A stretch of DNA of 64,000 nt from an uncultured Nitrososphaerota archaeon (GTDB lineage: Archaea > Thermoproteota > Nitrososphaeria > Nitrososphaerales > Gagatemarchaeaceae): assembly GCA_963838925.1 (NCBI GenBank), contig CAWISW010000003.1, forward strand, positions 544,001-608,000, read 5' to 3'. The position numbers were made by a program, and so were the translations under genes. The notes under the pieces are model-generated. The model saw only the letters and a list, made by a program, of their open reading frames with translations. It searched no databases and had not been told where the DNA came from. Positions 1 through 64,000 of this stretch are shown one piece after another. Within the stretch, counting starts at the first letter, position 1. Each line of letters starts with the position of its first letter.

Positions 1-2
1 TA

Positions 3-158
3 ATCATCATACCGTCGTTGTACTTTCTCGGCAGGTTGGTCTCGGATGCCAAAGTGATGAATGGGAACCATTACAGCAGATACCAGATGGTGGCATTCTG
101 GGTGGCGTCAGGCTCGATAGTCGTCGGGGGAATCCTAGGGCTGATTACGCTCCTTTAG
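3..158 (+). CDS. 3' end of a hypothetical membrane protein (partial, runs off the window start)
   Basis: Open frame from position 3 to TAG at 156-158 (IIIPSLYFLGRLV...MVAFWVASGSIVVGGILGLITLL*) with a hydrophobic C-terminus. Confidence 0.45.
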   Translation: MIIPSLYFLGRLVSDAKVMNGNHYSRYQMVAFWVASGSIVVGGILGLITLL

Positions 159-209
159 ACCTTCCATTTTCCTGGCAGAGAGGGATCAAGGTGCCCTCCT
201 TGCGTCTCG

Positions 210-270
210 TGGGCCGGAAGGGACCCATCCGCCCAGCACAAATTCTGCTAGGACTCGAACTCCCACCAAC
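210..270 (-). other. tRNA 3'-end-like fragment (possible att remnant)
   Basis: Minus strand reads GGGAG-TTCGAGT-(hairpin)-...GTCCCTTCCGGCCCA. The last 14 nt are identical to the 3' end of tRNA-Ile at 24502-24515. Confidence 0.4.
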
Positions 271-280
271 TAAGGGGAAT

Positions 281-336
281 TAGCCAAATAAGCTCGAATG
301 TAGCCCATTTAGGGGCACATAGCTCAAAATAAGCTC
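281..336. repeat. Phased short repeats (AAATAAGCTC x2; AGC/AGG motifs about every 10 bp)
   Basis: AAATAAGCTC at 286-295 and 327-336; TAGC/AAGC/TAGG at 281, 290, 301, 310, 320 and 331. Confidence 0.5.
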
Positions 337-344
337 TAAAGTTG

Positions 345-456
345 TGGACCGGGGGGGACTCGGACCCCCGACCTGTCCCAATCTGGACTCTTGGTTTGCC
401 AAGGGATTGGACGACGCAACAATCGTCTCTATCCTACCAAACTAGACGACCGGCCC
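345..456 (-). tRNA. tRNA-Ala(GGC) with two introns (about 27/28 and canonical 37/38)
   Basis: Acceptor GGGCCGG/CCGGTCC has the G3:U70 Ala determinant. Removing AGACGATTGTTGCGTCGTCCAA and AACCAAGAGTCCAGAT restores anticodon stem GTCCC/GGGAC around TT-GGC-AT. T arm is GGGGG-TCCGAGT-CCCCC. A TTTTAT box lies upstream. Confidence 0.85.
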
Positions 457-527
457 ACTATCACGCGACTCCTGAAGTATGGAATAAAAGAGTTGTCTGA
501 GCTAATGCGGTCACTCGGAGAATTCCA

Positions 528-1211
528 TCAAAGTAGATGTCGCGACCACCAGACGTAAGGCACGACTGAAATCTGATAGCCTGCTTCAACCAGTTCCCCT
601 GTGCTTCTTTCGCTTATTGACTGACCGACTTCGTTCTGAAAGTTGATTATCATGCCTGGCTTGACCACTCCTTCATTCGCCAGAAATATCCATGATTCTA
701 TATCGCCAGCGCCTGGGGTCTTTCCCGTAAAGGCTTCGTGAGCAACCGGTGCTCCCCCGGTCGTCTCGGCTAGGTGATCGAAGTAGACCGTCTTGTGCGG
801 CGCGTCGAACGCTCGTGCCGAAGTTGACCCTGCCACATAGTTGTTATTCGGGCTACGATTGTTTCCCCATCTCTGAAAGCGTTCTTCGAGGTATCTGATT
901 GTGGCATTTTCAATCATTAGCCTGTCCGTAGTTCCTCGAGTTGCCTTGTTCCATTTCAAAGACACGTTTGGAAATGGACGATTGGGTTTCATTTCAATCT
1001 GCAATGAGGACTTTAGGTTCTGCCGATTGAGTCCAAATAATCGGCCAAGTTCCTCTTCCATCCAAGCCCTAACCAGAGTGCGCGCAATCTTGCGTATCAT
1101 CAGATTGCCCCGAGCCTCATCATTCAGAGCTCGAACCGGGCTCCCTAGTCCAAAGTATCCCCCTGGCCCGGTGCCTGGAAAAATCACATTGAGGACATGA
1201 ATCAGTTCCAC
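528..1211 (-). CDS. Hypothetical protein, AT-richer than its flanks; possible degenerate PD-(D/E)xK-like nuclease fold
   Basis: 227-aa ORF. C-terminal YFDHL...VAHEAFTG spacing loosely resembles D...ExK nuclease motifs, but the Lys is absent. Confidence 0.5.
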   Translation of the reverse strand: MELIHVLNVIFPGTGPGGYFGLGSPVRALNDEARGNLMIRKIARTLVRAWMEEELGRLFGLNRQNLKSSLQIEMKPNRPFPNVSLKWNKATRGTTDRLMIENATIRYLEERFQRWGNNRSPNNNYVAGSTSARAFDAPHKTVYFDHLAETTGGAPVAHEAFTGKTPGAGDIESWIFLANEGVVKPGMIINFQNEVGQSISERSTGELVEAGYQISVVPYVWWSRHLL

Positions 1212-1328
1212 AGGAGTTGAATCGTCATCATCACTCGCGATACCGCGACAGGTTCCGGTTTTCCTTCGCCGAAGCCTAGCCCTTGGGGGTGGACTCGTAG
1301 GAGAATAGGCGCGCCAAGTAGATATGCG

Positions 1329-1352
1329 CCTACCAGACTAGACGACCGGCCC
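1329..1352 (-). pseudogene. Isolated tRNA 5' fragment (acceptor 5' strand plus D arm) with its own promoter
   Basis: GGGCCGGTCGTCTAGTCTGGTAGG matches the 5' end of tRNA-Ala at 456-433 at 23/24 nt. TTTTTAAG lies about 25 nt upstream. No T arm or acceptor 3' strand follows nearby. Confidence 0.7.
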
Positions 1353-1433
1353 GCTGTTGTCGCCTAATTCAGCCGGCTTAAAAATAGTCCAAGGCCAGAG
1401 AAGCTTCAAGCGACTCAGTAGATTGCCTCGATT

Positions 1434-1973
1434 CTAGCGCTTCTTGACCGGCTTCTTGCCGGACTGCGGCAGTGCCGCCTTAATCAATGCCTTTGCGAAT
1501 CTCGCATCCTCCCACTTGCCTATCTTCACGAACTTGTCTGGCTCAGACTCCTTGTAGTGGCTGAAGAAGTGTTCGATCTGCTTTCGCACGAACTCGGGGA
1601 TTTGCATGATCGTCTCGACGTCGGAGTAGATCGGGTCGATGTGCCGGGTAGGGACTGCGACGAGCTTCGCGTCAGGCCCCTCCTCATCCTCCATGAGCAA
1701 CACCCCTATCGGCCTGGAGCGGATTACCGACATCGGGTAGACCGGTTCTTCCGTAATCACCAGAGCGTCGAGCGGGTCGCCATCTTCTCCCTTGGTCTGC
1801 GGGATGAACCCGTAGTTGAATGGGTAATGCGTGGACGTGTAGAGGAACCGGTCCACGAAGACGAAACCCGTCTTTTCATCAATCTCGTACTTGACGTCGC
1901 TTCCTCTGGGGATCTCTATCACGACGTTGACCTGATTGGGGACGTCGTCTCCCGCTTCTATTCGATGAGGCAT
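1434..1973 (-). CDS. ppa: Inorganic pyrophosphatase (family I)
   Basis: KYE, YPFNYGFIPQT, DGDPLD and DEEGPDAK motifs. Confidence 0.95.
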   Translation of the reverse strand: MPHRIEAGDDVPNQVNVVIEIPRGSDVKYEIDEKTGFVFVDRFLYTSTHYPFNYGFIPQTKGEDGDPLDALVITEEPVYPMSVIRSRPIGVLLMEDEEGPDAKLVAVPTRHIDPIYSDVETIMQIPEFVRKQIEHFFSHYKESEPDKFVKIGKWEDARFAKALIKAALPQSGKKPVKKR

Positions 1974-2077
1974 ACCATCTACCGCCCGCTCTTTCGCGGG
2001 CTCCCCTCGGACACTCTTTAAGGCTTAGTGCGGCTTGCGACGCACACGACTCCGCTCCCCGCGAGCCAAGGCTTATT

Positions 2078-2470
2078 TTGGGGAGCGGCGAGCGCGACCC
2101 CGTGTCAGCACCCGCAGCACCCACCGAGGCTCCCGCGCCCCCGAAGATCCCCTTTCAGGCGTTCGCCCAGCTCGACTTCAGGGTCGGAAAGATCTTGACG
2201 GTCGACGACATCCCCACGGCGAGGAAGCCACTCTACAAGCTCACCATCGACTTCGGCGCCCTCGGCATCAAGCAGTGCGCCGGAGGCATCAAGGCATACT
2301 ACACGAAGGAGCAGTTGGTGGGCAAGCAGGTCGTCGCGGTCCTCAACCTCGAGCCGAAGCCCATAGCAGGGGTGCTGTCGGAGTGCATGATGCTCGCCTC
2401 ATTCACCGAGAACGACCTCTCGCTCCTCCGCCCGGACAAGGAGATGCCTCCCGGCACCAAGGTAGCGTAA
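2078..2470 (+). CDS. tRNA-binding OB-fold protein (Trbp111/CsaA/MetG C-terminal-like)
   Basis: LDFRVGKI, LYKLTIDFG, VLNLEPK..AGVLSECMML motifs. Confidence 0.9.
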   Translation: MGSGERDPVSAPAAPTEAPAPPKIPFQAFAQLDFRVGKILTVDDIPTARKPLYKLTIDFGALGIKQCAGGIKAYYTKEQLVGKQVVAVLNLEPKPIAGVLSECMMLASFTENDLSLLRPDKEMPPGTKVA

Positions 2471-2516
2471 TCCCGTCGTCACCCTTTTATCCGGTCAATT
2501 TCTCGACGGGAACTGC

Positions 2517-2609
2517 GCGGTCGTCGTCTAGCCTGGTAGGACACCAAGCCTGAAGAAGGCGTGCAAGCTTGCCAAGCTGGTAGCCAGGGTTCAATTCCCT
2601 GCGACCGCA
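2517..2609 (+). tRNA. tRNA-Gly(GCC) with a 20-nt intron in the anticodon stem (about 29/30)
   Basis: Acceptor GCGGTCG/CGACCGC. Stem CCAGC/GCTGG is restored by removing 20 nt; loop TT-GCC-AA; T arm CAGGG-TTCAATT-CCCTG. Confidence 0.92.
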
Positions 2610-2614
2610 CTTAT

Positions 2615-3598
2615 TCAACCCATCTTCGCTTCCAGATAGCCTTGCGCATTATTCCATCTGGACGATGTGTTAAATCCGACACACAGGCTTTGCATCTTGC
2701 GTGCAACCTCCCTCATCTCGGGCCCGCGCGCGAGTCTGGCTTGACATTGCTGAATCTTGGTTGGATAGACCCTTACGGAGTTGATGCCTCGGCTGGAACC
2801 TTCCAGCACAAATACGCAGGACTGGTCGTTGCGTTCGACAGAGTCAACAGCATAATCATCGATAAAGTCGCCCACGCAGTAAAGAATCGGTCTATGTCTA
2901 TAGATCTCGATTCCTCGGATTACATGACCCGAATGCCCGAACACGACGTCAGCGCCCGCGTCGACCATGGCGTGCGCGAAGGGGACGTGCTCTGGCGGAG
3001 GCTCGTATCCCCAGTTTGGTCCCCAATGAGCCGACACAATGAGTAGGTCGACCATATTCTTGGTCTGCTTGATGAGTTCGAGGAGGTGGACTGCGCGCGG
3101 GTCTCTCGGCTCGATTGGCACGTAGAAGACTCCTGGCTTCTCTGAAGTAGACCCCCAAGCCGGTTCATTGTCCGTGAACGCTATGAAACCGACCTTGTCT
3201 TCTCCGGTCTTCATGATGGCGGGTCGCTCGGCTTCCGAGAGAGTGCGTCCAGCCCCTGCGTGATAGATCGAGGCGCCATCAAGAAGGTCGAGCGTGTCGA
3301 TGAGTGCGTCATAGCCGTAGTCAAGGGCATGGTTGTTTGCCAGGGACACGGCATTCACGTTGGCGGCGCGCAAGACCTCGATGTTCTTGGCGTCCGAACG
3401 GAAGTGAAACGGCTTTGGCGTCTCCGCCCATGCCTCCCCCCTGTCCGAGATCGCGCACTCCAGGTTGCACATGCGGACGTCGGCGCCGCGAAGAAGAGGT
3501 AGAGTGTCGCCCCATGGATAGTCTGGCGCTCTTTCCTTCAGGACTTCGTTGACAAGGCGCCCAAGCATCACGTCGCCGACCATCGCGAGACGCGTCAT
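2615..3598 (-). CDS. CapA/PGA_cap-family metallophosphoesterase
   Basis: GDVMLGR, CNLE, SLANNHALDYG, SAHWG and FGHSGH motifs. Confidence 0.9.
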   Translation of the reverse strand: MTRLAMVGDVMLGRLVNEVLKERAPDYPWGDTLPLLRGADVRMCNLECAISDRGEAWAETPKPFHFRSDAKNIEVLRAANVNAVSLANNHALDYGYDALIDTLDLLDGASIYHAGAGRTLSEAERPAIMKTGEDKVGFIAFTDNEPAWGSTSEKPGVFYVPIEPRDPRAVHLLELIKQTKNMVDLLIVSAHWGPNWGYEPPPEHVPFAHAMVDAGADVVFGHSGHVIRGIEIYRHRPILYCVGDFIDDYAVDSVERNDQSCVFVLEGSSRGINSVRVYPTKIQQCQARLARGPEMREVARKMQSLCVGFNTSSRWNNAQGYLEAKMG

Positions 3599-4248
3599 CG
3601 GGCGTTACCCGATTCCCTGCCAAGCCGGACATCGAGTTTCTTGCCGTGCCTGATGAAGTCCTTCCCTAGCCTTAACAGAGCGGTCTCCAGCCACCTTGTG
3701 TCCACGCCGCTCTCTCTTGCGAGTCTCTTGATGTCCTTGATGCCCAGCTCCTTCATCGCCAGCCTGACCAGAGGCGATGGCTCGGGGTCTGCCTTGGGCC
3801 AGACGCCTCTCATGTCTCTCAGGAAGATGGAGACCGTAGTGGCACCTATCCCTTTGCCCAGCTCTCTCAGCCTCTTCTCGAGGTCGTCGCTGTCCGACGC
3901 AGCATCGTGAAGGCGGTTCAGGTCGCCGCCGTAGTTCTTCTGGAGGTTCCCGAACACCTGAAGGAGCTTGCTGGCGGTGCTGAAATCGTACCGCGTGTAC
4001 CCTCCCTCGTCGAGCAGCGAGACGAGCCCCTCCCAGCCGGTCTCAACGATCTTGGCGGGCGAGAGGACTTCGTTCTCTTCAAACACCTGGTAGGTGATCG
4101 TCGCAGTGGACTCCCTGATCGGCTTGCTATAGAGCACCGCGGCAAGGAACCACTTCGACACCTCGCCGCTCTTCTGCGATCCCAGGTCGATTCCCAACAG
4201 CTCGGAGAACGGCCGCCCATACCGTTGGACGAACTCGCGAAGTCTCAT
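3595..4248 (-). CDS. HhH-GPD superfamily protein (endonuclease III-like, unknown function)
   Basis: KWFLAAVL, LDEGGYTRYD and HhH-like GKGIGATTVSIFLR. Its stop overlaps the capA ATG. Confidence 0.75.
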   Translation of the reverse strand: MRLREFVQRYGRPFSELLGIDLGSQKSGEVSKWFLAAVLYSKPIRESTATITYQVFEENEVLSPAKIVETGWEGLVSLLDEGGYTRYDFSTASKLLQVFGNLQKNYGGDLNRLHDAASDSDDLEKRLRELGKGIGATTVSIFLRDMRGVWPKADPEPSPLVRLAMKELGIKDIKRLARESGVDTRWLETALLRLGKDFIRHGKKLDVRLGRESGNAR

Positions 4249-6071
4249 CTTCGCCCGCGTCTGTGGTGGTGCTTCCGTGGCGAGTTCATGGCGACGATGT
4301 CGAAGAGTATCCGCCTGTAGTTGATGGTCAGCGTCCTCGCGAAGAACGGGCCCTCGATGACCATGTCGTGCAGGTTGTGCTCCCTCTTCTCGTGCTCCTC
4401 GAACTTGGCGAACGACAGGCAGTCTTCGAGGTACGGCCTGAGCCTGAAGGCGTCAGGGTTGGCCACCACCTCCGCCGGAACGGGGTCCTTCCCGGAGGAG
4501 ACGAGCAGGTCGTTCAACGCCTCCCTTGCGGAGTTGTAGTTCTTCCAAGCCTCCTCGACGAACCCGAGGTAGACTCCGTGTCCGATCAGCCTCGAGCGGA
4601 ACGTCCCCTCCTTGTCCTCCGAGTACCTCTTCAGGAGGAGGGCCTTGATGTTCAGCTCGCTCGTCTTGTCCATGCCGTACAGGAGCTGGCGGGCGATGCC
4701 CTCCATGTCGGTCTTCCAAGCGTGGTTGAGCGAGTCTCCGAACGCGCCGCTCGCGAGGAGGAACCTGGCCATGTCGTAGTCGCCCCCGATCAGGGCGCTC
4801 GAGATCATGTGCGCAAAGTCGGGGTCGTAGGGGACCTCGCTCATCAGCAGGCCCTTCTCCGTGATTCCGTGGGACCTGCGGTCTATCGCCCCTATCTGGA
4901 TCAGCCAGTCCTCGGCGAAGGAGACCTCGCGGTGGTTGACCTTGGACATGAACTCCAGGTCCGAGAGCTTGAGGCCGTACTTGGACATGAGCAGCACGAG
5001 GTCGAAGGGCGTCTCGGTCTCGAGGGCCTTCCGCACGGGAACCGGGACAATCTTCTTTGGGATGGGCGTGTCGCTGATGATGACCGCCCTCCCCGGCTTG
5101 AAGCGTCCGATCCTCCCGATCATCTGCAGGAGTGAGTTGTTGTCTATCTTCTTGTAGTGGAGGGTCTTCTGACCCTCCTTCTCCTTCCCGTCGATGACCT
5201 CGTTGAATATCAGCACGTTGTCGACGTAGATGTTCACTGAGGAGGCTATCACGTTGGTGGCGAATATCCTGAGGTTCTTGTCGATCTCCGCCCTCGCCTG
5301 GATCTTGTTGATCTCGGAGCCTTCGAGCCCTCCGTGGATGTAGGTGCCGCCGTAGCTCGAGGCGTACTTCTCGACCAGCCTGCGCGTCGGCAGGAAGACC
5401 AGCCACGACTCGTCGTGAGGCTGGGTGTAGAGGTAGAGCGATAGCCTCTTGAACATGTCGTCGACGTCCCTCGCGAGCTCCACCTCGATCGCCACTGGGT
5501 AACGCCGGCCGCTGAGCGAGTACAGCTTTGAGATCCCGAGGAACGCGAGGAACTCCTTAGGGTCGATGGTGGCGCTCATCACCCGGAACAGGTTCCCCGC
5601 CTTCGCCTCTTCCTTCTTGGCGAGAGAGAGACACAGCTCAAGCTGCGAGGACATCTGGTGGCTCTCGTCGAAGTAGATTGAGCAGTTGAAGACCGAGTTC
5701 TCCGCGAGCATCCTCAGCAGGACGCCGTCCGTGACGATCTTGATCCTGCCGCCGATGTTGATCTTGGTGTCCTTGGTGATGACCGCAAGCTCGTGCTTTA
5801 CCTCCGGGTGGAGCGCCTCGAGCGAGTAGAACAGCGCGCTGCACGCCGCCCTCGAAGGCTCGCGGATGATGATCTGCCGGTTCCTTCCGGACAGCTCAAA
5901 CTCATGGATCGGCGTCACCGTGCTCTTCCCGGTCCCGACGTCTCCGATGATCACAAAGTGGTCGGAGAAGTCTATCGTCCCCAGGATCGAAAAGATTGGC
6001 AGGCGCGGCTTTCCCTCCTTCCTAGTCGCTTCCGCTTCCGTGGGGCTCAACAGGCGTCGACCAGCCGTCAT
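4245..6071 (-). CDS. DEAH/RHA-like (HrpA-related) SF2 helicase
   Basis: GDVGTGKST (I), EPSR (Ia), VTDGVLLRML, FDESH (II), MSAT (III), LVFLP (IV), ATNVIASSVNI (V), QMIGRIGR (VI), then an HA2-like ITEKG...PYDP region. Confidence 0.88.
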   Translation of the reverse strand: MTAGRRLLSPTEAEATRKEGKPRLPIFSILGTIDFSDHFVIIGDVGTGKSTVTPIHEFELSGRNRQIIIREPSRAACSALFYSLEALHPEVKHELAVITKDTKINIGGRIKIVTDGVLLRMLAENSVFNCSIYFDESHQMSSQLELCLSLAKKEEAKAGNLFRVMSATIDPKEFLAFLGISKLYSLSGRRYPVAIEVELARDVDDMFKRLSLYLYTQPHDESWLVFLPTRRLVEKYASSYGGTYIHGGLEGSEINKIQARAEIDKNLRIFATNVIASSVNIYVDNVLIFNEVIDGKEKEGQKTLHYKKIDNNSLLQMIGRIGRFKPGRAVIISDTPIPKKIVPVPVRKALETETPFDLVLLMSKYGLKLSDLEFMSKVNHREVSFAEDWLIQIGAIDRRSHGITEKGLLMSEVPYDPDFAHMISSALIGGDYDMARFLLASGAFGDSLNHAWKTDMEGIARQLLYGMDKTSELNIKALLLKRYSEDKEGTFRSRLIGHGVYLGFVEEAWKNYNSAREALNDLLVSSGKDPVPAEVVANPDAFRLRPYLEDCLSFAKFEEHEKREHNLHDMVIEGPFFARTLTINYRRILFDIVAMNSPRKHHHRRGRR

Positions 6072-6118
6072 ACGGTTAAAGTATGCGCGTCTCGCGCCGT
6101 GGATGGGCGATTAGATCG

Positions 6119-6532
6119 TTGGCCAAAGACAAGCTCGCAAACTGGAAGAAGGCGGCAAAGAAGCCTCAGCTGCTGAAGTGGGCTGAGGTGAAGGAGGAGA
6201 AGATGAACGACAAGATAACTAGGAAGCTCGCCGTCGGACAGAACGAGATGATAGGCCGCCTCCGGCTCGCGAAGGGCGCGATCGTCCCTCCGCACAAGCA
6301 CCTGGCCGAGCAGATCACCATGGTGATGAGCGGAGCCATCAAGTTCAGCATAGGCGGCAAAGGCATCACCGTCCGAGCGGGAGAGGTGCTCGTGATCCCA
6401 CCGAACGTCGTCCACTCCGCGGTCGCCCTTGAGGACTCGGACGACATCGACAGCTTCAGCCCCCTCCGCGAGGACTGGCTCACGGGCGACGACGCCTACC
6501 TCAAGACCGGCAAATCCGCGCTCAAGAAGTAG
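6119..6532 (+). CDS. Cupin domain protein
   Basis: PPHKH..EQ and IPPNVVHS cupin motifs, plus D.FSP.REDW. TTG start at 6119 chosen from TATA spacing. Confidence 0.88.
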   Translation: MAKDKLANWKKAAKKPQLLKWAEVKEEKMNDKITRKLAVGQNEMIGRLRLAKGAIVPPHKHLAEQITMVMSGAIKFSIGGKGITVRAGEVLVIPPNVVHSAVALEDSDDIDSFSPLREDWLTGDDAYLKTGKSALKK

Positions 6533-6671
6533 GCGCGGCCCCCACGGACTACACAGCGGAGGCCTTGTTCCCTGCCGGATTCGCAAGTTTGCCGCCGGTA
6601 GGTTCTGATTTTCATAAGACTTAAGTGCCGCGAAGCCCCTTTTTTCGTCGGGCTGTTGGTCTAAAATTTCA

Positions 6672-7574
6672 ATGCTCAACGAGCCTCTTTCGGAACTCTT
6701 TCCTGACCTCTTCAGCGTCCCGCGTCCAATAACCACGCCTGACGTCCCCGTGATAGTCGCAGCATCGGTGTTGACGACGTACGACGCCCCGATGCTACCA
6801 ATCGTAAAGATCGGGGACTCTCCCACCCTCGAGAAGGAGGGCGTCAAGCTCTTTCAGGCCATCGGAAGCTTCCCAATCATCAGCCTGTTGATGGAGACCG
6901 CGCCGACCGACTACTACAGGGTGATTTGGAACTCCTGCACGACCACGAGCATATGGATAGGGTCCCTGCACTATCGAGACTCACTGGACGCCCTCCTGAG
7001 GATATTCCAGCTCACGGGCTTCGGCGATGCAAAGGTCGATGGCTCAGCGGCGCCGCCCGCGCTGATAACCCTGAACTCGGTCGTCTCACTCTTCCAAGAG
7101 CGGAAGCTCAACTGCAAGATCCCGGTCAGCGAGGTCGCGTCGAAGGCTGTGATGGTAGATCCGGACATCACCTTGACCGAGGCGATGAACCTGATGTGCG
7201 AGAGAAGGATCAGGAGGGTATTCCTGCGGGGAAGGCATGGAGAGTTCGTCTCCGACAGGAACGTCCTCGCATACCTCTTCTCACCAAAGGCGTTGAGGGT
7301 CGCTAGGGACACCCCCGAATTCTGGCTCGACCTGAACCTACGAGCGATCCAGTCCATGAAGGCGCACACCATCTCCCCGGACGCGCTGGTCGAGGACGTA
7401 GGACGCCTCGTCGAGCCCGGCCGTGACGTCTTCATGCTGACGGACGGACTGTCAATGATCTCCAGGTGGGACCTCGTGATGAAGCCCTGGAAGTTGGGGC
7501 ATCTCAGCATCTCGCCTCCAATGAGGAAGCCCCAATCGGCCTCAAGATACGAGGCAATCCCCAGCCGCGAGTAG
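6672..7574 (+). CDS. CBS domain-containing protein
   Basis: VDPDITLTEAMNLMCERRIRRV CBS repeat and further degenerate repeats. Confidence 0.75.
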   Translation: MLNEPLSELFPDLFSVPRPITTPDVPVIVAASVLTTYDAPMLPIVKIGDSPTLEKEGVKLFQAIGSFPIISLLMETAPTDYYRVIWNSCTTTSIWIGSLHYRDSLDALLRIFQLTGFGDAKVDGSAAPPALITLNSVVSLFQERKLNCKIPVSEVASKAVMVDPDITLTEAMNLMCERRIRRVFLRGRHGEFVSDRNVLAYLFSPKALRVARDTPEFWLDLNLRAIQSMKAHTISPDALVEDVGRLVEPGRDVFMLTDGLSMISRWDLVMKPWKLGHLSISPPMRKPQSASRYEAIPSRE

Positions 7575-7579
7575 CCGCC

Positions 7580-7599
7580 CGCTCTCGGTTGTGGGAAGC
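7580..7599 (+). promoter_or_regulatory. Regulon palindrome site (weak variant)
   Basis: CGCTCTCG-GTTG-TGGGAAGC, then 11 nt, then TTTTAAG. Confidence 0.5.
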
Positions 7600-7743
7600 G
7601 TCTGTCAAAGTTTTAAGGGGTCGAGCACTCCGCCAGGCGCATGCGCCGCGTTCTCCCCCCCGGCGAGGGCCACCTTCCCGATTACTCGTCGAATGCCGCC
7701 ATGTCGGGTTCTAGCGCGCGGCAGTAGAGGCCGGAGTCGAGGA

Positions 7744-8634
7744 ATGACGACGCAAGAACTCTCCAAAGTCGCGCCAGAGGAGGCTAGGGACGAGATGACG
7801 GACTACACGACGTACAAGCGCTTAGCCGGCTCTGAGAAGAACCAGAGCAACCGGGACATGTTCGAGAAGCTGAGCGGCATGGAGCACAACCACTACACTC
7901 TCTGGATGAAGTACTTGCCCCCCGGCACAAAGGAGATCGGACCGAAGAAAGGGACGGTCTACCTCGTCCTGTTCCTCCGGCTCATCTTCGGCGCCTCATT
8001 CGCCATCAAGTTCCTCGAGCGCCGCGAAAAGTCGACGATTGGAAAGTACGATGCCCTGAAGCCATCAGTCCCAGCGGAGGACATGGCCGCGTTCCAGTCC
8101 ATGATAGAAGACGAGAAAGGGCACGAGACCGCCTTCGCGGATGTCGTCGCTGGGAGCTACGTCAAGTACATCTCGTTCATCGTCCTCGGCCTAGCCGACG
8201 CGCTGGTAGAGATAGCCGGAATCCACGCCGGGTCGCTAGGAATCTACGACTCGACCGAGCTGACGGGCCTGGCCGGGATCGTAGCAGGGGCCGCGGCCTC
8301 CGTGGCCATGGCGTCGGCGGCCTTCGCCCAAGCCAAACAGGGATTCGAAGGCTCGCCAGGGCTGGCAGCGGGCTACACCGGCGGGTCCTACTTTGTCGCC
8401 GCCGTCGCGCTAGCCCTCCCCTACTTCCTGACCCACACGATGCTGGTGGCGATCACCTCTTCCGTGTTCGTGGGCCTAACCATCATCGCGTTCGTGACCT
8501 GGTACAACTCCATCATCGTGGGCAGCCGGTTCCTGAGGGAGTTCTTCGTGCTCGCGGGCGTGATGCTAGGGGCGACCTTTGCGCTCTACGTCTTCGGCAG
8601 CGTGATCCGCGTCGCCTTCGGGATATCGATCTAA
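7744..8634 (+). CDS. Rubrerythrin/ferritin-like domain fused to a VIT1/CCC1 transporter
   Basis: Diiron E..H motifs (EHNH, DEKGHE) followed by IVLGLADALVE and TM helices. ATG start at 7744. Confidence 0.88.
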   Translation: MTTQELSKVAPEEARDEMTDYTTYKRLAGSEKNQSNRDMFEKLSGMEHNHYTLWMKYLPPGTKEIGPKKGTVYLVLFLRLIFGASFAIKFLERREKSTIGKYDALKPSVPAEDMAAFQSMIEDEKGHETAFADVVAGSYVKYISFIVLGLADALVEIAGIHAGSLGIYDSTELTGLAGIVAGAAASVAMASAAFAQAKQGFEGSPGLAAGYTGGSYFVAAVALALPYFLTHTMLVAITSSVFVGLTIIAFVTWYNSIIVGSRFLREFFVLAGVMLGATFALYVFGSVIRVAFGISI

Positions 8635-8645
8635 CCGGACGGACC

Positions 8646-10277
8646 CTAGAATACTCCGGCGATGACGCCGTCGTCGCTGAGCGTAATCCTCTCCGCGGCA
8701 GGGGACGACGGGAGCCCGGGCATCCTCGATATCTCGCCCATCTCGACTATCACGTATCCCGCCCCGGCGGCCAGCTCGGCGTCGTGCACCGTGGCGGTGA
8801 ACCCTTGAGGCCTCCCGGCCTTCTTCGGGTCGTCTGAGAGCGAGGTGGCCGTCTTGGCGACGCAGACCGGGATTCCCCCATATCCGAGCCTCGTTATCTT
8901 CTCAAGCTCCGCGGATGCGACCTCGGTGTAAGAGACGCCGTCTCCCCCGTACATCGCCCTTACGATCTTCCCTACCTTGTCGCGGATGGAGTCGTCGAGC
9001 GCGTAGACCGGCCTGCAGGTCCCGCCCTTGCCTGCCTCCTCCACGACGAGCTGGGCCAGGCGCCGAGACCCCTCGCCTCCCTCCGCGAAGGCCGAAATGG
9101 TCGAGAACGGGACGCCCTCTCCCGCGCAAAAGCCGGAGACGGCGCGCACCTCCTCGTCCGTGTCTCCGTCGAACAGGTTCAGCGCGACAACTGGCCTGAG
9201 CCCCAGGGCGCGCACGTTCTCGATGTGCTTTGCGAGGTTGGCCAGCCCGGCTCTCACCGCCTCGGGGTCTGGCCCCTCCGCGACGGGGGGCGCTCCTGCG
9301 TCGGTGCCTTTCCCATGGTGCCTCAACGCCCTGATTGTCGCGACGATGACCGCCGCGTCGACGCCCACACCGGCCACGCGCGTGACGATGTCGATGAACT
9401 TCTCAGCACCGAGGTCGCTCCCGAAGCCTGCCTCAACCACCGCGTAGTCGGCGGACTGCAACGCGAGCGCTATCGAGATCACGCTGCAAGTGCCGTGCGC
9501 GATGTTCCCGAAAGGCCCCCCGTGCACGAGCGCGGGCGTGCCCTCGCTCGTCTGGACCAGGTTCGGCTGGAGGGCGTCCCTCAGCAGGGCCGCCATCGCG
9601 CCCACTATCCTCAGGTCAGCCGCGGTGACGGGCCGCCCATCCTTGGTGTACGCAACCATCATCCTCCCCAGCCGAGACTTCAGGTCCGGGTAGTCCTTGC
9701 TCAGGCAGAGGATCGCCATCACCTCGGACGCGGCCGTGATGATGAACTTCCCCTCGTGAGGGGTCCCGTTCTTGTCCCCCATCGCGACCCTCACCTCTCT
9801 TAGCGCCCGGTCCTCGACGTCGAGGACCCTAGGCCAGAGGATGGCCTCGGGGTCTATGCCCAAGGCGTTGCCGTGGAATATGTGGTTGTCCACAGCCGCC
9901 GCGAGGAGGTTGTGGGCGGAGGTGATCGCCTCCATGTCTCCAGTGAGCCGCATGTTCACCTCCTGCATCGGCTCGAGCGTGGACCTCCCCCCTCCCGCGC
10001 CCCCTCCCTTTATCCCGAAGACCGGCCCGAGGGAAGGCTGCCTGATGCAGGCGACCGAGAGCTTGCCGAGCTTGGCGAGCCCCATCGCGAGCCCGATCGA
10101 GACCACGGTCTTCCCCTCCCCATGGGATGTGGGGGTCATCCCCGTCACTAGCACCAGCTTTCCCCTGGCGGGGCGCCCGAGCGAGGAGAGCGATATCTTG
10201 GCCTTGTACTTGCCGAAGTGAGTCGCGAGCCCGTCATCCAGGCCCAGCTCAGCGACGATTTCTTCGATGAGTCGCAT
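8646..10277 (-). CDS. fhs: Formate--tetrahydrofolate ligase
   Basis: TPTSHGEGKT, RQPSLGPVFGIKGGGAGGG, HGGPFGNIAHG, EAGFGSDLGAEKF and MPGLP motifs. Probable ATG at 10277. Confidence 0.95.
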   Translation of the reverse strand: MRLIEEIVAELGLDDGLATHFGKYKAKISLSSLGRPARGKLVLVTGMTPTSHGEGKTVVSIGLAMGLAKLGKLSVACIRQPSLGPVFGIKGGGAGGGRSTLEPMQEVNMRLTGDMEAITSAHNLLAAAVDNHIFHGNALGIDPEAILWPRVLDVEDRALREVRVAMGDKNGTPHEGKFIITAASEVMAILCLSKDYPDLKSRLGRMMVAYTKDGRPVTAADLRIVGAMAALLRDALQPNLVQTSEGTPALVHGGPFGNIAHGTCSVISIALALQSADYAVVEAGFGSDLGAEKFIDIVTRVAGVGVDAAVIVATIRALRHHGKGTDAGAPPVAEGPDPEAVRAGLANLAKHIENVRALGLRPVVALNLFDGDTDEEVRAVSGFCAGEGVPFSTISAFAEGGEGSRRLAQLVVEEAGKGGTCRPVYALDDSIRDKVGKIVRAMYGGDGVSYTEVASAELEKITRLGYGGIPVCVAKTATSLSDDPKKAGRPQGFTATVHDAELAAGAGYVIVEMGEISRMPGLPSSPAAERITLSDDGVIAGVF

Positions 10278-10328
10278 CTTCCCAGCGCGCGGTATCCCAG
10301 CGCTCCTTATTGTTGGTTCGGAGTGGCC

Positions 10329-10348
10329 GGTTATCCAAAGTGGGAATC
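10329..10348 (+). promoter_or_regulatory. Regulon palindrome site upstream of USP
   Basis: GGTTATCC-AAAG-TGGGAATC, then 11 nt, then TTAAATA; ATG at 10390. Confidence 0.65.
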
Positions 10349-10389
10349 GCCTCGCCTCCTTAAATAAACGGCAAGGCTCTCGGCAGCCC

Positions 10390-10824
10390 ATGACAGAGAT
10401 CATGGTGGCAGTAGACGGCTGCGAGCACTCAGACAGGATCGTGGACACGGCAATCGGCCTGGCCAAGATGATGTCCGCGAAGATCGTCCTCGCCTACGCG
10501 TCGCCCAAGATCGCCGTCCCCGAGCAGTACGTCGACGCCATCAAGGCGGACGAGCCAGACATCGAGGGATACTACCAGGAGTTCTCCGAGAGGATGCTCG
10601 GTGGGCTCGACGAGAGGGTGAGGAAGCAAAAGGTCCCTGTCGAGACGATCTTCGGCACCGGAAACGCGTCCGACTTCATATTATCGAAGGCAAAAGAGAG
10701 GAAGGACAGCATGATAGTCATAGGGGTGCACGGCCTCCACAACCTCGGCAGGCTTCGGGCTCTCGGCAGCACGTCTAGGCGCGTGATCGAGAACTCGTCG
10801 ATACCCGTAGTCGCTGTCCCGTAA
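10390..10824 (+). CDS. Universal stress protein
   Basis: IMVAVDG, IVIGVHG and LGSTSRRV motifs. Confidence 0.9.
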   Translation: MTEIMVAVDGCEHSDRIVDTAIGLAKMMSAKIVLAYASPKIAVPEQYVDAIKADEPDIEGYYQEFSERMLGGLDERVRKQKVPVETIFGTGNASDFILSKAKERKDSMIVIGVHGLHNLGRLRALGSTSRRVIENSSIPVVAVP

Positions 10825-10844
10825 GCTCTAGGCCTGAGGGTCTC

Positions 10845-11048
10845 CATCGCGGATGTGGGGCTCAGCTCGACGGCGACCCTCGCCCCCGGCCCCTCCTTCT
10901 CGTTGAAGAAGTCGATGTTGACCCCCTGCGGCATCGAGGTGTGGTACGTGCAGTCGTACATGACGCTGACCTCCTCGAGCTTGAACCATCCCTCGGCTGA
11001 CTTGCCCGCGCCCGAGACCTTCGCCCTCTGGACCAGCCCTGTGCACAT
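10845..11048 (-). pseudogene. DUF6295-like small protein, apparently 3'-truncated
   Basis: MCT...SGAGK...GWF...YD...NIDFFNE..GPGARVAVELS, then no terminal helix or stop; the frame runs on antisense into the USP gene. Confidence 0.55.
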
Positions 11049-11060
11049 GCCGATGGCCCC

Positions 11061-11846
11061 CTAAGAGCTCCCCGTCGCCGAGAGGTTCTTCTCTAGGAAG
11101 GCGAATATCTTCTTCCAGCCCTCGACTGCCTGCTCCTGCCTGTACGCGGGCTTGTCATAGTAGAAGAAGCCGTGGCCCGCCTTTGGAAACATGTGGAACT
11201 CGTAGGTCTTCCCGAACTTCTTGAGCGCCTCCTCGTGCTGTGCGACCTGCTGGGGAGTGGGGAACTGGTCCTCCTCACCGAAGATGCCGAGAAGCGGACA
11301 AGAGAGGTCCTTGGTGTAATCTATGGGCGCGACCGGGGTCTTGGGGGTGAGCTCAGACGGGGCCATGACAACGCGGCCTCCCCAGCAGTCGACGACCGCG
11401 CTGAAGCCCTTGCTCCTGCAGCCCGCGAGGTAAGCGTGGCGCCCTCCGGAGCACGTCCCAAAGACGCCGACCTTGCCGTTCGACGTTGGGAGCGCGGTCA
11501 CGTAGTCCCTCGCTCCCGCCGCGTCGCCGACCACCTGGTCGTCTGCAGCGCCTCCCGCTGCGCGGGCCTTGGCGGCCACGTCCTCGGGGGACCCGTGGCC
11601 GAAGCGATAGAAGATGTTGGGGCTGATCGCCTGGTAGCCGTGGTGCGCGAACCTCCGCGTGGCCTCGCGATACCACTCGTCCCACCCCGGCATGTGGTTG
11701 ATCAAGACCATCCCGGGGAAGGGGCCAGGTCCCAGAGGTCGGGCGAAGTAGGCGTTGATCACTTCGCCGTTGTATCCCTTCAGCGTCACGGTCTCTGCGA
11801 GCATCCCCTCGTACATGTCCGTCCGATACTGCTGGTGGTGCGACAA
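11061..11846 (-). CDS. Dienelactone hydrolase family protein
   Basis: GTCSGG nucleophile, GEEDQFP and AGHGFF motifs. Confidence 0.92.
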   Translation of the reverse strand: MSHHQQYRTDMYEGMLAETVTLKGYNGEVINAYFARPLGPGPFPGMVLINHMPGWDEWYREATRRFAHHGYQAISPNIFYRFGHGSPEDVAAKARAAGGAADDQVVGDAAGARDYVTALPTSNGKVGVFGTCSGGRHAYLAGCRSKGFSAVVDCWGGRVVMAPSELTPKTPVAPIDYTKDLSCPLLGIFGEEDQFPTPQQVAQHEEALKKFGKTYEFHMFPKAGHGFFYYDKPAYRQEQAVEGWKKIFAFLEKNLSATGSS

Positions 11847-11898
11847 GTCAGCCGCGTCTCAGACCCCCAGCGCTTAAAGGGTTACGAGGCCTTGCCGG

Positions 11899-12642
11899 CT
11901 ACGCTTCCTTCCATCTGGCGTTCCTGGAGACCACCACCAAGAGCACGACGGTGAGGCCGGCAAGGATCGCCCAGTCGATTATCACGCTGGCCTCGCTCAC
12001 CTGCAGGAACCCGGCCGCGTTCTGCATGATCTCGGCCGCGTAGGTGGTCGGAGAGAAGTACGCGAGGTACCTGAACGGGAGCGGGATGTATGTGATGGGA
12101 TAGTAGACGGGCGTTATCGCAGTGAATATCGTCGTGAGGAGCCTCGACCACGCGAAGCTCTGGACGATGTCGCTGGAGAGGGTGGCGAACATGAACCCGA
12201 TGGTGATCGACGTGAGGAACATGAGCAGGAGCGCAGCGGTGAGCTCGAGGGCTTGCACCAGGCCGGGGTGGATGTATATCGCCCCGAGCGCCACCAGTAT
12301 CGCCAGGGCCGGAAGGTTGTAGATTATCTCCGAGGCCGCCATCCCGACCACGTACGCCGCCGGCGAGGCGGGCGAGCTGACGAGCATGTCCTGGAGCTTG
12401 AAGTCGTTCTTCAGGTGGGAGATGTCCCCCTGGAGCGACATCCCGCTCTGGAACATGCTCATGATCAGGCCCCCCTCTATCGCCTGGCCGATCAGCGCTC
12501 CCCTGCTGACGAAGTCTATGACGATCAGGAAGGAGAGGGGGGAGAGCACCGTGTTGACCAGGTTGATCGGGTAATTCTTCATCTCGTAGACGGAGTTGAC
12601 CAGGATCGCCGCGACCAGCTGGCTCGAGAGGCTCCTCTTCAT
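11899..12642 (-). CDS. ABC-2 type permease
   Basis: Six TM segments with a PVYYPITYIP..F.YLAY.SPTTY signature. Confidence 0.88.
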   Translation of the reverse strand: MKRSLSSQLVAAILVNSVYEMKNYPINLVNTVLSPLSFLIVIDFVSRGALIGQAIEGGLIMSMFQSGMSLQGDISHLKNDFKLQDMLVSSPASPAAYVVGMAASEIIYNLPALAILVALGAIYIHPGLVQALELTAALLLMFLTSITIGFMFATLSSDIVQSFAWSRLLTTIFTAITPVYYPITYIPLPFRYLAYFSPTTYAAEIMQNAAGFLQVSEASVIIDWAILAGLTVVLLVVVSRNARWKEA

Positions 12643-13589
12643 GCATGCCAGCCTCCGTCGTTCGAGGCGGCCTCTTGCTCTGCCTGCGTCGACTCCCCCA
12701 CGAGCTGGAAGAATATGTCGTCGAGCGAGACCGGCCCGATCGAGAACTTGGACCCGGCGACCGAGAGCTTCTTCGATATCGCGAAGGCCTCGTCCTCGTT
12801 CGTAAGGATCTGGACCTCGCCGTTCCGGCCGGTCGTGACCTCGCCATGCGAGACGCCGGGCACTAGGGAGTTTGCGGGGAGCTTGACGCTGTATTGGTAC
12901 CTGATCCTGCCGCGGATCGCCGGAACCGACCCGACCGCGACGAGGCGCCCCTCGCCGAGTATCCCCAGGGTGTCCGCGAGCTGCTCGGCCTCCTCAAGGT
13001 AGTGCGTCGTGAGGAAGATGAATCGGTCCTTGGCGAGCTCGCGAAGTATCTCCCAAAAGTCCTTCCTCGAGATGGGGTCGAGGCCCGTCGTCGGCTCGTC
13101 CAGGAATATGATGTCGGCCTCCGAGGCGAGCACCATTGCCGCCAGAGCCTTCCGCTTCGTCCCTCCTGACAGCCTGCGGTTGAGCGTGTCCGCGACCTTG
13201 TCCAGCTTCAGCCTGGCGAGCGACTCTTCGGCCCTCTTCTTGGCCTCCGAGTACTCGAAGCCCCTCCACATCAGATACGTGAGCGTGGCCTGCTTCGGCG
13301 TCATCCACGAAATCGTTCTCGCCTCTTGGGGGACGATGGCTATCCTCTCGCGGAGCCTCTTGTCCTCTTTGACGACGTCTATGCCGTTTATCGAGGCGCT
13401 CCCCGACGTTGGAGCCAGCTCCGTCGCGAGGATCCTGACGAGGGTCGTCTTCCCCGCCCCGTTCCTCCCGATGAGCGCGAAGATCCCTGACGAGGGGGCG
13501 GAAAGGGTCACGTCCTGGAGGGCGAACGTCGCCCCTCCGTACTTCTTGGATAGGCCCTTCGTGATGAGCTGGTCCATTCCTCTCCTCAA
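12639..13589 (-). CDS. ABC transporter ATP-binding protein
   Basis: GRNGAGKTT, LSGG, LDEPTTGLD and TTHYLEE motifs. Confidence 0.95.
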   Translation of the reverse strand: MRRGMDQLITKGLSKKYGGATFALQDVTLSAPSSGIFALIGRNGAGKTTLVRILATELAPTSGSASINGIDVVKEDKRLRERIAIVPQEARTISWMTPKQATLTYLMWRGFEYSEAKKRAEESLARLKLDKVADTLNRRLSGGTKRKALAAMVLASEADIIFLDEPTTGLDPISRKDFWEILRELAKDRFIFLTTHYLEEAEQLADTLGILGEGRLVAVGSVPAIRGRIRYQYSVKLPANSLVPGVSHGEVTTGRNGEVQILTNEDEAFAISKKLSVAGSKFSIGPVSLDDIFFQLVGESTQAEQEAASNDGGWHA

Positions 13590-13727
13590 TCTCTCTGCAG
13601 TTCGCTCGCGCCGCGGGCTCTATTTAATGGAATCACGAGGCGGCCTCTTGTCTCGGGGCTCCGGAGCGCCTGACGGGGGCGCACTTTAGTAAGGGAGCCG
13701 CCCTGAGGCAGAGAGGCGCCGAGTAAA

Positions 13728-14213
13728 CTGGATGGGATTCGAGCCGGCAAGTACATCTTCCGTGCGGCGTACCTCGTCGTCTCTTTGTTCATCCTGCTCG
13801 TCCTCGCCGCCCCCATATTGGGCGCGATCACCCCTCAGGTCTCCGCGCAAAACGAATACGGCTTGGGGGTAAACCTCCAGACCGTCCAACCCCAATTGCA
13901 ACAGGTCTTCTCCTCGGCTTCCAGTCAGTCCGGCCTTTCCTCCGTGCTCACAGTCCCCGCGTTCAACAACTGGTTCCTCTCAGGGAGCGTCACGCTCTCG
14001 CTCAGCCTCGGCGTGAACGGGACCACCCTTTACCAGAGCCCGAAGGCCACCGAGAGCCTGGCGCCCTTCCATTCCGGGGTCGTCAGCCTGCCCATCGACA
14101 TCCCTGCCAGCACGCTACAACAGATGTCTGGCCAGCAGATTAGCGGAGGAGGGCAGATGACAATTCAGGAGGCGGGCTTGTGGACGATCACGGTGAATCT
14201 GGGGCAAGGTTGA
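13728..14213 (+). CDS. Hypothetical membrane-anchored or secreted protein
   Basis: N-terminal hydrophobic helix. The frame is open upstream of TTG 13785 to a CTG at 13728, so the start is uncertain. Confidence 0.65.
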   Translation: MDGIRAGKYIFRAAYLVVSLFILLVLAAPILGAITPQVSAQNEYGLGVNLQTVQPQLQQVFSSASSQSGLSSVLTVPAFNNWFLSGSVTLSLSLGVNGTTLYQSPKATESLAPFHSGVVSLPIDIPASTLQQMSGQQISGGGQMTIQEAGLWTITVNLGQG

Positions 14214-14220
14214 TCTGACT

Positions 14221-14694
14221 TTGGTGAAAATCCTCAAGGGAGTCGCGTCTGCCGCAGTCAACTTCGTCGGCGTGGGCATAGTGGCCCCGTTCGCCGTGAC
14301 CTATCTCTCTCCGCTGATTTCGAAGTACATCGCGCTCCCTCCGTCCTTCGAGATATGGGAGGTCCTCCTCCTCTTCGGCGCGGTCTTCGCTGTCACCGGC
14401 TTTCTCCAGAGCGGATACTCGAAGGGGGACTTCCCATGGCTGTTCGGAAAGATCGGGGGCGGCTTGGCGGGCATCGGCTTCTTCTACTACCTCTTCCTCC
14501 AGCTGCCGAGCTCGGTCGGGTCCGCGGGGGGCGTCGAGAGCTCGGGGCTCTTACTCCTCGTAGGCCTTGCCATCGCTCTCTCCTACGGATACATGGGCTT
14601 CGACTTTTGGGACGCCAGGCGAAAGAACAACGCGACGAAGGCAGGGAGGAGCGGCATGGCCGGCGCGACCCCACCGGCCCCGAGCGGCAACTGA
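14221..14694 (+). CDS. Hypothetical membrane protein (4 TM)
   Basis: 157-aa hydrophobic ORF directly after the previous gene. Confidence 0.75.
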   Translation: MVKILKGVASAAVNFVGVGIVAPFAVTYLSPLISKYIALPPSFEIWEVLLLFGAVFAVTGFLQSGYSKGDFPWLFGKIGGGLAGIGFFYYLFLQLPSSVGSAGGVESSGLLLLVGLAIALSYGYMGFDFWDARRKNNATKAGRSGMAGATPPAPSGN

Positions 14695-14699
14695 GGATT

Positions 14700-14825
14700 C
14701 TACTTCTTCGTCAGCCCGTCGAGGATTTCCTTGGCCCTGTCCATCCTGATCTTCTTCTCTGCGACCAATTGGTCGGCTATCTGGTCGACCATCTTCCCCG
14801 TGGCTCCCACGGACGCTGCGATGTT
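14700..14825 (-). pseudogene. Displaced original 3' end of HMG-CoA reductase (41 codons plus TAG)
   Basis: Translates NIAASVGATGKMVDQIADQLVAEKKIRMDRAKEILDGLTKK*. It is 24/41 identical and ungapped to the current C-terminus NLAANTGAEGKLVDKIADIMIEERKIRFDRAKELFAELSKK. Confidence 0.92.
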
Positions 14826-16081
14826 TCAAGTGTTGGCGCTTATCAACCTCAGGCGGATTCTTCGGCGTGACCGGCGCCCAGCTTTCGATTGACCGCATGA
14901 TTGATCTCTACGTCAATCAAGGTCGGTCGCTTCACGCAATTTCACGCGAGTTTGGACTCCAAAGGAGAACAATAGCAAGAAATCTAAGGAAGAACGGAGT
15001 GAGACTAAGATCCTACGAAGAATCAATCGATCTTCTGAGAAGAGTCCGTCAAGCCGAAGTTGAGAAGATTAGAACAATGTATTCGGTGGACAAGCTGAGT
15101 TCATTGAAGATTGGCCGTAGGTTGGGGATTAGCGGTTCATGGGTGAGGCAAGTTATGGACAGGTCTGGTATCCCTAGGAGGACTGTTTCGCAGGCATGCA
15201 TGCGATTCACTAAGGTTGGTTTTTCAGGCGATGAACACGAAAGGGCCTACTTGATGGGTCTACGGGCAGGCGACCTAAATTCTGCTGTCTATGGAAACCA
15301 AGTCAGAGTAGCTACCTCGACGACTCATCCGGCAATGTGGCGGCTATTGGTTTCGGCATTCGGAAAGAACGGTCGAGTCAACAAGACGGCTGCGAGGAGC
15401 AAACACGGTTTCGGGTGGTTGACCTATGCATATCTCGACAGAAGCTTCGACTTCTTGCTTTCTAAGACTGTTAGTATCCCTAAGGTTTTCCTAGAAAGAG
15501 AGGATTTGTTCCTTAGCTTTCTAGCTGGATACGTTGACGCCGAGGGCTCGTTCAGAGTATATCTCAATTCGACTCACAAGGCGATGTCATTTCGTATCAA
15601 CTCAGAGGACAGACTTCTTCTAAAGGACATTCGTGACGGGCTTCGAAAAATGGGATACCATGTGTATTGGGCGCTCGCAGCAAAACGAGGATTAAACAAC
15701 GGGAAGAGATATCGCCGAAGCCTATGGTCTCTCGGAATGTTTCGTGAATCCGAAATCATTGACCTGATTCAAAAATTGCCGATTCGGCATGACGAGAAGA
15801 CAAGACAAGTACGGCTGCTGTCTTGGAGCGTAAGAAGGAGTTGGGACATCGTAGAGCCTCGGGCAATTGCACTCAGATCTTCAATAAAGAATGAAGTATC
15901 AAGATTCGTGGGAGAAGCCAAGAAAGTCTATCTCTCGAAGCATTCATTGGCTGGATGATTTCTTCGATAACTCAGCAAACAATTCCTTCGCCCTGTCAAA
16001 TCTGATTTTCCTCTCCTCAATCATTATATCCGCTATCTTGTCCACGAGCTTCCCCTCCGCGCCTGTGTTCGCTGCAAGGTT
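14826..16081. mobile_element. Homing-endonuclease insertion carrying a replacement 3' end of HMG-CoA reductase
   Basis: AT-richer segment bounded by two in-register copies of the Asn codon of HARN (16081 and 14825). It contains a LAGLIDADG ORF and the new C-terminus. Confidence 0.85.
14867..15958 (+). CDS. Free-standing LAGLIDADG homing endonuclease with two N-terminal HTH repeats
   Basis: AYLMGLRAGDL and FLAGYVDAEGSF motifs; HTH repeats SLHAISREFGL..RTI..NLRKNGV and SSLKIGRRLGIS..WV..MDRSGIP; atypical codon usage. Confidence 0.9.
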   Translation: MTGAQLSIDRMIDLYVNQGRSLHAISREFGLQRRTIARNLRKNGVRLRSYEESIDLLRRVRQAEVEKIRTMYSVDKLSSLKIGRRLGISGSWVRQVMDRSGIPRRTVSQACMRFTKVGFSGDEHERAYLMGLRAGDLNSAVYGNQVRVATSTTHPAMWRLLVSAFGKNGRVNKTAARSKHGFGWLTYAYLDRSFDFLLSKTVSIPKVFLEREDLFLSFLAGYVDAEGSFRVYLNSTHKAMSFRINSEDRLLLKDIRDGLRKMGYHVYWALAAKRGLNNGKRYRRSLWSLGMFRESEIIDLIQKLPIRHDEKTRQVRLLSWSVRRSWDIVEPRAIALRSSIKNEVSRFVGEAKKVYLSKHSLAG

Positions 16082-17224
16082 CCGCGCGTGGAGCTTCATG
16101 TGCCCCCTCTGGATGCCCTCGGAGGCCAGGGCCCTCAGGGCGGCGAAGTTCTGCGCCAGGCCCACCGCCCCCATGACCTCTGCGAGCTCGATTGCCGTCT
16201 TTATCCCAAGTATCTTCACGTTGACCTTCGCTGCGGGGTGCACCTTCGCCGCGCCTCCCACAAGGCCCACGGCCATCGGCATCTCCAGCGTCCCGAACAG
16301 GTCTCCGTCCTTATTCACCTTCCAGATGGTGAGCGGCTTGTAGGCGCCCGAGCGGGCGGCGTAGCTGTGCGCGCCCGCCTCCAGAGCCCTCCAGTCCTGC
16401 CCGCAGGCGAGCGCGACCGCGCTGACCCCGTTCATGATCCCCTTGTTGTGGGTCGCGCATCGGTACGGGTCGGCGTCGGCAAAGGCGTATGCGAAGAGGA
16501 TGCCCTCGACGACCTCCTCGCCCCCGAGCGCCTCCTTGTCGAAGACCGCGGTCGCCTTCACCAGCCTCCTGTCTGCCAGGTTCGAGATTATCCTGAGGTA
16601 GACCTTCCCCCCGCTGATCGTCTCGACCAGGGGAGCCACCGCCTCGGCCATCGTGTTCACGGCGTTCGCCCCCATCGCGTCGCCGCAGTTGACGAACAGC
16701 TCTACTATCACCATCGGCCCCTTGAGCGTCTCGATGACCTTCACGTTGAGGTCCTTCGCCCCTCCGCCCAGAGACACCAGCATCGGGTCCTGCTCGTTGG
16801 CCTTCGCGAGCAGCGCCTTCTTCTTGGCCATCAGCTTCTTCGCCGCCTTTCGCGGGTCGCGGACTCCCACCGTCTGAATCTGCCCTATCATGATCGGGCC
16901 AGTGTTGGTGACCTTGAACCCGCCCTTGACCCTGGCGATCTTCGCGGCGTTGCTCGCGGCCGCCACCACCGACGGCTCTTCGATGGCCATGGGAACGATG
17001 TAGTCCTTGCCGTTGACCAGGAAGTTCGTCGCCATCCCGAGCGGGAGGGTCATCCCGCCCACGACGTTCTCGATCATCCTGTTCGCGACGTCGCCGGGCA
17101 GCCCTCCCGTGTTGGCGAGGACCTTGACCTCCTCATCGCTCAGCCCTGCGAGCTTCTGCAGGAGCTTGAGCCTGTCCTCCACGCTCAGCTTGTAGAACCC
17201 CGGAATCTCGGATCCTCCCTGCAT
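15944..17224 (-). CDS. hmgA: HMG-CoA reductase, class II
   Basis: IENVVG, PMAIEEPSVVAA, DAMGAN, THNKGIMNG and EGIQRGHMKLHARN motifs. Confidence 0.95.
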   Translation of the reverse strand: MQGGSEIPGFYKLSVEDRLKLLQKLAGLSDEEVKVLANTGGLPGDVANRMIENVVGGMTLPLGMATNFLVNGKDYIVPMAIEEPSVVAAASNAAKIARVKGGFKVTNTGPIMIGQIQTVGVRDPRKAAKKLMAKKKALLAKANEQDPMLVSLGGGAKDLNVKVIETLKGPMVIVELFVNCGDAMGANAVNTMAEAVAPLVETISGGKVYLRIISNLADRRLVKATAVFDKEALGGEEVVEGILFAYAFADADPYRCATHNKGIMNGVSAVALACGQDWRALEAGAHSYAARSGAYKPLTIWKVNKDGDLFGTLEMPMAVGLVGGAAKVHPAAKVNVKILGIKTAIELAEVMGAVGLAQNFAALRALASEGIQRGHMKLHARNLAANTGAEGKLVDKIADIMIEERKIRFDRAKELFAELSKKSSSQ

Positions 17225-17290
17225 CTGTGCTCTAGGGCCGCTTCCCGGCCGACCATGTATTAAGTCTGAGAACCCGAATCTGTCGGCGGG

Positions 17291-18223
17291 TCAGGACGTC
17301 TGGGAGTCGGCCTGGCGCTGGGAAGGGCCCGGCTTGCCCACTATCCCGCGCGACGACAGCTCCCTCAGGATGGCCTTCAGGTCCTGCCCCCTCCCCACGG
17401 CGCTCCTCAGCATTGACACCGCCTCCTTGGTCTCGCCCTGCCGCATCATCCCCAGGGCGAGCCTGAGCTTCAGCTCCGAGCTGTCAGGAGCGAGGGAGAT
17501 CGCCTTCGAGAACTCCCTCGTTCCCCTCTCTAGGTCTCCCCTCGCGAGCAGCTCCTCGCCCGTCTCGGCGTGGGAGTATGCCTCCTGCACCTTGAGCATC
17601 CCCCTTAGCTCCCTCAGGGGCGCGTCGCAGTCCTCCACGCGGAGGTCCAGCAGCCTCCCCTCCCATGGCGTGTTGGTGGGGACTGCGGACACGACCGTCA
17701 CAGCAGCAGACCTGGGGCCGCCCCCCCTCCTGGCTCCCCTCGATGCCTGCTCTCCCGCCTCAAGTGCGGCGACCATCCTCTCCGCCAGCGGCCCCTTCGA
17801 GCTCCGGAACGCGGCCGCCGTCGACCTCCAGACCCTCTTCGCGCCCACGAAGCTGGCCTGGACGCAGAACCCCCTGCCCGCGACGAACCCCGACTCCGGC
17901 ATGCTGCTCTTGCCCGTGTGCGCCGCGGCGCGGCCCCTCGAGTCGATCACCATCACCTGCCTCACGGCCGGGCGCGGGTCCGTCGCGAGGAGGGACTTCA
18001 GCGCCTGGGGCGGGGTCTTCCCTCCCTTCAAGAGGGCCAGCCCGAGCGGACCGTAGGTCGGCTCGACCGTGCCTTGCGCGACCACTACGCCGACTCCAGG
18101 CTCGGCCCAGAGCGTCTTCGGGCCGACCGAGAACGACTGTGAGACGACGGCAGCGCCAATCTCCCCCGACCTCCTGTCGGCCGCGACGATTGACAGGGTT
18201 CCGCCGAGAGGCATCGGGACCAT
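17291..18223 (-). CDS. DUF1028 (Ntn-hydrolase-like) protein with C-terminal TPR
   Basis: TLSIVA.D...GEIG.AV.S, RQV.VID..G..AAHTG and DLRVED motifs; TPR-like tail. Confidence 0.85.
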   Translation of the reverse strand: MVPMPLGGTLSIVAADRRSGEIGAAVVSQSFSVGPKTLWAEPGVGVVVAQGTVEPTYGPLGLALLKGGKTPPQALKSLLATDPRPAVRQVMVIDSRGRAAAHTGKSSMPESGFVAGRGFCVQASFVGAKRVWRSTAAAFRSSKGPLAERMVAALEAGEQASRGARRGGGPRSAAVTVVSAVPTNTPWEGRLLDLRVEDCDAPLRELRGMLKVQEAYSHAETGEELLARGDLERGTREFSKAISLAPDSSELKLRLALGMMRQGETKEAVSMLRSAVGRGQDLKAILRELSSRGIVGKPGPSQRQADSQTS

Positions 18224-18311
18224 CGACAAGTCGGCTCGAACACCGAATAAAAGCACTCGCTCCGGCTTCAAGTAAGAATAAAAACCGCTGTTTGCCGGCT
18301 GGCAATTCGGC

Positions 18312-18409
18312 GGGCCGGTCGTCTAGTCTGGTCAGGACGCCGCTCTGACACGGCGGATACGCGAAAAGCGTCGCTAAGGTCGAGAGTTCAATTCTCTCCC
18401 GGCCCACCA
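18312..18409 (+). tRNA. tRNA-Val(GAC) with a 20-nt intron at the variable region (about 43-45); CCA encoded
   Basis: Acceptor GGGCCGG/CCGGCCC; loop CT-GAC-AC; insert TACGCGAAAAGCGTCGCTAA; T arm GAGAG-TTCAATT-CTCTC. Confidence 0.93.
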
Positions 18410-18465
18410 CCCTCTCCCTTGCTTCCGCGATTACGTTTTAACGCTCAGGCGCCGGACCTCCCTCG

Positions 18466-19854
18466 TTGGACAAAGTAGGCATCCTGGTCGTCTCCAAGTC
18501 GCTGAGCTCAGCGGCAATCATCGACACCTTCGCGAGGAGCGAGAGGTACTCCACGGAGTTCTACGTCGCCGAGAAGCAGGTCAACCCGCGCAACTTCAGC
18601 CGTGCCAAGGTCCACAAGGTGGTCCCCGACCTCGACGTGGGCGAGGTCGCGAAGTTCGCGCGCAAGCACAGGAATGAGCTCGCCTTCGGCCTGACGGACA
18701 CCGAGGACTTCGTCACGGCCGGGGGGAGGGACGTCGTGGAGAAGGAGTCCGGGGTCCCCATGCTGTGCGTGACGAAGGAGTTCGCGGTCGAGGCGAGCAA
18801 GGCAGACCAGCGTCTCCTCTTCGAGCGGATATGCCCCGAGGCCAATCCCCGCTACAGGGTCTTCGACCCGAAGAAGTACAAGGGCGACGCGGCCGCCGTC
18901 GCCGACCTGCGCGACCTCTCGAGGGAGCTCACCGACGGGTTCGTGATTAAGCCAGACGCTCCCGCTAGGGGGGCGGGCGTGGGCGTCTGGGGGAAGGACT
19001 TCATGACCGAGGACGAAGCAGTCGAGTTCTTCCTGAACGTCTACTCGAAGGGAAGGGTCGTCGTCGAGGAGCGAATCGAGGGGGAAGAGTCGAGCTTCCA
19101 CGCCTTCAGCGACGGGCGCCACTTCGTCCCCGCTCCCCTGACACGCGACTACAAGCGAGCACTTGACGGGGACAAGGGGAAGCTCACCGGCGGGATGGGG
19201 AGCTACCGCGGCCCCAAGATGGTCCTGCCCTTCCTGCCACCATCCGAGTGGGAGCGGGTCGTCCGCATGGAGCGGGACGCCTTCGAACGCTGGAAGGGAA
19301 GGGGCTCGAACCCGGGCCTCCGCGGGATCGTCCTCTACGACGCGCTCATGCACACCCGCGGGGGGTTCAAGATCCTCGAGAGAAACAGCAGGGGAGGGAA
19401 CACCGAGCAGATCTGCATCCTGACGACGATGCTCGACGACTATGTCGACGTGTGCTACCGCATGATCGACGGCAGCCTCAAGGGTATCAGGTTCTCCAAC
19501 AAGGCCTCGGTGGTGACCTGCGCCGTCCCTCCCGGATACGGTGGGGCCCCCTCCAAGGGAGTCGGGCAGCCGACGGTAGACCTGGGACGAGCCTACGCGC
19601 TCGAGAAGCGCGGCGGCGACCTTCGGGTATTCCCGATGGACCTCAAGCTGGACGAGGCTGGAGAGAGGGCCCTCGTCGGGACCTCCCGGTCGGTGGCGGT
19701 CGCGGGGATCGCGCCGTCGCTCGAAGACGCGCACGACACCTCTCTCCTGGGAGTGAGGGCGCTAGGGAGCGGGTTCCGACACAGGGACGACGTAGGCAGC
19801 GCAGCCGACGTCGCGAGGAGCAGGGAGCACCTCCAGAGCATCAGGAGCGCGTGA
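18466..19854 (+). CDS. purD: Phosphoribosylamine--glycine ligase (divergent)
   Basis: VIKPD...G.GV, EERIEGEE.S, DYKRALDGD.G..TGGMGSY and C-terminal HRDDVG motifs. Confidence 0.8.
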   Translation: MDKVGILVVSKSLSSAAIIDTFARSERYSTEFYVAEKQVNPRNFSRAKVHKVVPDLDVGEVAKFARKHRNELAFGLTDTEDFVTAGGRDVVEKESGVPMLCVTKEFAVEASKADQRLLFERICPEANPRYRVFDPKKYKGDAAAVADLRDLSRELTDGFVIKPDAPARGAGVGVWGKDFMTEDEAVEFFLNVYSKGRVVVEERIEGEESSFHAFSDGRHFVPAPLTRDYKRALDGDKGKLTGGMGSYRGPKMVLPFLPPSEWERVVRMERDAFERWKGRGSNPGLRGIVLYDALMHTRGGFKILERNSRGGNTEQICILTTMLDDYVDVCYRMIDGSLKGIRFSNKASVVTCAVPPGYGGAPSKGVGQPTVDLGRAYALEKRGGDLRVFPMDLKLDEAGERALVGTSRSVAVAGIAPSLEDAHDTSLLGVRALGSGFRHRDDVGSAADVARSREHLQSIRSA

Positions 19855-19868
19855 GGAGCTTCCCCGGC

Positions 19869-20786
19869 CTACTGCACGTAGACGCCCATCTGCTGGCCTA
19901 TCTTCCTCAGGCGCTCGACCCTGTGCTGCATGGACGGGTGCGTCGAGAAGAGCTCCAGCATCGAGCTGCCCCTGAAAGGGTTCACAATCCAGAGCGACGC
20001 GGTAGCGGGCGAGGGGGCCCCGGCCTGACCCTGCCCGCCAGAGGACATGCCCCTCGTCTGGACCCTCGAGCTGATCTTCTGGAGCGCGGAGGCCAGGGCG
20101 CCGGGATTCTGAGTCAGCTTCGCGCCGTACTCGTCAGCGTTGTACTCCAGGCCGCGGGATATCCCGAGCTGGACGAACGTGGCGCCGAGTGGCACGAGTA
20201 TCACCGCCATGAGCAGCGCGAGGGGGTTCCCGTTCTGCCTGTTGTTCCCGCTGCCACCGAACATCATCGAGAACATCGCGATGTTTCCGACGTAGGAGAT
20301 CACACCCGCCATCGTCGCTGCGACGCTCGACGTGAGGACGTCCCTGTGCACGACGTGGCCGATCTCGTGCCCTATCACCGCCTCGAGCTCGGTCGGAGTG
20401 AGGGTCTGGAGTATGCTCGAGGTCGCGACGACCACCGCCTTGCTTGGCCCTCTCCCCGTGGCGAAAGCGTTGGGCTGCTGCGAGCTGACTATCCCAACCC
20501 TCGGCATCGGGATCTGGGCCTTCTGGGCGACGCTCTGGACGGCCGCGAAAAGCGTCGGGTTGTCGCTCTGCTGGATTATCCTGGCCCTGCTCATCTTCAC
20601 CACTATCGTGTCGCTCCAGTAGTACGAGACGAAGTTCACTACGCCCGCGAGCACTAGCCCTAGAAGCATGAAGGCGAGCGGGTCCCCGAAGTAGAGCCCG
20701 ATGGCGTACCCTACCAGCATCAACAGTCCGGTCAGGACGAAGAAGAGCGCCGCCATGCGTGTGTATAATCCCATGAACCTTGGCAC
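19869..20786 (-). CDS. htpX: Zinc metalloprotease HtpX (M48)
   Basis: PNAFATGR, HEIGH, EY.AD and FSTHP motifs. Confidence 0.95.
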   Translation of the reverse strand: MPRFMGLYTRMAALFFVLTGLLMLVGYAIGLYFGDPLAFMLLGLVLAGVVNFVSYYWSDTIVVKMSRARIIQQSDNPTLFAAVQSVAQKAQIPMPRVGIVSSQQPNAFATGRGPSKAVVVATSSILQTLTPTELEAVIGHEIGHVVHRDVLTSSVAATMAGVISYVGNIAMFSMMFGGSGNNRQNGNPLALLMAVILVPLGATFVQLGISRGLEYNADEYGAKLTQNPGALASALQKISSRVQTRGMSSGGQGQAGAPSPATASLWIVNPFRGSSMLELFSTHPSMQHRVERLRKIGQQMGVYVQ

Positions 20787-20875
20787 CGAAGAATCTTCGT
20801 GGAGCGAGAGACGCGTAAAAACCTTTTCCGAAAGGATTTATAGAATCTGGCAGTAGTTTTCTCCCGAAGATTCCA

Positions 20876-21463
20876 ATGGCGTCAGACGACGACTGGGTCA
20901 AGCGGTGGAGGCGGGTCATGCCCTTCGGCCCCTGGTCTTTCCCAGAGGTGGAGGAGATGATGAGGGAGATGGAGAAGAGCTTCATGGACTTCCAAGACAT
21001 CGAGGAGGTGCCCAAGGACCTCGTGAGGGAGAAGCGCGCCAAGGACGGGAGCGTTACGCGCGAGATCGGACCCATTGTCTACGGATACTCTATGACGGTC
21101 GGCCCTGACGGGAAGCCGGTCATACGCGAGTTCGGCAACGTCAAGCCCGGCCCGCACAAGAAGTGGCAGGAGGCGCTCACGGACACGAGGGAGCCCCTGG
21201 TGGACGTCGTCGACGGGGACAAGGAGATCCGGGTCATCGCCGAGCTGCCGGGGGTGCAGAAGGAGGACATCAAGCTCACCGCCGAGGGGAAGAGCCTCGA
21301 GATATGCGCGGAGACGCCAACAAGGAAGTACTGCAAGGAGCTGGAGCTCCCGGCCTCCGTAGACCTTCAGGGATCAAAGTCGACCTTCAACAACGGCATC
21401 CTCGAAGTGACCTTCCAGAAGCGGAAGGGCGGCTCCTCGGGCGTCCGGATCAGGGTAGACTGA
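20876..21463 (+). CDS. hsp20: Archaeal small heat-shock protein Hsp20
   Basis: GPIVYGYSMTVGPDGKPVIREFGNV, REPLVDV, AELPGV and NNGILEV motifs. Confidence 0.93.
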   Translation: MASDDDWVKRWRRVMPFGPWSFPEVEEMMREMEKSFMDFQDIEEVPKDLVREKRAKDGSVTREIGPIVYGYSMTVGPDGKPVIREFGNVKPGPHKKWQEALTDTREPLVDVVDGDKEIRVIAELPGVQKEDIKLTAEGKSLEICAETPTRKYCKELELPASVDLQGSKSTFNNGILEVTFQKRKGGSSGVRIRVD

Positions 21464-21469
21464 GCGGAG

Positions 21470-21922
21470 TCACCGGTAGGGCCCCCCTTCTTCCTTCTTC
21501 AGCCTCGCCAGCGCGTTGAGCGCGACGTCCTGGAAGTCGTTCATCTTTGCGAGCCACCTGGCCAGCTCGAGCGAAGTGATGACGCCCGCTAGCTCCCCAG
21601 ACTCGTCGATGACGGGGAGCTTCCTCACTCCGTAGTCGCTCATTATCTGGGCCGCCTGCGCGATGGTCGCCGTGACGTTGACCGTTATGACGGGCGTGGA
21701 CATGATGTCCCTGACGTAGACCTTGGCGGGGTTGGCTCCGACGGCTATCACCTTCTCGATCATGTCGGTCGACGTCACTATCCCGACCACGATGTCGTCC
21801 GAGGCCACGATGAGGCACTGCTCGCTCCGCTTGGCGATGATTCCGGCCGCCTTGGTCACGGTCATGTCGGGTTCGACCGCCTCCGGCTTCTTCCTCATTA
21901 TGGAGTCGACGAGCGCTTCCAT
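21470..21922 (-). CDS. CBS domain protein
   Basis: Two CBS repeats (VGIVTSTD; VRDIMSTPVIT...VRKLPV). Confidence 0.9.
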   Translation of the reverse strand: MEALVDSIMRKKPEAVEPDMTVTKAAGIIAKRSEQCLIVASDDIVVGIVTSTDMIEKVIAVGANPAKVYVRDIMSTPVITVNVTATIAQAAQIMSDYGVRKLPVIDESGELAGVITSLELARWLAKMNDFQDVALNALARLKKEEGGPYR

Positions 21923-22018
21923 CGCATCCGTTCTTGAAGCCGGGCGGGTTAAACGTTTGGAGCGCCCGATTGGGGTTTGGGAAAACGCTTATTACCGAAA
22001 AGCATAGAAAATTCCACC

Positions 22019-22174
22019 ATGGCCAAGATGATGTCATGCGAGTGCGGTTGGACTCTCATCACCCCTATGGGCGAGAGCGACCTGAAGAAGCACGCGATGA
22101 TGCACATCGCGGACGCGCACCCCGGGATGCACGTCACCGATGACATGATGAAGAAAATGATGAAGACTGTCTAG
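22019..22174 (+). CDS. DUF1059-like small metal-binding protein
   Basis: MAKMMSCECGW...H..MH..DAH pattern. Confidence 0.7.
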   Translation: MAKMMSCECGWTLITPMGESDLKKHAMMHIADAHPGMHVTDDMMKKMMKTV

Positions 22175-22218
22175 CCGCCAGCCGGCGGCCGCCCGCCTCT
22201 GTCTTTCGCGCGGCTTCC

Positions 22219-23055
22219 CTATCTGGGGAACGCGGCTTCGAGCTGCGCCCTGTCCTCGGGCCTCAGCTCCCATCCGCTGGCGCCCAGGTTCTCCCTTACG
22301 TGTTCCGCCCTGGACGCTCGGGGGATCGCGAAGACGTTTCGTCCGGTCACGAGCCAGTTCAGGTCGACCTGCGCTGACGTCTTCGAATACGACTTGCAGA
22401 TGGCCTCCATCTTGCTCCTCGCTCCCGCCCCTGTCACCTTCCCGTGGCCCAGCGGGTAGTAGCAGATCACCGATATCTTGCTGCTCTCGCAGTAGGGCAG
22501 GAGGTCTGCCTCTATGTCTCTGTGGACGAGGGAGTACTGGACCTGGTTGGAGGCGAGCTGGGACTTCTTCAGCGCCGAGTTCGCGTCCTTCATCTGCTGG
22601 AGGGAGAAGTTGCTCACCCCGATGGAGAGGATCTTCCCCTTCTCCTTCATCTCCTCCATCGCACCCATCGTCTCCTCTATCGGCACCCTAGAGTTCGGGA
22701 AGTGCACCTGGTAGAGGTCCACGTAGGAGGTCTCGAGCCTCTTCAGGCTCTTCTCGAGCGCGCGCACGAGCGCGTCCCTCTTCAGGTGGTTTGGCCAGAC
22801 CTTCGTCGCTACGAAGATGTCCTCCCTCTTCCTTCCCTTGATGGCCCTGGCCACGAGGGTCTCGGAGCCGTAGAGCTCAGCGGTGTCGATGAAGTTGATC
22901 CCGCCGTCGAGCCCCGCCTTCAAGGCCTCCACCTTGGACGAGGCGCCCCTCATCCACCCGATGGACTTCGCCGTCGTTATCCACTGGGGGTCGTAGTACG
23001 TCCCCATCCCTATCTCGGAGACCCGAGGCGAGCTCCCCAACGTCTTGTAGTTCAA
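22219..23055 (-). CDS. Aldo/keto reductase
   Basis: FIDTAELYG, ATKV, DLYQVHFP and IGVSNF motifs. Confidence 0.95.
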   Translation of the reverse strand: MNYKTLGSSPRVSEIGMGTYYDPQWITTAKSIGWMRGASSKVEALKAGLDGGINFIDTAELYGSETLVARAIKGRKREDIFVATKVWPNHLKRDALVRALEKSLKRLETSYVDLYQVHFPNSRVPIEETMGAMEEMKEKGKILSIGVSNFSLQQMKDANSALKKSQLASNQVQYSLVHRDIEADLLPYCESSKISVICYYPLGHGKVTGAGARSKMEAICKSYSKTSAQVDLNWLVTGRNVFAIPRASRAEHVRENLGASGWELRPEDRAQLEAAFPR

Positions 23056-23106
23056 ATTCCGCTACCGCTCCCATCTTCTCAGGGGACTTCTCCTAGCTAA
23101 ACCTTG

Positions 23107-23550
23107 TCAGACTACCTTTCTTGATTTCGCCATGTCCAAGACCTCCCTGTGCCCCTCTCTGAGCTCCGGAGGCAGCTTGGCGATGTCGAAGTAGTCGGCC
23201 TTGTCGAAGTCGTCCCTCAGCTTCCCGACGCTTGGAATCTCGGCCTCGAACAGGAAGCAAAGGTCCCAGTGCTTGTCCCCGAAGGACTGGACGTCAAGGA
23301 GCTTCAAGGCTGTTGGCGTGGCGCCGAGCTGCTCCCGGACGATTCTGATTGCCGCGGCACCGGGGTCCTCTCCGTAATTGATGACGGCACTCGGGAGTGA
23401 CCAGCCCGCAGCGCGTTCTGGCTTCACCCTCCTCACAAGGAGGAGATGCGTCCCCTTCCTTGCCAGGACGAACGAGGAGATGTGCATGACCTCCTCGGGT
23501 TGTGTGCCCTCGGGCTGTGGCACTAGCTTAGCGGTCTTCGGGGTGCTCAT
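23107..23550 (-). CDS. NUDIX-fold protein (degenerate Nudix box)
   Basis: WSLPSAVINYGEDP.AAA.R..REQLG. ATG at 23550. Confidence 0.8.
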   Translation of the reverse strand: MSTPKTAKLVPQPEGTQPEEVMHISSFVLARKGTHLLLVRRVKPERAAGWSLPSAVINYGEDPGAAAIRIVREQLGATPTALKLLDVQSFGDKHWDLCFLFEAEIPSVGKLRDDFDKADYFDIAKLPPELREGHREVLDMAKSRKVV

Positions 23551-23677
23551 CAGCCTCGTGGACGCGCGTCCGCCATATAAGCCGTGAATCCGGACCGGGC
23601 CCAATGTCTCAGAGGATTCACGCCGTGCCCCATCGTCTCCTTTTTGTAAGGCCGCGAGGCAGGCTCAGAGTGAAACC

Positions 23678-23911
23678 ATGACGCTTATGAGCGACATCAA
23701 GGCCGGATTCAAAGCCAAGGGCTTGGAGTTCGTCTCCATCACAGAGTCGACGAAAGATCCCGACAAGTCGACGCTTACCTACAAGGATGCATCCGGAGCA
23801 ACCGCCACCAGGGAGGTCAGCATCAGGCTCGAGGACCTCGAGGACACGGTCATGGCGGTGGAGGGCCTCGATCCGGAGGACATCGCGACCTTTCTTCTGG
23901 GCAATTCCTAG
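23678..23911 (+). CDS. Small hypothetical acidic protein
   Basis: 77-aa ORF with host-like codon usage and a T-rich box upstream. Confidence 0.65.
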   Translation: MTLMSDIKAGFKAKGLEFVSITESTKDPDKSTLTYKDASGATATREVSIRLEDLEDTVMAVEGLDPEDIATFLLGNS

Positions 23912-23963
23912 CAGGCAAAGTCCCAGCAACGGCCCATACTCCCGTCTCTGAAGGGAGAAGTGA

Positions 23964-24059
23964 TGGTGGACCGGAAGGGACTTGAACCCTTGACCTTGGG
24001 GAGTGTTGACACTCTCTCCCGCGTGCAAGGCGGGCGTTCTACCGCTGAACTACCGGCCC
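23964..24059 (-). tRNA. tRNA-Ala(TGC) with a 21-nt intron at the variable region; CCA encoded
   Basis: Acceptor GGGCCGG/CCGGTCC (G3:U70); CCCGC-CT-TGC-AC-GCGGG; insert with a GAGTGT/ACACTC hairpin. Confidence 0.93.
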
Positions 24060-24125
24060 ATCGCCAAAGAGGCCCAAACGACCGCTCTTATCTTTTCCAA
24101 TCGTATTTGTAACTGACAAACCGAT

Positions 24126-24302
24126 TTACAAGAGCGCCAAGGCACGCTTTATGACTGGAACCGAGTACCCGTAGCGTCTGGATAGTTCAAGAAGTGTCAA
24201 GGACCGTAGTCTGCTAGGGCGCTGCAAGTCCTGTAGATTGGCAACGTTTCTTGAGTGAGAGCAATCGGCCAGGCATCCATGTGTAATCTCCTCCAATACC
24301 AC
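24126..24302 (-). CDS. Small HTH-like protein (58 aa; below the ORF-track cutoff)
   Basis: Open frame from GTG to TAA ending LTLLELSRRYGYSVPVIKRALALL, an HTH-like pattern. Confidence 0.4.
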   Translation of the reverse strand: MVLEEITHGCLADCSHSRNVANLQDLQRPSRLRSLTLLELSRRYGYSVPVIKRALALL

Positions 24303-24416
24303 TTAACCACCCACAAGTACCCGCGAATTTGCGTGTGCCGCACTCACTATAAGCCGCGGGCACGAAAGACCCGATGTTTACGCTTATAGACAGTTAATCA
24401 GCCACCTGAGACCCGT

Positions 24417-24515
24417 GGGCCGGTAGCTCAGAGTCAAAATTCTCCTGACGAGCAGTTTGGCTAGAGCACTCGACTGATAATCGAGAGGTCGAGGGTTCGA
24501 ATCCCTTCCGGCCCA
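24417..24515 (+). tRNA. tRNA-Ile(GAT) with a 24-nt intron in the D arm (about 13-16)
   Basis: GGGCCGGTAGCTCAG[AGTCAAAATTCTCCTGACGAGCAG]TTTGGCTAGAGC; CTCGA-CT-GAT-AA-TCGAG; T arm GAGGG-TTCGAAT-CCCTT. Confidence 0.93.
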
Positions 24516-24523
24516 TTCTACTT

Positions 24524-24745
24524 TCAAAGTGCCACCTCGAGCACCTTTTCCCTAGACTTCGCCCCGCTCACGATGACCACCTTCGACTTCGATACCCCGA
24601 AGTGCTCGGCCATGATCTCGACCAGCCTCCTGTTCGCCCTCCCGTCGATCGCCTTCGCGTCCACCTTGACCTCGAAGCTCAGCTCGCCGACCTTGGTGAC
24701 TCGCGCCTGCCTCGAGTTCGGCGTCACATGGACGTGGATGAGCAT
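24524..24745 (-). CDS. DUF167/YggU family protein
   Basis: VHVTPNS...DGRAN..LV....FGV.KS.V.I.SG.KSR.K pattern. Confidence 0.9.
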   Translation of the reverse strand: MLIHVHVTPNSRQARVTKVGELSFEVKVDAKAIDGRANRRLVEIMAEHFGVSKSKVVIVSGAKSREKVLEVAL

Positions 24746-24787
24746 CTCTCGAAGGCCACGGCCTGCGCATCCTTAACGTTACGACAG

Positions 24788-25282
24788 TCACGGGCGCACG
24801 GCTTTCGCGCTCTCCAGCAGGGCGGCTCCGACCTGCTTCCCGACCTGCTGGAACCGCAGCTCCTCTCCCGCCTTGAGGACTGTGGCCTCCGCTCTGTCCT
24901 TTCTTATCGGGCTGACAACGACCGCTGACTCGTGCGGGGCGAGGAGCCTGAGGCCGAGGCCCTTCAGCGCCTTCTCGATGAACTTGGCCGCGCTGCCAGA
25001 GATGCGCGAACCAACCTTGGTGTCGAACGCGAAACCATACTTTCCGGACAGCCCTGCCCCATCGAGCTTCGCAATGAAGTCCTTGATCGGTTTGGACGCG
25101 CTGAACGCCTCCGTCGGAGCCCCGATGCAAAGCAGGTCGTATTCCTTGAGAGAGTCTACCTCCACATCCTTCCAGTTGAGGCAATCCGTCTGGACGCCGC
25201 CCTCTCCGATTCCCGACTGGATGGCCCGGGCAATCTTTTCAGTGTTCCCGAACCGCGTGTCGTAGATGACGCAGGCTCTCAA
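24788..25282 (-). CDS. Flavodoxin-like protein
   Basis: IYDTRFGNTEKIA..I, IGAPT and FAFDT motifs. Confidence 0.9.
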   Translation of the reverse strand: MRACVIYDTRFGNTEKIARAIQSGIGEGGVQTDCLNWKDVEVDSLKEYDLLCIGAPTEAFSASKPIKDFIAKLDGAGLSGKYGFAFDTKVGSRISGSAAKFIEKALKGLGLRLLAPHESAVVVSPIRKDRAEATVLKAGEELRFQQVGKQVGAALLESAKAVRP

Positions 25283-25294
25283 GCGCCAGGCCTC

Positions 25295-25909
25295 CTACGT
25301 GTGCGCCGGAGCTGCTTGGAGAGGTTGGCCCGCCGGCATTGGCGGTTTGTCCTCTATCGAGAAGAACGCGACGACGACCAAGACCTGGGCAACGAACAGG
25401 AGAAGGAAACCTACCAGAATTATCGTGGTCGCGGCTCCTATGAGGTAGACCAGACCCGCGGTCTCAAACATCCCTACGCCCAGCTTCGAAGAGATCGACT
25501 TGTAGCTCCTCCTGACGTAGACGGCCGAGACGAGCAGCATCGCCCAGACGACGGCAAGGCCGATGAGTAAGGAGCCTATGAGGGCGATCCAGTCCCCTGT
25601 CGGGACGGTAGACGGGTTGAAGCTGTAGTTGGGCCCAAAGTTGAGGTTGTTGAGGCCCACGAACCGAAGGACGCTTCCTACAACGACCAGCGCGCCCACC
25701 ACTATCCCTGCGATGGCCAGCCCCACCGAGACGAGCATGTTGCTGAAGATGGACTTGTCGCCGACGATTTGGGAGATGTCCCTTATCGCCACCAGCATCA
25801 GGACGAAGCCGACTATGCCGAGAACCGATCCCACGCTAGGAACCGCGGTGAGGAGCACAAAGATCGAGCCGACGGCCCCGAGGGTCTTCGCCTGTGACAG
25901 GTTCGGCAT
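25295..25909 (-). CDS. DUF996 membrane protein
   Basis: AKTLG.VGSI...; F.TAG.VYLIGA.T.IILVG..L...A.VL.VVAFFS pattern. Confidence 0.8.
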   Translation of the reverse strand: MPNLSQAKTLGAVGSIFVLLTAVPSVGSVLGIVGFVLMLVAIRDISQIVGDKSIFSNMLVSVGLAIAGIVVGALVVVGSVLRFVGLNNLNFGPNYSFNPSTVPTGDWIALIGSLLIGLAVVWAMLLVSAVYVRRSYKSISSKLGVGMFETAGLVYLIGAATTIILVGFLLLFVAQVLVVVAFFSIEDKPPMPAGQPLQAAPAHT

Positions 25910-25959
25910 CTACTTCACCGCGTTTGTTTGGAGCTGACCAGGATAAGAAGCGGGCATAC

Positions 25960-25979
25960 GATTCTCAGTCCTTGGAATG
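25960..25979 (-). promoter_or_regulatory. Regulon palindrome site upstream of DUF996-flavodoxin
   Basis: GATTCTCA-GTCC-TTGGAATG. On the minus strand, 11 nt then TCTTATCC. Confidence 0.65.
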
Positions 25980-26039
25980 TCAGGCTTCCGAGCGAGGAGC
26001 CGTGAAAGCGTCTTAAGCCGGCCGAGTCGAGAAGGCCTG

Positions 26040-27071
26040 ATGACGGCGCGAGGAGACATCATAATGGATGCTGACCAAGAGAGGCCGAGGGCCATCCTTG
26101 TCGAGGACCTCGTGAAGGCGTACTCCCCGGAGATGAGGGCCGTCGACTCGATCTCCTTCTCCGTGGCTTCCGGAGGGATCTTTGGGCTCCTCGGGCCGAA
26201 CGGGGCCGGAAAGACTACGACGATCAAGATGATCACGGGACTCATCAAGCCGACCTCCGGGTACCTCCGCCTGTTCGGAGTCGACGTGGCGAGGTCGCCC
26301 CAAGCTGCAAGGAGGCTAATGGGGTACGTCCCCCAAAACATTTCGGTCGACGGCGACCTCTCCGGATACGAGAACCTCCTGATATTCTCGAAGCTCTCCT
26401 ACGTCGACAGGGCGGTGCGGAAGGAAAGGATAGCCAGCGCCCTGGAGTACGTCGGGCTGAGCGGGAGGGAGAACGAGCTGGTCAAGCACTACTCAGGCGG
26501 CATGATGCGCCGCCTGGAGGTCGCCCAGTCGCTCGTGAACCGGCCCAAGATCCTTTTCCTCGACGAGCCGGCGATAGGCCTCGACCCCGGCTCGAGGAGG
26601 GAGATCTGGGCGAGCATAAGGCAGCTGAGGAAGGACTTCGGGACCACCATATTCATCACCACGCACGACATGAGCGAGGCAGACTATCTCTGCGACCGGG
26701 TGGCGATAATGGACTCTGGCAAGATAGTCGTGATGGGGTCGCCCGAATCGTTGAAGGAGTCCCTGGGCGGCGACATGGTGACCTTCCAGCTCGCGCAACC
26801 GGGCAAGCCGGTAGCCCTGCCCTCAGACCTCGGCCAGCTGGTGCACCAGGACGACTCGACCATAAAGGTCCTCACGCGCGACGGCCCGGAGTCCGCGCCG
26901 AAGATGGTCGTCCTCCTCAAGGACCAGGGGATCGGAATCCAGTCGATGTCGATCGACATACCGAGCCTCGACGACGTCTTCCTGAAGTACACGAAGAAGC
27001 GGCTCGACGAGCACGGGAGCATAGTCGAGGCGAGGGCGGTCCGGAGAAGCATCGCGAGGTACTCCAAATGA
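26040..27071 (+). CDS. ABC exporter ATP-binding protein (DrrA-like)
   Basis: GPNGAGKTT, YSGGMMRRL and FLDEP motifs. Start is ATG 26040 or 26064. Confidence 0.93.
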   Translation: MTARGDIIMDADQERPRAILVEDLVKAYSPEMRAVDSISFSVASGGIFGLLGPNGAGKTTTIKMITGLIKPTSGYLRLFGVDVARSPQAARRLMGYVPQNISVDGDLSGYENLLIFSKLSYVDRAVRKERIASALEYVGLSGRENELVKHYSGGMMRRLEVAQSLVNRPKILFLDEPAIGLDPGSRREIWASIRQLRKDFGTTIFITTHDMSEADYLCDRVAIMDSGKIVVMGSPESLKESLGGDMVTFQLAQPGKPVALPSDLGQLVHQDDSTIKVLTRDGPESAPKMVVLLKDQGIGIQSMSIDIPSLDDVFLKYTKKRLDEHGSIVEARAVRRSIARYSK

Positions 27072-27838
27072 CCCTCGAGGAGAGGGTGTCGAGCGCCCTC
27101 ACGATCGCAGACATGGAGGCGAGGAAGATACACCACGACTCGACCGAGCTCTGGACGAGGCTGGTACAGCCTGCCCTCTGGCTCCTCATCTTCGGGGAGG
27201 TCATGAACGGCATCAGGGGCCTGTCCACGGGCAGCCTGTCCTACATCGAGTTCATCACCCCGGGCGTTCTCGCCCAGTCTGTCCTCTTCGTCGCGATCTT
27301 CTACGGGATAAACATCGTCTGGGAGAAGGACGTCGGCGTCCTCACGAAGCTCCTCTCGACGCCCTCCCCCTACTCGTCCATCGTCGTCGGCAAGGCGCTC
27401 GCGGCGGGCGTGAGGGGCGTCTTTCAGGCGATCATGATCTTCGGGCTCGCCCTGGTCATCGGGGTCAACGTGAGGCTCGACGTGCCCGACGTCGCGGGGG
27501 TCTTCGTGGCCATAGTCGCGTTCGCAATGTGCTTCTCGAGCCTCTCCATGCTCCTCGCGTCCTTCCTCAAGACGAGGGACAGGATGATGGGCATAGGCCA
27601 GCTGATCACCATGCCTCTCTTCTTCGCGAGCAACGCCATCTACCCGCTCTCAATAATGCCCGCGTGGCTCCAATACGTCGCCATGGTGAACCCCGTCAGC
27701 TACACCGTGGACGCGATGCGCGCGATGCTCCTCACGGGGGACTACTCCAACCTCGGAATCGACGTTGCTGCGATCTCGCTCTCGACCGTCGTCTTCGTGG
27801 CGCTCGCCTCGCTCGCGATAAAGCGGATGCTCGAGTGA
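27068..27838 (+). CDS. ABC-2 permease (DrrB-like)
   Basis: PLFFASNAIYP...P.WLQ..A.VNPVSY.VDA.R motif. Confidence 0.92.
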   Translation: MTLEERVSSALTIADMEARKIHHDSTELWTRLVQPALWLLIFGEVMNGIRGLSTGSLSYIEFITPGVLAQSVLFVAIFYGINIVWEKDVGVLTKLLSTPSPYSSIVVGKALAAGVRGVFQAIMIFGLALVIGVNVRLDVPDVAGVFVAIVAFAMCFSSLSMLLASFLKTRDRMMGIGQLITMPLFFASNAIYPLSIMPAWLQYVAMVNPVSYTVDAMRAMLLTGDYSNLGIDVAAISLSTVVFVALASLAIKRMLE

Positions 27839-27841
27839 GGG

Positions 27842-28246
27842 CTAGACAATGCCCATTGCCAGGTCGTACCCGATCACGAACACGCCCAGCAGCACGAGGG
27901 CCACTCCTATTGCGATGAAGAACCAGTTGAGGTTCCACCATTCAAGCGGCGTGTAGTTCCTGCCCCGGCCGTCCGGGTTGGCCTCCGTCCCCTTCTCCAG
28001 GCCCCTGGCCAGGAACGGGACGTAGACGTGCTCCTCCCCACGCCTCGCGGCGTCGAAAGCGAAGTCGGCACCCCAGAACCCGAAGGGGATGAGGAACGCT
28101 CCGAGCAGCGACGAGAAGAGGGCCACAAGGAAGAGCAGGAGGCGGTCCGTGTAGACGACCCACGCGAGGAGGTAGAGGCCGCCCACGAAGACGCACAGAG
28201 CGACGGCTAGGAGATACTCGAAGGTGATGTTGAGCTTCTGCGCCAT
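27842..28246 (-). CDS. Hypothetical membrane protein
   Basis: Three hydrophobic segments; downstream of 28254..28826. Confidence 0.7.
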   Translation of the reverse strand: MAQKLNITFEYLLAVALCVFVGGLYLLAWVVYTDRLLLFLVALFSSLLGAFLIPFGFWGADFAFDAARRGEEHVYVPFLARGLEKGTEANPDGRGRNYTPLEWWNLNWFFIAIGVALVLLGVFVIGYDLAMGIV

Positions 28247-28253
28247 CTGGCGA

Positions 28254-28826
28254 TCATCCCGCTGCCCTTTCGCCCCTGAAGAACACGTGATACCTCACGT
28301 AGTGTAGTATCACCCATGTCAGGAAGTAGGCGATGAAGGCGTCGTAGCTCGTCCACCACTGCTGATATACGAAGAGCACCTGGCCTATCAGGAGCCTCTC
28401 GCCGAGAGCCCCGAAAGCCGCGAAGACCAGGCAGTCGCTAACGGAGTGCCAGAGGTTGAACTTCCTCGGAAGGTAGAGCGCCCACGCAGCCCCCCCGAAG
28501 AACGCTATCCCCATGATCTGCAACGGCACCACCCCGACGTGGAACTCGCTCGTGGTGTACCAGAGCCTCTCGACCCAGCCGGAGTTCTCGAAGATGAAGT
28601 CGAAGATGAGGAGGAACGCCCCCACCTTCAGGGCGCTGGAGATCCTCCCGCGGTTCTCCCTCGCCTCGAGCCCGAACCACACGAGCGCGCTCGCCAGGAT
28701 GACGTACCACGATAGCTGACCCAGTTGGACGTAGACGAGAATCGCCGCGAGAATCACGAAGTAGACCGTGAGGAGCGCCAGTTTTCTGAACTCCCTGGTG
28801 CTCGTGAACCTGCCCGTAGCGGTCAT
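28254..28826 (-). CDS. Hypothetical multi-TM membrane protein
   Basis: About six TM segments with FIFE..G...LWY...GVVP. Confidence 0.75.
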   Translation of the reverse strand: MTATGRFTSTREFRKLALLTVYFVILAAILVYVQLGQLSWYVILASALVWFGLEARENRGRISSALKVGAFLLIFDFIFENSGWVERLWYTTSEFHVGVVPLQIMGIAFFGGAAWALYLPRKFNLWHSVSDCLVFAAFGALGERLLIGQVLFVYQQWWTSYDAFIAYFLTWVILHYVRYHVFFRGERAAG

Positions 28827-28870
28827 CCAAGAGGACGAGCCGAAGCGCTCCGCATAAAAGGGCGACGGGC

Positions 28871-28890
28871 GATTCTCAATTGTGACACCG
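28871..28890 (-). promoter_or_regulatory. Regulon palindrome site upstream of the membrane-protein pair
   Basis: GATTCTCA-ATTG-TGACACCG. On the minus strand, 11 nt then TTTTATG. Confidence 0.7.
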
Positions 28891-28920
28891 AACCCTCCAA
28901 TCGCCAGCGGGAGATGATTC

Positions 28921-28940
28921 AGTTCTTGCGCTTGGGAATC
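28921..28940 (+). promoter_or_regulatory. Regulon palindrome site upstream of SDR
   Basis: AGTTCTTG-CGCT-TGGGAATC, then 9 nt, then TTTAAGTA. Confidence 0.65.
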
Positions 28941-28990
28941 GTCCTCCCGTTTAAGTAGAAGAGCGACCTCTCGGACATACGAAGATAGCT

Positions 28991-29782
28991 TTGCAGTCTA
29001 CAAGTGAATCCGGAAAGGGCGGTAAGGCGTTGGAAGGCAAGATCGCTCTCATAACAGGGGCGGGGTCGGGCGTCGGCAGGGCGACGGCGAACCTGTTCGC
29101 AAAGAACGGATGCGCTGTGCTCGTGGTCGACCTCATCCCCGACAGAGTGAATCAGGTCGTCGCGGAGATCAAGGCTGCTGGAGGGAAGGCGACGGGCATG
29201 GCGATGGACCTCTCGCTCAGGGCCGAGGTCGACCGCATGGTCGACGAGGCGCTGAAGACGCTCGGGAGGGTCGACATACTCTGCAACAACGCGGGCATAA
29301 TGGACGGCGTGAGGCCGGTCGCCGAGACCACCGACGACGTCTGGGAGAAGGTGCTGAGCATCAACCTCAACGCCCCATTCTGGGCGAGCAGGAGGGTCAT
29401 CCCGTCGATGCTCAAGGTGGGAGCCGGGGTCATAATCAACACGTCTTCCGTGGCCGGACTCTTCGGGGGCGTTGCGGGCGCCGCCTACACGGTCTCCAAG
29501 CATGGGCTGATCGGGCTCACCAGGAACATCGCGGCATTCTACGGGACCAAGGGCATAAGGTGCAACGCAATGGTGCTGGGTGCGGTGAACACGAACATCG
29601 GGGTTGGAAGCGGCCAGCCCAGCGCCAGCGGGATGGAGCAACTCGGCAAGGTCGCCGCGATGATTCCAAGGATGGCCGAGCCGGCCGAGATTGCCGAGCT
29701 GGCTCTTTTCCTGGCATCCGCAAAGTCGAGCTACATGAACGGGTCGTGTGTGGTGATCGATGGCGGCTGGACCGTGTTCTAG
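28991..29782 (+). CDS. Short-chain dehydrogenase/reductase
   Basis: TGAGSGVG, NNAG and Y.VSK motifs. Confidence 0.95.
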   Translation: MQSTSESGKGGKALEGKIALITGAGSGVGRATANLFAKNGCAVLVVDLIPDRVNQVVAEIKAAGGKATGMAMDLSLRAEVDRMVDEALKTLGRVDILCNNAGIMDGVRPVAETTDDVWEKVLSINLNAPFWASRRVIPSMLKVGAGVIINTSSVAGLFGGVAGAAYTVSKHGLIGLTRNIAAFYGTKGIRCNAMVLGAVNTNIGVGSGQPSASGMEQLGKVAAMIPRMAEPAEIAELALFLASAKSSYMNGSCVVIDGGWTVF

Positions 29783-29857
29783 CGCCCATCACCGCTACGA
29801 GACCTGACTCTGAAGACGCGCTTCAGGACTGAAATCGTCGGATCGGCAGCCGCCTCA

Positions 29858-30706
29858 TCAGGCGGGTTGCATCAGGCTCTCGACGAGTCTCGAGATGTCC
29901 ACGATCCTGATCAACCTCGACTTGTATCTTGGTCGGATTGAATTGGTCACAAACACTGCCTTGATGCTGCTACCCTCCAGATCCTTCACGGCGTCGCCTG
30001 AGAAGACTCCGTGAGTCGCGATAACGCTGACTTCCTTCGCCCCCGAGGCGATCAGCCTTTGGCTCGCTTTGATCACAGTTTTCCCTGTAGAGATCATGTC
30101 GTCCACGATGAGCGCCTTCCTTCCCCTGACGTTCCCGACGAGTCTGGTGATTTCGACCTCCTCCATCTCGGGTCTGAACTTCTCCATGTGTGCGAGGGCC
30201 AGGCCGTATCTCTCGCTGACCTTCTTGGCTAGATTCATAGCACCCCTGTCCGGAGCTACCACGACCTCCATCTTCCGTATGACTGCCGAAAACAGGTCTA
30301 TCGGAATCACATCTTCATAGTCCAAGAACTTCCTTATCCTAGTGCTGTGCATGTGAATCACGAAGATTCTCTTCAAGTTGAAGCTCTGAAGTAGGTCAGA
30401 GACCACCTTGGAGGTGAGCGCCTCGCCCTTCTTGACTATCCTGTCCTGCCTCGCGTAGGCGAAGTACGGAATGATCAGGTTCACCTTGGCGCCTCCCCTG
30501 GTCAGCGAGTCGAGCAGGAAAGCCAGTTCCAAGAGGTTGTCGCCAGGCGGCTGGGTGGAAGCAAGCACCCAGACATCCTTGCCTCTCACATCATCTTCCA
30601 CTCTCGAGTATATCTCGCCGTCGCTGAACTTTGTCAGAATGAAGACCCCTTTCTTCGTTTTCATCCTGTTTGCAATGTGCTCCGAGGATCCTGTGTAGAA
30701 GAGCAT
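29858..30706 (-). CDS. prs: Ribose-phosphate pyrophosphokinase
   Basis: FSDGE, PYFAYARQD, VVAPD.G, VDDMISTGKT and THGVFS motifs. ATG at 30706. Confidence 0.93.
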   Translation of the reverse strand: MLFYTGSSEHIANRMKTKKGVFILTKFSDGEIYSRVEDDVRGKDVWVLASTQPPGDNLLELAFLLDSLTRGGAKVNLIIPYFAYARQDRIVKKGEALTSKVVSDLLQSFNLKRIFVIHMHSTRIRKFLDYEDVIPIDLFSAVIRKMEVVVAPDRGAMNLAKKVSERYGLALAHMEKFRPEMEEVEITRLVGNVRGRKALIVDDMISTGKTVIKASQRLIASGAKEVSVIATHGVFSGDAVKDLEGSSIKAVFVTNSIRPRYKSRLIRIVDISRLVESLMQPA

Positions 30707-30709
30707 CTG

Positions 30710-30729
30710 CTTTCTCACCGCCGAGAATC
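30710..30729 (+). promoter_or_regulatory. Regulon palindrome site upstream of Hsp20
   Basis: CTTTCTCA-CCGC-CGAGAATC, then 10 nt, then TTTAAG. Confidence 0.75.
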
Positions 30730-30782
30730 GTCTCCCCGCTTTAAGAGCAACCCCTTCGAATCTGAACTCAAGTAGAGTTGCC

Positions 30783-31313
30783 ATGGCAGAGAAGCAGAAG
30801 GTTCCTGTGAGGAAGGGGCGGAAAGAGCCAACAGCGATTGCGCCGTGGCGTCCCGAAGACTACCAAAGCAGCATGGACCGGATGTTTGGGGACTTCGAGT
30901 CGCGGTTTCAGCGCCTGTTGGCGCCCTTCCCCGCGGGAGGCTGGCTCGGACCGGGAAGGCGCCGGTGGCTGGAGACGCAAGACGTCAGGCTGCCCTACGC
31001 CGACCTAATCGACTCCGGCAAGGAGTACCGCGTAGTGGCCGAGGTTCCGGGCATCCCGAGAGAGAAGCTGGACATAACCGTGACCGACCGAGAGATCAAG
31101 ATCGAAGGCGAGGCGAAGACGGATCTGCGTGAAGAGAAGGAGGGGTTCGTACGCCAAGAGAGAGGCTACTCTAGGGTCTCCAGGAGGCTGGCCTTCCCCG
31201 AACCTGTGGTGGCCGACAAGGCCGAAGCAAGCCTCAACAACGGCGTGCTCGAGGTCAAGGTCCCCAAGAAGACGCCCACAACCTTCGCAAGGCGCAAGGT
31301 AGCCGTCAGATAG
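30783..31313 (+). CDS. Hsp20/alpha-crystallin family protein
   Basis: AEVPG, ER.Y..V.R...FP and A.LNNGVLEVKVPK motifs. Confidence 0.92.
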   Translation: MAEKQKVPVRKGRKEPTAIAPWRPEDYQSSMDRMFGDFESRFQRLLAPFPAGGWLGPGRRRWLETQDVRLPYADLIDSGKEYRVVAEVPGIPREKLDITVTDREIKIEGEAKTDLREEKEGFVRQERGYSRVSRRLAFPEPVVADKAEASLNNGVLEVKVPKKTPTTFARRKVAVR

Positions 31314-31318
31314 CCGAC

Positions 31319-31540
31319 ATGGTCCCGGCAGAGACCGCCAAGGAGTTCCTTAGCTTGGGAGCGGAAGTGAATCCATCAGACGTCCGAAGGGGGAGGAGAA
31401 AGCTCCTCGAAGAGCTTGCGAAGGACCTCGATCCTGCCACTAGGGAAGCCGTCACCAAGCTGTACGAGAACTGGAAGGGACAGGAATCCGAAGAAGAGCT
31501 CAAGAAGCTGCTCCAGAAGCGTCGTCGTTCCCAACCCTGA
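31319..31540 (+). CDS. Small hypothetical protein
   Basis: 73-aa ORF 5 nt after Hsp20, with host-like codons. Confidence 0.6.
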   Translation: MVPAETAKEFLSLGAEVNPSDVRRGRRKLLEELAKDLDPATREAVTKLYENWKGQESEEELKKLLQKRRRSQP

Positions 31541-31545
31541 AAATC
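31526..31545 (+). promoter_or_regulatory. Regulon palindrome site upstream of hydrolase-PRTase
   Basis: CGTTCCCA-ACCC-TGAAAATC, then 11 nt, then TTAAGA. Confidence 0.65.
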
Positions 31546-31600
31546 GTGTTGTCTCCTTAAGAGTCCGCGGGGTCAGGTTGTCTCCCGTGTTGGGTGACTA

Positions 31601-32293
31601 GTGGAGTTGACAGGAAAGGGCGCCGGCCTGAGCGGGATCGCAGTGAGCGACGTGAAGGTCGAAGCACGCTCGGTCACTCTTCCCGGAATATTGGCGATGC
31701 CGAAGAAGAATCCGAGGGCGGTCGTCCTGTTCGCGCACGGGAGCGGCAGCAGTCGGCTCAGTCCGAGGAACTCCTACGTCGCGACGGTCCTCCACAAGTC
31801 CGGCTTTGGAACCTTGCTCTTCGACCTGCTCACGAGCAGGGAAGACCTGGTCTACGACAACCGTTTCGACATCAACCTTCTCGCTGAGAGACTGACGGCA
31901 GCCACAGAGTGGCTGCGAGAGCAGAAGGGATTCGCCGACCTCGATGTCGGATACTTTGGCGCAAGCACGGGGGCCGCGGCGGCGCTGCAGGCTTCGGTCG
32001 GAAGGCGGGACGTCAAAGCGATCGTCTCCAGGGGCGGAAGGCCAGATCTCGCTTGGGACTACCTCGACCGCGTCGAGGCCCCCACGCTGCTCATCGTGGG
32101 AGGGAGCGACGATGAGGCTGTCTTAGACCTCAACGAACGGGCCCTTCAAAGGCTCAACGCGGCCGGGAAGAGGAAGGACAACAAGCTCGTCATAATCCCC
32201 GGAGCCACGCACCTCTTTGAAGAACCGGGGACGCTCGAGGAGGTCGCAAGAGCGGCTGCGGCGTGGTTCCTGAAGTTCACAGGTGGATGCTGA
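31601..32293 (+). CDS. Dienelactone-hydrolase-like alpha/beta hydrolase (PRTase-associated)
   Basis: FAHGSGSSRLSPRN, GYFGASTGAAAAL, VSRGGRPDLA and PGATHLFEEPG motifs. Confidence 0.9.
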   Translation: MELTGKGAGLSGIAVSDVKVEARSVTLPGILAMPKKNPRAVVLFAHGSGSSRLSPRNSYVATVLHKSGFGTLLFDLLTSREDLVYDNRFDINLLAERLTAATEWLREQKGFADLDVGYFGASTGAAAALQASVGRRDVKAIVSRGGRPDLAWDYLDRVEAPTLLIVGGSDDEAVLDLNERALQRLNAAGKRKDNKLVIIPGATHLFEEPGTLEEVARAAAAWFLKFTGGC

Positions 32294-32947
32294 GTGTTCA
32301 AAGACAGGGCTGAGGCTGGAAGGATGCTAGCTGGCGCTCTTGCCTTCCTCAAGGGCGATAGAGACGTGGTAGTGCTCGCGATCCCGCGCGGCGGGGTGCC
32401 CGTGGCCAAGGAGGTCGCGGACGCTCTAGGCGCCCCGATGGACTTGGTCGTGACGCGGAAGATAGGCGCCCCTGAGGAGCCGGAGCTTGCCGTGGGGGCC
32501 GTCACGCAGGACGGCGAGATGATCGTTGACGCTGGAACGATTAGGCTGCTCCGAGTACCGGCCGATTATCTGAAGCGAGAGTCAGCGAGGCAGATCAAGG
32601 AGATAGGCAACAGGATGAAGAAGTACCGAGGAGACCGACCCTACCCTGCTTTGAGCGGGAAGACCGTGGTCATAGTGGACGACGGGATAGCGACCGGCCT
32701 CACAATCAGAGCGGCTATCCAGTCCGTGAGGGCAAGGAACCCCGCGAAGATCATCGTGGCAGCCCCGGTGGGACCTCCCGACTGCGTGGAGGAGCTCTCG
32801 AAGCTCGTGGACAGAGTCGTCTGCCTGAGCACGCCTCAGGACCTCGAGGCCATAGGACAATTCTATGAGCAGTTCGAGCAGGTCCAGGACGAGGTCGTAG
32901 AAGCGCTCATGGCTGGCACAGCCCACGCCGGACGGGAAGCGGCCTAG
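32294..32947 (+). CDS. Phosphoribosyltransferase (type I)
   Basis: F.DR.EAG..LA, IPRGGVPVA, RKIGAP..PE.A.GA and VDDGIATG motifs. Confidence 0.92.
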   Translation: MFKDRAEAGRMLAGALAFLKGDRDVVVLAIPRGGVPVAKEVADALGAPMDLVVTRKIGAPEEPELAVGAVTQDGEMIVDAGTIRLLRVPADYLKRESARQIKEIGNRMKKYRGDRPYPALSGKTVVIVDDGIATGLTIRAAIQSVRARNPAKIIVAAPVGPPDCVEELSKLVDRVVCLSTPQDLEAIGQFYEQFEQVQDEVVEALMAGTAHAGREAA

Positions 32948-32976
32948 GCTCCCTCGCACTCCCGGGGGCCCGCGCC

Positions 32977-34245
32977 CTACTGCTTTCCCTGCTCCCAGCG
33001 CAGCGTCGGCGAGACCGAGTTCACCTTCTTCACCAGGGCCCTTGTCCTGTCCCTGAGGTCATCAAGAGGGGCGAACTTCCGGACGATCTCACCGTCCCTG
33101 ATGAGCGGGCTAAGGAGCGGGACGTACCCTCCTTCGGGAGCTTTGTCGCTGGTCGTCACTACGTCGCTCATGGTCTCTGGGTCTCGATACACGTTCTTCT
33201 TGCCCGCCAGGTCTCCCCTCTTCGCGCGCGGAACCCATTTCCCGCTGCCATCCTGAATCTGGACTATCTTGCAGCAGAAGTCGATTACCGGGGCAGCAGA
33301 GACGCTCGTCCCTATCCCGAACCCGTCCACCCAGTCCCTGAGCTCGACCACGTCCTTCTCGTCGATGCCGCCGGACACGATTATCTTGACGTTCTCACCT
33401 CCGCGTAGCTTGAGCTCCCACCTGACCTCCTGGACGAGCTTCCTCATGTCTCCCCTCCTCGAGCCTGGAGTGTCAAGCCTGACGCCGTAGAGCCTGCTCC
33501 CGAGCGTTTGTAGGGCGAGTATCGAGGCGAACTTCTCGTCGCTGATGGTGTCGACCAGCACTATCCTCGGGATGTCCTCGGGGAGGGCGCGGTCGAAGAT
33601 CCTCCACGCCTCGGCTTCGTCTCCGACGCACAGGATGAAGGCGTGGGGCATGGTTCCGCTCGCCTTCCTCTTCATCAGCCTCGCCCCGAGCACGTTCGAG
33701 ACGCTGTCGAGCCCGCCCAGTATCGAGCTTCTTTCCACGATGGGGGCCAGCGCAGGGTGCACCCTCCTCGTCCCGAAGCCGATTATCATCTTCCCCTCGG
33801 CTAGGTAGACGAGCCGGGCGGCCTTCGTGCAGATTCCGCTCGCCTGGCAAAGGAATCCGAGCACCGGGTTCTCGTACACCCCGAAGTCCCCGTAGCGGCC
33901 GGTGATCCTAAGGACCGGTTCGTTGACAGCAAGCTCGGGGTCGGTCAGGAACACCTCGCCCTCCTCCATCGCGTCGACGTCGACGGGGAGTCCTTGCAGG
34001 AGCTTCGCAACCTCGTAGATGCCAGAGACGACCGCCCACTTGGAGCCGTAGGGGTTCTTCCGGGTGAAGACCTCCATCGTAACCATGGGGTTGATCCCCG
34101 CGGACTTCAACGCGTCCCTCGCGTACTCGAAGTAGACGTCGGTCGTCACCCCGCCCTTGATCTCCTCTTCGTTAGGCATCCAGAAGAGACGGTCTTCCAG
34201 GTCGCTCTTCCTTGTCGTCGACCGCTGAGGAGTCGAAGAACTCAC
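32977..34245 (-). CDS. pncB: Nicotinate phosphoribosyltransferase
   Basis: TTDVYF, FGTRRVHP, GTMPHA, LVDT, GVRLDT, SGG and GIGT motifs. Confidence 0.93.
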   Translation of the reverse strand: MSSSTPQRSTTRKSDLEDRLFWMPNEEEIKGGVTTDVYFEYARDALKSAGINPMVTMEVFTRKNPYGSKWAVVSGIYEVAKLLQGLPVDVDAMEEGEVFLTDPELAVNEPVLRITGRYGDFGVYENPVLGFLCQASGICTKAARLVYLAEGKMIIGFGTRRVHPALAPIVERSSILGGLDSVSNVLGARLMKRKASGTMPHAFILCVGDEAEAWRIFDRALPEDIPRIVLVDTISDEKFASILALQTLGSRLYGVRLDTPGSRRGDMRKLVQEVRWELKLRGGENVKIIVSGGIDEKDVVELRDWVDGFGIGTSVSAAPVIDFCCKIVQIQDGSGKWVPRAKRGDLAGKKNVYRDPETMSDVVTTSDKAPEGGYVPLLSPLIRDGEIVRKFAPLDDLRDRTRALVKKVNSVSPTLRWEQGKQ

Positions 34246-34263
34246 CCTTCCCGAGCCCGCAGC

Positions 34264-34707
34264 CTACTTCACGACCAGGACGTCGCACTTGGCGTGGTTG
34301 ATGACAGCCGTCGAGACGCTTCCCATCAGGAACCTCTCGACTCCTCGCATCCCTCGCCTGCCCACCACTATCAGGTTCACCTTGTACTCGGTGGCTATGG
34401 TGAGGATCATGTCCGCCGGTTGGCCCTCTTCGGCCGACGCGTAGGTGTCTTTGAGTCCAGAGCTCTTGGCGATGTCGAGGGCGGTGCTGGTAAGGTCCTC
34501 GGCATTCTCCTTCGTCTGCTCGTTGAACCGCTTGTATATCGCTCCGCTTGCGTACGCTGCGTAGCTCACGGTATCTGCAACCACAACGACTCTCAGCTCT
34601 CCCTTTGACTGCCTTGCGAGCTCGATCGCCCTGCGGAGCGCCCTCTCGGCGTTTTCTGAGCCATCAAATCCGACCAGAATCCTATCGTAGACTACCTTTT
34701 GGCTCAA
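34264..34707 (-). CDS. Universal stress protein
   Basis: ILVGFDGS, IVVGRRG and MGSVSTAV motifs. Confidence 0.93.
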   Translation of the reverse strand: MSQKVVYDRILVGFDGSENAERALRRAIELARQSKGELRVVVVADTVSYAAYASGAIYKRFNEQTKENAEDLTSTALDIAKSSGLKDTYASAEEGQPADMILTIATEYKVNLIVVGRRGMRGVERFLMGSVSTAVINHAKCDVLVVK

Positions 34708-34790
34708 GCGACGCCTTCCCCCTTCGAGATGATATTCAAGTCAGTCATTGGCCGTGTCTGAGGGCAGCCGCATATTTAACATCCGTAAAC

Positions 34791-34810
34791 GATTCTCAAG
34801 ATTGATTTCG
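34791..34810 (-). promoter_or_regulatory. Regulon palindrome site upstream of USP-pncB
   Basis: GATTCTCA-AGAT-TGATTTCG. On the minus strand, 11 nt then TTAAATA. Confidence 0.75.
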
Positions 34811-34851
34811 TGGCGTTGGGAATCGCTTAGCCGTCTGCCTCCTTCTCGCCT

Positions 34852-35988
34852 CTACTCTATGACGTGGATGTTCTTCCTTTCGCACATGTCCTTCAGGATC
34901 TTGGGCCAGACGCTGACGGTGACCTCGCCCAGGTGGGCCTTCTTGAGGAGCAGCATGTATGTCCGGGCCTGCCCGATCCCCCCGCCTACGCTGAGAGGCA
35001 GCTCGTTCTTGATTATCCCCTGGTGGTAGGGGAACTTCAGGAAGTCAAGCTGGCCGCTCATCTCTAGCTGCTTCCTCAGGGTCTGAGCATCGACGCGGAT
35101 GCCCATCGAGGTCAGCTCGTGGCGGCGCTTCGTGACCGGGTTCCAGACGAGGATGTCTCCGTTGAGCCCGTGCATGGGCCTGCCGTCCTCCGAGACTGTA
35201 GGAGTAGCCCAGTCGTCGTAGTCGGCCGCCCGCATCTCGTGCGGGAAGCCGTCCTTGAGAGTCCATCCGATCCCGATGATGAAGACCGCCGGATGCTCCT
35301 GGAGGATCGCGGTCTCCCTCTGCTTCCGAGGCAGGTCGGGGTACTCCTCGAGTATGTCCTCGGCGTGGATGAACTCGATCTCGTCCGGTAGGCTCTGGTA
35401 CCTGTCGGTCGCGAGCTGGGGGAACTCCTGCTGTATGTGGTTCTCGGCTCCTTTCAGGACCTTCCATATCTTCCTGACCACTTCCTTGAGGTATCCGACG
35501 TCCCGCTGGTCGGCAGTGATCGCCCTCTCCCAGTCCCACTGGTCCACGTAAGCGCTGTGGTCGTGGTCGAGGAAGTAGTCCTTGCGAACGGCCCTCATGT
35601 CGGTGCAGAGGCCTTCGCCCGGCTTCATCCCGAATTGCTTCAGCGCGATGCGCTTCCACTTCGTGGCGGCCTGAACCACCTGGGCGTCGACAGGATGCTT
35701 GTCGCGGTCGTTCGAGATGTGGAACTGCACCGGCGTCCGCGAAAGGTCGCGGTCGAGTAGGTCGTTCACTCCGCTCTCGGCGTCCACTATGAGCGGGACT
35801 TGGACCATCATGAGGTTCAGCTCCCTGCAGAGGTTTCGCTCGATGTAGTTTTTCACGTCGAAGACCGCGCTCTGCGTGTCCTTCGGATTCAGCAGGGAGG
35901 AGTAGTCGGCCGGGAGCACCTTCTCCAGCTCCTCGTACGAGCCTATTCCAGGGCCTGCCAGGTCGGCTCTCTTGGCTTTCTCAGACAA
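34852..35988 (-). CDS. asnA: Aspartate--ammonia ligase (AsnA type)
   Basis: VVQAATKWKR, HSAYVDQWDWE, RAADYDDW, LNGDI, EL.SMGIRV and SVGGGIGQ.R motifs. Probable TTG start at 35988. Confidence 0.92.
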   Translation of the reverse strand: MSEKAKRADLAGPGIGSYEELEKVLPADYSSLLNPKDTQSAVFDVKNYIERNLCRELNLMMVQVPLIVDAESGVNDLLDRDLSRTPVQFHISNDRDKHPVDAQVVQAATKWKRIALKQFGMKPGEGLCTDMRAVRKDYFLDHDHSAYVDQWDWERAITADQRDVGYLKEVVRKIWKVLKGAENHIQQEFPQLATDRYQSLPDEIEFIHAEDILEEYPDLPRKQRETAILQEHPAVFIIGIGWTLKDGFPHEMRAADYDDWATPTVSEDGRPMHGLNGDILVWNPVTKRRHELTSMGIRVDAQTLRKQLEMSGQLDFLKFPYHQGIIKNELPLSVGGGIGQARTYMLLLKKAHLGEVTVSVWPKILKDMCERKNIHVIE

Positions 35989-36060
35989 TTCGCTCGTAGC
36001 GGCGGATGCACGGCGCGGTATATTGATTTGGGATGCCGGCACCGACTCAAGGCGCCTCAG

Positions 36061-36080
36061 GATTGCCAAGCTTGAGAATC
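36061..36080 (+). promoter_or_regulatory. Regulon palindrome site upstream of CBS protein
   Basis: GATTGCCA-AGCT-TGAGAATC, then 10 nt, then TTTTTAAG. Confidence 0.8.
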
Positions 36081-36130
36081 GTGCCTCTGCTTTTTAAGAC
36101 CGCAACTCGCTCCGCGCGACGAAGATACAA

Positions 36131-36637
36131 TTGTCGCTAATCGATGCGCCAGTGAGAAGCGCCATGACCAAGAACGTCAAGACGGTCGAGGCAACGAAGA
36201 CGCTCGCAGACTGCGTGAAGTCGATGCGGGATGCAGACATCGGGTGCATGGTCGTGGTCGGGAAGGACCAAACACCCGTCGGAATATTCACCGAGAGGGA
36301 TCTGGTGAACAAGATTGCGGAAAAAGGTCACGCAGTCCTTAGCCAACAGATGGCGCAGGTCATGAACAAGCCCCTGACGATCATCTCCCCGGTTGCGACG
36401 ATCTGGGATGCGGTGACGCTCATGGGGCGTGCCAACATCAGGCGGCTTCCGGTGGTGGAGAACGGCCACTTGGTCGGAATACTGACTGAGAGGGACGTGT
36501 TCCGACTCATACTGGCTCAACAGAACCTGCTGTTGGAGACCGTGTCCGAGTCCCTTCCTGCTGCCACCAGAGAGCAGGTGAGGGGAATAGCCGGTCGCTT
36601 CGGCCTTGAGAGACCCCCCGGCCGAGCGAGCGCTTGA
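36131..36637 (+). CDS. CBS domain protein
   Basis: VGIFTERD and IRRLPVV...VGILTERD motifs. Confidence 0.92.
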   Translation: MSLIDAPVRSAMTKNVKTVEATKTLADCVKSMRDADIGCMVVVGKDQTPVGIFTERDLVNKIAEKGHAVLSQQMAQVMNKPLTIISPVATIWDAVTLMGRANIRRLPVVENGHLVGILTERDVFRLILAQQNLLLETVSESLPAATREQVRGIAGRFGLERPPGRASA

Positions 36638-36662
36638 TCGAAGCTCTTTGAGAGTAGCAACA

Positions 36663-38273
36663 TCACAGCCAAGTTACCGAGAAGTGGTCGCCTCGAGAGA
36701 CCAGCGGGGCGAACGGCGTCCCTGTCCCGGCGTAGAACTGCGAAAGCCACTCGTACAGCTGCAGCCTCATGTCCTGGATGTAGACGATTACGCCCTCCAG
36801 GCTTATCACCGCGACGTTGAGGATTACGGCGACGACCACGCCGGCGGCTCCGTATGACAGGACGCCGCCCACCAAGCTCCCCAGCAGCGTGGTCGTGATC
36901 AGTAGTACCCCAAGCCGAATGTAGCTGAGCGTGTTCAGGAAGAACTCGAAGGGCTTCGCTACCGATTCAAGGAGGCCCTCGCCCAACCCCCTTGCCGCTC
37001 TCCGCAGACTTCGAGTTGACAGATATTCGCGAACCGGGTGCCCCACCACCATGAAGAGCAACGTTGCGACTATCACAGGCAGAGACACGCCTGCAGTGAC
37101 CGCGATGGGGACGCTCAGACCCAAGAGATTATTGAATATGGGCGTCGGCGCGGTGCTAGTAAGCAAGACCCCGAAGTTCAGGCCTGTTCCTGCCACGGCG
37201 AAGCCGAACGGAATGAAGAAGGCGTAGAGTACGATGGTTGGGAGCCTATCCAGGAAGGCGTCGAGGTAGTTCCCGGCCCTCTCTTGGTTGACAAAGGCGA
37301 TCGAGTATCCGCTCGCCAGATGGAATGCGCCGATTAGTATCGCCACCTCAAGAAGAAAGGGTATCGACGAGAGCGTGAAGCTGGCGCTTAGGGCAGGCGG
37401 GAGAGGAATCACCTTCTGCAAAGGCGACTGGAAGGGCACGCCGAAGAACGACCCCCTGACGAAGCCGAACACCGTCGTCGAGAAGCTGAGGATGAAGATG
37501 AGCTCTCCCCAAGCCTTGTATGCAGTCCGGTAGACCAGATACAGCCCGAAAGCGAGCAGCGCGATGCCGTGGCCCACGTCAGCAAACATCACACCGAAGA
37601 AGAACGGGAAGACAAACGCAAGGATAGGGGTCGGGTCGACCTCTCCATACTTGGGGAGGCCGCGCTCGAGCGTGAGGCTCTCGAAGACCGAGACTAGTCG
37701 AGGGTTCACGAGCAGAGTCGGGATGTATGCCACATCTTTGCCCTGCGTCTTGACCGGCTCGGCTGCGACGAGGTAGCTTCCCATCGAGTCCTTGAACGAG
37801 TCAAGCGCGTGCGCGGGGACGAATCCCTCGGTCCTCAGCTTCGCGTCCTCAGAGGGGTACACGAAGATCCTCTGGAGGTCGCTGAATACCATGAGAGACG
37901 CTTCCTGGATAGCCAAGAGGACTTGCGTCACCCCCCACTTGTCGTCCGACTCGGTGAACAACGAGAGGTTCTTCTCGATTATCTCAATGTACTCCTCCAG
38001 CACTCTCACGAGTTCGTCTACGTCGTGCGCTTCGAACTTCTCGACCTGCTTCCCTCGGTTGGCAGTCTTGAACAGGCCTTCCCCGAGCAGCTCGCTGGCC
38101 TGCGCGTAGATCTCGTGAGCCTTGGAGCCCGTCAGAAGCAGGCCGATGTCCTGTACCATCCCTCCCTTCCTTGACGGGTGGAATGCGATGAACTTGATCA
38201 CCTTCGCCATCAGCCGGCCCGCCTCGGACTTGGGCGCCTCCAGAGTCACCCTGACGAGACGAGCCACCGCCAA
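36663..38273 (-). CDS. A/V-type ATPase subunit I (a)-like protein, stand-alone and shortened
   Basis: PKYGEVDPT, FFFG.MF.D.GHG, LSY.RL (essential Arg) and RL..YEW..FY.G.G.PF.P motifs. Confidence 0.88.
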   Translation of the reverse strand: MAVARLVRVTLEAPKSEAGRLMAKVIKFIAFHPSRKGGMVQDIGLLLTGSKAHEIYAQASELLGEGLFKTANRGKQVEKFEAHDVDELVRVLEEYIEIIEKNLSLFTESDDKWGVTQVLLAIQEASLMVFSDLQRIFVYPSEDAKLRTEGFVPAHALDSFKDSMGSYLVAAEPVKTQGKDVAYIPTLLVNPRLVSVFESLTLERGLPKYGEVDPTPILAFVFPFFFGVMFADVGHGIALLAFGLYLVYRTAYKAWGELIFILSFSTTVFGFVRGSFFGVPFQSPLQKVIPLPPALSASFTLSSIPFLLEVAILIGAFHLASGYSIAFVNQERAGNYLDAFLDRLPTIVLYAFFIPFGFAVAGTGLNFGVLLTSTAPTPIFNNLLGLSVPIAVTAGVSLPVIVATLLFMVVGHPVREYLSTRSLRRAARGLGEGLLESVAKPFEFFLNTLSYIRLGVLLITTTLLGSLVGGVLSYGAAGVVVAVILNVAVISLEGVIVYIQDMRLQLYEWLSQFYAGTGTPFAPLVSRGDHFSVTWL

Positions 38274-38297
38274 CTTACAGCGCCTTCAGGATTGCTC

Positions 38298-38759
38298 TCA
38301 GCGTATCACGAGTACCGCGCACCCGGAGTACTCTACAAGGCCTGACGCCACGCTCCCCACGAGGATCCTCCTCGAAGGTGTAGTCCCACGAGTTCCGGTA
38401 ACGATGAGGTCTGCCTTCATCGTCTCCGCATAACCGAGGATTGCGTCCACGACGGAATACGCACCCACGACAATCTCAGTCTTGACGCCGATTCCGTGTC
38501 TCGCGGCTATCTCCTCAACATCTTTCATCCACTTCTTCGCGTTCCTCCTTGCGTTCGCGTAGTTGTCGGCGAGCCCTCCCTGCAGCTCGAATTGCGGGGC
38601 CGGCACGACGTGGAGAGCCAGAAGCTCCGCCCCGTCCTGCCGAGCGATGCGCGCCGCGTGCTCCGCTCCCCTCAGTGACACTTCCGAGCCATCCACGGCG
38701 ACCACAATCCGAGTGAAGCCTTTCTTGCCTGTCGACGGCGCAGACATGCGTGCTTCCAT
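38298..38759 (-). CDS. Universal stress protein
   Basis: IVVAVDGS, DLIVTGTRG and VGSVA motifs. Start may be ATG 38747. Confidence 0.93.
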   Translation of the reverse strand: MEARMSAPSTGKKGFTRIVVAVDGSEVSLRGAEHAARIARQDGAELLALHVVPAPQFELQGGLADNYANARRNAKKWMKDVEEIAARHGIGVKTEIVVGAYSVVDAILGYAETMKADLIVTGTRGTTPSRRILVGSVASGLVEYSGCAVLVIR

Positions 38760-38788
38760 CGGCCCTTTCGTATTTAATCAGGCGGTGG

Positions 38789-38808
38789 CTTTCTCAATCG
38801 TGAGAATG
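38789..38808 (-). promoter_or_regulatory. Regulon palindrome site upstream of USP-atpI-like
   Basis: CTTTCTCA-ATCG-TGAGAATG. On the minus strand, 11 nt then TTAAATA. Confidence 0.8.
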
Positions 38809-38892
38809 GTCGGTAGGAATCTGGAATCGCTCTCCTCGCCTTAGGACGCCAAATTAAAGGCCAAAATAGTCTGCCCTCTAGGCTGCATAGCA

Positions 38893-39189
38893 ATGAGCTC
38901 CGACAACGAAGAGGAAGAGGCGGTCGTCCAAGAACGCGAGGTGACCGCAGAGCCTGACGCCAAGTCAGTCGAAGAGGCGGAGGAAGAAGTCGACGAGCTC
39001 GAAGAAGAGGTAGAGGAGGAGACCGAAGAGAAGGAGTCGGAGAAGATCGAAGACAGGCTGGACGAAAAACAGAGCGGCAGCAGCACCGCCGCCGCAAGAA
39101 GGCGACGAAGCAAGAAGAAGGCCAAGCCGAAGCCGAAGAAGCCTCCTCAGAAGAAGGTCAGACGCGGGTCCAAGACAAAGCGCCGTTGA
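38893..39189 (+). CDS. Low-complexity protein with an acidic N-half and Lys/Arg-rich tail
   Basis: 98 aa; a Glu-rich block, then RRRRSKKKAKPKPKK; ATTAAA upstream. Confidence 0.65.
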   Translation: MSSDNEEEEAVVQEREVTAEPDAKSVEEAEEEVDELEEEVEEETEEKESEKIEDRLDEKQSGSSTAAARRRRSKKKAKPKPKKPPQKKVRRGSKTKRR

Positions 39190-39196
39190 TCGGCGC

Positions 39197-39216
39197 AGTT
39201 CTCAAATCTGAGAATC
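39197..39216 (+). promoter_or_regulatory. Regulon palindrome site upstream of the Tat flavoprotein operon
   Basis: AGTTCTCA-AATC-TGAGAATC, then 11 nt, then TTATATA. Confidence 0.85.
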
Positions 39217-39257
39217 GCCTTCGCGCGTTATATATTAGAGAACGCACGAAGAATCCC

Positions 39258-41018
39258 ATGTCTGAAGCAGAGAAAAAGGGACCAGAGACTCCTACCAGCA
39301 AGGGAGTGTCGAGAAGACAGCTCCTCACAGGGGCGGTGGGCGGTCTCATCGTAGGCGCAGTGGCTGGCACAGCGATCGGTTCCCTTGGTTTCCCCAAGAC
39401 CGTCACCAAGACACAAACGGAAACATCTACTTCTACGACAACGTCCGTTTCTCAACCATGGCTCCCGGCTTCATGGGACTACGTCGCGGACGTGGTCGTC
39501 GTCGGCTTCGGCGGGGCTGGAGGAGTGGCGGCATTGAACGCTAACAAGGCGGGAGCCAAGGTTCTCATTTTGGAGAAGGCGCCCCAGGCTTATGCGGGGG
39601 GGAACACGAGCGTTTCGGGTGGAAACATATTCACGCCCTCGCCTGTAGCTGATGCGGTCACCTATCTCAACGCAATGGCGGGTCCGTATCCAATCCCGCA
39701 GGACATGGTCCAGACATGGGCGCAGCAGATGAGCCAGAACTTGGCCTCGCTCACAAGCCTCGGCGCCACTGCTTATCAGCAGGACACCTCAAGCGAGGTT
39801 CCGTCAGGATACGTAACTGCGCCCGCGAGCTTCCTCCCCGAGTTTTCAGCGCTTCCAGGCTCGGACTGCGCGCACGAGATTTGCTGCGGAGCTGCTCCCG
39901 GCCGAGGCTTGGACTATTTCAATGATGTCGCAAGCCTCGTCCAGAAGGCCGGAATACAGGTGCTCTACCAGACTCCGGCAACCGGTCTGGTTCAAAACCC
40001 CCAGACAGGGGAGATACTGGGAGTGATAGCGACCACCGCCACTGGAGGCACGGCCACAACCCCTGGCACGAACGGCGGCACTCCAATCCACGTCAAGGCC
40101 AGCAAGGCGGTGATCCTGACCCTCGGGGGATATGAGAACAACCCTCAGATGCTTCGCGATTTCTGTCAGCTCGCCAATGGTGGTCCGCACGGAACTCCGT
40201 ACAACACGGGAGACGGAATACCAATAGTGCAGAGTGTCGGTGCAGCTCTCTGGCACATGGACAACATATCGGGCTCTGGATTTGGCTTCCAGCCCACTCC
40301 CACCTCGCCGTTCTTCGGATTGTCGATGCCTGCACAAGGGTACATCTACATAGGAGCCGACGGCGCGCGGTTCGTCAACGAGAACGTCTCGAACCACCAC
40401 GGCAAGATCCCGTTCAACTATGTGGCCAACCCCACGGTCACGGCGAGCACCACCTGGATACCATACCCGACGCCATTCCCCATACAGGTAATCTTCGACG
40501 ACACAACGAGAGCGGCCGGTCCCATCACGCCTCTGCCAAACCCCGCCAGTCTGGGTTGGAACGTGGTCCGTGGCGTATACACTTGGAGCAGCGACAACAG
40601 CGTCGAGATAGGAAATGGCTGGATTACGAAAGCGGCAACTCTTCAGGAACTGGCTCCCCTTATCAACCGAGACCCCACCCAACTATCGAACGTGGTCGCC
40701 CAGTACAACAGTTACTGCGCAGCGGGCGTCGATGCGCAGTTCGGGAGGCCCAAGACAGACCTCATACCGATTCAGACTGCGCCGTACTACGCGGTCAGTC
40801 TGCAGTTCCATATGTTCAACACCCAAGGCGGTGCGAAGCGAAACACAAAGGCGCAGGTGGTGGACGCCGAGAACAACCCGATTCCGAGGCTCTATAGCGC
40901 GGGAGAATTCGGATCCATCTACAGCTGGGAGTACAACGGCGGCGGCAACCTAGGAGAGACTGTGGCCTTCGGCACCATCGCGGGCCAGACCGCGGCACAA
41001 GAGACTCCCTGGGGCTAG
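39258..41018 (+). CDS. Tat-exported FAD-binding oxidoreductase (flavocytochrome c / ketosteroid dehydrogenase-like)
   Basis: SRRQLL twin-arginine signal, DVVVVGFGGAG, GGNT..SGG, NTGDG and TQGG...RLYSAGE motifs. ATG at 39258. Confidence 0.9.
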   Translation: MSEAEKKGPETPTSKGVSRRQLLTGAVGGLIVGAVAGTAIGSLGFPKTVTKTQTETSTSTTTSVSQPWLPASWDYVADVVVVGFGGAGGVAALNANKAGAKVLILEKAPQAYAGGNTSVSGGNIFTPSPVADAVTYLNAMAGPYPIPQDMVQTWAQQMSQNLASLTSLGATAYQQDTSSEVPSGYVTAPASFLPEFSALPGSDCAHEICCGAAPGRGLDYFNDVASLVQKAGIQVLYQTPATGLVQNPQTGEILGVIATTATGGTATTPGTNGGTPIHVKASKAVILTLGGYENNPQMLRDFCQLANGGPHGTPYNTGDGIPIVQSVGAALWHMDNISGSGFGFQPTPTSPFFGLSMPAQGYIYIGADGARFVNENVSNHHGKIPFNYVANPTVTASTTWIPYPTPFPIQVIFDDTTRAAGPITPLPNPASLGWNVVRGVYTWSSDNSVEIGNGWITKAATLQELAPLINRDPTQLSNVVAQYNSYCAAGVDAQFGRPKTDLIPIQTAPYYAVSLQFHMFNTQGGAKRNTKAQVVDAENNPIPRLYSAGEFGSIYSWEYNGGGNLGETVAFGTIAGQTAAQETPWG

Positions 41019-41045
41019 GTAGGCGGCCGAGGGGTTGAACGATGA

Positions 41046-42005
41046 GTGCAGGCCGTGACCAAATCAAGCAGAGAAGGATTTGGACGGTTTGTCCTCGTCG
41101 TCGCCGTCCTGTCTCTACTAGCAGTGGCTTTTGAAAGCACAGCACACACAGCGGCCGCCGTAACGACCGTCACTGCATACAAGGCGCAGGTACCGGTCAA
41201 TGTTACTGCGCCATATCAGCCGAGCGAATGGAGTGACACGCTACAGTTCTCCGAAAAAAGCTCGGAGATGGCGGTAGCCTTCAAGCAGAACGGTACAGGA
41301 CTTCTTTTCATGATGAGATGGAACGAGTCATCCACCGCTTGCTACGACACCTACTGCTTCGGCGGGATTGAGCTTGGGTACTTGAATAACACGGAAGAGA
41401 TGGGAACACCCTCAACACCCACCATCATGATTCTAGTCAGTCAATCCTCTACCAACCATGTAGACGAATTCGTCTCCACGGGAGACCAGACCCCAAGCGC
41501 GGTTGAGGGCTACGGCTACAGCACACAGTCGACCTGTGGATTGGATGTCATCAGCAATGAGTACATCGCGACATGCTATCGCCCGTTTGCTCTCCACAAT
41601 GCCTCGCCCTACGACCCTTTTCCCAGCTTGGTAGCAGGCTCGCCGATAGAGATCGCATTCGCTGTGGGTGAATTCACAGTCCCAGGACTCCACGACGCTA
41701 GCGACATGAGCACCTACGTCCTACAGATTAGCAACTCACTATACACCGCCACATCAACCGCGTCATCTTCTACGTCTTCTTCCACGACAGTTGCCGCCTC
41801 AAATGAGACCTCTTCGTCTTCGACGTCTTCATCCGCATCTTCCAAGTCGTCTTCGAGCGAGACCACAACTTCCACGACCAGCATAATCACGACTTCCGCT
41901 CCTTCGACGCCGAGCGCCAGCGTCTACGCGGAGGAGCTCGCGGTCATCGTCGTGGGATTCTCCGTCTTGATGCTGGTCGTCCTGACAAAGTACAGGAGTA
42001 GATGA
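41046..42005 (+). CDS. Surface protein: signal peptide, possible DOMON-like domain, Ser/Thr linker, C-terminal TM anchor
   Basis: N-terminal hydrophobic segment; W.D, EEMG and IAFAVG....H pattern; long S/T tract; terminal TM followed by KYRSR. Confidence 0.65.
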   Translation: MQAVTKSSREGFGRFVLVVAVLSLLAVAFESTAHTAAAVTTVTAYKAQVPVNVTAPYQPSEWSDTLQFSEKSSEMAVAFKQNGTGLLFMMRWNESSTACYDTYCFGGIELGYLNNTEEMGTPSTPTIMILVSQSSTNHVDEFVSTGDQTPSAVEGYGYSTQSTCGLDVISNEYIATCYRPFALHNASPYDPFPSLVAGSPIEIAFAVGEFTVPGLHDASDMSTYVLQISNSLYTATSTASSSTSSSTTVAASNETSSSSTSSSASSKSSSSETTTSTTSIITTSAPSTPSASVYAEELAVIVVGFSVLMLVVLTKYRSR

Positions 42006-42649
42006 GAGTCTTGGAATTCGCCGGAATCCAGATGCTGACGTGGCACGACTTCGTCGTGGAGCTGCACACAGGGGTCGTCGTCTTCGTGATTGTAGCGATA
42101 GTCCTCCGCCTTGCCGTTGACGCCGGACAGAGGGGGAAGGTCACAGCGTCGGCGCGGGTCCAGGAAATCCGCCAGGGCACCGACTTCGTCGCGTATTTGG
42201 GCGCCATCCTCGCCGTAGTCTTTCTTGCAATCTCAGGGATCACCGGCTATCTCCTTCTCCCATATTCGACCCTTAGCGGTCAGTCCATCTACCTCAACAA
42301 GGCCTTTGTGGCATTGGCCGCCCTCTTCTTCTGGGCGGCATTCGCGTTCCTCCGCTACTGGTCGGGCACTACGATGTGGCAGAAGAGGGGGCTGTACGCT
42401 CTCGCCGTCATAACCGCGTTCTTCGGTCTCCTATTCACCACGCTGGCTGGCTCGATCGGCGCCGAGCTCACGATAGGCCAGTCCGTGCTCACCCCGGTCT
42501 ACAACGCCTTCTCGATAAACTTCAGCCAGCTGACCCTTCAGCCGCTTGACGTGGAGGTCACGGCCGTCCTGGTCATCGTGGCCATCGTTATCGTGGCCTT
42601 CCTCAAGCCGTCACGAAGAGCCGCGTCGAAGCCTCAGCCGGCCCCGTAG
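42002..42649 (+). CDS. Multi-TM membrane protein (DUF2231 / cytochrome b-like?)
   Basis: Five TM segments and N-terminal WHDFVVELH; ATGA overlap with the previous gene. Confidence 0.65.
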   Translation: MRVLEFAGIQMLTWHDFVVELHTGVVVFVIVAIVLRLAVDAGQRGKVTASARVQEIRQGTDFVAYLGAILAVVFLAISGITGYLLLPYSTLSGQSIYLNKAFVALAALFFWAAFAFLRYWSGTTMWQKRGLYALAVITAFFGLLFTTLAGSIGAELTIGQSVLTPVYNAFSINFSQLTLQPLDVEVTAVLVIVAIVIVAFLKPSRRAASKPQPAP

Positions 42650-42798
42650 TACTGGACGACTCCCACCGCGCCCGTTTCAGCGCCAACTCTCTCGTTAACA
42701 CATTTGTTTGATATTCGCACGGAAAAGTAGCTAAACGTTAGGGAAATGTTCACTAAATTTATATATCATTACGCAGAAAGAGGTGACGACTTAACAAG

Positions 42799-43185
42799 AT
42801 GTCCGAATCTGGCATGCGACAAATCGAGGCGATATTGAGGAGCGAAAAGTTCCCCAACGTCGACATGGCGCTGAGGGATTTGGGAGTGAGCGGAGTCACA
42901 ATGGTGGAGGCAAAAGGGAGAGGAAGAGACAAGATCATCACGACCTCCTTCATCAGGGGCAAGTGGACCTTCACGACTGACGTCATCCACAGAGTGATAG
43001 TCAACGTTGTCGTGGACGCCGGCGACGTCGACAGAGTCGTGGACGCCATAGTCAAGGCCGCAAGCACAAAGAAGGTCGGAGACGGGAAGATATTCGTCTA
43101 CCCGATAGAGAGGTCGATAGACATCAGCACGGGCGAAAGCGACGACCACTCCCTGAACACCGCCCGGGGCACGTCAAAGAAGTAG
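42799..43185 (+). CDS. P-II family nitrogen regulator
   Basis: IEAILR, G.T..E.KGRGR and GDGKIFV.P.E..I.I.TGE motifs. Confidence 0.92.
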   Translation: MSESGMRQIEAILRSEKFPNVDMALRDLGVSGVTMVEAKGRGRDKIITTSFIRGKWTFTTDVIHRVIVNVVVDAGDVDRVVDAIVKAASTKKVGDGKIFVYPIERSIDISTGESDDHSLNTARGTSKK

Positions 43186-43230
43186 AGAACGGTCTCAAGG
43201 GAGTCGGTCCCTCTTCAGTAGCCGACCAGG

Positions 43231-44052
43231 TCAGGTAGAGAGGCCGACCAGCTTTGACGTCTCGACCCACAGAAGGCGAGCTTTCTCCTCGTCGTAGGAC
43301 TCGTCAGAGGACTTCTTCGCCGACTTGTCATCGAAGTACTCGCCGGTAACCTTCTCGACCTCAGGCGACGACGCAAGGAAGATCGCGGTCTGCGCCCCGT
43401 CCTTAGCGCTCTTCAAGAACGGCCTCACCAGCGCGGGCGGGACCCTCCAGATGCCGGTGGCGACGCCTCCCGGGTGCAGGCAGTTGGCGGTCACCCCCGT
43501 CCCTCGGAGCCTCCTGGCGAGCTCGTAAGTGAACATGACCAGGGCCAGCTTGGACGTCGAGTAGGCGCCCCACCCCGAGGGGGTCTCCTTCTTCTCGATC
43601 GCCGCCAGGTCGATGTGCCCGCCGAAGTGTGTCACGGAGGAGACGTTGACGACGCGAGAGGGAGCGCTGGACTTCAGAAGCTCAAGCAGGAGGTTCGTGA
43701 GCAGAAACGGGGCGAGGTAGTTCACGGCGAAAGTGGTCTCGAACCCGTCAGCCGTCCTTCCTGAGAGGCTGAAGACACCTGCGTTGTTCACCAGGACGTG
43801 GAGCTTGCCGTACCTGTTCCTCACCTCCGCCGCGAGTCCCCGCACCTCGGCGAGGGATGACAGGTCGCAGAGCAGGAGGTCGACGGAATCGTTCCCGCTC
43901 TTCTTCGAGATCTCTCGCCTAGCGGCCTCGCCCTTCCTCTTGTTTCGACAAACCATCACCACGGTAGCATTCATCTGGGCCAGCGCGAGAGCCGTCTCCC
44001 TGCCCATCCCTGAGTTCGCCCCGGTGACGATGCAGGTCTTGCCTTCGAGCAC
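43231..44052 (-). CDS. SDR (retinol-dehydrogenase-like)
   Basis: TGANSGMG, NNAG, Y..SKLA and LHPG.VAT motifs. Confidence 0.93.
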   Translation of the reverse strand: MLEGKTCIVTGANSGMGRETALALAQMNATVVMVCRNKRKGEAARREISKKSGNDSVDLLLCDLSSLAEVRGLAAEVRNRYGKLHVLVNNAGVFSLSGRTADGFETTFAVNYLAPFLLTNLLLELLKSSAPSRVVNVSSVTHFGGHIDLAAIEKKETPSGWGAYSTSKLALVMFTYELARRLRGTGVTANCLHPGGVATGIWRVPPALVRPFLKSAKDGAQTAIFLASSPEVEKVTGEYFDDKSAKKSSDESYDEEKARLLWVETSKLVGLST

Positions 44053-44130
44053 GAAAAGTCAGAGGTCGCACTTCCCTTTAAGGGGATGCGGGCGGAGGCG
44101 AACAGAAGCGCCTCCTTGACACGCGCGTAT

Positions 44131-44280
44131 CTAGTGCGCGTGGCCGTATCTGTGCGGGTCCTTGTCGAAGGCGGCCTTGCAGCCAGCCGAGCAGAAGTAG
44201 AACACAGCGCCGTCGTGCTCGGACTTCAGCTTCGTCTTCTTTTCGTCCACCGTCATTCCGCAGACCGGGTCCCGCGCCAT
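44131..44280 (-). CDS. YHS/TRASH small metal chaperone (49 aa; not in the ORF track)
   Basis: MARDPVCGMTVD...YFCSAGCKAAFDKDPHRYGHAH*; divergent from copA. Confidence 0.9.
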   Translation of the reverse strand: MARDPVCGMTVDEKKTKLKSEHDGAVFYFCSAGCKAAFDKDPHRYGHAH

Positions 44281-44380
44281 TGCTCTCTGGGCGCTCGATC
44301 GCCAAACCCCACTATATGAAATCTAAGTTCCGAGTTCGTCACTTGCCGGGTTTAAGTCACCCCACAGGTCTCGGCCATCG

Positions 44381-46465
44381 ATGGCCAAGGATCCCATCTG
44401 TGGAATGTTCGTCGACGAGTCCTCAGCGGAGCTGAAGGCTCAGGTCCGAGGCGTCACCTACTACTTCTGCAGCGAGAGCTGCATGCGCGAGTTCCTGGCA
44501 CCCGAGGAGGAGCTCCGGAAGCTCAAGGTCGAAGTCGCGTCGGCGGCGCTGCTCTCCATCCCTATACTCCTCCTCACCTACGCGTCCCCAATCCCGCTGC
44601 AGGCCTCGAACTACCTCCTCTTTCTCTTGGAGACGCCCATCCAGTTCGTCATCGGATGGCGCTTCTACAAGGGGACCTACGACAGCATCAAGAACAAGAT
44701 GGGAAACATGGACGCGCTCATCGCGCTCGGCACCTCTGCAGCGTGGGCCTACTCGTCGGCGGTCACCTTCGACCCCGGCCTCTTCCACACCTCCGGCGTC
44801 TTCTTCGACACGGCCGCGGTGATAATCACCCTGGTCCTTACGGGGCGCCTCCTCGAGCACCTCACGAAGAGCAGGGCCTCCGCCTCGGTGAGGAAGCTCC
44901 TTGAGCTGCAACCCACGATGGCCCGCAGGATTGGCCCCGACGGCTCGGAGGCCGAGGTCCCGGTCGAGCAAGTCAGGGTCGGGGACGCGTTGGCAGTCAG
45001 GCCGGGCGAGAAGATACCGGTGGACGGGATAGTCGTAGAAGGAACGTCAGCGGTGGACGAGTCCCTGATCACAGGCGAGAGCGTCCCTGCTGACAAGGGG
45101 CCGGGCGACGAGGTGATAGGAGCCACCATCAACAAGTCGGGCCTCCTGAAGCTCCGGGCGGAGAGGGTCGGCCAGGACACCGCCCTCTTTCAGATCGTCA
45201 GGCTCGTCGAGGAGGCGCGGGTCGGAAGGGCGCCCATCCAGCGGCTCGCAGACAGGATCGCCTCTTATTTCGTCCCCTTGGTAGTCGCGGCCGCGGCGGT
45301 CGCAGGCCTCTCGTGGTATTTCTTCGGTCACCTAGGCCTCGACTTCTCTATGCTGGCCTTCGTGTCCGTCGTGGTGATCGCGTGTCCCTGCGCCCTAGGC
45401 GTAGCCACGCCCGCCGCGCTCCTGGTGGGGACCAGCGTGGGGGCTCGATGCGGCGTCCTGATCAAGGGCGGAGAGTACCTGGAGCGCGCTGCGAAGGTCG
45501 ACACCGTGGTCTTCGACAAGACCGGCACCCTTACCGTTGGGAAGCCTTCTGTCACCGACGTCTTCCCGTTTGGCGGTCTAGCTCCGGAGGACCTCCTCCA
45601 CCTCGCGGCTTCTGCCGAGAAGGGCTCGGAGCACCCGCTCGGTGAGGCAATCATCAACGAAGCGAGGAGCCGCTCTCTCAGCGTGTCGGAGCCCCAGGGC
45701 TTCGAGGCCTTCCCTGGAAGAGGCGTCAAGGCGACCGTGGGAGGGCGCAGCGTCCTCGTGGGAAACAGACTGCTGGCGGCCCAGAGCGGGCTCGACCTCT
45801 CCGTCGCCGAGCCTGCGCTCATCCGGTGCGAGGAGGGAGGAAAGACCGCAATGATAGTGGTCGTAGACGGCGAGGTGAGAGGGGTCCTGGCCGTCGCCGA
45901 CACGCTGAAGCCTTCGGCGAGGCGCGCGGTCGACGCCCTCAAGGGAATGGGCATCGAGGTGGTGATGCTCACCGGCGACAACAAGCGCACCGCCTCTTCG
46001 ATCGCCCGAGAGTTGGGCATCAAGAGATTCGTGGCCGAGGTGCTACCTCAGCAGAAGGAGGCTGCAATCGAGTCCCTGCAGAAGGAAGGGAGGGTCGTCG
46101 CCATGGTGGGCGACGGCATCAACGACGCGCCCGCTTTGGCGCGGGCTGACGTCGGGATGGCGATCGGAGGGGGCGCAGACATCGCAAAAGAGACGGGCGG
46201 GATAGTCCTCATCAAGGACGACCTCATGAACGTCGTGGTGGCTATGAGGCTAAGCCGCAAGACGCTGTCGAAGATCCGGCAGAACCTCTTCTGGGCCTTT
46301 GCCTACAACGTCGTGCTGATCCCCATCGCCGCAGGAGCGCTGGTTCCGTTCTTCGGGGGCCAGGTGTACGACGTCCTGCCCTTCCTTGCCGCTAGCGCGA
46401 TGGCGATAAGCTCGGTAACGGTAATCGGCAACTCGCTCCTTCTCTTCCGCTTCAAGTCACTCTGA
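44381..46465 (+). CDS. copA: Cu(I)-translocating P1B-type ATPase with N-terminal YHS domain
   Basis: DPICGM..YFCS..C, TGES, CPC, DKTGT, SEHP, GDGIND, YN and M..SS motifs. Confidence 0.95.
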   Translation: MAKDPICGMFVDESSAELKAQVRGVTYYFCSESCMREFLAPEEELRKLKVEVASAALLSIPILLLTYASPIPLQASNYLLFLLETPIQFVIGWRFYKGTYDSIKNKMGNMDALIALGTSAAWAYSSAVTFDPGLFHTSGVFFDTAAVIITLVLTGRLLEHLTKSRASASVRKLLELQPTMARRIGPDGSEAEVPVEQVRVGDALAVRPGEKIPVDGIVVEGTSAVDESLITGESVPADKGPGDEVIGATINKSGLLKLRAERVGQDTALFQIVRLVEEARVGRAPIQRLADRIASYFVPLVVAAAAVAGLSWYFFGHLGLDFSMLAFVSVVVIACPCALGVATPAALLVGTSVGARCGVLIKGGEYLERAAKVDTVVFDKTGTLTVGKPSVTDVFPFGGLAPEDLLHLAASAEKGSEHPLGEAIINEARSRSLSVSEPQGFEAFPGRGVKATVGGRSVLVGNRLLAAQSGLDLSVAEPALIRCEEGGKTAMIVVVDGEVRGVLAVADTLKPSARRAVDALKGMGIEVVMLTGDNKRTASSIARELGIKRFVAEVLPQQKEAAIESLQKEGRVVAMVGDGINDAPALARADVGMAIGGGADIAKETGGIVLIKDDLMNVVVAMRLSRKTLSKIRQNLFWAFAYNVVLIPIAAGALVPFFGGQVYDVLPFLAASAMAISSVTVIGNSLLLFRFKSL

Positions 46466-47056
46466 GGAAGACTCTGCCAACTCGCCTTGGCCGGAGATCT
46501 GCGCCAGAGTCTTGCGGCTGACCGCCGAGAAGTCATGGTCGTTGGCGTCGTATCCGGGCTTGGAGTACCTGTCGCGGTGCTTGATCAGCAGCCACGACTC
46601 CTTCCCGCCGAACCCGCTGGTCCTGACAAGGGCGAAAGAGCCCTGGAGCTTCTTCCCGTATAGCTTGAACTTCAGGTTGCCCTCTTGGAGGCTCTTCTCA
46701 GCGACCTCCTCGGCCTCCTCCTTCCCGAGGACCTCCCTTCGGACGCCCTTGCTCACCTCGACCTCCGGGTTGTAGGTCCCCTCGTCCCAGATCATGACCG
46801 GTCCCGCGCCGTAGTTGCCCTCGAGCACTCCTTCAAAGTGCCTGTACTCGAGCTGGTGGTCCGAGGTCGGCATCGCGAGGCGCCTCACGCCGCTATCGAG
46901 CGTCGGGCCCTTTGGGATCGCCCAGGAGGGCATGACGCCTCCGACCTCGAGCCGGAAGTCGTAGTGGAGGGCCGTCGCCTTGTGCTTCTGGACGACAAAC
47001 GCGAGCCGCCCCTTCGGCCTTCTCGCCCGGGCCTTATCGTCTCGCCTTGATTTCAT
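46457..47056 (-). CDS. Stand-alone LigD 3'-phosphoesterase domain protein
   Basis: FVVQKH.A..LHYDFRLE..GV..SWAIPKGP...RLA..T.DH...Y motif. Confidence 0.92.
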   Translation of the reverse strand: MKSRRDDKARARRPKGRLAFVVQKHKATALHYDFRLEVGGVMPSWAIPKGPTLDSGVRRLAMPTSDHQLEYRHFEGVLEGNYGAGPVMIWDEGTYNPEVEVSKGVRREVLGKEEAEEVAEKSLQEGNLKFKLYGKKLQGSFALVRTSGFGGKESWLLIKHRDRYSKPGYDANDHDFSAVSRKTLAQISGQGELAESSSE

Positions 47057-47065
47057 TTCGTTTGG

Positions 47066-47395
47066 CTAGCTCGCAGCGGGCCTCTGGTCGCCCTCGTTCA
47101 GGAACCGCTTGATCCCGGTGCCGAACATCAGCATCATCAGCCAGAACCCGACGAGCAGCGCGACGAGGGCGTAGCTGCTGTAGAGGTTGAGCGCGATCAG
47201 TCCGGCGGCGATTATCGTGGCGCCGACGAAGTTCGAGAGCCCCCACAGTATGTTGGTCCTCGGAGAGGACTTTTGCCCGAAGGGGCTCCTGAACACCTTC
47301 CCTGCCGCTCCGAACGTGAAGTGGGGCACGCCGTTTCCCAAGAGAAACCCCAGCACGAAGTACCAGATGAGGAAGAGCTGCACCATTGCATGCAC
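47066..47395 (-). CDS. Small hypothetical membrane protein
   Basis: G.LL.NGVPHF..G..G..F.SPF....S...N.LWG..N pattern; three TM segments. Confidence 0.75.
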   Translation of the reverse strand: MHAMVQLFLIWYFVLGFLLGNGVPHFTFGAAGKVFRSPFGQKSSPRTNILWGLSNFVGATIIAAGLIALNLYSSYALVALLVGFWLMMLMFGTGIKRFLNEGDQRPAAS

Positions 47396-47447
47396 AAGAT
47401 TCGGTCTTCCTTATCTGGATTATGCGGCCGAGTCGCCAGCGAGAGCC

Positions 47448-49052
47448 TCAAAGGTCCTCCCTCGCACTGAGGGACCTGCCCGCGGCCGACAGCAAGTAGT
47501 TCAGCATGAGCACGGTGTAGGCGAGGGCGACGCAGAGAAGGCCGACCGCGAGGGGGACGAACGACGAAGGTGGGAGGGCGCCGGCGACCGGCCCGGCGAC
47601 CAGGACGAGCGCCATGATCGGGGAGACCAACAGCAGGTTGATGATCGTCTGATAGAGGAACCTCTTCACGTCGGTGAGGTCCTGCCCCTGCGACAGCAGG
47701 AGGTCGTCCGACGTGCTCTGCCCGTACCTCGCGGCGAAGTACATTCCTCCCGCCATCATTATCGCCGCCACCTCGAGTGCGCCCGGCAGCGACAGCCCAA
47801 CCGCGAGGAAGGAGGTCGGGTGCCCAAGGTCGCCCAGAAGGAGAGGAGCGCCGACCGCCGCGGCGACCGGGGAGAGCAGGAGAAGCAGCGGGGTGACCCT
47901 CGCCCGGTAGGCCTCCCTGACGTATCTCGCAAGGTCGAGCGAGGACGTCTTGATTATCCACAGCCTCTCCTTCTCCAGCCACCTCGCCGCGCTCCCCGAC
48001 CCGAAGGAGCCGATGATGAAGAGGATGAACAGGAACGAGGTGGGCGAGGACTGGAAGACGCCCGAGAGCGAGTAGATGACCATGAACCCCGCGAGGAACA
48101 GCGTGTTGATCAGCATGCTCCGCATCTCCTTAGTCCTGCTCATCATCACCCTCTCCTTCGACCTCACCACAGCCCACACGGTCCTCCCACTGGTCTCGAG
48201 CCTCGAGGTGACCTTCATCCCCTTGTCCCCGGCCCCGGTCGCCTCCTGGTCCTCGAGCTGGAGCACCTCGTAGAACTGACCCCTCGACATCCTCACCCCC
48301 ACCGCGAGGAGGCCGACGAACCACGCGGCGAGGGCAGCGACGCCTAGCCCCGTCCCGTAGCTCAGGCGTTCGCCGCTCACGAGGCTGTAGCTCACCTGTG
48401 CCGCGAGCCCGCTGGGAAGCACGCTGACGACCTGCCCCAGCGACGGGGGAGCGCCGGGGATGAGGAGCGTGAGGGGTACGAGGCTGATCGCGACGACCGC
48501 GGCCATCAGCCCGTTCCTGAAGATCCTCAGCCGGGGCGCAATCCTCGAGTTCAGCGAGAGCGTGATGTCGGCGCTCAAGAAGAGGCCCATGACGAAGAAC
48601 GAGAGCGTCACCATCCCGGCCAGGACTGCGGAGGAGACTGGCGTCCCGTACGACTCGGCGAACCTGAGGTAGAGGACGAAGATGGGCGGGAACGACAGCA
48701 GGACGGTCGTCACGGAGTTCATGAGCACCTTGGCCGAGAAGACCTCGCTGGGTCTCACCGGGGCGGTGAAGATGTAATCGACGTCCGCCGAGGAGACGGG
48801 GAGCCCGCTCCCGTTGAACCCGCTCTGGATCAGGCCCACGAGGAAGAGCGCGAAGAGTAGGCTCAGGCCGGTGTCCGAGATGCTCCCTCCGAGGTTGAAC
48901 TTCGAGGAGAACGAGAGGAACGTCCCTCCAGCGAACAGGACGAACACGACCCCGAAGGACTCTCCGACGAGCATCCACACCGCGACGGCCCTCGTGAGCC
49001 GGCCCTTCATCCAGTACCGGACGAGCGTGAGCACGGTGCTCCAGCTATTCAA
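47448..49052 (-). CDS. Putative ABC exporter permease
   Basis: About 12-14 TM segments, ADVDYIFTAP; follows an ABC ATPase. Confidence 0.82.
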   Translation of the reverse strand: MNSWSTVLTLVRYWMKGRLTRAVAVWMLVGESFGVVFVLFAGGTFLSFSSKFNLGGSISDTGLSLLFALFLVGLIQSGFNGSGLPVSSADVDYIFTAPVRPSEVFSAKVLMNSVTTVLLSFPPIFVLYLRFAESYGTPVSSAVLAGMVTLSFFVMGLFLSADITLSLNSRIAPRLRIFRNGLMAAVVAISLVPLTLLIPGAPPSLGQVVSVLPSGLAAQVSYSLVSGERLSYGTGLGVAALAAWFVGLLAVGVRMSRGQFYEVLQLEDQEATGAGDKGMKVTSRLETSGRTVWAVVRSKERVMMSRTKEMRSMLINTLFLAGFMVIYSLSGVFQSSPTSFLFILFIIGSFGSGSAARWLEKERLWIIKTSSLDLARYVREAYRARVTPLLLLLSPVAAAVGAPLLLGDLGHPTSFLAVGLSLPGALEVAAIMMAGGMYFAARYGQSTSDDLLLSQGQDLTDVKRFLYQTIINLLLVSPIMALVLVAGPVAGALPPSSFVPLAVGLLCVALAYTVLMLNYLLSAAGRSLSAREDL

Positions 49053-49072
49053 CCGGGTTCAACTCTTCGGAG

Positions 49073-49819
49073 CTACGCCGTCTCCGCGGTGAGCTTCAGG
49101 AAGACCTCGTCGAGCCTCGCGTCCTTCCCAGCGTCGGCCATCCTGCGGAGGCTCTCGAGGGCTCCCAGGGCTATGATGCTCCCCCTGTCGATTATCGCGA
49201 TCCTGGTCGCGTGGTCCTGGGCGATCTCCAGGTTGTGAGTCGAGAGGAGCACCGTCGTCCCGCTCTTCCCCTGCGCGGCGATCCAACTGTTGACGAACAC
49301 CTGCGACTTGGGGTCGAGGGCGGTGAGCGGCTCGTCCAGCACGAGGACCTTCGGGTCGTGGAGCGTCGCCGCGATGAGCGCGACCTTCTGCTTCATCCCC
49401 TTCGAGAGCGTGCCAAGCAGCGTATCGGCCTTCTCCTCGAGCGAGAACGTCATCAATGCCTCCGAGATCTTGTCCCTCAGCCGGTCGTCGGGCACGTCCC
49501 TGATCTTGCCGAGGAACCTCAGGAACTCGCTGACGGTCAGCCCCGTGTAGAGCGAGGGGTTCTCGGGGAGGTACCCCACGTTCCTCTTCGCGGCCTCCGG
49601 CTCCTTCGCGATGTCGCTCCCTCCGACCCTGACGCTGCCGCTCGTGGGGCGCAGGATCCCGACGACTATCTTCATCAGCGTGCTCTTGCCCGCGCCGTTC
49701 GGCCCCAGGAGGCCCAGGATCTCCCCCGCTCCCACCTCGAGGGAGACGCCGTTCAACGCCACGACCTTCCCGTAGACCTTGGTGAGGTTCTCGATCTCGA
49801 TCTTGTTCTCTGGCAGCAT
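49073..49819 (-). CDS. ABC transporter ATP-binding protein
   Basis: GPNGAGKST, LSKGMKQK and LDEP motifs. Confidence 0.95.
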   Translation of the reverse strand: MLPENKIEIENLTKVYGKVVALNGVSLEVGAGEILGLLGPNGAGKSTLMKIVVGILRPTSGSVRVGGSDIAKEPEAAKRNVGYLPENPSLYTGLTVSEFLRFLGKIRDVPDDRLRDKISEALMTFSLEEKADTLLGTLSKGMKQKVALIAATLHDPKVLVLDEPLTALDPKSQVFVNSWIAAQGKSGTTVLLSTHNLEIAQDHATRIAIIDRGSIIALGALESLRRMADAGKDARLDEVFLKLTAETA

Positions 49820-49902
49820 CTCCTCCTCCTTGCTATGTGCGCAGGTCAGACAGAAGTTCGCCAATCAAGGGGCGTGTGCTCTCCTCTGGGGCTTGGCTGC
49901 TG

Positions 49903-50232
49903 CTAGCGGCTCGCCAGCGGCTTGCCGGATGCGGGGGCCGCGACCCTCGTCTCGTTGAATATCTCCCCAAAGGCCCGCTCGAAGTATGCGAGGGACCTTT
50001 CGAAGGTCGCCCTGCCCTCCTTCGTGATCTCGTAGACCGAGTTTCGGCCTTTCGGGCTCGCCACGATGAGTTCGCGGGCCGCCAGCTCCTTGAGGGCGGG
50101 GTATATCGTCCCGGGGTTCGGCTTGTCCCCCCTGCGGTTCCCTATCTCGGTCGCGAGCTCCTGCCCGTACATCGGTCGCTTGGACAGGAGCCAAAGAATC
50201 GTGAAAGAGAGCATTCCTCTCATGTCGCACAT
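49903..50232 (-). CDS. PadR family transcriptional regulator
   Basis: ILWLL...PMYG.EL....PGTIYPAL..L....Y.IT..G pattern. Confidence 0.92.
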   Translation of the reverse strand: MCDMRGMLSFTILWLLSKRPMYGQELATEIGNRRGDKPNPGTIYPALKELAARELIVASPKGRNSVYEITKEGRATFERSLAYFERAFGEIFNETRVAAPASGKPLASR

Positions 50233-50375
50233 CTCCCCCGGATCTTCTTCCTTCACTCTCTGTGACCAGCATCTAAGGTCACGTCCGCGATTATAAGGAT
50301 ATGGGGTGACCAATAGAGGGACGACAGGACGGTCGCTCGAACTGCTTATAGGGCGCAGAAGGGCAGTTTGACGAG

Positions 50376-51233
50376 ATGCCGAGCATCGACGTCGGCGGCG
50401 TGTCGCTCTTCTACGAACGCGCCGGCAGCGGGGAGCCGGTCGTCTTCGCCCACGGCATCCCGACGGACTACCGCGCGTGGGGGAGCCAGGCCGAGGCCTT
50501 CTCCAAGAGGTTCTCGACGATAGCCTACAGCAGGAGGTACGCGGCCCCTAACCAGAGGGCGGGGGACGTCACCGACAGCACCGTCGGCGCAAACGCGGCC
50601 GACCTGAAGGGGCTGATCGAGAGGCTCGGGTTGGGGCCCGTCCACCTCGTTGGCCATTCCTATGGCGGGTTCGCGGCTGCCTATCTCGCGGCCGACCACC
50701 CAGACCTCGTCCGCACCCTCGTCCTCGTGGAGCCGGCCATCGCGACCCTCCTGGTGGAGGACCCAGACAGCTCGGGTCAGATGCTCTCGCTCCTCATCCG
50801 AAGCCCCTCGGTGGCGCTGTCCGCGAGGCGCTTCCAGACGGGCTCCCTCGTGCCTTCGCTGAAGGCCCTCGACTCGGGCAAGGACGAGAAGGCGATTCAG
50901 CTCAACGTCGACGGCATCCAGAACAAGATTGGAGCCTTCGCCTCGATGCCGGACTCGACGAAGAAGATGATGCTCGACAACGCCAAGACCATCGCCGAGC
51001 TCCGGACAAAGCTCCCGCCGTTCAAGGCCAGCGCCGGCAAGATCTCCTGCCGGACGCTCGTCGTCAACGGCCAGGACAGCGCCGTGTGGCTCCGGCGCAT
51101 CGGAGAGCTCGTCGCGCGCGCCGTCCCGAACAGCGAGGCCTTGTCGATAGCGGGCGCCAGGCACTTCCCCCACATGGAGAACCCGTCCGAGTTCAACTCG
51201 AACGTCCTCAAGTTCGTCTCGAAGCGCGAATAA
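50376..51233 (+). CDS. Alpha/beta hydrolase
   Basis: VVFAHG, GHSYGG and A.HFPH.ENP motifs. Confidence 0.92.
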   Translation: MPSIDVGGVSLFYERAGSGEPVVFAHGIPTDYRAWGSQAEAFSKRFSTIAYSRRYAAPNQRAGDVTDSTVGANAADLKGLIERLGLGPVHLVGHSYGGFAAAYLAADHPDLVRTLVLVEPAIATLLVEDPDSSGQMLSLLIRSPSVALSARRFQTGSLVPSLKALDSGKDEKAIQLNVDGIQNKIGAFASMPDSTKKMMLDNAKTIAELRTKLPPFKASAGKISCRTLVVNGQDSAVWLRRIGELVARAVPNSEALSIAGARHFPHMENPSEFNSNVLKFVSKRE

Positions 51234-51244
51234 GCGCGCCCGCC

Positions 51245-51646
51245 CTACGAGGAGAGCTTCTTCCTGATCTCGTCGGGGATGGCCTTCGCCTTGCCGTCGC
51301 TCCCTATGAACACGTGCACGGTGTGCCCCGTGCAGAGCAGCTCCTTCCCGGGCAGCTTGGTGACCACGTAGTCTAAGCGGACGCTCGACCTCCCGACCTT
51401 GGCCGCCCGCGCATTCACGACCACCTCGTCGTCGTACCTCGCTGACGCCTTGTAGTCGGCGACCGCACGGACGACCGGGGTGTGGAAGCCCATCTTCTGC
51501 ACCTCGCTGTAGGGCAGTCCGACCGACCTGAAGAGCTCCGTCCTCGCCACCTCGAACCAGACGAAGTACTCGGCATAGTAGGCCACCTGCATCGCGTCCG
51601 TCTCCGCGAACCTGACGCGGACCTTCACAGAGTGCTCGGCTGGCAT
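51245..51646 (-). CDS. YbgC/4HBT-like thioesterase (candidate DHNA-CoA thioesterase)
   Basis: RVRFAETDAM.VAYY..Y..WFEVARTE motif; directly downstream of menC. Confidence 0.85.
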   Translation of the reverse strand: MPAEHSVKVRVRFAETDAMQVAYYAEYFVWFEVARTELFRSVGLPYSEVQKMGFHTPVVRAVADYKASARYDDEVVVNARAAKVGRSSVRLDYVVTKLPGKELLCTGHTVHVFIGSDGKAKAIPDEIRKKLSS

Positions 51647-51728
51647 GCGCCCGCTCCGTGAGGCGGGCTTCGGCTTTTTACATCCTCGCTTTCCTCGGCC
51701 GCCCGTCGGGCCGGGGGACAACCGCGCC

Positions 51729-52820
51729 CTAGAAGATGTCCCAGGTCTTCAGAGTGGCCTTTGCAAGGAGCTCTCTGTCCAGCTCGACCCCGATGCCAGG
51801 GCCGCGGTTCGGCCTGACCGTCCCGCGTTCCATGACGAAAGGGTTCTTGACGAGGTCCTTCTCGAAGTACCTGTCGTTGGGCGAGGTGTCCCCGGGAAAG
51901 TCGACGCTTCCTTGGGCGGCGAGCGCTACGTTGAACGCCCTCCCCACGCCGGTCTCCAGCATGCCCCCCACCCAGACGTGCGCCCCCATGCTCCTCGCGT
52001 TCCTCGCGATCTCCATCGAGGAAGTCAGGCCGCCGACCCTGCCTGGCTTGATGTTGATGACCTTCGCCGCGCCGGAGCGTACGGCCTCCTCCGCCCTCTC
52101 CAAGCTGGTCACTGACTCGTCCAGGCAGATGGGCGTGGAGATCTCCTTCGCGAGCGCCGCGTGGTCTGCGATGTCGTCGAACGCGAGCGGCTGCTCCAGG
52201 TACTGCAGCCCGAACCTGTCGATTCCCTTCAGCTCTGCCAAGTCCCTCCGAAGCCCGAAGCACCCGTTCGCGTCCGCGCTCAGCGGGATCTCAGGAAAGT
52301 CGTCCCTGATCCGCCTCAGCCTCTCGAGCGCCGTCTCCCTCTCGATTTTCACCTTGATCCTCATGTATCCTCGCTCAATCGCGCTCTCGATCAGGGACCT
52401 CACATGCCCCTCGTTGCCTAGCCCGATGGCGACGCCGGCCTCCGCGTGCCCCCTCGAATCTCCCAACTGCAGGTCGAGGGGTCGGCTGCCAGACTTGGCC
52501 ATGTAGTCCCAGAGGAGCATCTCGACGGCGGACTTCGCCATCACGTGACCCTTCACACGCCACACGGCCTCGCGGAACTTCCCAGGCGTGGGCGGCTCAG
52601 CCCGAATCTCGCCGGCGAAGAGCTCCCTGATGGCCCGCAGCGCGGTCCCGTTGTCCTCCCCCGTGAAAGACGGGGCCTCGTCGGTGATGCACTCGGAGAG
52701 CGCCTCAATGCCGCCGTGCTCCAGCCGGAGAATCAGCGCGTTCCTAGCTCGCATCGTGTGGGTGGAGTCGGAGAACGGGGAGCGCAAAGGCATCCTGACG
52801 AGGCTTACCCTGAAGCTCAA
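51729..52820 (-). CDS. menC: o-Succinylbenzoate synthase
   Basis: RIKVKI, ADAN, EQP, LDES, NIKPGRVGG, GGMLETG and GDTS motifs. TTG start at 52820. Confidence 0.9.
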   Translation of the reverse strand: MSFRVSLVRMPLRSPFSDSTHTMRARNALILRLEHGGIEALSECITDEAPSFTGEDNGTALRAIRELFAGEIRAEPPTPGKFREAVWRVKGHVMAKSAVEMLLWDYMAKSGSRPLDLQLGDSRGHAEAGVAIGLGNEGHVRSLIESAIERGYMRIKVKIERETALERLRRIRDDFPEIPLSADANGCFGLRRDLAELKGIDRFGLQYLEQPLAFDDIADHAALAKEISTPICLDESVTSLERAEEAVRSGAAKVINIKPGRVGGLTSSMEIARNARSMGAHVWVGGMLETGVGRAFNVALAAQGSVDFPGDTSPNDRYFEKDLVKNPFVMERGTVRPNRGPGIGVELDRELLAKATLKTWDIF

Positions 52821-52923
52821 CCTGGGGGCTCGGTCATCCCTCCGCGCTTTAACGTTTGGGCTCTCGATGTCCTGCAAACGCTTAATACCACTGAGCCGTG
52901 GTAATCGGAAAGCAGGAACGAGC

Positions 52924-54393
52924 ATGCCTCCCCATCGAAGCGCCTCCTTGTCGCTCGCCGAGCCCCTCCAGCGCTCGCTCCTCCAAGAGTGGGTCGACCG
53001 CTCGATCTCTGAAGCCATCTTGGAGGCCAGGAAGAGGGGCGCGCCCGTGCTGCACGTCAGCCGCAGCAGAGTCGAGTGGGGGCTGCCTCTTTGCGCGTTC
53101 GATTCTTCGGTCGAGGACGTCAACTTCTTCGGAGGCCGCGAGGCGACCGTCTTGGGGGTCGGGACCGCTGAGGTGCTGGAGCCTGGCTCTCCGAGGCTCT
53201 TGGGCAGCGGGGCGACGAGGAGCCTGCTCGGGCAGGGCATCGTCTCGACGGAGGACGCCTCCAAGATCGTGGTTATGGGGGGCTGGGGGTTCCCTCCTCG
53301 GCGCGGGCAGAAGGAATCCGGAATCTGGCGCGACTTTCAGCCGTCTCGCTGGGTCATCCCCGCGTTCACCCTCACCGCCAGGGGCGAGGACGTCGAGCTA
53401 GCGCTTTCAGTCCGTGCAGCGCCCTCCTCCAAGGAGGCGCCGCTGCGCGCGCGGTACCGTGCCATGGTCGCCGCGATGCGGCCGCTCCCGTCCAACGAGA
53501 CCGGCAGACCTCCTGCCGCGGAGGCGAGCATTCCGAAGGTGGCTAGCGCGAGGAGCATACCTTCTCGAAAGAGCTGGGTCTCTCTCGCTCAGGATGCAAT
53601 CGATTCCATCTCGAGGGACGAGCTGAAGAAGGTCGTGCTTTCGCGCGCCGTCTCCCTCACTTTCCACGACGACGTCCCTGCCTCCGCGGTCCTGGAGAGG
53701 CTGATCTCGCTCAACCCCGACTCGACGGTCTTTGCCGTGAAGAGGAGAGGCTCGGTCTTCCTCGGAGCCAGCCCAGAGAGCCTCGTCTCGGTGAAGAACG
53801 GGGATGTCGAGGTCGACTGCCTCGCTGCCTCCACGCCGAGGAGCAGCGATTGGGAGAAGGACGAGAGCCTGGGGGCGCGCCTGCTGGAGGACTCAAAGTC
53901 CAGCAGGGAGCACCAATTCGTCGTAAGGGCGGCGGTCAGGGCGCTCTCTCCCATCAGCTCGAAGGTCGATGTCCCCGACGAGCCCGTCCTGAAGAAGCTG
54001 ACGACGATCCAGCACCTCTACACTCCTGTGAAGGCAAAGCTGCTCGACGGGAAGGACGTGTGGGACGCCGCGCAGGCGCTCTGGCCGAACCCCGCCATCG
54101 GAGGGGAGCCCAAGGACAAGGCGGTGGCCTGGATCCGCAGGTTCGAGGAGCTGGGCAGAGGCTGGTACTCGGGCGTTGTGGGCATTCTGAGCGCGAGCCT
54201 CGACGAAGCGAGCATGGTGGTGGGCATCAGGTCTGGCGTGATCAGGGGAAGGCAGGCGGTCATCTACGCGGGCGCTGGGCTCGTCGCCGGCTCGGAGCCC
54301 CAAGAGGAGTTCGAGGAGACAGCCTGGAAGCTCAGGACAATGGGCAGGGCGCTGGGAATGCGCGATGGCGACGACGCCATCGGCGAAGGGTGA
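52924..54393 (+). CDS. menF: Isochorismate synthase
   Basis: KKVVLSR, FLGASPE, EHQFV, QHL.TP, RGWYSG and YAGAGLVAGS.P..E.EET..K motifs. Confidence 0.9.
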   Translation: MPPHRSASLSLAEPLQRSLLQEWVDRSISEAILEARKRGAPVLHVSRSRVEWGLPLCAFDSSVEDVNFFGGREATVLGVGTAEVLEPGSPRLLGSGATRSLLGQGIVSTEDASKIVVMGGWGFPPRRGQKESGIWRDFQPSRWVIPAFTLTARGEDVELALSVRAAPSSKEAPLRARYRAMVAAMRPLPSNETGRPPAAEASIPKVASARSIPSRKSWVSLAQDAIDSISRDELKKVVLSRAVSLTFHDDVPASAVLERLISLNPDSTVFAVKRRGSVFLGASPESLVSVKNGDVEVDCLAASTPRSSDWEKDESLGARLLEDSKSSREHQFVVRAAVRALSPISSKVDVPDEPVLKKLTTIQHLYTPVKAKLLDGKDVWDAAQALWPNPAIGGEPKDKAVAWIRRFEELGRGWYSGVVGILSASLDEASMVVGIRSGVIRGRQAVIYAGAGLVAGSEPQEEFEETAWKLRTMGRALGMRDGDDAIGEG

Positions 54394-56151
54394 CCGCAGA
54401 CGAGCGACTTCGAGGCGTACGCGCAGTCATTCGTCGACGGGCTGATTGACGCCGGCGTCAAGAACGCCGTGATCTGCCCAGGCTCGAGGTCGACGCCCAT
54501 CGCTATCGCGTTTGCAAAGAGGGCGGGCGACGTCAAGCTGTGGGTCCTCTACGACGAGAGGTCTGCAGCCTTCTTCGCCCTCGGGATGGCAAGGAGCTCC
54601 TCGCTCCCGGTGGCCATCGTCTGCACGTCTGGAACGGCGGCCGCAAACCTCTTTCCCGCTGTCGCCGAGTCCAAGCTGGCCCGCGCCCCCCTCATCGCGG
54701 TGACGGCCGACAGGCCCCCCGAGGCGCGAGACTTCGGCGGTGCCCAGACGATCGACCAGGTCGGCCTCTTCACCTCCCACGTGAAGTGGTCTCAGGACAT
54801 GCCCGTTGCTGCAGACTCCGACTCCCTCATCCGTTACGCCCGCCTTGTGGGCGCCCGCGCGTCGGACACCGCGAGGTCCGTCCCCCAAGGACCAGTCCAG
54901 GTCAACTTCTCGTTCAGGGAGCCCCTGGTGTCAGGCCCCTCGTCTCCTACGGGAGACGAGCCACGGAGCGGGGCCGGGATCACCGTCGTCGGCGCCAAGT
55001 CCTACGCAGATGATGAGGAGGTCAAACGCGCTGCCGAGAAGCTGAGGGCTCATCCCAAGGGAATCATTGTAGCCGGGCCCGGACACTACAGCGCTCCTTT
55101 GCGCGAAGAGCTCTCGAAGCTCTCCGAGCGGCTGGGCTGGCCCATCGTCGCGGACGTCCTCTCCAACCTGAGGCAGGACGGCGCGCTCCGCTCGGGGCTC
55201 GTGAGGTCATACGAGCCGCTGGTCCGCAGCGCGGGCTTCAAGGCGAACAGGCCCGAGTGCGTCGTGCGCCTGGGCGGGGTCCCCACCTCGAAGGAGTTGA
55301 ACTCCTTCTGCCAGGGCGTCCCGACCTTCCTGCTCGACGACGGGAACGGGTGGCGAGACCCAGACTTCGGGGCGTCGACCATGATATTCGGCGACCTCGA
55401 GCACTCGGTCTCCTGCCTGAGCGACGCGCTCGCGGGCTCGCGCGCACCCGCCTCGGACTGGCTGAACCTCTGGCTCAGCGCAGGGGCGGACGCCGAGGCC
55501 AGCGCGGAGTCGCTGATGGGGCCGATGGAGGAGCTGTTCGAGGGCAAGCTGTTCCACCTGCTGTCCAAGAACCTGGACCCCTCATCTCCGCTAACGGTCG
55601 TCGTTGGGAGCAGCATGCCGGTCCGCGACCTCGACTACTTCTTCCTCCGCGGCAGCAAGCACGTCCGATTCCTAGCAAACCGCGGTGCAAACGGGATCGA
55701 CGGGGTCGTTTCCACCGCCATGGGGGTCTCAGCCTCGGAGGGCAACGTCCTCCTGGTGCTGGGAGACATCTCGTTCTACCACGACATGAACGGCCTGCTG
55801 GCCTCAAAGCTCCACAAGCTCAACGCGACGGTCGTGGTCGTCAACAACAGGGGCGGCGGGATCTTCTCCTTCCTCCCCCAGCACTCCCTCCCCAAGGGCC
55901 TCTTCGAGAAGCTCTTCGGCGAGGCGCACGACCTCGACTTCTCTGGCGTCAGGCTGATCTACGGCGGCGAGTTCACCCGCGTCTCCGACTGGGACTCGTT
56001 CAACCGCGCGCTGGCGTCCGCCATCAAGGGAAAGGGGCTCAAGGTCATCGAGCTCATGTCCCCGGACAGGGAACGGAACCTAGAGCTGCACAAGAAGGCC
56101 TTCCAGGCGCTCTCCTGGTCTTCTTCCGCAACGAGGGAGGTGCCGCGGTGA
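54394..56151 (+). CDS. menD: SEPHCHC synthase; start anomalous
   Basis: CPGSRSTP, DERSAAFFALG, CTSGTAAAN, SMPVRD, NRGANGIDG and GD.SF.HD.N motifs. Homology extends upstream of the first GTG (54469) to the menF stop. Confidence 0.9.
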   Translation, partial: PQTSDFEAYAQSFVDGLIDAGVKNAVICPGSRSTPIAIAFAKRAGDVKLWVLYDERSAAFFALGMARSSSLPVAIVCTSGTAAANLFPAVAESKLARAPLIAVTADRPPEARDFGGAQTIDQVGLFTSHVKWSQDMPVAADSDSLIRYARLVGARASDTARSVPQGPVQVNFSFREPLVSGPSSPTGDEPRSGAGITVVGAKSYADDEEVKRAAEKLRAHPKGIIVAGPGHYSAPLREELSKLSERLGWPIVADVLSNLRQDGALRSGLVRSYEPLVRSAGFKANRPECVVRLGGVPTSKELNSFCQGVPTFLLDDGNGWRDPDFGASTMIFGDLEHSVSCLSDALAGSRAPASDWLNLWLSAGADAEASAESLMGPMEELFEGKLFHLLSKNLDPSSPLTVVVGSSMPVRDLDYFFLRGSKHVRFLANRGANGIDGVVSTAMGVSASEGNVLLVLGDISFYHDMNGLLASKLHKLNATVVVVNNRGGGIFSFLPQHSLPKGLFEKLFGEAHDLDFSGVRLIYGGEFTRVSDWDSFNRALASAIKGKGLKVIELMSPDRERNLELHKKAFQALSWSSSATREVPR

Positions 56152-56152
56152 G

Positions 56153-57007
56153 ATGCCCGAGCTGAAGGCGAGCAGAGGCAGGCCGGAAATCTGGTACGAC
56201 ACCTTTGGGAACCGCTCCGACGACCCGCTCGTCCTGCTCCACGGGTTCACGGGGACGCACCACACCTGGGACGCCCTGCGCGAGCGGCTCGGTGCGGCCA
56301 ACCTGCTGATCCTCCCAGACCTACCGGGCCACGGCAAGTCGGGCGTCTCTTCCTCGAGCGCCGAGATGGGCGTGCAGGCGACCTCCGACGCCGTGGCCGA
56401 GGTCGCAAGGCTCGCCTCCGGCGGGAGGAAGGCCGCGCTCCTCGGGTACTCCCTGGGGGGCAGAGTCGCCCTCGACCTCGCCTGCAGGCACCAAGGGCTC
56501 CTGAGCTGCCTCATCCTCGAGGGAGCCTCGCCCGGCATCGAGCGCGACGACGAAAGGCGTGCGAGGAGGGCCGAGGACGAGGCCCTGGCGGATGAGATAG
56601 AGAAGCGAGGGGTCGAGTGGTTCGTCGACCACTGGCAGGATACCCCACTCTTCGCGACCCAGAAGGAGCTCCCCGCGCCGATCTTCGAGGGGATAAGGCG
56701 CGACCGCCTCTCCAACTCCCCCCACGGCCTCGCGATGAGCCTCCGCGCCGCTGGCGTGGGAGAGATGGTCCCCCTCTGGAAGTCGATGGAGGCCGTCAGG
56801 ATACCTGTACTCATAGTGGTCGGGAAGAGAGACAAGAAGTACGCGGAGAGCGGCGAGGCCATGCGAAGGAGGATACCCGGAAGCGTCGTGGCGGAGGTGG
56901 AAGGCGCTGGGCACTGCGTCCACTTGGAGAAGCCCATGGAGTTCGCGGTCTTGGTGGAGCGGTTTCTCAAGGACCGCTCCGTGATGTTGCGGGCGGCGGA
57001 GGAGTGA
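56153..57007 (+). CDS. menH: SHCHC synthase
   Basis: LHGFTG, GYSLGGRVAL, SPG....R..R...D and D.K...AGH..H.E.P motifs. Confidence 0.9.
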   Translation: MPELKASRGRPEIWYDTFGNRSDDPLVLLHGFTGTHHTWDALRERLGAANLLILPDLPGHGKSGVSSSSAEMGVQATSDAVAEVARLASGGRKAALLGYSLGGRVALDLACRHQGLLSCLILEGASPGIERDDERRARRAEDEALADEIEKRGVEWFVDHWQDTPLFATQKELPAPIFEGIRRDRLSNSPHGLAMSLRAAGVGEMVPLWKSMEAVRIPVLIVVGKRDKKYAESGEAMRRRIPGSVVAEVEGAGHCVHLEKPMEFAVLVERFLKDRSVMLRAAEE

Positions 57008-57016
57008 GCCGGAGCC

Positions 57017-57886
57017 ATGCCCGCGCGTGTTGCGATGAAAAACAACGGCAGAGAAAAGCAGCGAAAGGCGCCGGGCGGCTGGGAGACGGTGAAGGAGTAC
57101 GAGGACATACTCTTCCAACGCAGAGGGGGGATCGCGAAGCTCACCATCAACCGGCCCAAGGTGAGGAACGCGTTCAGGCCTGAGACCCTCTTCGAGCTCT
57201 CAGACGCCTTCTCCACCGTCCGAAACGACCCGACCCTCGGCGTGGCCATCTTCACCGGCGCCGGGGACAAGGCGTTCTGCTCAGGAGGGGACCAGAGGGT
57301 CAGGGGTCACTCGGGCTATGTGGACAAGCAGGGAGTCCCCCGTCTCAACGTACTCGAACTCCAGAAGCAGATCCGGAGCCTCCCGAAGCCGGTGATCGCG
57401 ATGGTCGCCGGGTACGCCATCGGGGGCGGGCACGTCCTCCACCTCGTCTGCGACCTCACGATCGCCGCCGACAACGCGGTCTTCGGACAGACCGGCCCGA
57501 AGGTGGGCAGCTTCGACGCCGGATTCGGGGCGGGGCTCCTCGCGCGAATGGTGGGGCCCAAGAAGGCGAAGGAGATCTGGTACCTCTGCAGGCGATACGA
57601 CGCGCAGGAGGCCCTCGACATGGGCCTCGTGAACACGGTCGTCCCCCTCGCCCGCCTCGAGGAGGAGACCCTGAAATGGAGCGAGGAGATACTACAGATG
57701 AGCCCGACCGCCATCCGGCTGATGAAGGCGGCCTTCAACGCGGACACCGACGGCCTCGCCGGGCTACAAGAGCTCGCAGGGGACGCCACGATGCTATACT
57801 ACATGACGGAGGAGGCGAAGGAAGGGAGGGACGCCTTCCTCCAGAAGAGGAAGCCGAACTTCAAGAAGTATCCGTGGCTGCCTTGA
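57017..57886 (+). CDS. menB: 1,4-Dihydroxy-2-naphthoyl-CoA synthase
   Basis: [19 protein letters not shown] and [10 protein letters not shown] motifs. Confidence 0.97.
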
Positions 57887-59481
57887 AGGAAGCACTAGGC
57901 AGGGAGGGACCGCAGGCGCCGGACTGGCTTCTTTGGCGGTCAGGCGTCTCCCCAGAGGCGCTGGCCGTGAAGGTCGGGTCGCTCGAGTGGTCCTACGGGG
58001 AGCTTCAGAAGCACGTGAGCACCCTCTCCGCAGCCCTCCTTTCGAAGGGGGTCGAGAGAGGGGGCAGGGTGGCCCTTCTCATGGCCCCCTCCGAGCGCTA
58101 CATCGCCATCGTGCACGCAATCGCGAGGGTCGGGGCGGTCGGCGTCCCCCTCAACCACAGGCAATCGACGCCCGAGCTGCTCGCCCAGCTAAGAGACTCG
58201 GCTCCCTCTCTGGTGGTCCATGACGGCTCCCTCGGCGACAGGACGAAGGAGCTCAAGGCTGCCTCCCCAAGCGGCAGGGGCAAGGCGAAGGGAGCAACCC
58301 ATCGGCCCCGATGGGTGCTCGCGGCTGAGCTCGCGCACGGAGCGGCCTCGGCTCGCGCGAAACGGATCCCAGGCGACCAACTCGACCTCGCCGCCCCGCA
58401 CGCCATCATCTACACCTCGGGCTCGAGCGGGGCCCCGAAGGGCGTCGAGCTCACGCTCTCGAACCTCATGTGGAACGCGATATCGGTGGGGTTCCGGACA
58501 GGCGCATCCCCCAAGGACAGATGGCTGCTGTGCATGCCCCTCTTCCACGTGGGAGGGTACGCCATCATCTTCCGCAGCGTCCTGCACGGGAGCGGGATGG
58601 TGTTGCACCCCAAGTTCGACCCGAAGCTCGTCTCTAGGTCGCTCGACGTCGACGGGGTAACCATGGCCTCCTTCGTCCCCACGATGCTCGCCGACCTGCT
58701 CGAGGCCCGAGGAGGCAAGCCCTTCGACCCGAGGGTGAGGCTCATCTTCCTCGGTGGCGGCCGCCCGCCAGCCAAGCTGGTCACGGCCATCAGGGAACGC
58801 CGGCTCCCAGTGCTGTTGACCTACGGCATGACGGAGACCTGCTCCCAGGTTGCCGTCTCGAACGCCTGGTTGTCCTCGGATGGACCCGCCTACAAGCCGG
58901 TCTTCCCCAGCGAGGTCGCCGTGATGAGGCCGGTGAGAAATGCCCGCCCGTCCTTCGCGGAGCCAGACGAGGTCGGCGAGGTGGCGGTGCGAGGGCCGAC
59001 CCTCTTCAAGGGCTACTGGCGGAAGCCGAAGCTCACTGCCGACCGGCTGAGGGGCGGGTGGTTCTTCACCGGCGACCTCGGGAAGCTCCAGCGCAGCGCG
59101 TCGCTGCACGGACGGACCGCGGGCGGGATCGTGATACTAGGCAGGAGGGAGGAGACGATAGTCAGCGGAGGGGAGAAGGTCTTCCCGGCAGAGGTCGAGT
59201 CGGCTCTTCGAGACCACCCCGCGGTGAGGGACGCGGTGGTGTTCGGCGTCGACGACGAGAGGTGGGGCCAGAGGGTCGTGGCTGTCGTCGAGGCCAACTC
59301 GGAGCTCCCGAGCGGCCGACCAACAGCGTCGGAGCTCAGCACCTTCCTGAGGGAGAGGGTGGGTCGCTACAAGATACCGAAGGAGTACCACTTCTTGGCA
59401 GCGTTTCCCCGCACCCACACTGGCAAGACGAGGAGGGCGGCGGTCCGTCTGCTCCTCGAGGGCAGGGTGGGCCAAAGCTGA
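57883..59481 (+). CDS. menE: o-Succinylbenzoate--CoA ligase
   Basis: [28 protein letters not shown] and TGDLG motifs. TTG start overlaps the menB stop. Confidence 0.92.
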
Positions 59482-60347
59482 AGCTGGGCCAGTTCGTCAG
59501 GCTCATCCGCGTACCTACCCTCGCGGCCACGGCCGTCCCCATGATGGTCGGCGGCGCCCTGGCAACCAACAGCGGGAGATTCGGCCTCGCGAGCTGGCTC
59601 GACATCCTGCTCGTGGCGCTGCTCATGCAGATCGCGACCAACGCCCTCAACGAATACGGCGACTACCGCCACGCGGTGGACACCGTGCCCTCGGCTGGGT
59701 TCGCAGGGATAATCGTCTCGGGCGAGGTCCGCGCGAGCGAGGTCCTCTACACGGCTTCAGCGTGCTACGGGCTGGCCTTCGTCCTCGGGATACTGCTCGT
59801 CCTCGAAAGAGGGGTCGCGCTCCTCGTCCTCGGCGTCGTCGCCATCCTGGCGGGCGTCCTCTACTCCGAGGGCCCCCTCCCGGTCTCCTCGACCCCGTTC
59901 GGAGAGGTGCTCGTAGGCGTGATAATGGGGCCCATCGAGGTGGTCTCCGCGAACATCGCCGCCTCGGGAGCCTACGCTTCGCTCTCGCTCACCTACTCGA
60001 TCCCGGTCGGGCTGATGGTGACCTCAATCCTCCTCGCGAACAACCTTCGGGACGTTGACAAGGACCGAGAGCACGGGCGCAGGACGATTGCCGTCATGGT
60101 CGGGAGGAGGCGCGGCTCGATCATCCTGCTCGGTCTCATCGCCTCGGCCTTCCTCTGGTCGGTGCCCGCGTTCCTCATCTACTCCGCGCCGACCTCCGTC
60201 TTCCTGCTGTGGCTCGCGCTCCCGGTCGCGGTCAAGGGCTGCGCGGAGCTCATGGAAGGAAAGGCTTGGGACAACTCGGTGACGGTGGTGGCGAGGATCC
60301 ACGTCCTCGTCGGGCTGCTGCTCGCAGTTTCGCTTCTGAAGATCTAG
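59478..60347 (+). CDS. menA: DHNA prenyltransferase (UbiA family)
   Basis: R..TL, N.LNEY.D....D and ANNLRD...D...GRRT motifs. Probable CTG start overlapping the menE stop. Confidence 0.9.
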   Translation: MKLGQFVRLIRVPTLAATAVPMMVGGALATNSGRFGLASWLDILLVALLMQIATNALNEYGDYRHAVDTVPSAGFAGIIVSGEVRASEVLYTASACYGLAFVLGILLVLERGVALLVLGVVAILAGVLYSEGPLPVSSTPFGEVLVGVIMGPIEVVSANIAASGAYASLSLTYSIPVGLMVTSILLANNLRDVDKDREHGRRTIAVMVGRRRGSIILLGLIASAFLWSVPAFLIYSAPTSVFLLWLALPVAVKGCAELMEGKAWDNSVTVVARIHVLVGLLLAVSLLKI

Positions 60348-60362
60348 GAGGGCAGGGCCGCT

Positions 60363-60788
60363 CTACATCGCGTCGAGGGCCTTCGCGTCTTCGTCGGCGA
60401 CCTTGACGAAGGAGTCCTTGGCCCGCCCCTTGATGAAGAAGCCCATGGCCCCGAACTCCATCTCAGCCCAGTAGTGCATCTCCGTGCCCGTCGGGACCTG
60501 CTTGAGCTCGATGGTTATCTTGCTGCCCTTCCCGTCGCCCTCAAGCGTGTCGACCACGAACTTGTTGTTCGCGCTGTCCCACACCATCGTGTTGACGGCC
60601 TTCAGCTTCCTTCCCATCATCTCCATCTGCTGCTCGAGCTTGACGGTGTTGCCGTCCCTGCTGATTATCTTGACGTCCTTCACAAAGTCGGGGTGAACCT
60701 TAGGCAGGTTCTCCGGATGCGAGTAGTATTCGATCGCCTTGCTGAGGGGAGCCTTCGTCTGCTTGACCACGTCGTACTTGGTGGGCAT
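60363..60788 (-). CDS. SRPBCC/START-like protein
   Basis: AP......Y..PENLPKVHP pattern in a 141-aa beta-rich ORF. Confidence 0.7.
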   Translation of the reverse strand: MPTKYDVVKQTKAPLSKAIEYYSHPENLPKVHPDFVKDVKIISRDGNTVKLEQQMEMMGRKLKAVNTMVWDSANNKFVVDTLEGDGKGSKITIELKQVPTGTEMHYWAEMEFGAMGFFIKGRAKDSFVKVADEDAKALDAM

Positions 60789-60985
60789 AACGTTTCTCCG
60801 CCTTTCGCATTATATAACGAGTTGGCCGCTGGCGCTCGGGCGACCGCGCTGACGCTGCCGAACCACCAAGAAGGAAGCCCCCCGCGACCTGGACGGAGTC
60901 GGTCGTCGGCCTGCGTAGCCGATTGAGCAGAAGTGGTGTATATTACACACCAGCTTTAAATAACGCACTGATTCGGTGCAGAACG

Positions 60986-61348
60986 ATGTCCAACAATGTG
61001 GAGTCCGCTCAGCAAGGCTTCGTCGTAGCCGCGAAGACGAGCGATGTCGTTGAGGGTTCAATGGTCGGTTTAACGGTCGCTGGCAATCAGATTCTGCTCT
61101 CACGCATAGGCGGCATGTTCTATGCGACGGATGCGATTTGCTCTCACTTCTACGGCTACCTACCAAAGGGCGCGCTCAAAGAAAACATCGTGATTTGCCC
61201 CGTCCACAAAGCCCAATACAATGTCCACACAGGGAAGGTCGTCAAGAACGTCAACGGGCTGTTGAAGCTCGCCACCGGTCGGCAAGCCACGGACTTGCGC
61301 ATCTATGAAGTCCGCCTTGCAGGCGACAGCATTCTAATCAAGGTCTAG
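60986..61348 (+). CDS. Rieske-type ferredoxin
   Basis: CSH...L..G......CPVH..Y...TG motif. Confidence 0.92.
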   Translation: MSNNVESAQQGFVVAAKTSDVVEGSMVGLTVAGNQILLSRIGGMFYATDAICSHFYGYLPKGALKENIVICPVHKAQYNVHTGKVVKNVNGLLKLATGRQATDLRIYEVRLAGDSILIKV

Positions 61349-61466
61349 TCAGGATCGACTGATTCACTCGATTTCAAGGCGACACAACTTTGGTGCTTGC
61401 GTATTGGGGTAACCGCTCCCATCGCAAACCGGCGAGAAGGGAAAAGAGGCCAGTGGATTGTCAAAG

Positions 61467-64000
61467 ATGAGCGCCAACCATTCGCGGTTTGACTCCCTGA
61501 ACGGCTTCATCAGGAAGAGGCGTCGGGTGGTTATCATGGTCTGGGTGCTTGCCCTAGTGCTCTCGGCTCCGCTCATCGCGAGTTTCTTCTCGTCAATCTC
61601 ATTTAACGTCGCCAATGGGGGCGCCGCCCTCACCGTCCCGAACTCGGAGTCGGAGAGGGCCCAGACGATAGTCAGCGCCCAGTTCCCCGCGAGCAACGTT
61701 GCCGCTGGTGCAGGTCCGATAATCGTGGTGTTCCAGAACCAGGACGTCTACTCGAGCTCTGTCAAGGCGGACATCCTCTCGCTGAACCGGACGCTCGGCT
61801 CGGACTTCAAATCGGCAGGCTTCACGGGTGTCGTGGGCCTTTACTCTGAGGAGGGAAGCCTGCTAGATTCTACGGTCCCGGTCTACCTGGCCCAGATAGC
61901 GCAGATGCCTGGCTCCGCAAATGGCACGGTGGCGTGGGACGCCGCTGTGCAGGTCTTCGTCAACGAGACCTCAAGCGCGTTCGCATCATCTCCGCTCTTC
62001 ACGGTAAACGCCTCGTCGCTCTACGGCCTTCTCTCCGGACTGAACCCCAGCAGCACCCCCAGCCAGGTCCGGGCATCGGTCGCAAACATCCTCTCGGCAG
62101 GCAGCCTCGCAGACTATCCCTACAGGCTCTCATCTTCCATCACGAAGGACTTCGTGAGTCCCGACAACAGGACGATGATCTTCCAACTGGGCTTCTCGTC
62201 AACGCCCAACGCCAGCGTTATCACCCAGACGCGAGCGGCGGTGCACAGCTCTAGCCTATCTCAACTCGGGACCATCTACGTCACCGGTGCTCCGGTCCTG
62301 ACGGTGGACTTCGCCAACACCGCCCAGCCCGCTCTGGGCGACAGCATCGTGCCCGGCATTGCCATTTCCCTTCTCGTCGCCGGGCTTCTGTTCCTCTCGC
62401 CCGTGGCCGCCTTGCTTCCGCTCCTGATCGGCGGCCTCGCGGTCGGGATATCGCTCGGCGCGGTGTATGGCCTTGTGGTCGTAGTCCAGCAGGGCCAGAT
62501 CAATTTCGCCGTCCCGTTCCTCATGATTCTGACGATGCTGGGCCTTGCGGTGGACTACTCCGTGCTGCAGCTGAGAAGGACGAAGGAAGAGCGGGCCAAG
62601 GGCAAGTCCCTGGAAGAGAGCGTGGCCATTTCCGTGAGGTGGGCGGGGCAGGCCATCCTTACTGCGGGGTCGACCGTGGTCGTGGCCTACGTCGTCCTGT
62701 CGGTGACCAACGTGCCCTTCTTTGGAAGCGTGGGGACGGCGATCGCCATCGGGGTGGTCATCCTGCTGGCGGCGTCGCTCACGCTGATGCCGGCTCTCGA
62801 GCTGATGATGGGCGACAGGCTCTTCTGGCCGAACCGCGGAAGGCTGACACGGCAGAGCCGCATCGGCAAGGGTCGGTTGGAGAAGGTGGCCGAAGCGACC
62901 ATGCACCGAAGGGTCGCGATCGTAGTGGTGTTCACGCTCTTGGCCGTGGGTTCGTTCTACGTGGCCTACGAGACGCCAACCGGGATCGACATTACGAAGC
63001 TGATCCCGAACTTCGAGAGCAACCAGGGACTCACGGCGATTACCAACAACCTCGGAGGGTCGGTCGTCGCGCCGACACAGATCGTCGTGACGTTCCCGTC
63101 CCCAGTCGTCTACGGCCAGGACCAGTTCAACCAAACCCTGCTCAAGCAGCTGGATGCGGTCTCGTCGACCATCTCGAGTTCCGGCGGGGTAGCCAGCGTC
63201 AGCGGCCCGACGCGGCCCTACGGCGCTCCGTTCAACTATACCCACCTGGGGGTCCTCTCGCCTCCGGTCAGGTCGCAATACCTGATCGGCATCCTTTCGC
63301 AGATTGGGAAAGACAACAGGACGGCGCTCATCACGGTCGGGCTCTCCGTGTCGGCGCAGAGCTCGAAGGCGGTCTCCGACCTGACGGGTATCGAGGCGGC
63401 CGTCAGCGGCATCCCGCTCCCCGCGGGCACCACGGTCTACTTCGGCGGGTCCACGCAGTCCACTGTCGACTCACTGAACCTCATAAACGGGGTTCTCCCT
63501 CTGGTAGTGCTGATCCTTGCGCTCGGGGTGTTCTTCATCCTCTTCGCCCAGCTGCGCTCCGTCTTTACGCCCCTGCGCCTGATCTTCACCATCCTCTGCA
63601 GCGTCGCCTTCGCCCTGGCTTTGCTCTCGATCGCGTTCTACTACCTGCTTCAGACGCCGGTCGTGAGCCTCGCCCCGCTGTTCGTCATCGTCACGATGCT
63701 GGGGGTAGGCATAGACTACGACATATTCCTCGTCACCAGGATCAGAGAGGAGGCGGTGGCCGGGATGTCAGACCGCGACGCAATCAAGACGGCGGTGAGC
63801 AAGATATGGGTCACGCTCGTCGGCCTGGGCCTGATACTGTCGAGCGTCTTCGCGTCTCTGGCAGCGAGCGGGATAGGCCTGCTCGAGGAGATAGGGGTCA
63901 GCGTCGCCTCTGCCATCATGGTCGATGTCGGGCTGGTCATCCTGTTCTTTGTGCCCGCTCTGATGGCGATTGCGCAGAAGTACAACTGGTGGCCGACAAA
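61467..64000 (+). CDS. MMPL/RND-family transporter (partial, runs off the window end; absent from the ORF track)
   Basis: ATG at 61467, N-terminal TM, P.SES.RA, LG..VDY in the first repeat, LGVGIDYDIFLVTRIREE in the second, ending NWWP. Confidence 0.92.
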   Translation, partial: MSANHSRFDSLNGFIRKRRRVVIMVWVLALVLSAPLIASFFSSISFNVANGGAALTVPNSESERAQTIVSAQFPASNVAAGAGPIIVVFQNQDVYSSSVKADILSLNRTLGSDFKSAGFTGVVGLYSEEGSLLDSTVPVYLAQIAQMPGSANGTVAWDAAVQVFVNETSSAFASSPLFTVNASSLYGLLSGLNPSSTPSQVRASVANILSAGSLADYPYRLSSSITKDFVSPDNRTMIFQLGFSSTPNASVITQTRAAVHSSSLSQLGTIYVTGAPVLTVDFANTAQPALGDSIVPGIAISLLVAGLLFLSPVAALLPLLIGGLAVGISLGAVYGLVVVVQQGQINFAVPFLMILTMLGLAVDYSVLQLRRTKEERAKGKSLEESVAISVRWAGQAILTAGSTVVVAYVVLSVTNVPFFGSVGTAIAIGVVILLAASLTLMPALELMMGDRLFWPNRGRLTRQSRIGKGRLEKVAEATMHRRVAIVVVFTLLAVGSFYVAYETPTGIDITKLIPNFESNQGLTAITNNLGGSVVAPTQIVVTFPSPVVYGQDQFNQTLLKQLDAVSSTISSSGGVASVSGPTRPYGAPFNYTHLGVLSPPVRSQYLIGILSQIGKDNRTALITVGLSVSAQSSKAVSDLTGIEAAVSGIPLPAGTTVYFGGSTQSTVDSLNLINGVLPLVVLILALGVFFILFAQLRSVFTPLRLIFTILCSVAFALALLSIAFYYLLQTPVVSLAPLFVIVTMLGVGIDYDIFLVTRIREEAVAGMSDRDAIKTAVSKIWVTLVGLGLILSSVFASLAASGIGLLEEIGVSVASAIMVDVGLVILFFVPALMAIAQKYNWWPT

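Follow-up and report, generated by a model that had tools for sequence, protein, structure and literature searches.

Palindromic sites and their target genes

The window, a stretch of 64,000 nt from the 1.84 Mb genome of a Gagatemarchaeaceae-type (Group I.1c) thaumarchaeon from soil, contains eleven 20-base palindromes upstream of TATA-like boxes (Table 1). The initial annotation had listed these 20-mers between positions 7580 and 39197, and all are present where it placed them. The oriented consensus is GATTCTCA-N4-TGAGAATCG (half-sites TTCTCA-N4-TGAGAA), followed by 11 nt, the TATA box and, at most sites, a start codon about 22–39 nt further on; mismatch counts refer to the 16 defined positions in GATTCTCA-N4-TGAGAATC. 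Ten of the eleven sites are strong, and the weak one at 7580 is the least secure and was missed by the composite model. Eight sites have a spacer of 11 nt and two (28921 and 30710) one of 10 nt, while that of the minus-strand site at 25960 is ambiguous, with 11 nt to TCTTATCC or 13 nt to TTATCC. The difference from the earlier 11/10/9 count depends only on the TATA start chosen.

Table 1. Palindromes, associated genes and the HTH_10 protein P0001 (positions in the window unless a contig is given)
Feature	Position	Strand	Details
Weak palindrome, 11-nt spacer, TATA-like TTTTAAGG (7611-7618)	7580..7618	+	6 mismatches; 5' of ferritin-like/membrane protein gene
Ferritin-like/membrane protein gene	7693-8634		Match to ferritin-like (Rubrerythrin) model only
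Palindrome GGTTATCCAAAGTGGGAATC, 11 nt, TATA TTAAATAA	10329..10367	+	4 mismatches; 34.8 bits; ATG 22 nt after TATA end
Universal stress protein (USP; target)	10390..10824	+	Pfam Usp, 82 bits
Palindrome CATTCCAAGGACTGAGAATC, poor TATA TCTTATCC at 11 nt	25941..25979	-	3 mismatches; 29.7 bits
Predicted target operon: DUF996 25295-25909, flavodoxin 24788-25282, DUF167 24524-24745	24524..25909	-	Pfam
Palindrome CGGTGTCACAATTGAGAATC, 11 nt, TATA TTTTATGC	28852..28890	-	4 mismatches; 33.7 bits
Two target proteins (190 aa, 134 aa)	27842..28826	-	ATG 25 nt after TATA end
Palindrome AGTTCTTGCGCTTGGGAATC, 10 nt, TATA TTAAGTAG	28921..28958	+	5 mismatches; 19.0 bits, weakest accepted
Short-chain dehydrogenase, SDR (target)	28991..29782	+	Pfam adh_short, 186 bits
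Palindrome CTTTCTCACCGCCGAGAATC, 10-11 nt, TATA TTTAAGAG	30710..30747	+	3 mismatches; 30.8 bits
Hsp20 (target)	30783..31313	+	Pfam HSP20
Palindrome CGTTCCCAACCCTGAAAATC, 11 nt, TATA TTAAGAGT	31526..31564	+	4 mismatches; 34.8 bits
Targets: dienelactone-hydrolase-type hydrolase 31601-32293, phosphoribosyltransferase (PRTase) 32294-32947	31601..32947	+	Pfam DLH, Pribosyltran
Palindrome CGAAATCAATCTTGAGAATC, 11 nt, TATA TTAAATAT	34772..34810	-	5 mismatches; 30.1 bits
Targets: USP 34264-34707, then QRPTase-family pncB-like 32977-34245	32977..34707	-	Pfam Usp, QRPTase_N, QRPTase_C
Palindrome GATTGCCAAGCTTGAGAATC, 11 nt, TATA TTTTAAGA	36061..36099	+	2 mismatches; 36.6 bits
CBS-pair protein (target)	36131..36637	+	Pfam CBS, 100.8 bits
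Palindrome CATTCTCACGATTGAGAAAG, 11 nt, TATA TTAAATAC	38770..38808	-	3 mismatches; 36.2 bits
Targets: USP 38298-38759, then V-ATPase subunit I-like membrane protein 36663-38273	36663..38759	-	Pfam Usp, V_ATPase_I
Palindrome AGTTCTCAAATCTGAGAATC, 11 nt, TATA TTATATAT	39197..39235	+	2 mismatches; 40.7 bits, window's best; ATG 22 nt after TATA end
Target operon: FAD_binding_2 flavoprotein, then two ORFs without family match	39258..42649	+	Pfam
P0001, HTH_10 protein, 229 aa	contig C2, 90680-91369		PF04967, 69.6 bits vs cut-off 23.1, residues 154-206

Pfam matches bore out the target genes as first named, with the exception of the supposed VIT1 transporter behind the weak site, the product of which reads as ferritin-like at its N-terminus and hydrophobic at its C-terminus. 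The 190-aa and 134-aa targets had no match in Pfam or NCBIfam, and the NCBIfam matches of the V-ATPase subunit I-like protein were far under cut-off. The FAD_binding_2 flavoprotein has, by reading, an N-terminal twin-arginine signal (SRRQLL followed by a hydrophobic stretch), and the short intergenic gaps suggest that the DUF996, flavodoxin and DUF167 genes form one operon. Within 150 nt upstream of the men, cop (P-type ATPase/YHS), htpX and three tRNA promoters, from which the initial annotation had reported the motif missing, the best palindrome had 6–9 mismatches, and the same was found for the promoters of a second Hsp20, a second CBS protein, PadR, P-II and HMG-CoA reductase. The transcription factor-like genes of the window encode an HTH_23/38 protein and PadR, the latter next to an ABC exporter of its own, in line with the earlier statement that no obvious cognate regulator lies there.

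Genome-wide, the targets identified with Pfam and NCBIfam comprise USPs, Hsp20, CBS, SDR, the hydrolase-PRTase pair, the pncB-like gene and the Tat flavoprotein, as well as flavodoxin, ferredoxins, cupredoxin/Rieske proteins, haem synthesis, 2-oxoacid:ferredoxin oxidoreductase and ABC exporters, with several regulator-like genes among them. The regulon is a stress, redox and 'dormancy-like' gene set.

Enrichment, promoter geometry and conservation

The palindrome is strongly enriched over background, both in the window (5 matches at ≤3 mismatches vs 0.39 expected, with none of 100 shuffles reaching 5) and in the whole genome, where 31 sites at ≤3 mismatches compare with a mean of 3.3 in 10 simulated third-order-Markov genomes. 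Of these sites, 27/31 are located in the ~20% of the genome left non-coding by our home-made and crude gene calls. The distribution of composite scores is bimodal: 36 sites reach ≥19 bits and the remainder stay at ≤17.7 bits, giving a discrete genome-wide set of ~36 sites, 10 of which are in the window. Since the composite model had been trained on hits that it produced itself, both this set size and its spacer statistics (11 nt in 30 sites, 10 nt in 4 and 12 nt in 2) are approximate. A generic promoter element or extended BRE was rejected, since in a survey of 285 strong TATA-plus-start configurations, with mismatches counted at the fixed position, only eight had a palindrome with ≤4 mismatches, none had 5–6 and 277 had 7–16, and there was no information content in the palindrome region of the other promoters.

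The fixed TATA spacing proposed earlier for the window extends to the whole genome and to relatives. When the 62 oriented flanks of the 31 sites were searched without preselection for the best TATA-like 8-mer within 0–44 nt, 26 passed the score, with an offset of 11 in 17, of 10 in three and scattered offsets in six (20/26 at 10–11 nt). In all 36 composite-model sites the palindrome ends 10–12 nt before the TATA box, without overlap with BRE or TATA, and its centre is 21 nt ahead of the TATA box, a distance of two helical turns. As the initial annotation had noticed, the TATA-proximal half-site is the better conserved one (0.89 vs 2.03 mismatches; better in 25/36 sites and worse in 6/36, Wilcoxon P=3e-4), and 30/36 sites have a G after ATC in this half. 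The palindrome and the asymmetry of its halves are compatible with a bound dimer, the proximal subunit of which would be fixed beside the BRE. Regulon spacers are C-rich and BRE-poor, whereas other promoters have an A-rich BRE-like stretch: positions −6 to −2 contain on average 0.39 A at the regulon promoters (n=36) vs 1.64 at the 277 others (P=9e-12), and 0.45 vs 1.64 (P=7e-7) in a set chosen without the spacer (n=20), which removes circularity only in part. By this sequence proxy the target core promoters appear weak, and their missing A-rich BRE fits a dependence on an activator.

The palindrome was found in 85/91 genomes of the family, with 665 matches vs 15 for a reversed-pattern control. 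One single-contig relative (G007) shows the same spacing at 23 composite sites, located at USP, Hsp20, FAD_binding_2, TatA and CtaA genes, and its Hsp20 orthologue (42% identity) likewise has a site. In a second family of the Nitrososphaerales (f7) the motif is far more abundant and present in 7/7 genomes (280 matches vs 6 for the control, hand sums), and in a third family (f12), whose members are probably ammonia oxidisers, five genomes gave 45 matches to the composite pattern vs 7 for the control. The f12 motif islands encode 9 USP, 9 CBS, 2 Hsp20, 2 PRTase, SDR, VIT1 and cupredoxins, and have a start codon 18–22 nt after the TATA box at 21/57 sites, a count obtained with a relaxed consensus in AT-rich DNA and without its own control. 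Conservation of the site and its core targets across the family and other Nitrososphaerales families suggests that the regulator is an old and widely conserved factor.

Candidate mechanism and regulator

A transcription activator very probably docks at the palindrome. The enrichment, rigid spacing and non-generic nature of the element support the activator regulon put forward in the initial annotation, from which we infer activation and control by a single factor. A dimeric transcription factor would bind the palindrome directly upstream of BRE/TATA at the ~36 promoters and, once bound, would most likely help TFB and TBP to assemble on cores without a normal BRE, leading to activation; the signal sensed may, as a guess, be oxygen/redox or energy limitation. 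The best overall explanation, to which we assign a probability of roughly 0.7, is a dimeric factor site activating BRE-poor cores, recognised by an ancient conserved factor, with the HTH_10 protein P0001 as a member of the regulon.

A repressor or dual-regulator operator, at which the bound protein blocks TFB recruitment until a signal frees it, would agree with a proximal palindrome edge only 4–5 nt from the BRE position, and many archaeal regulators activate or repress according to the position of their site. We nevertheless consider this quite improbable, as the site always stays clear of the TATA box, BRE and start, base-exact spacing would be unneeded for a simple steric block, and BRE-poor cores are expected of promoters needing help, not silencing. 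The palindrome and the C-rich BRE region might also make up one composite type of promoter, served by a dedicated TFB paralogue like an alternative sigma factor; the BRE region of the regulon promoters does differ systematically from that of other promoters, and a TFB paralogue (TFIIB repeats and zinc ribbon) is encoded within a motif island of one f12 genome (G171). Yet a 20-bp element with two-fold symmetry, set 11 nt ahead of the TATA box, is unlike the target of a monomeric TFB core domain, and the island in our window contains no TFB gene, making this a very remote prospect.

With regard to the factor itself, P0001 and its orthologues are candidates, as autoregulated sensors binding the palindrome as a dimer, comparable to proposals for haloarchaeal NarO/DmsR-type regulators. 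In P0001, a LuxR/sigma-region-4-like HTH would be joined to a pair of ferredoxin-like domains, and the four invariant cysteines might hold a metal or an Fe-S cluster; the fold of its HTH_10 part is similar to DesR, EsrB and sigma region 4 (Z 6.4–6.8). Among ~33 HTH candidates in the genome it alone has a palindrome in the promoter, with one mismatch and located 67 nt ahead of the start, and the single, weak HTH_Crp_2-like match has none upstream. Out of 100 HTH_10 family members from 60-odd genomes, 47 have the palindrome 60–74 nt ahead of the start codon, followed 11 nt later by a TATA box, and all 47 fall within one 51-member clade that includes P0001 (SH-aLRT 99; other clades 0/49), and the palindrome label changes five times on the tree vs a shuffled mean of 33.4 (0/500 shuffles as low). 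Members of this clade share invariant C31, C92, C102 and C105 and a helix LR(S/A/N)AE vs LRRAE in the paralogues, and by reading the top three f7 orthologues also have a site. In genomes at least 90% complete, at least three motif matches were found in 25/27 with an HTH_10 family member vs 1/6 without (one-sided Fisher P ~5e-4, calculated by hand, with a post hoc threshold and related, non-independent genomes). In its geometry the palindrome is also similar to the haloarchaeal CGAA-N4-TTCG box, found 66–79 nt before the ATG (PMC10062603).

The distribution of P0001 argues against this role, however. A 96% complete genome (G035) with 13 matches, including three perfect palindromes, has no HTH_10 (PF04967) domain at all, and neither do five f12 genomes of 99% completeness that contain motif islands; G007, with its 23 sites, has only a 27%-identical HTH_10 paralogue which itself is without a site, and the P0001 clade is missing from 20/23 genomes of the window's genus. 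Other regulator-like genes, i.e. ArsR (G007, G050) and an RHH-[4Fe-4S] fusion, are conserved targets as well, and therefore a site before a regulator gene is no specific evidence for autoregulation. Because there are genomes with the regulon but without an HTH_10 gene, we see P0001 as a conserved target and not as the master regulator: it is probably a second-tier regulator within the regulon, and unlikely to be the cognate factor. The search suggested by the initial annotation for a factor whose distribution tracks the motif returned none.

A more speculative and rather doubtful extension is a master regulator, from a family not yet recognised as DNA-binding, with the palindrome as its operator. 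This regulator would be conserved across the Nitrososphaerales, ammonia oxidisers included, and would turn on a DosR-like dormancy or low-energy programme (USP, CBS, Hsp20, PRTase, NAD salvage, haem and alternative electron carriers), with second-tier sensors, among them the four-cysteine HTH_10 protein and the RHH-[4Fe-4S] fusion, under its control. If true, this would be the first known regulatory code for soil and marine thaumarchaea entering and leaving inactivity.

Likeness to known regulatory systems

Among archaeal activators, Ptr2 of Methanocaldococcus jannaschii and TFB-RF1 (PF1088) of Pyrococcus furiosus have sites directly upstream of BRE/TATA at targets with weak cores. The position of our palindrome, the apparently weak cores and the proposed TBP/TFB recruitment follow the same pattern, whereas the sequence is different, and the ~36 promoters, base-exact spacing and order-wide conservation set it apart. 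Bacterial class II CRP/FNR sites are dimer sites with a 4–6-nt central spacing which abut the core promoter at a fixed distance; ours is likewise a presumed dimer site at a fixed distance, but serves the archaeal TBP/TFB machinery.

The DosR dormancy regulon of Mycobacterium tuberculosis, of which Rv2626c is a CBS protein, differs in domain of life, promoter type and motif (the DosR box, compared by reading). It is similar in content only, with USPs, Hsp20, pncB and the CBS protein under one palindromic site. Several USPs, alpha-crystallin/Hsp20 and pncB are listed among its genes (PMC11203133, Table 2).

The haloarchaeal denitrification box CGAAYATDKTYG is linked to NarO/DmsR-type HTH_10 (Bat-like) regulators, and its mutation lowers promoter activity in H. 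mediterranei (PMC10062603, PMC11218638). The two systems have in common an inverted repeat with a 4-nt centre, located 60–80 nt ahead of the start codon, a low-oxygen/redox theme, and an HTH_10 protein lacking PAS/GAF domains that is either involved or a regulon member. In contrast, the half-sites are TTCTCA/TGAGAA here vs CGAA/TTCG there, with only the N4 geometry in common, the phylum is different, and the HTH_10 protein is absent from several of our regulon-bearing genomes (G035 and five f12 genomes).

The palindrome and its promoters

All eleven 20-mers named in the initial annotation were found where it had placed them (11/11). Read towards the gene served, the sites have the layout GATTCTCA-N4-TGAGAATC(G), followed by a pyrimidine-rich spacer, a TATA-like box (TTAAATA, TTATATA or TTTAAG) and, shortly after, a start codon. 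Mismatches against the palindrome consensus range from 2 (sites 36061 and 39197) to 6 (site 7580); the latter is the sole doubtful site of the eleven. It was missed by the composite model of palindrome, variable spacer and TATA box, and the gene behind it may start only at 7744, which would give a long leader. A strict search of the window returned five sites at up to 3 mismatches versus 0.39 expected, a number reached in 0/100 shuffles.

The element, which the initial annotation had taken from the window as the mark of a regulon, is enriched over background in the whole genome (G000; 1.84 Mb in three contigs, 61% G+C). There are 31 sites at up to 3 mismatches versus a mean of 3.3 in ten third-order-Markov simulated genomes, and at 4 mismatches 72 were counted versus 35 in the simulations. 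Non-coding DNA, which by home-made gene calls makes up 20% of G000, holds 27 of the 31 best sites, and ten perfect TTCTCA-N4-TGAGAA cores are present. The composite-model score is bimodal, with 36 sites at 19-44 bits and the remainder at 17.7 bits or below. The window, which spans positions 544001-608000 of contig C3, holds ten of the 36, and another three are in the 28 kb directly upstream of it; it therefore belongs to a regulon island.

The fixed distance to the TATA box, also reported initially, was confirmed genome-wide without TATA preselection: when the 62 oriented flanks of the 31 best palindromes were searched for the best TATA-like 8-mer within 45 nt, 26 passed the score, with an offset of 11 in 17, of 10 in three, and elsewhere in six. 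In the final 36-site set 30 spacers measure 11 nt, four measure 10 nt and two 12 nt, counts on which a slight penalty of the model for spacers other than 11 nt bears. This rigid spacing thus puts the centre of the palindrome 21 nt, or two helical turns, before the TATA box. Better conservation of the TATA-proximal half-site likewise stood up (0.89 vs 2.03 mismatches; better at 25 sites, worse at six; P=3e-4), and a G follows the ATC at 30/36 sites. At most sites the first start codon is 22-39 nt past the end of the TATA box, a distance that fits leaderless or short-leader mRNAs.

The core promoters are distinctive as well. Ordinary promoters are A-rich at −7 to −3 (A = 0.32-0.45 vs a background of 0.195), which is a BRE-like signal. 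In regulon promoters, by contrast, the stretch from palindrome to TATA box is poor in A (0.08-0.14) and rich in C. The A count at −6 to −2 is 0.39 in the regulon vs 1.64 in other promoters (P=9e-12), and 0.45 vs 1.64 on 20 sites picked by palindrome and TATA box only (P=7e-7). The palindrome might itself have been a generic BRE extension. Among 285 configurations with a strong TATA box and a coding start 15-45 nt downstream, eight had up to 4 mismatches at the fixed position, none had 5-6 and 277 had 7-16 (random expectation about 12), and the non-regulon promoters carried no information in the palindrome region; a generic BRE extension is therefore rejected.

The men, cop and tRNA promoters of the window, from which the palindrome had been said to be absent, indeed have no site, and it was also sought and found absent in the PadR and P-II promoters of the window. 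A second stress cluster, at 19869-21922, lacks the palindrome (best match, 7-8 mismatches), and in G000 the same protein families therefore occur as two sets with different wiring. The Val and Ala tRNA genes of the window probably contain introns. The N-terminus of the 363-aa protein of the window weakly matches HTH_23/HTH_38, and the gene may be transposase-like or code for a regulator.

Genes of the regulon

Features of the window and other loci, with their sites (C2, contig of G000; L-numbers, extracted loci; G007 and G171, genomes of relatives)
Feature	Location	Strand	Palindrome
USP	window 10390		site
USP	window 34264	−	site
USP	window 38298	−	site
QRPTase-family pncB-like gene	window		behind a site-bearing USP
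V-ATPase-I-like gene	window		behind a site-bearing USP
Hsp20	window 30783		site
CBS pair	window 36131		site
SDR	window 28991		site
DUF996-flavodoxin-DUF167	window 25909	−	site
Hydrolase + PRTase	window 31601		site
Flavoprotein with SRRQLL twin-arginine signal + two unknown ORFs	window 39258		site
Protein pair without family (190/134 aa)	window 28826	−	site
htpX-type M48 protease	window 19869-20786	−	no site
Second Hsp20	window 20876-21463		no site
Second CBS pair, beside htpX	window 21470-21922	−	no site
Three tRNA genes (94-98 nt)	window 2517-2610, 18312-18409, 23964-24059		no site
Partial tRNA-like match (model positions 8-63)	window 24458-24507
363-aa protein	window 14867-15958		no upstream site
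Two large family-less proteins (520 aa, 598 aa), then Rieske protein of arsenite-oxidase small-subunit type	C2 399429-404500 (L006)		best-scoring site of genome
Cupredoxin (346 aa), beside 520/598-aa proteins	L006		own site
RHH-[4Fe-4S] ferredoxin fusion (140 aa), beside 520/598-aa proteins	L006:3499-3921		own site
HTH_10 protein P0001	C2 90680-91369		1-mismatch site
ACT-like + V4R protein P0002	L008:2993-3820		own site
V4R protein (137 aa), divergent from P0001	L004:5033-5446
54-aa open frame, partial HTH_10 match	C2 54138-54236
ArsR-type gene + divergent FmdE-like/zinc-finger gene (G007)	L038:3054-4193		bidirectional site
TFB paralogue (G171)	L179:11672-12580		inside motif island

Outside the window, one bidirectional site serves hemA-hemC-hemD and a divergent small GlutR_dimer protein, and further sites precede a four-subunit 2-oxoacid:ferredoxin oxidoreductase, DsrE/TusA, two DrrA-type ABC exporters, AllG with permeases, a Bmp substrate-binding protein, a PhoU_div protein, a PEP-utilising enzyme, arginine decarboxylase, SPFH/zinc-ribbon proteins, an Rce1-like protease and a metallophosphoesterase. 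The common theme of the targets is stress protection, redox/electron carriers and haem. The 520/598-aa proteins, the Rieske protein and the cupredoxin may form an uncharacterised membrane redox complex. Three targets are regulator-like, namely P0002, the RHH-[4Fe-4S] ferredoxin fusion and P0001. P0002 weakly resembles the V4R portion of MsvR. The 54-aa frame, just upstream of the site of the Rce1-like protease gene (C2 54354), may be a decayed copy of an HTH_10 gene.

Distribution in the Nitrososphaerales

The Gagatemarchaeaceae are Group I.1c thaumarchaea without ammonia oxidation, from acidic soil and peat. Using the pattern TTCTCANNNNTGAGAATC with up to 1 mismatch, and the reversed pattern as control, matches were found in 17/18 genomes of the same genus and in 85/91 genomes of the family, in ten out of ten genera (665 matches vs 15 control). 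Two same-genus genomes, G005 (90% complete) and G038 (100% complete), have essentially no matches, and G068 is motif-free as well. Other families of the order, designated f4 to f15 (match counts are hand sums), also carry the pattern: 7/7 genomes of f7 (280 matches vs 6 control), 7/7 of f4 (29 vs 3), 10/10 of f9 (32 vs 4), 18/22 of f12 (36 vs 4) and 16/21 of f15 (25 vs 11). The f7 genomes (2.4-4.6 Mb) have by far the most sites: matches reach 100 in G143, and the sites are often packed closely together on one contig.

The relative G007 (one contig) has 23 composite sites with the 11-nt spacing kept, borne by genes for USP, Hsp20, two FAD_binding_2 proteins, TatA, CtaA, a radical-SAM protein and an ArsR-type regulator, and its orthologues are merely 42-58% identical to those of G000. 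In five 99%-complete f12 genomes the pattern followed by N11 and TTWAWW gave 45 matches vs 7 control, clustered in islands. A relaxed scan, without a control of its own, of the islands of three f12 genomes (G171, G173 and G177) gave 57 oriented sites of the AT-rich form TTATCA/TTTTCA-N4-TGATAA/TGAAAA, with a start codon 18-22 nt past the TATA box at 21 of them. A Pfam run on 62 of the 131 ORFs of these islands identified nine USPs, nine CBS proteins, two Hsp20, two PRTases, an SDR, VIT1 and cupredoxins, together with a thermosome subunit, P-II proteins, an Amt transporter and a TFB paralogue. The TFB paralogue of G171 lies between site-bearing P-II genes. From the Amt gene and the size of the f12 genomes, our guess is that these are ammonia oxidisers.

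With sites in f7 and f12, and islands of USP, CBS, Hsp20 and PRTase genes, conservation of the element and of its core targets therefore extends far outside the Gagatemarchaeaceae, and the architecture of palindrome, 11 nt and BRE-poor core is common to at least three families of Nitrososphaerales.

Proposed mode of action and candidate regulators

The phasing of a two-fold symmetric 20-bp element two turns from the TATA box, the better conserved half-site next to the BRE position and the cores without the usual BRE signal are the basis for the mechanism that we consider most likely, in which a dimer would bind the element and its proximal subunit would contact TFB/TBP. The bound factor would make up for the missing BRE, so that regulon promoters would be silent without it. 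The haem, ferredoxin/flavodoxin, cupredoxin/Rieske, USP/CBS/Hsp20 and NAD-salvage targets suggest oxygen/redox or energy limitation as the signal. Rivals to such an activator are that the palindrome is the operator of a repressor or dual regulator, or that the promoters are read by a dedicated TFB paralogue.

The best lead to the factor itself was P0001, which has an HTH_10 domain (PF04967, 69.6 bits) and a site 67 nt before its start, unlike thirty winged-HTH candidates from TrmB, HTH_20 and HTH_Crp_2 searches, none of which (0/30) has an upstream palindrome at up to 4 mismatches. A profile search found members of its family in 72/91 genomes of the Gagatemarchaeaceae, and among 100 HTH_10 members (88 from this search and 12 others) there are 47 in which the palindrome precedes the start by 60-74 nt and is followed by a TATA box at a distance of 11 nt. 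All 47 belong to one clade of 51 that includes P0001 (SH-aLRT 99 in a quick maximum-likelihood tree), and none of the 49 members outside this clade is site-bearing; the three best orthologues in f7 also have a site. The clade pattern looks like classical autoregulation, and its members share four invariant cysteines and a distinctive recognition helix. The AlphaFold model of P0001 (pLDDT 83.1) consists of two ferredoxin-like domains and a LuxR/sigma-4-like HTH; Foldseek gave no match in the PDB at E 0.001 or better, and a sequence search none, and the best VIA-align hit was Ta1207 (Z 8.8 over 139 residues), with ACT, HMA and NikR-like ferredoxin folds at Z 6-8, a range the tool calls common. 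However, the distribution speaks against it: no HTH_10 domain is present in the genome G035 (96% complete, 13 palindrome matches), the sole HTH_10 protein of G007 is a distant paralogue without a site, the P0001 clade is missing from 20/23 genomes of the genus of G000, and the five f12 genomes with motif islands have no HTH_10 at all. Two more regulator-like targets, the ArsR type and the RHH-[4Fe-4S] fusion, recur in the same patchy way. On our reading P0001 is therefore a conserved second-tier member, and not the master regulator, of the regulon, and we consider it unlikely to be the protein that binds the palindrome. A variant box, TTTCCA-N4-TGGAAA, is essentially confined to the HTH_10 gene's own promoter in some genomes, and no genome-wide specificity switch was seen.

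Other candidates were rejected. The Lrp/AsnC-like gene beside the site at position 525699 of contig C3 occurs in two genomes that lack the motif, G038 and G005, and was not detected in G171. The ArsR-type gene, site-bearing in G007, has no homologue in G000 and is in only 26/91 family genomes. In G007 it and its divergent neighbour share the bidirectional palindrome GATTTTCAATATTGAGAATC, which is flanked on either side by a TATA box at 11 nt; the ArsR protein is 64-78% identical across genera, far above typical orthologues, and this high identity suggests lateral spread. The RHH-[4Fe-4S] fusion (VapB/CopG-like RHH plus a single-cluster ferredoxin) looks like a redox-sensing DNA-binding protein; it was matched in 37/91 genomes (about 28 full length) and not found in G007. 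By coordinates, it adjoins the HTH_10 clade gene in G070 and G072. A 382-aa CBS protein of the f12 islands has in G000 only a homologue of 26% identity, away from any site. A 219-aa HTH_10 group, whose conservation across six same-genus genomes is 79-84%, is a site-less paralogue; a single copy, in G002, does have a site, 194 nt upstream.

Few archaea are as abundant as the thaumarchaea, which comprise ammonia oxidisers and their heterotrophic relatives in soil, and to our knowledge almost nothing is known of their gene regulation. The finding offers a precise, testable cis-element with a defined target set and promoter architecture, and its value lies in its breadth (at least three Nitrososphaerales families), base-exact architecture and direct testability. 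A 40-bp DNA bait could fish out the regulator, and the regulon genes could be used as metatranscriptomic markers of a physiological state that is probably oxygen/redox or energy stress. The regulon also gives a context to uncharacterised targets, among them the 190/134-aa pair, the 520/598-aa proteins beside the Rieske protein and the V-ATPase-I-like gene.

As an upstream activator site of an archaeal regulon the element is of a known kind, and the present member is not in print as far as our literature searches reach: a search with the motif string gave only primer-type coincidences, as judged from titles, and a term search of the Gagatemarchaeaceae genome paper returned no promoter or regulator analysis (PMC10640624). 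The situation of P0001 resembles that of haloarchaeal NarO/DmsR, as these are presented in PMC10062603 and PMC11218638. Finally, the content of the G000 regulon resembles the DosR set of mycobacteria, which according to PMC11203133 includes USPs, HspX, Rv2626c and pncB2.

What the first reader, a model, noticed from the sequence alone, without database searches (positions are those of the whole stretch)
14700..17224. Homing endonuclease inserted in HMG-CoA reductase that brings a replacement C-terminus
Seen: hmgA is intact, but its last 45 codons become AT-richer and its stop overlaps the stop of a convergent HTH-HTH-LAGLIDADG ORF by 15 bp. Just beyond the endonuclease lies a start-less, host-like second copy of the C-terminus (14825-14700). 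It is 24/41 identical, ungapped, and begins exactly at the Asn of the conserved GHMKLHARN motif. Known: endonucleases that carry a duplicate 3' end of their target occur in fungal mitochondria (atp6/atp9). Inference: this is a splicing-free homing element that keeps an essential isoprenoid gene functional while destroying its own target site. Such an element in an archaeal chromosome, antisense to its target, is not something I recognise. It also swaps the flap domain next to the catalytic His.
Basis: partly seen in the sequence, partly recalled or inferred. Interest (0 to 1): 0.87.

Follow-up and report, generated by a model that had tools for sequence, protein, structure and literature searches.

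The report
Homing endonuclease swaps archaeal gene tail
A selfish DNA-cutting gene sits inside the end of an essential lipid-synthesis gene of a soil archaeon, keeps that gene working by bringing a substitute end from another lineage, and leaves the original end, still intact, just downstream.

Summary
A 1256-nt AT-rich cassette (window 14826-16081) lies right after the HAR codons of class II hmgA. It holds 45 replacement codons plus a stop and, on the other strand, a 363-aa HTH-HTH double-motif LAGLIDADG endonuclease gene. The native 41-codon tail follows at 14825-14700, 5 nt from the conserved downstream gene.

The nearest hmgA body in public data (P0012, 93% identical) has no insert and ends in the downstream-type tail (40/41). 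The replacement tail resembles tails of more distant lineages.

The same layout occurs in metagenome contig L066 (endonuclease 80% identical), in another genus (G313, 47%), and by inference on a fourth contig.

New here: the old tail is not decaying. Between G000 and L066, 16 of its 19 differences fall at third codon positions (dN/dS 0.04). Tail types are also mosaic against the body tree (AU p 0.004).

Best reading: a splicing-free homing cassette of the kind known from fungal mitochondria, now in archaeal chromosomes and antisense to its target. I infer that the old tail stays intact through continuing exchange with empty alleles. Cleavage, splicing and excision are untested. New variant of a known kind; interest 0.72.

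The parts
16082..17224 (-). hmgA body, residues 1-381, ending in the conserved GHMKLHAR motif. Host-like composition.
   Evidence: ORF. Pfam PF00368 E 1.8e-111. Aligned to 1qax, query H375 = chain 381. GC3 0.91 overall and 0.89 in the last 135 nt.
15944..16081 (-). Replacement (live) C-terminal tail: 45 codons plus stop, in frame with the body. Composition is element-like. Its last 15 nt overlap the 3' end of the endonuclease gene on the other strand.
   Evidence: GC 0.474, GC3 0.62. Nearest tails are P0003 (35/41) and G008/P0007/P0008 (32/41), whose bodies are 80-86% identical. Versus L066: 21 nt differences, 2/4/15 by codon position.
14867..15958 (+). Free-standing homing endonuclease gene, 363 aa: two N-terminal helix-turn-helix units and a double-motif LAGLIDADG core.
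   Evidence: Pfam HTH_23 and HTH_38 above cut-off; LAGLIDADG_3 at 21.2 bits, just under its 22.5 cut-off. Family alignment with invariant D136 and D224 and an acidic residue at 226. PDB profile hits. AF2 pLDDT 93. Foldseek LAGLIDADG enzymes at E 3e-9. GC 0.477 against 0.61 for the genome.
14826..14866 (.). 41-nt spacer between the endonuclease start and the old tail. It belongs to the cassette and holds a decayed copy of the MKLHAR codons (in-frame TGA in G000). It is probably the endonuclease promoter region (inferred).
   Evidence: Pairwise alignment with L066, 33/41 identical by my count from that output. L066 keeps the Ala-Arg codons in front of the Asn, and a 22-nt direct repeat (21/22) with the live junction.
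14700..14825 (-). Native (old) hmgA tail: 41 codons plus stop, no start codon, host-like composition, intact.
   Evidence: GC3 0.85. 40/41 identical to the live tail of P0012. Versus L066: 19 differences, 3/0/16 by codon position, dN/dS 0.043. P = 7e-6 for 16 or more of 19 at third positions.
14221..14694 (+). Convergent 157-aa membrane-protein gene. It is the syntenic anchor showing that the old tail sits in the native position.
   Evidence: ORF, no Pfam hit. tblastn finds it next to hmgA in G006, G008, G009, G014, G017, G018, G019, G020 and G022 and in L066.

Best explanation
A 1256-nt homing cassette (14826-16081) is inserted between the Arg381 and Asn382 codons of class II HMG-CoA reductase. 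These codons lie in the flap region, six residues after the catalytic-His equivalent. The cassette holds, on the hmgA strand, a surrogate 45-codon tail with its own stop. On the other strand it holds a free-standing HTH-HTH double-motif LAGLIDADG endonuclease gene.

Inferred mechanism:
1. The endonuclease cuts cassette-free hmgA alleles at the conserved HAR|N region.
2. The break is repaired from a cassette-bearing allele. The hmgA body serves as the left homology arm and the old tail plus downstream DNA as the right arm.
3. The cassette is copied in. The gene stays functional without any splicing, because the cassette supplies a tail.
4. Both new junctions differ from the target, so the occupied allele is no longer cut.

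The surrogate tail came from another lineage of the same genus.

The old tail is kept intact. In cassette-bearing lineages it is either the recipient's own recently functional tail, or it is refreshed by recombination with cassette-free alleles that persist in the population.

Shown: the anatomy, the occupied and empty alleles, the foreign origin of the new tail, the fold of the endonuclease, recurrence of the layout in several lineages, and purifying selection on both tails.

Inferred: cleavage, the repair pathway, self-immunity, and the turnover that keeps the old tail intact.
For: 1. Anatomy and composition.

2. Endonuclease identity.

3. Empty alleles:
- 0 of 29 relatives' hmgA loci hold the endonuclease or a second tail.
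- P0012 has the nearest body (92.7%) and carries the old-type tail as its live tail, 40/41. P0064 is 39/41. G009 is 37/40.
- On the body tree P0012, G000 and L066 form a clade with support 98/85.

4. Recurrence at the same codon boundary:
- L066: endonuclease 80%, hmgA 91%, same neighbours.
- G313, another genus: endonuclease 47%, E 6.9e-99, with an intact distal tail.
That this is a fourth occupied locus is my inference.
- Rarity: a second tail shows in only 2 of the 76 family genomes that have hmgA, out of 97 searched.

5. The new tail is foreign. Its nearest tails belong to bodies only 80-86% identical. The body alignment rejects a single clade of the 9 new-tail carriers (AU p 0.0037, lnL difference 50.9).

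6. The endonuclease is under purifying selection: dN/dS 0.14 between G000 and L066.

7. The old tail is under purifying selection:
- 16 of 19 differences are at third positions.
- Changes on both branches are mostly synonymous.
- Neutral evolution can account for less than about 0.09-0.12 of the G000-L066 divergence (a rough bound).

8. Sister subfamilies of the endonuclease sit faithfully beside other conserved genes. Of 34 loci, 9 are next to nuoD and 17 (16 distinct places) are next to a ferredoxin-type gene. This is the habit of free-standing homing endonucleases.

9. Contigs of public DNA runs bridge every junction.
Against: - No cleavage, expression or population data exist. No empty-allele joint was seen in 4 DNA runs, but depth was only about 2-6.
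- Synonymous divergence of the endonuclease (dS 0.77) equals that of host genes (0.63-0.92). Endonuclease identity also falls in step with host identity: 91/80, 82/74 and 76/45 % (74/47 by the earlier searches). This looks like long co-descent rather than recent spread. If the insertion were a single old fixed event, the intact old tail would need a function in place, which the turnover model does not supply.
- G000 and L066 are weakly joined as sisters (87/20). That would favour one ancestral insertion.
- In G313 the composition is reversed: distal tail GC3 0.42, proximal 0.64, body 0.72. There the distal copy does not look like the host's own tail.
- Lineages without the endonuclease carry new-type tails (G008; and P0003, for which absence of an endonuclease is only inferred from its tail end). 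The tail could in principle be native variation.
- The L066 endonuclease has an in-frame TGA at the position of G000 residue 316, so it is probably no longer active there.
- The tail groups for the AU test were named after the tree had been seen.
Confidence: 0.7

Rival explanations
1. The same cassette, but the old tail is functional where it stands. The cassette would be removed often enough for selection to see the old tail. Removal could be at the RNA level, by an archaeal splicing-type or other rejoining at the HAR|N boundary. It could also be at the DNA level, by precise deletion between the short repeats at the two junctions. hmgA would then have two alternative flap tails.
For: - Both tails are under codon-level constraint.
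- Constraint on the old tail starts at the Asn codon, while the copy of the preceding codons has decayed (TGA in G000).
- All parts of the locus show the same synonymous divergence, as expected for one old insertion.
- L066 keeps a 22-nt direct repeat (21/22) at exactly the two junctions, spaced 1257 nt apart. Deletion across it would restore an old-tail gene.
- The distal tail is intact in all 3 loci that could be read.
Against: - There is no sign of a bulge-helix-bulge pairing between the junctions. Duplex energies lie within shuffled controls: -36.7 against -34.4 +/- 4.4, and -31.6 against -30.9 +/- 4.7.
- No Rfam intron family matches at E <= 1 in 13500-18600.
- The endonuclease gene is antisense to hmgA.
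- G000 and G313 have no junction repeat.
- If splicing worked, a surrogate tail under selection would be unnecessary.
- T-rich stretches follow the live stop on the hmgA strand (read). These are a possible terminator.
Confidence: 0.15
2. One old, fixed insertion whose endonuclease has been domesticated, for example as an HTH regulator. The old tail would be merely left over.
For: - Endonuclease and host divergence go together.
- Sister subfamilies hold fixed positions next to nuoD and a ferredoxin-type gene across genera.
- The protein has two HTH units.
Against: - A leftover tail would have lost its codon pattern. About 41-53 non-synonymous differences are expected if it had been neutral throughout; 4 are observed.
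- The catalytic acidic residues are conserved across the family.
- The cassette is rare and patchy: 2 of the 76 family genomes that have hmgA.
- The nearest body, P0012, is empty.
Confidence: 0.07
3. Remnant of an integrase-type integrated element that carried a copy of the 3' end of its target gene, or a local tandem duplication later hit by an unrelated insertion.
For: Integrative elements that rebuild the 3' end of their target gene give a similar duplicated-end picture (recalled knowledge, no call).
Against: - The whole insert is 1256 nt and holds a single ORF, a LAGLIDADG enzyme, and no recombinase.
- The two tails are only 67% identical in DNA, and G000 has no exact core repeat.
- The same endonuclease lineage sits at the same codon boundary in two genera.
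- The new tail groups with tails of other lineages, not with the old tail.
Confidence: 0.03
4. Assembly artefact or chimera of two strains.
For: The genome is a metagenome-type assembly (87% complete, 3 contigs). A second strain is visible in run X2.
Against: - Contigs of separate runs bridge each junction.
- Two independent assemblies, L066 and G313, have the same layout.
Confidence: 0.01

Closest known systems
Mobile endonuclease ORFs with carboxy-terminal duplication ('gene hybrids') in fungal mitochondria. Examples: Allomyces macrogynus atp6; Glomus sp. atp6, atp9, cox2 and nad3; Rhizopus atp9; Mortierella cox2; cob and atp6 of Endoconidiophora. Sources: PMC3630166, passages read; PMC6279837, passages read. 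The original Allomyces paper was not seen.
   Same: - Core gene, then an inserted foreign C-terminus in frame, then an endonuclease ORF (mostly LAGLIDADG), then the native C-terminus about 1 kb downstream.
- The native copy is closest to the live end of close relatives, and the inserted one belongs elsewhere.
- In Glomus atp6 the native copy differed from the relative only by synonymous changes, as here.
- No splicing is needed.
   Different: - Here the host is an archaeal chromosome, not an organelle.
- The target is an essential isoprenoid enzyme.
- The endonuclease gene is antisense to the target and overlaps its stop by 15 nt. It carries two HTH units.
- The same lineage of element is seen in at least two genera.
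- Purifying selection on the old tail is shown between two occupied loci, not only against an empty relative.
Intronless homing by free-standing endonucleases of T4-type phages (SegF, SegG, MobE). Seen only as a reference entry (Belle et al. 2002) and discussion in PMC5867893, and as the abstract start of PMC2790892. The rest is recalled.
   Same: - A free-standing endonuclease gene lies beside a conserved gene.
- It cuts the allele that lacks it.
- It spreads with flanking markers by repair, and its own allele is protected by sequence differences.
   Different: - The phage enzymes belong to GIY-YIG or HNH families.
- They usually sit between genes, and the recipient's segment is replaced, not kept as a second copy.
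- Here the insertion is inside the reading frame.
Free-standing LAGLIDADG gene in Haloferax glycosylation islands (PMC5867893, passages read)
   Same: A free-standing LAGLIDADG gene in an archaeal chromosome, proposed to drive gene conversion of neighbouring DNA.
   Different: It has no target-gene end attached and no duplicated end, and it belongs to a different Pfam family (pfam03161).
Archaeal intron- and intein-borne LAGLIDADG enzymes (I-DmoI, I-Tsp061I, PI-PfuI)
   Same: The same fold. Foldseek hits 2vs8, 2dch and the I-DmoI chimera 1mow. Profile hits 1dq3 and 2dch.
   Different: Those ride in self-splicing or enzyme-spliced elements on the sense strand. Here no intron or intein signal was found, and the gene is antisense.

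Membership tests
LAGLIDADG homing endonuclease, monomeric double-motif type | Two LAGLIDADG-type helices, each ending in a conserved acidic residue | tested here: met
   Motif 1 around invariant G135-D136. Motif 2 around invariant G221 and D224, with Glu or Asp at 226 in all 27 aligned sequences.
LAGLIDADG homing endonuclease, monomeric double-motif type | Two-fold alpha-beta-beta-alpha-beta-beta-alpha core | tested here: met
   AF2 model with pLDDT 93; secondary structure of residues 123-303 shows this pattern twice. Foldseek probability 1.00 to I-HjeMI, bI3 maturase, I-AniI, I-OnuI and I-DmoI, E 3e-9 to 6e-7.
LAGLIDADG homing endonuclease, monomeric double-motif type | Pfam family score above the curated cut-off | tested here: not met
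   LAGLIDADG_3 scores 21.2 bits against a cut-off of 22.5. LAGLIDADG_1 scores 15.9 against 23.1. A profile of 27 family members does reach PDB LAGLIDADG enzymes at E 9e-8.
LAGLIDADG homing endonuclease, monomeric double-motif type | Site-specific cleavage of a long target | not testable with these tools
   Needs protein and a substrate assay.
Homing element (spread by break repair into a fixed site) | Occupied and empty alleles of the same site among close relatives | tested here: met
   Occupied: G000, L066, G313. Empty: 29 of 29 relatives' loci. P0012, the nearest body, has the old-type tail live.
Homing element (spread by break repair into a fixed site) | Same insertion point in separate lineages, in a conserved stretch of the target | tested here: met
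   All three loci are interrupted directly after the HAR codons of the GHMKLHAR motif.
Homing element (spread by break repair into a fixed site) | Phylogeny of the element discordant with the host (horizontal spread) | tested here: inconclusive
   Tails are discordant with bodies (AU p 0.0037). However, endonuclease identities follow host identities in rank, and dS is equal.
Fungal-type endonuclease ORF with C-terminal duplication (gene hybrid) | Order: core, then foreign C-terminus in frame, then endonuclease ORF, then native C-terminus | tested here: met
Fungal-type endonuclease ORF with C-terminal duplication (gene hybrid) | Endonuclease ORF on the same strand as the host gene, often in phase with it | tested here: not met
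   The ORF is on the opposite strand in G000, L066 and G313.
Archaeal bulge-helix-bulge intron, or group I/II intron | Pairing of the two junctions into a bulge-helix-bulge motif, or a ribozyme core | tested here: not met
   Junction duplex energies are within shuffled controls. No Rfam intron family at E <= 1. This was a simple energy test, not a dedicated motif search.
Intein | In-frame insertion translated with the host protein | tested here: not met
   The live frame ends at a stop after 45 codons, and the endonuclease is encoded on the other strand.
Class II HMG-CoA reductase (host gene) | Full-length match to solved class II enzymes, including the flap-region His motif | tested here: met
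   1qax E 5.5e-141 over residues 4-416; query H375 aligns with chain residue 381. That chain 381 is the catalytic His is recalled.

The most novel reading that the evidence does not exclude
The downstream tail is not a relic but a maintained second state. The cassette and the two tails would form a long-lived, reversible locus in which the old tail regularly returns to use. Routes back could be loss of the cassette by recombination with empty alleles, deletion across the junction repeats, or rejoining at the RNA level. The endonuclease would then act as a natural gene drive that carries flap-domain alleles of an essential enzyme between archaeal species. This would explain why tail types are scattered across the hmgA body tree of this genus.
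Probability: 0.3. Interest if true: 0.85.

Novelty: new variant of a known kind. Interest (0 to 1): 0.72.

Why it matters
Homing endonucleases are thought to need an intron or intein to sit inside essential genes. The surrogate-end trick has so far been described for fungal mitochondrial genomes. My searches found no report of it in an archaeal or bacterial chromosome, and none of an endonuclease in hmgA.

This locus shows the trick works in archaeal chromosomes and has lasted long enough to be seen in two genera. It moves part of an enzyme's active-site flap between lineages, so single-gene trees of hmgA in this group are mosaics. It also gives a concrete pair of occupied and empty alleles on which homing in Nitrososphaerota could be tested.

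The intact, selected old tail bears on a general question about the life cycle of homing elements: how long occupied and empty alleles coexist.

The endonuclease belongs to a diversified, site-faithful archaeal family (subfamilies next to nuoD, a ferredoxin-type gene and tRNA-Gln). That family may be a source of new long-target nucleases.

Tried and rejected
- Flanking duplications around other family members. I ran tblastx of left against right flanks for the 5 own paralogues (no low-complexity filter) and for 29 loci from other genomes (filter on). There was no collinear copy of a neighbouring gene end. One search gave only short Arg/Pro/Ser-rich off-frame matches (best grouped E 2.6e-9, at the paralogue on C3:751066-752193). 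One search gave three short opposite-strand matches in L064 (E 5.6e-5). I judged all of these compositional.
- AT-rich ends of the genes next to the paralogues (nuoD, ferredoxin-type gene, MPG): none found.
- Bulge-helix-bulge pairing of the junctions: not above shuffled controls.
- Rfam on 13500-18600 at E <= 1: only a tRNA.
- A plus-strand ORF (14731..14892) whose third codon positions coincide with those of the old tail could in principle explain the codon pattern. It changes at 5 residues, non-conservatively, against 3 conservative changes in the hmgA frame. I rejected it as the constrained frame, though it is not strictly excluded.
- An independent small protein from the old tail: there is no conserved start codon across G000, L066 and G313 (read). 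Rejected.
- Genome-contig scan with the endonuclease: 43 pattern matches, none confirmed.
- Viral-contig scan: one match to the N-terminal 49 residues only.
- Sequencing runs: no RNA holder was listed. Four DNA runs of one study were laid as contigs. No joint skipping the cassette was seen, but at depth 2-6 this says nothing about minor alleles.
- G320: its contig C209 ends 2 nt after the His379 codon, at the junction. A partial endonuclease at the end of another G320 contig (L078) turned out to belong to the nuoD-type subfamily, with no tail nearby. No conclusion drawn.
- Supplementary files of the papers were not opened. The identity tables S1-S4 of PMC3630166 might add detail on how native fungal C-termini evolve.

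Full report
**What is there**

The window is G000:C3:544001-608000. Source names given to close hmgA homologues place the organism in Nitrososphaerota/Nitrososphaerales.

hmgA is the ORF 17224..15944 on the minus strand, 426 aa. It is a class II HMG-CoA reductase: Pfam E 1.8e-111 and 1qax E 5.5e-141.

A convergent ORF, 14867..15958, encodes 363 aa and overlaps the hmgA stop by 15 bp.

On the minus strand, 14825..14700 reads as 41 codons plus a stop. It starts at Asn and is preceded in frame by TGA. It is 24/41 identical to the live tail, ungapped. Flank-against-flank tblastx gives E 6.6e-13.

Composition separates the parts:

| Part | GC3 |
|---|---|
| hmgA body | 0.91 |
| Live tail | 0.62 |
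| Endonuclease gene | 0.50 |
| Downstream tail | 0.85 |
| Neighbouring gene | 0.85 |

The downstream tail's stop lies 5 nt from the stop of a convergent membrane-protein gene. That gene sits next to hmgA in nine relatives. The downstream copy therefore sits where the native end belongs, and the inserted block is 14826-16081, 1256 nt.

Contigs of public DNA runs from one study bridge each junction. These runs may include the source sample.

**The ORF is a LAGLIDADG enzyme**

- Pfam finds two HTH families above cut-off. LAGLIDADG_3 falls just below its cut-off (21.2 against 22.5 bits).
- An alignment of 27 family members shows two LAGLIDADG-type motifs. D136 and D224 are invariant, and position 226 is always acidic.
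- A profile of that alignment reaches solved LAGLIDADG enzymes at E 9e-8.
- The AF2 model has pLDDT 93.
- Foldseek puts I-HjeMI, the bI3 maturase, I-AniI, I-OnuI, I-DmoI and I-Tsp061I on top, with probability 1.00.

**Empty alleles and the origin of the two tails**

I read 29 hmgA loci from relatives. They came from 40 genomes searched besides G000, 37 of them with a match. None of the 29 holds the endonuclease or a second tail.

A search of the large protein collection with residues 300-426 listed 120 proteins. I analysed 116 sequences: those of the 120 listed proteins that passed the motif and length filters, plus the relatives' loci, L066 and G000 itself. Among them the nearest body is P0012, at 92.7%. 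Its live tail is 40/41 identical to the downstream copy of the window. P0064 is 39/41 and G009 is 37/40.

The live tail of the window is instead nearest to tails of P0003 (35/41), P0007, P0008 and G008 (32/41). Their bodies are only 80-86% identical.

I built a maximum-likelihood tree of the 62 nearest bodies out of the 116.
- P0012, G000 and L066 form a clade (98/85).
- That clade is nested among bodies that carry a third tail type (99/96).
- Each tail type needs at least 3 changes on well-supported branches.
- The AU test rejects a single clade of the 9 carriers of the new-type tail (p 0.0037). I named the group after seeing the tree.

Tails and bodies therefore have different histories in this genus.

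**The layout recurs**

- *L066.* This metagenome contig has the same gene order: ABC transporter, secreted protein, membrane protein, old tail, endonuclease (80% identical), hmgA (91%) with a new-type tail (40/45 identical over the full 45 residues), DUF1028 gene, purD.
- *G313.* This genome of another genus in the same family has hmgA, a convergent endonuclease (47%, E 6.9e-99) and an intact 43-codon distal tail. It is again interrupted directly after HAR.
- *P0123 with P0005.* The protein collection holds 32 relatives at E <= 1e-40. P0123 (74%) lies on a contig of 243350 nt, the same length as the contig of hmgA P0005. Their C-termini (..SSTR and ..SSSR) are what the same 15-nt antisense overlap would give. 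I infer a fourth occupied locus.
- *Rarity.* In the 97 genomes of the family, 76 have hmgA, and only G000 and G313 show a second tail.

**The old tail is not decaying**

Between G000 and L066 the old tail differs at 19 of 123 nt. By codon position these are 3, 0 and 16 (dN/dS 0.043, dS about 1.0). The chance of 16 or more of 19 at third positions is 7e-6. The bias already holds in the first 11 codons, where 5 of 6 differences are at third positions.

Polarised with the live tail of G009, the G000 branch has 6 changes, one of them non-synonymous. The L066 branch has 10.

For comparison:

| Part | dS | dN/dS |
|---|---|---|
| hmgA body | 0.63 | 0.08 |
| Endonuclease | 0.77 | 0.14 |
| ABC gene | 0.72 | 0.077 |
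| purD | 0.75 | 0.178 |
| Membrane-protein gene | 0.92 | 0.209 |

The new tail has 21 differences, distributed 2/4/15 by codon position.

If the old tail had been neutral since the two loci split, about 41-53 non-synonymous differences would be expected. Four are seen. Neutral time is therefore below roughly a tenth (a rough bound).

The stretch just upstream of the Asn codon behaves differently. It is a decayed copy of the preceding codons, with a TGA in G000. L066 keeps the Ala-Arg codons and a 22-nt direct repeat (21/22) with the live junction, spaced 1257 nt apart.

**How I read this**

The anatomy, the empty alleles, the foreign tail and the recurrence at one codon boundary fit a homing cassette that needs no splicing because it brings a tail and a stop.

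In that model the body and the old tail are the two homology arms for repair. Each homing event therefore leaves the recipient's own, recently functional tail (or the donor's copy) behind the cassette. Continuing exchange with empty alleles keeps it looking selected.

Three observations fit continuing activity:
- purifying selection on the endonuclease (0.14);
- its conserved catalytic residues;
- the rarity of the cassette.

The premature TGA in the L066 gene, at the position of G000 residue 316, fits the decay phase of the usual life cycle of such elements. After that stop the codon bias is weaker: 6/9/13, against 45/27/103 before it. The life cycle itself is recalled knowledge.

**What speaks against it**

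- Endonuclease and host have the same synonymous divergence. Endonuclease identity falls in step with host identity, as for long co-descent.
- G000 and L066 are weak sisters (87/20).
- If the cassette were simply fixed since their ancestor, the intact old tail would need a function in place. I could find no mechanism for one. There is no junction pairing above shuffles and no Rfam intron. The endonuclease is antisense, and RNA data are lacking.
- In G313 the distal tail, not the proximal one, is AT-rich: GC3 0.42 against 0.64, with the body at 0.72. I cannot explain this.

I therefore keep the reading that the old tail is still in use as a rival at 0.15. In the novel case I fold it together with reversible loss of the cassette and the gene-drive idea, at 0.3.

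**Family context**

The endonuclease belongs to a family found in 44 of 74 sampled genomes of the same archaeal family, often in several copies. All are at most 40% identical to this one, except the hmgA lineage.

Subfamilies are faithful to places. Of 34 loci, 9 lie next to nuoD, 17 (16 distinct places) next to a ferredoxin-type gene, and 1 next to an MPG glycosylase gene. One own paralogue overlaps the start of tRNA-Gln.

None of these has a duplicated gene end or an AT-rich host-gene end. The hmgA lineage is thus the one that went inside a reading frame.

**Comparison with what is known**

The closest known case is the endonuclease ORF with C-terminal duplication in fungal mitochondria. Passages of PMC3630166 describe Glomus atp6, atp9, cox2 and nad3, and cite Allomyces atp6, Rhizopus atp9 and Mortierella cox2. 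They include a native atp6 end that differs from a relative only by synonymous changes. PMC6279837 describes partial cob and atp6 duplications flanked by endonuclease ORFs.

Free-standing LAGLIDADG genes in archaeal chromosomes were noted in Haloferax (PMC5867893).

My searches found no paper on an endonuclease in hmgA, or on gene-end replacement in archaea or bacteria. They cover only the held library.

I file it as a new variant of a known kind.

Noticed in passing
L004, L038-L040, L044, L045, L062, L065, L076, L077 (nuoD); L005, L037, L042, L043, L046-L050, L053-L056, L059, L063, L064, L075 (ferredoxin-type gene); L003, L051 (MPG): Subfamilies of this HTH-LAGLIDADG family keep fixed positions beside particular conserved genes across genera. 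Of 34 loci, 9 are at the nuoD 3' end and 17 are beside a 4Fe-4S protein gene (between it and a dsDNA-binding protein gene). The rest include an MPG glycosylase gene. None has a duplicated gene end or an AT-rich host end.
   Followed up: partly
L002:1441-2409 and 2398-2471 (G000:C2): The closest own paralogue (40% identical) ends 12 nt inside the start of a tRNA-Gln gene.
   Followed up: no
L066:3760-4833: The orthologous endonuclease gene of the metagenome contig has an in-frame TGA where G000 has Arg316 (two base changes from CGG). The public gene call stops there (317 aa). Codon bias is weaker after the stop.
   Followed up: partly
L070:1352-1480 and 2629-2757 (G313): In the other genus the composition is reversed. 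The distal tail is AT-rich (GC3 0.42). The proximal live tail (0.64) is nearer the body (0.72). Unexplained.
   Followed up: partly
hmgA tails of relatives (L008-L036, P0003-P0121): At least three tail types are scattered over the hmgA body tree of this genus. Each needs 3 or more changes on well-supported branches. This may be a footprint of earlier tail swaps after which the endonuclease and old tail were lost.
   Followed up: partly
L071 (G320:C209:1-3089): A relative's contig ends 2 nt after the His379 codon of hmgA, at the cassette insertion point. This could be an assembly fork caused by tail or cassette polymorphism, or chance.
   Followed up: partly
G009:C3:1364738-1366004, G022:C10:33868-35138, G174:C1:988337-989606, G021:C4:52018-53293: hmgA is split over two frames or carries several stops in four relatives with few contigs. 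These may be indel errors of long-read assemblies, or pseudogenes.
   Followed up: no
window 18312-18406 (+); L066:7173-7270: A 95-nt tRNA match lies between the DUF1028 gene and purD (Rfam, 53.9 bits). The syntenic L066 gene is a 98-nt tRNA-Val. Both are long enough to hold an intron.
   Followed up: no
window 16133-16139 and 16382-16460: Run X2, and partly X1, holds contigs of a second, related strain that differ in the hmgA body. None was seen to cross the tail junction.
   Followed up: no
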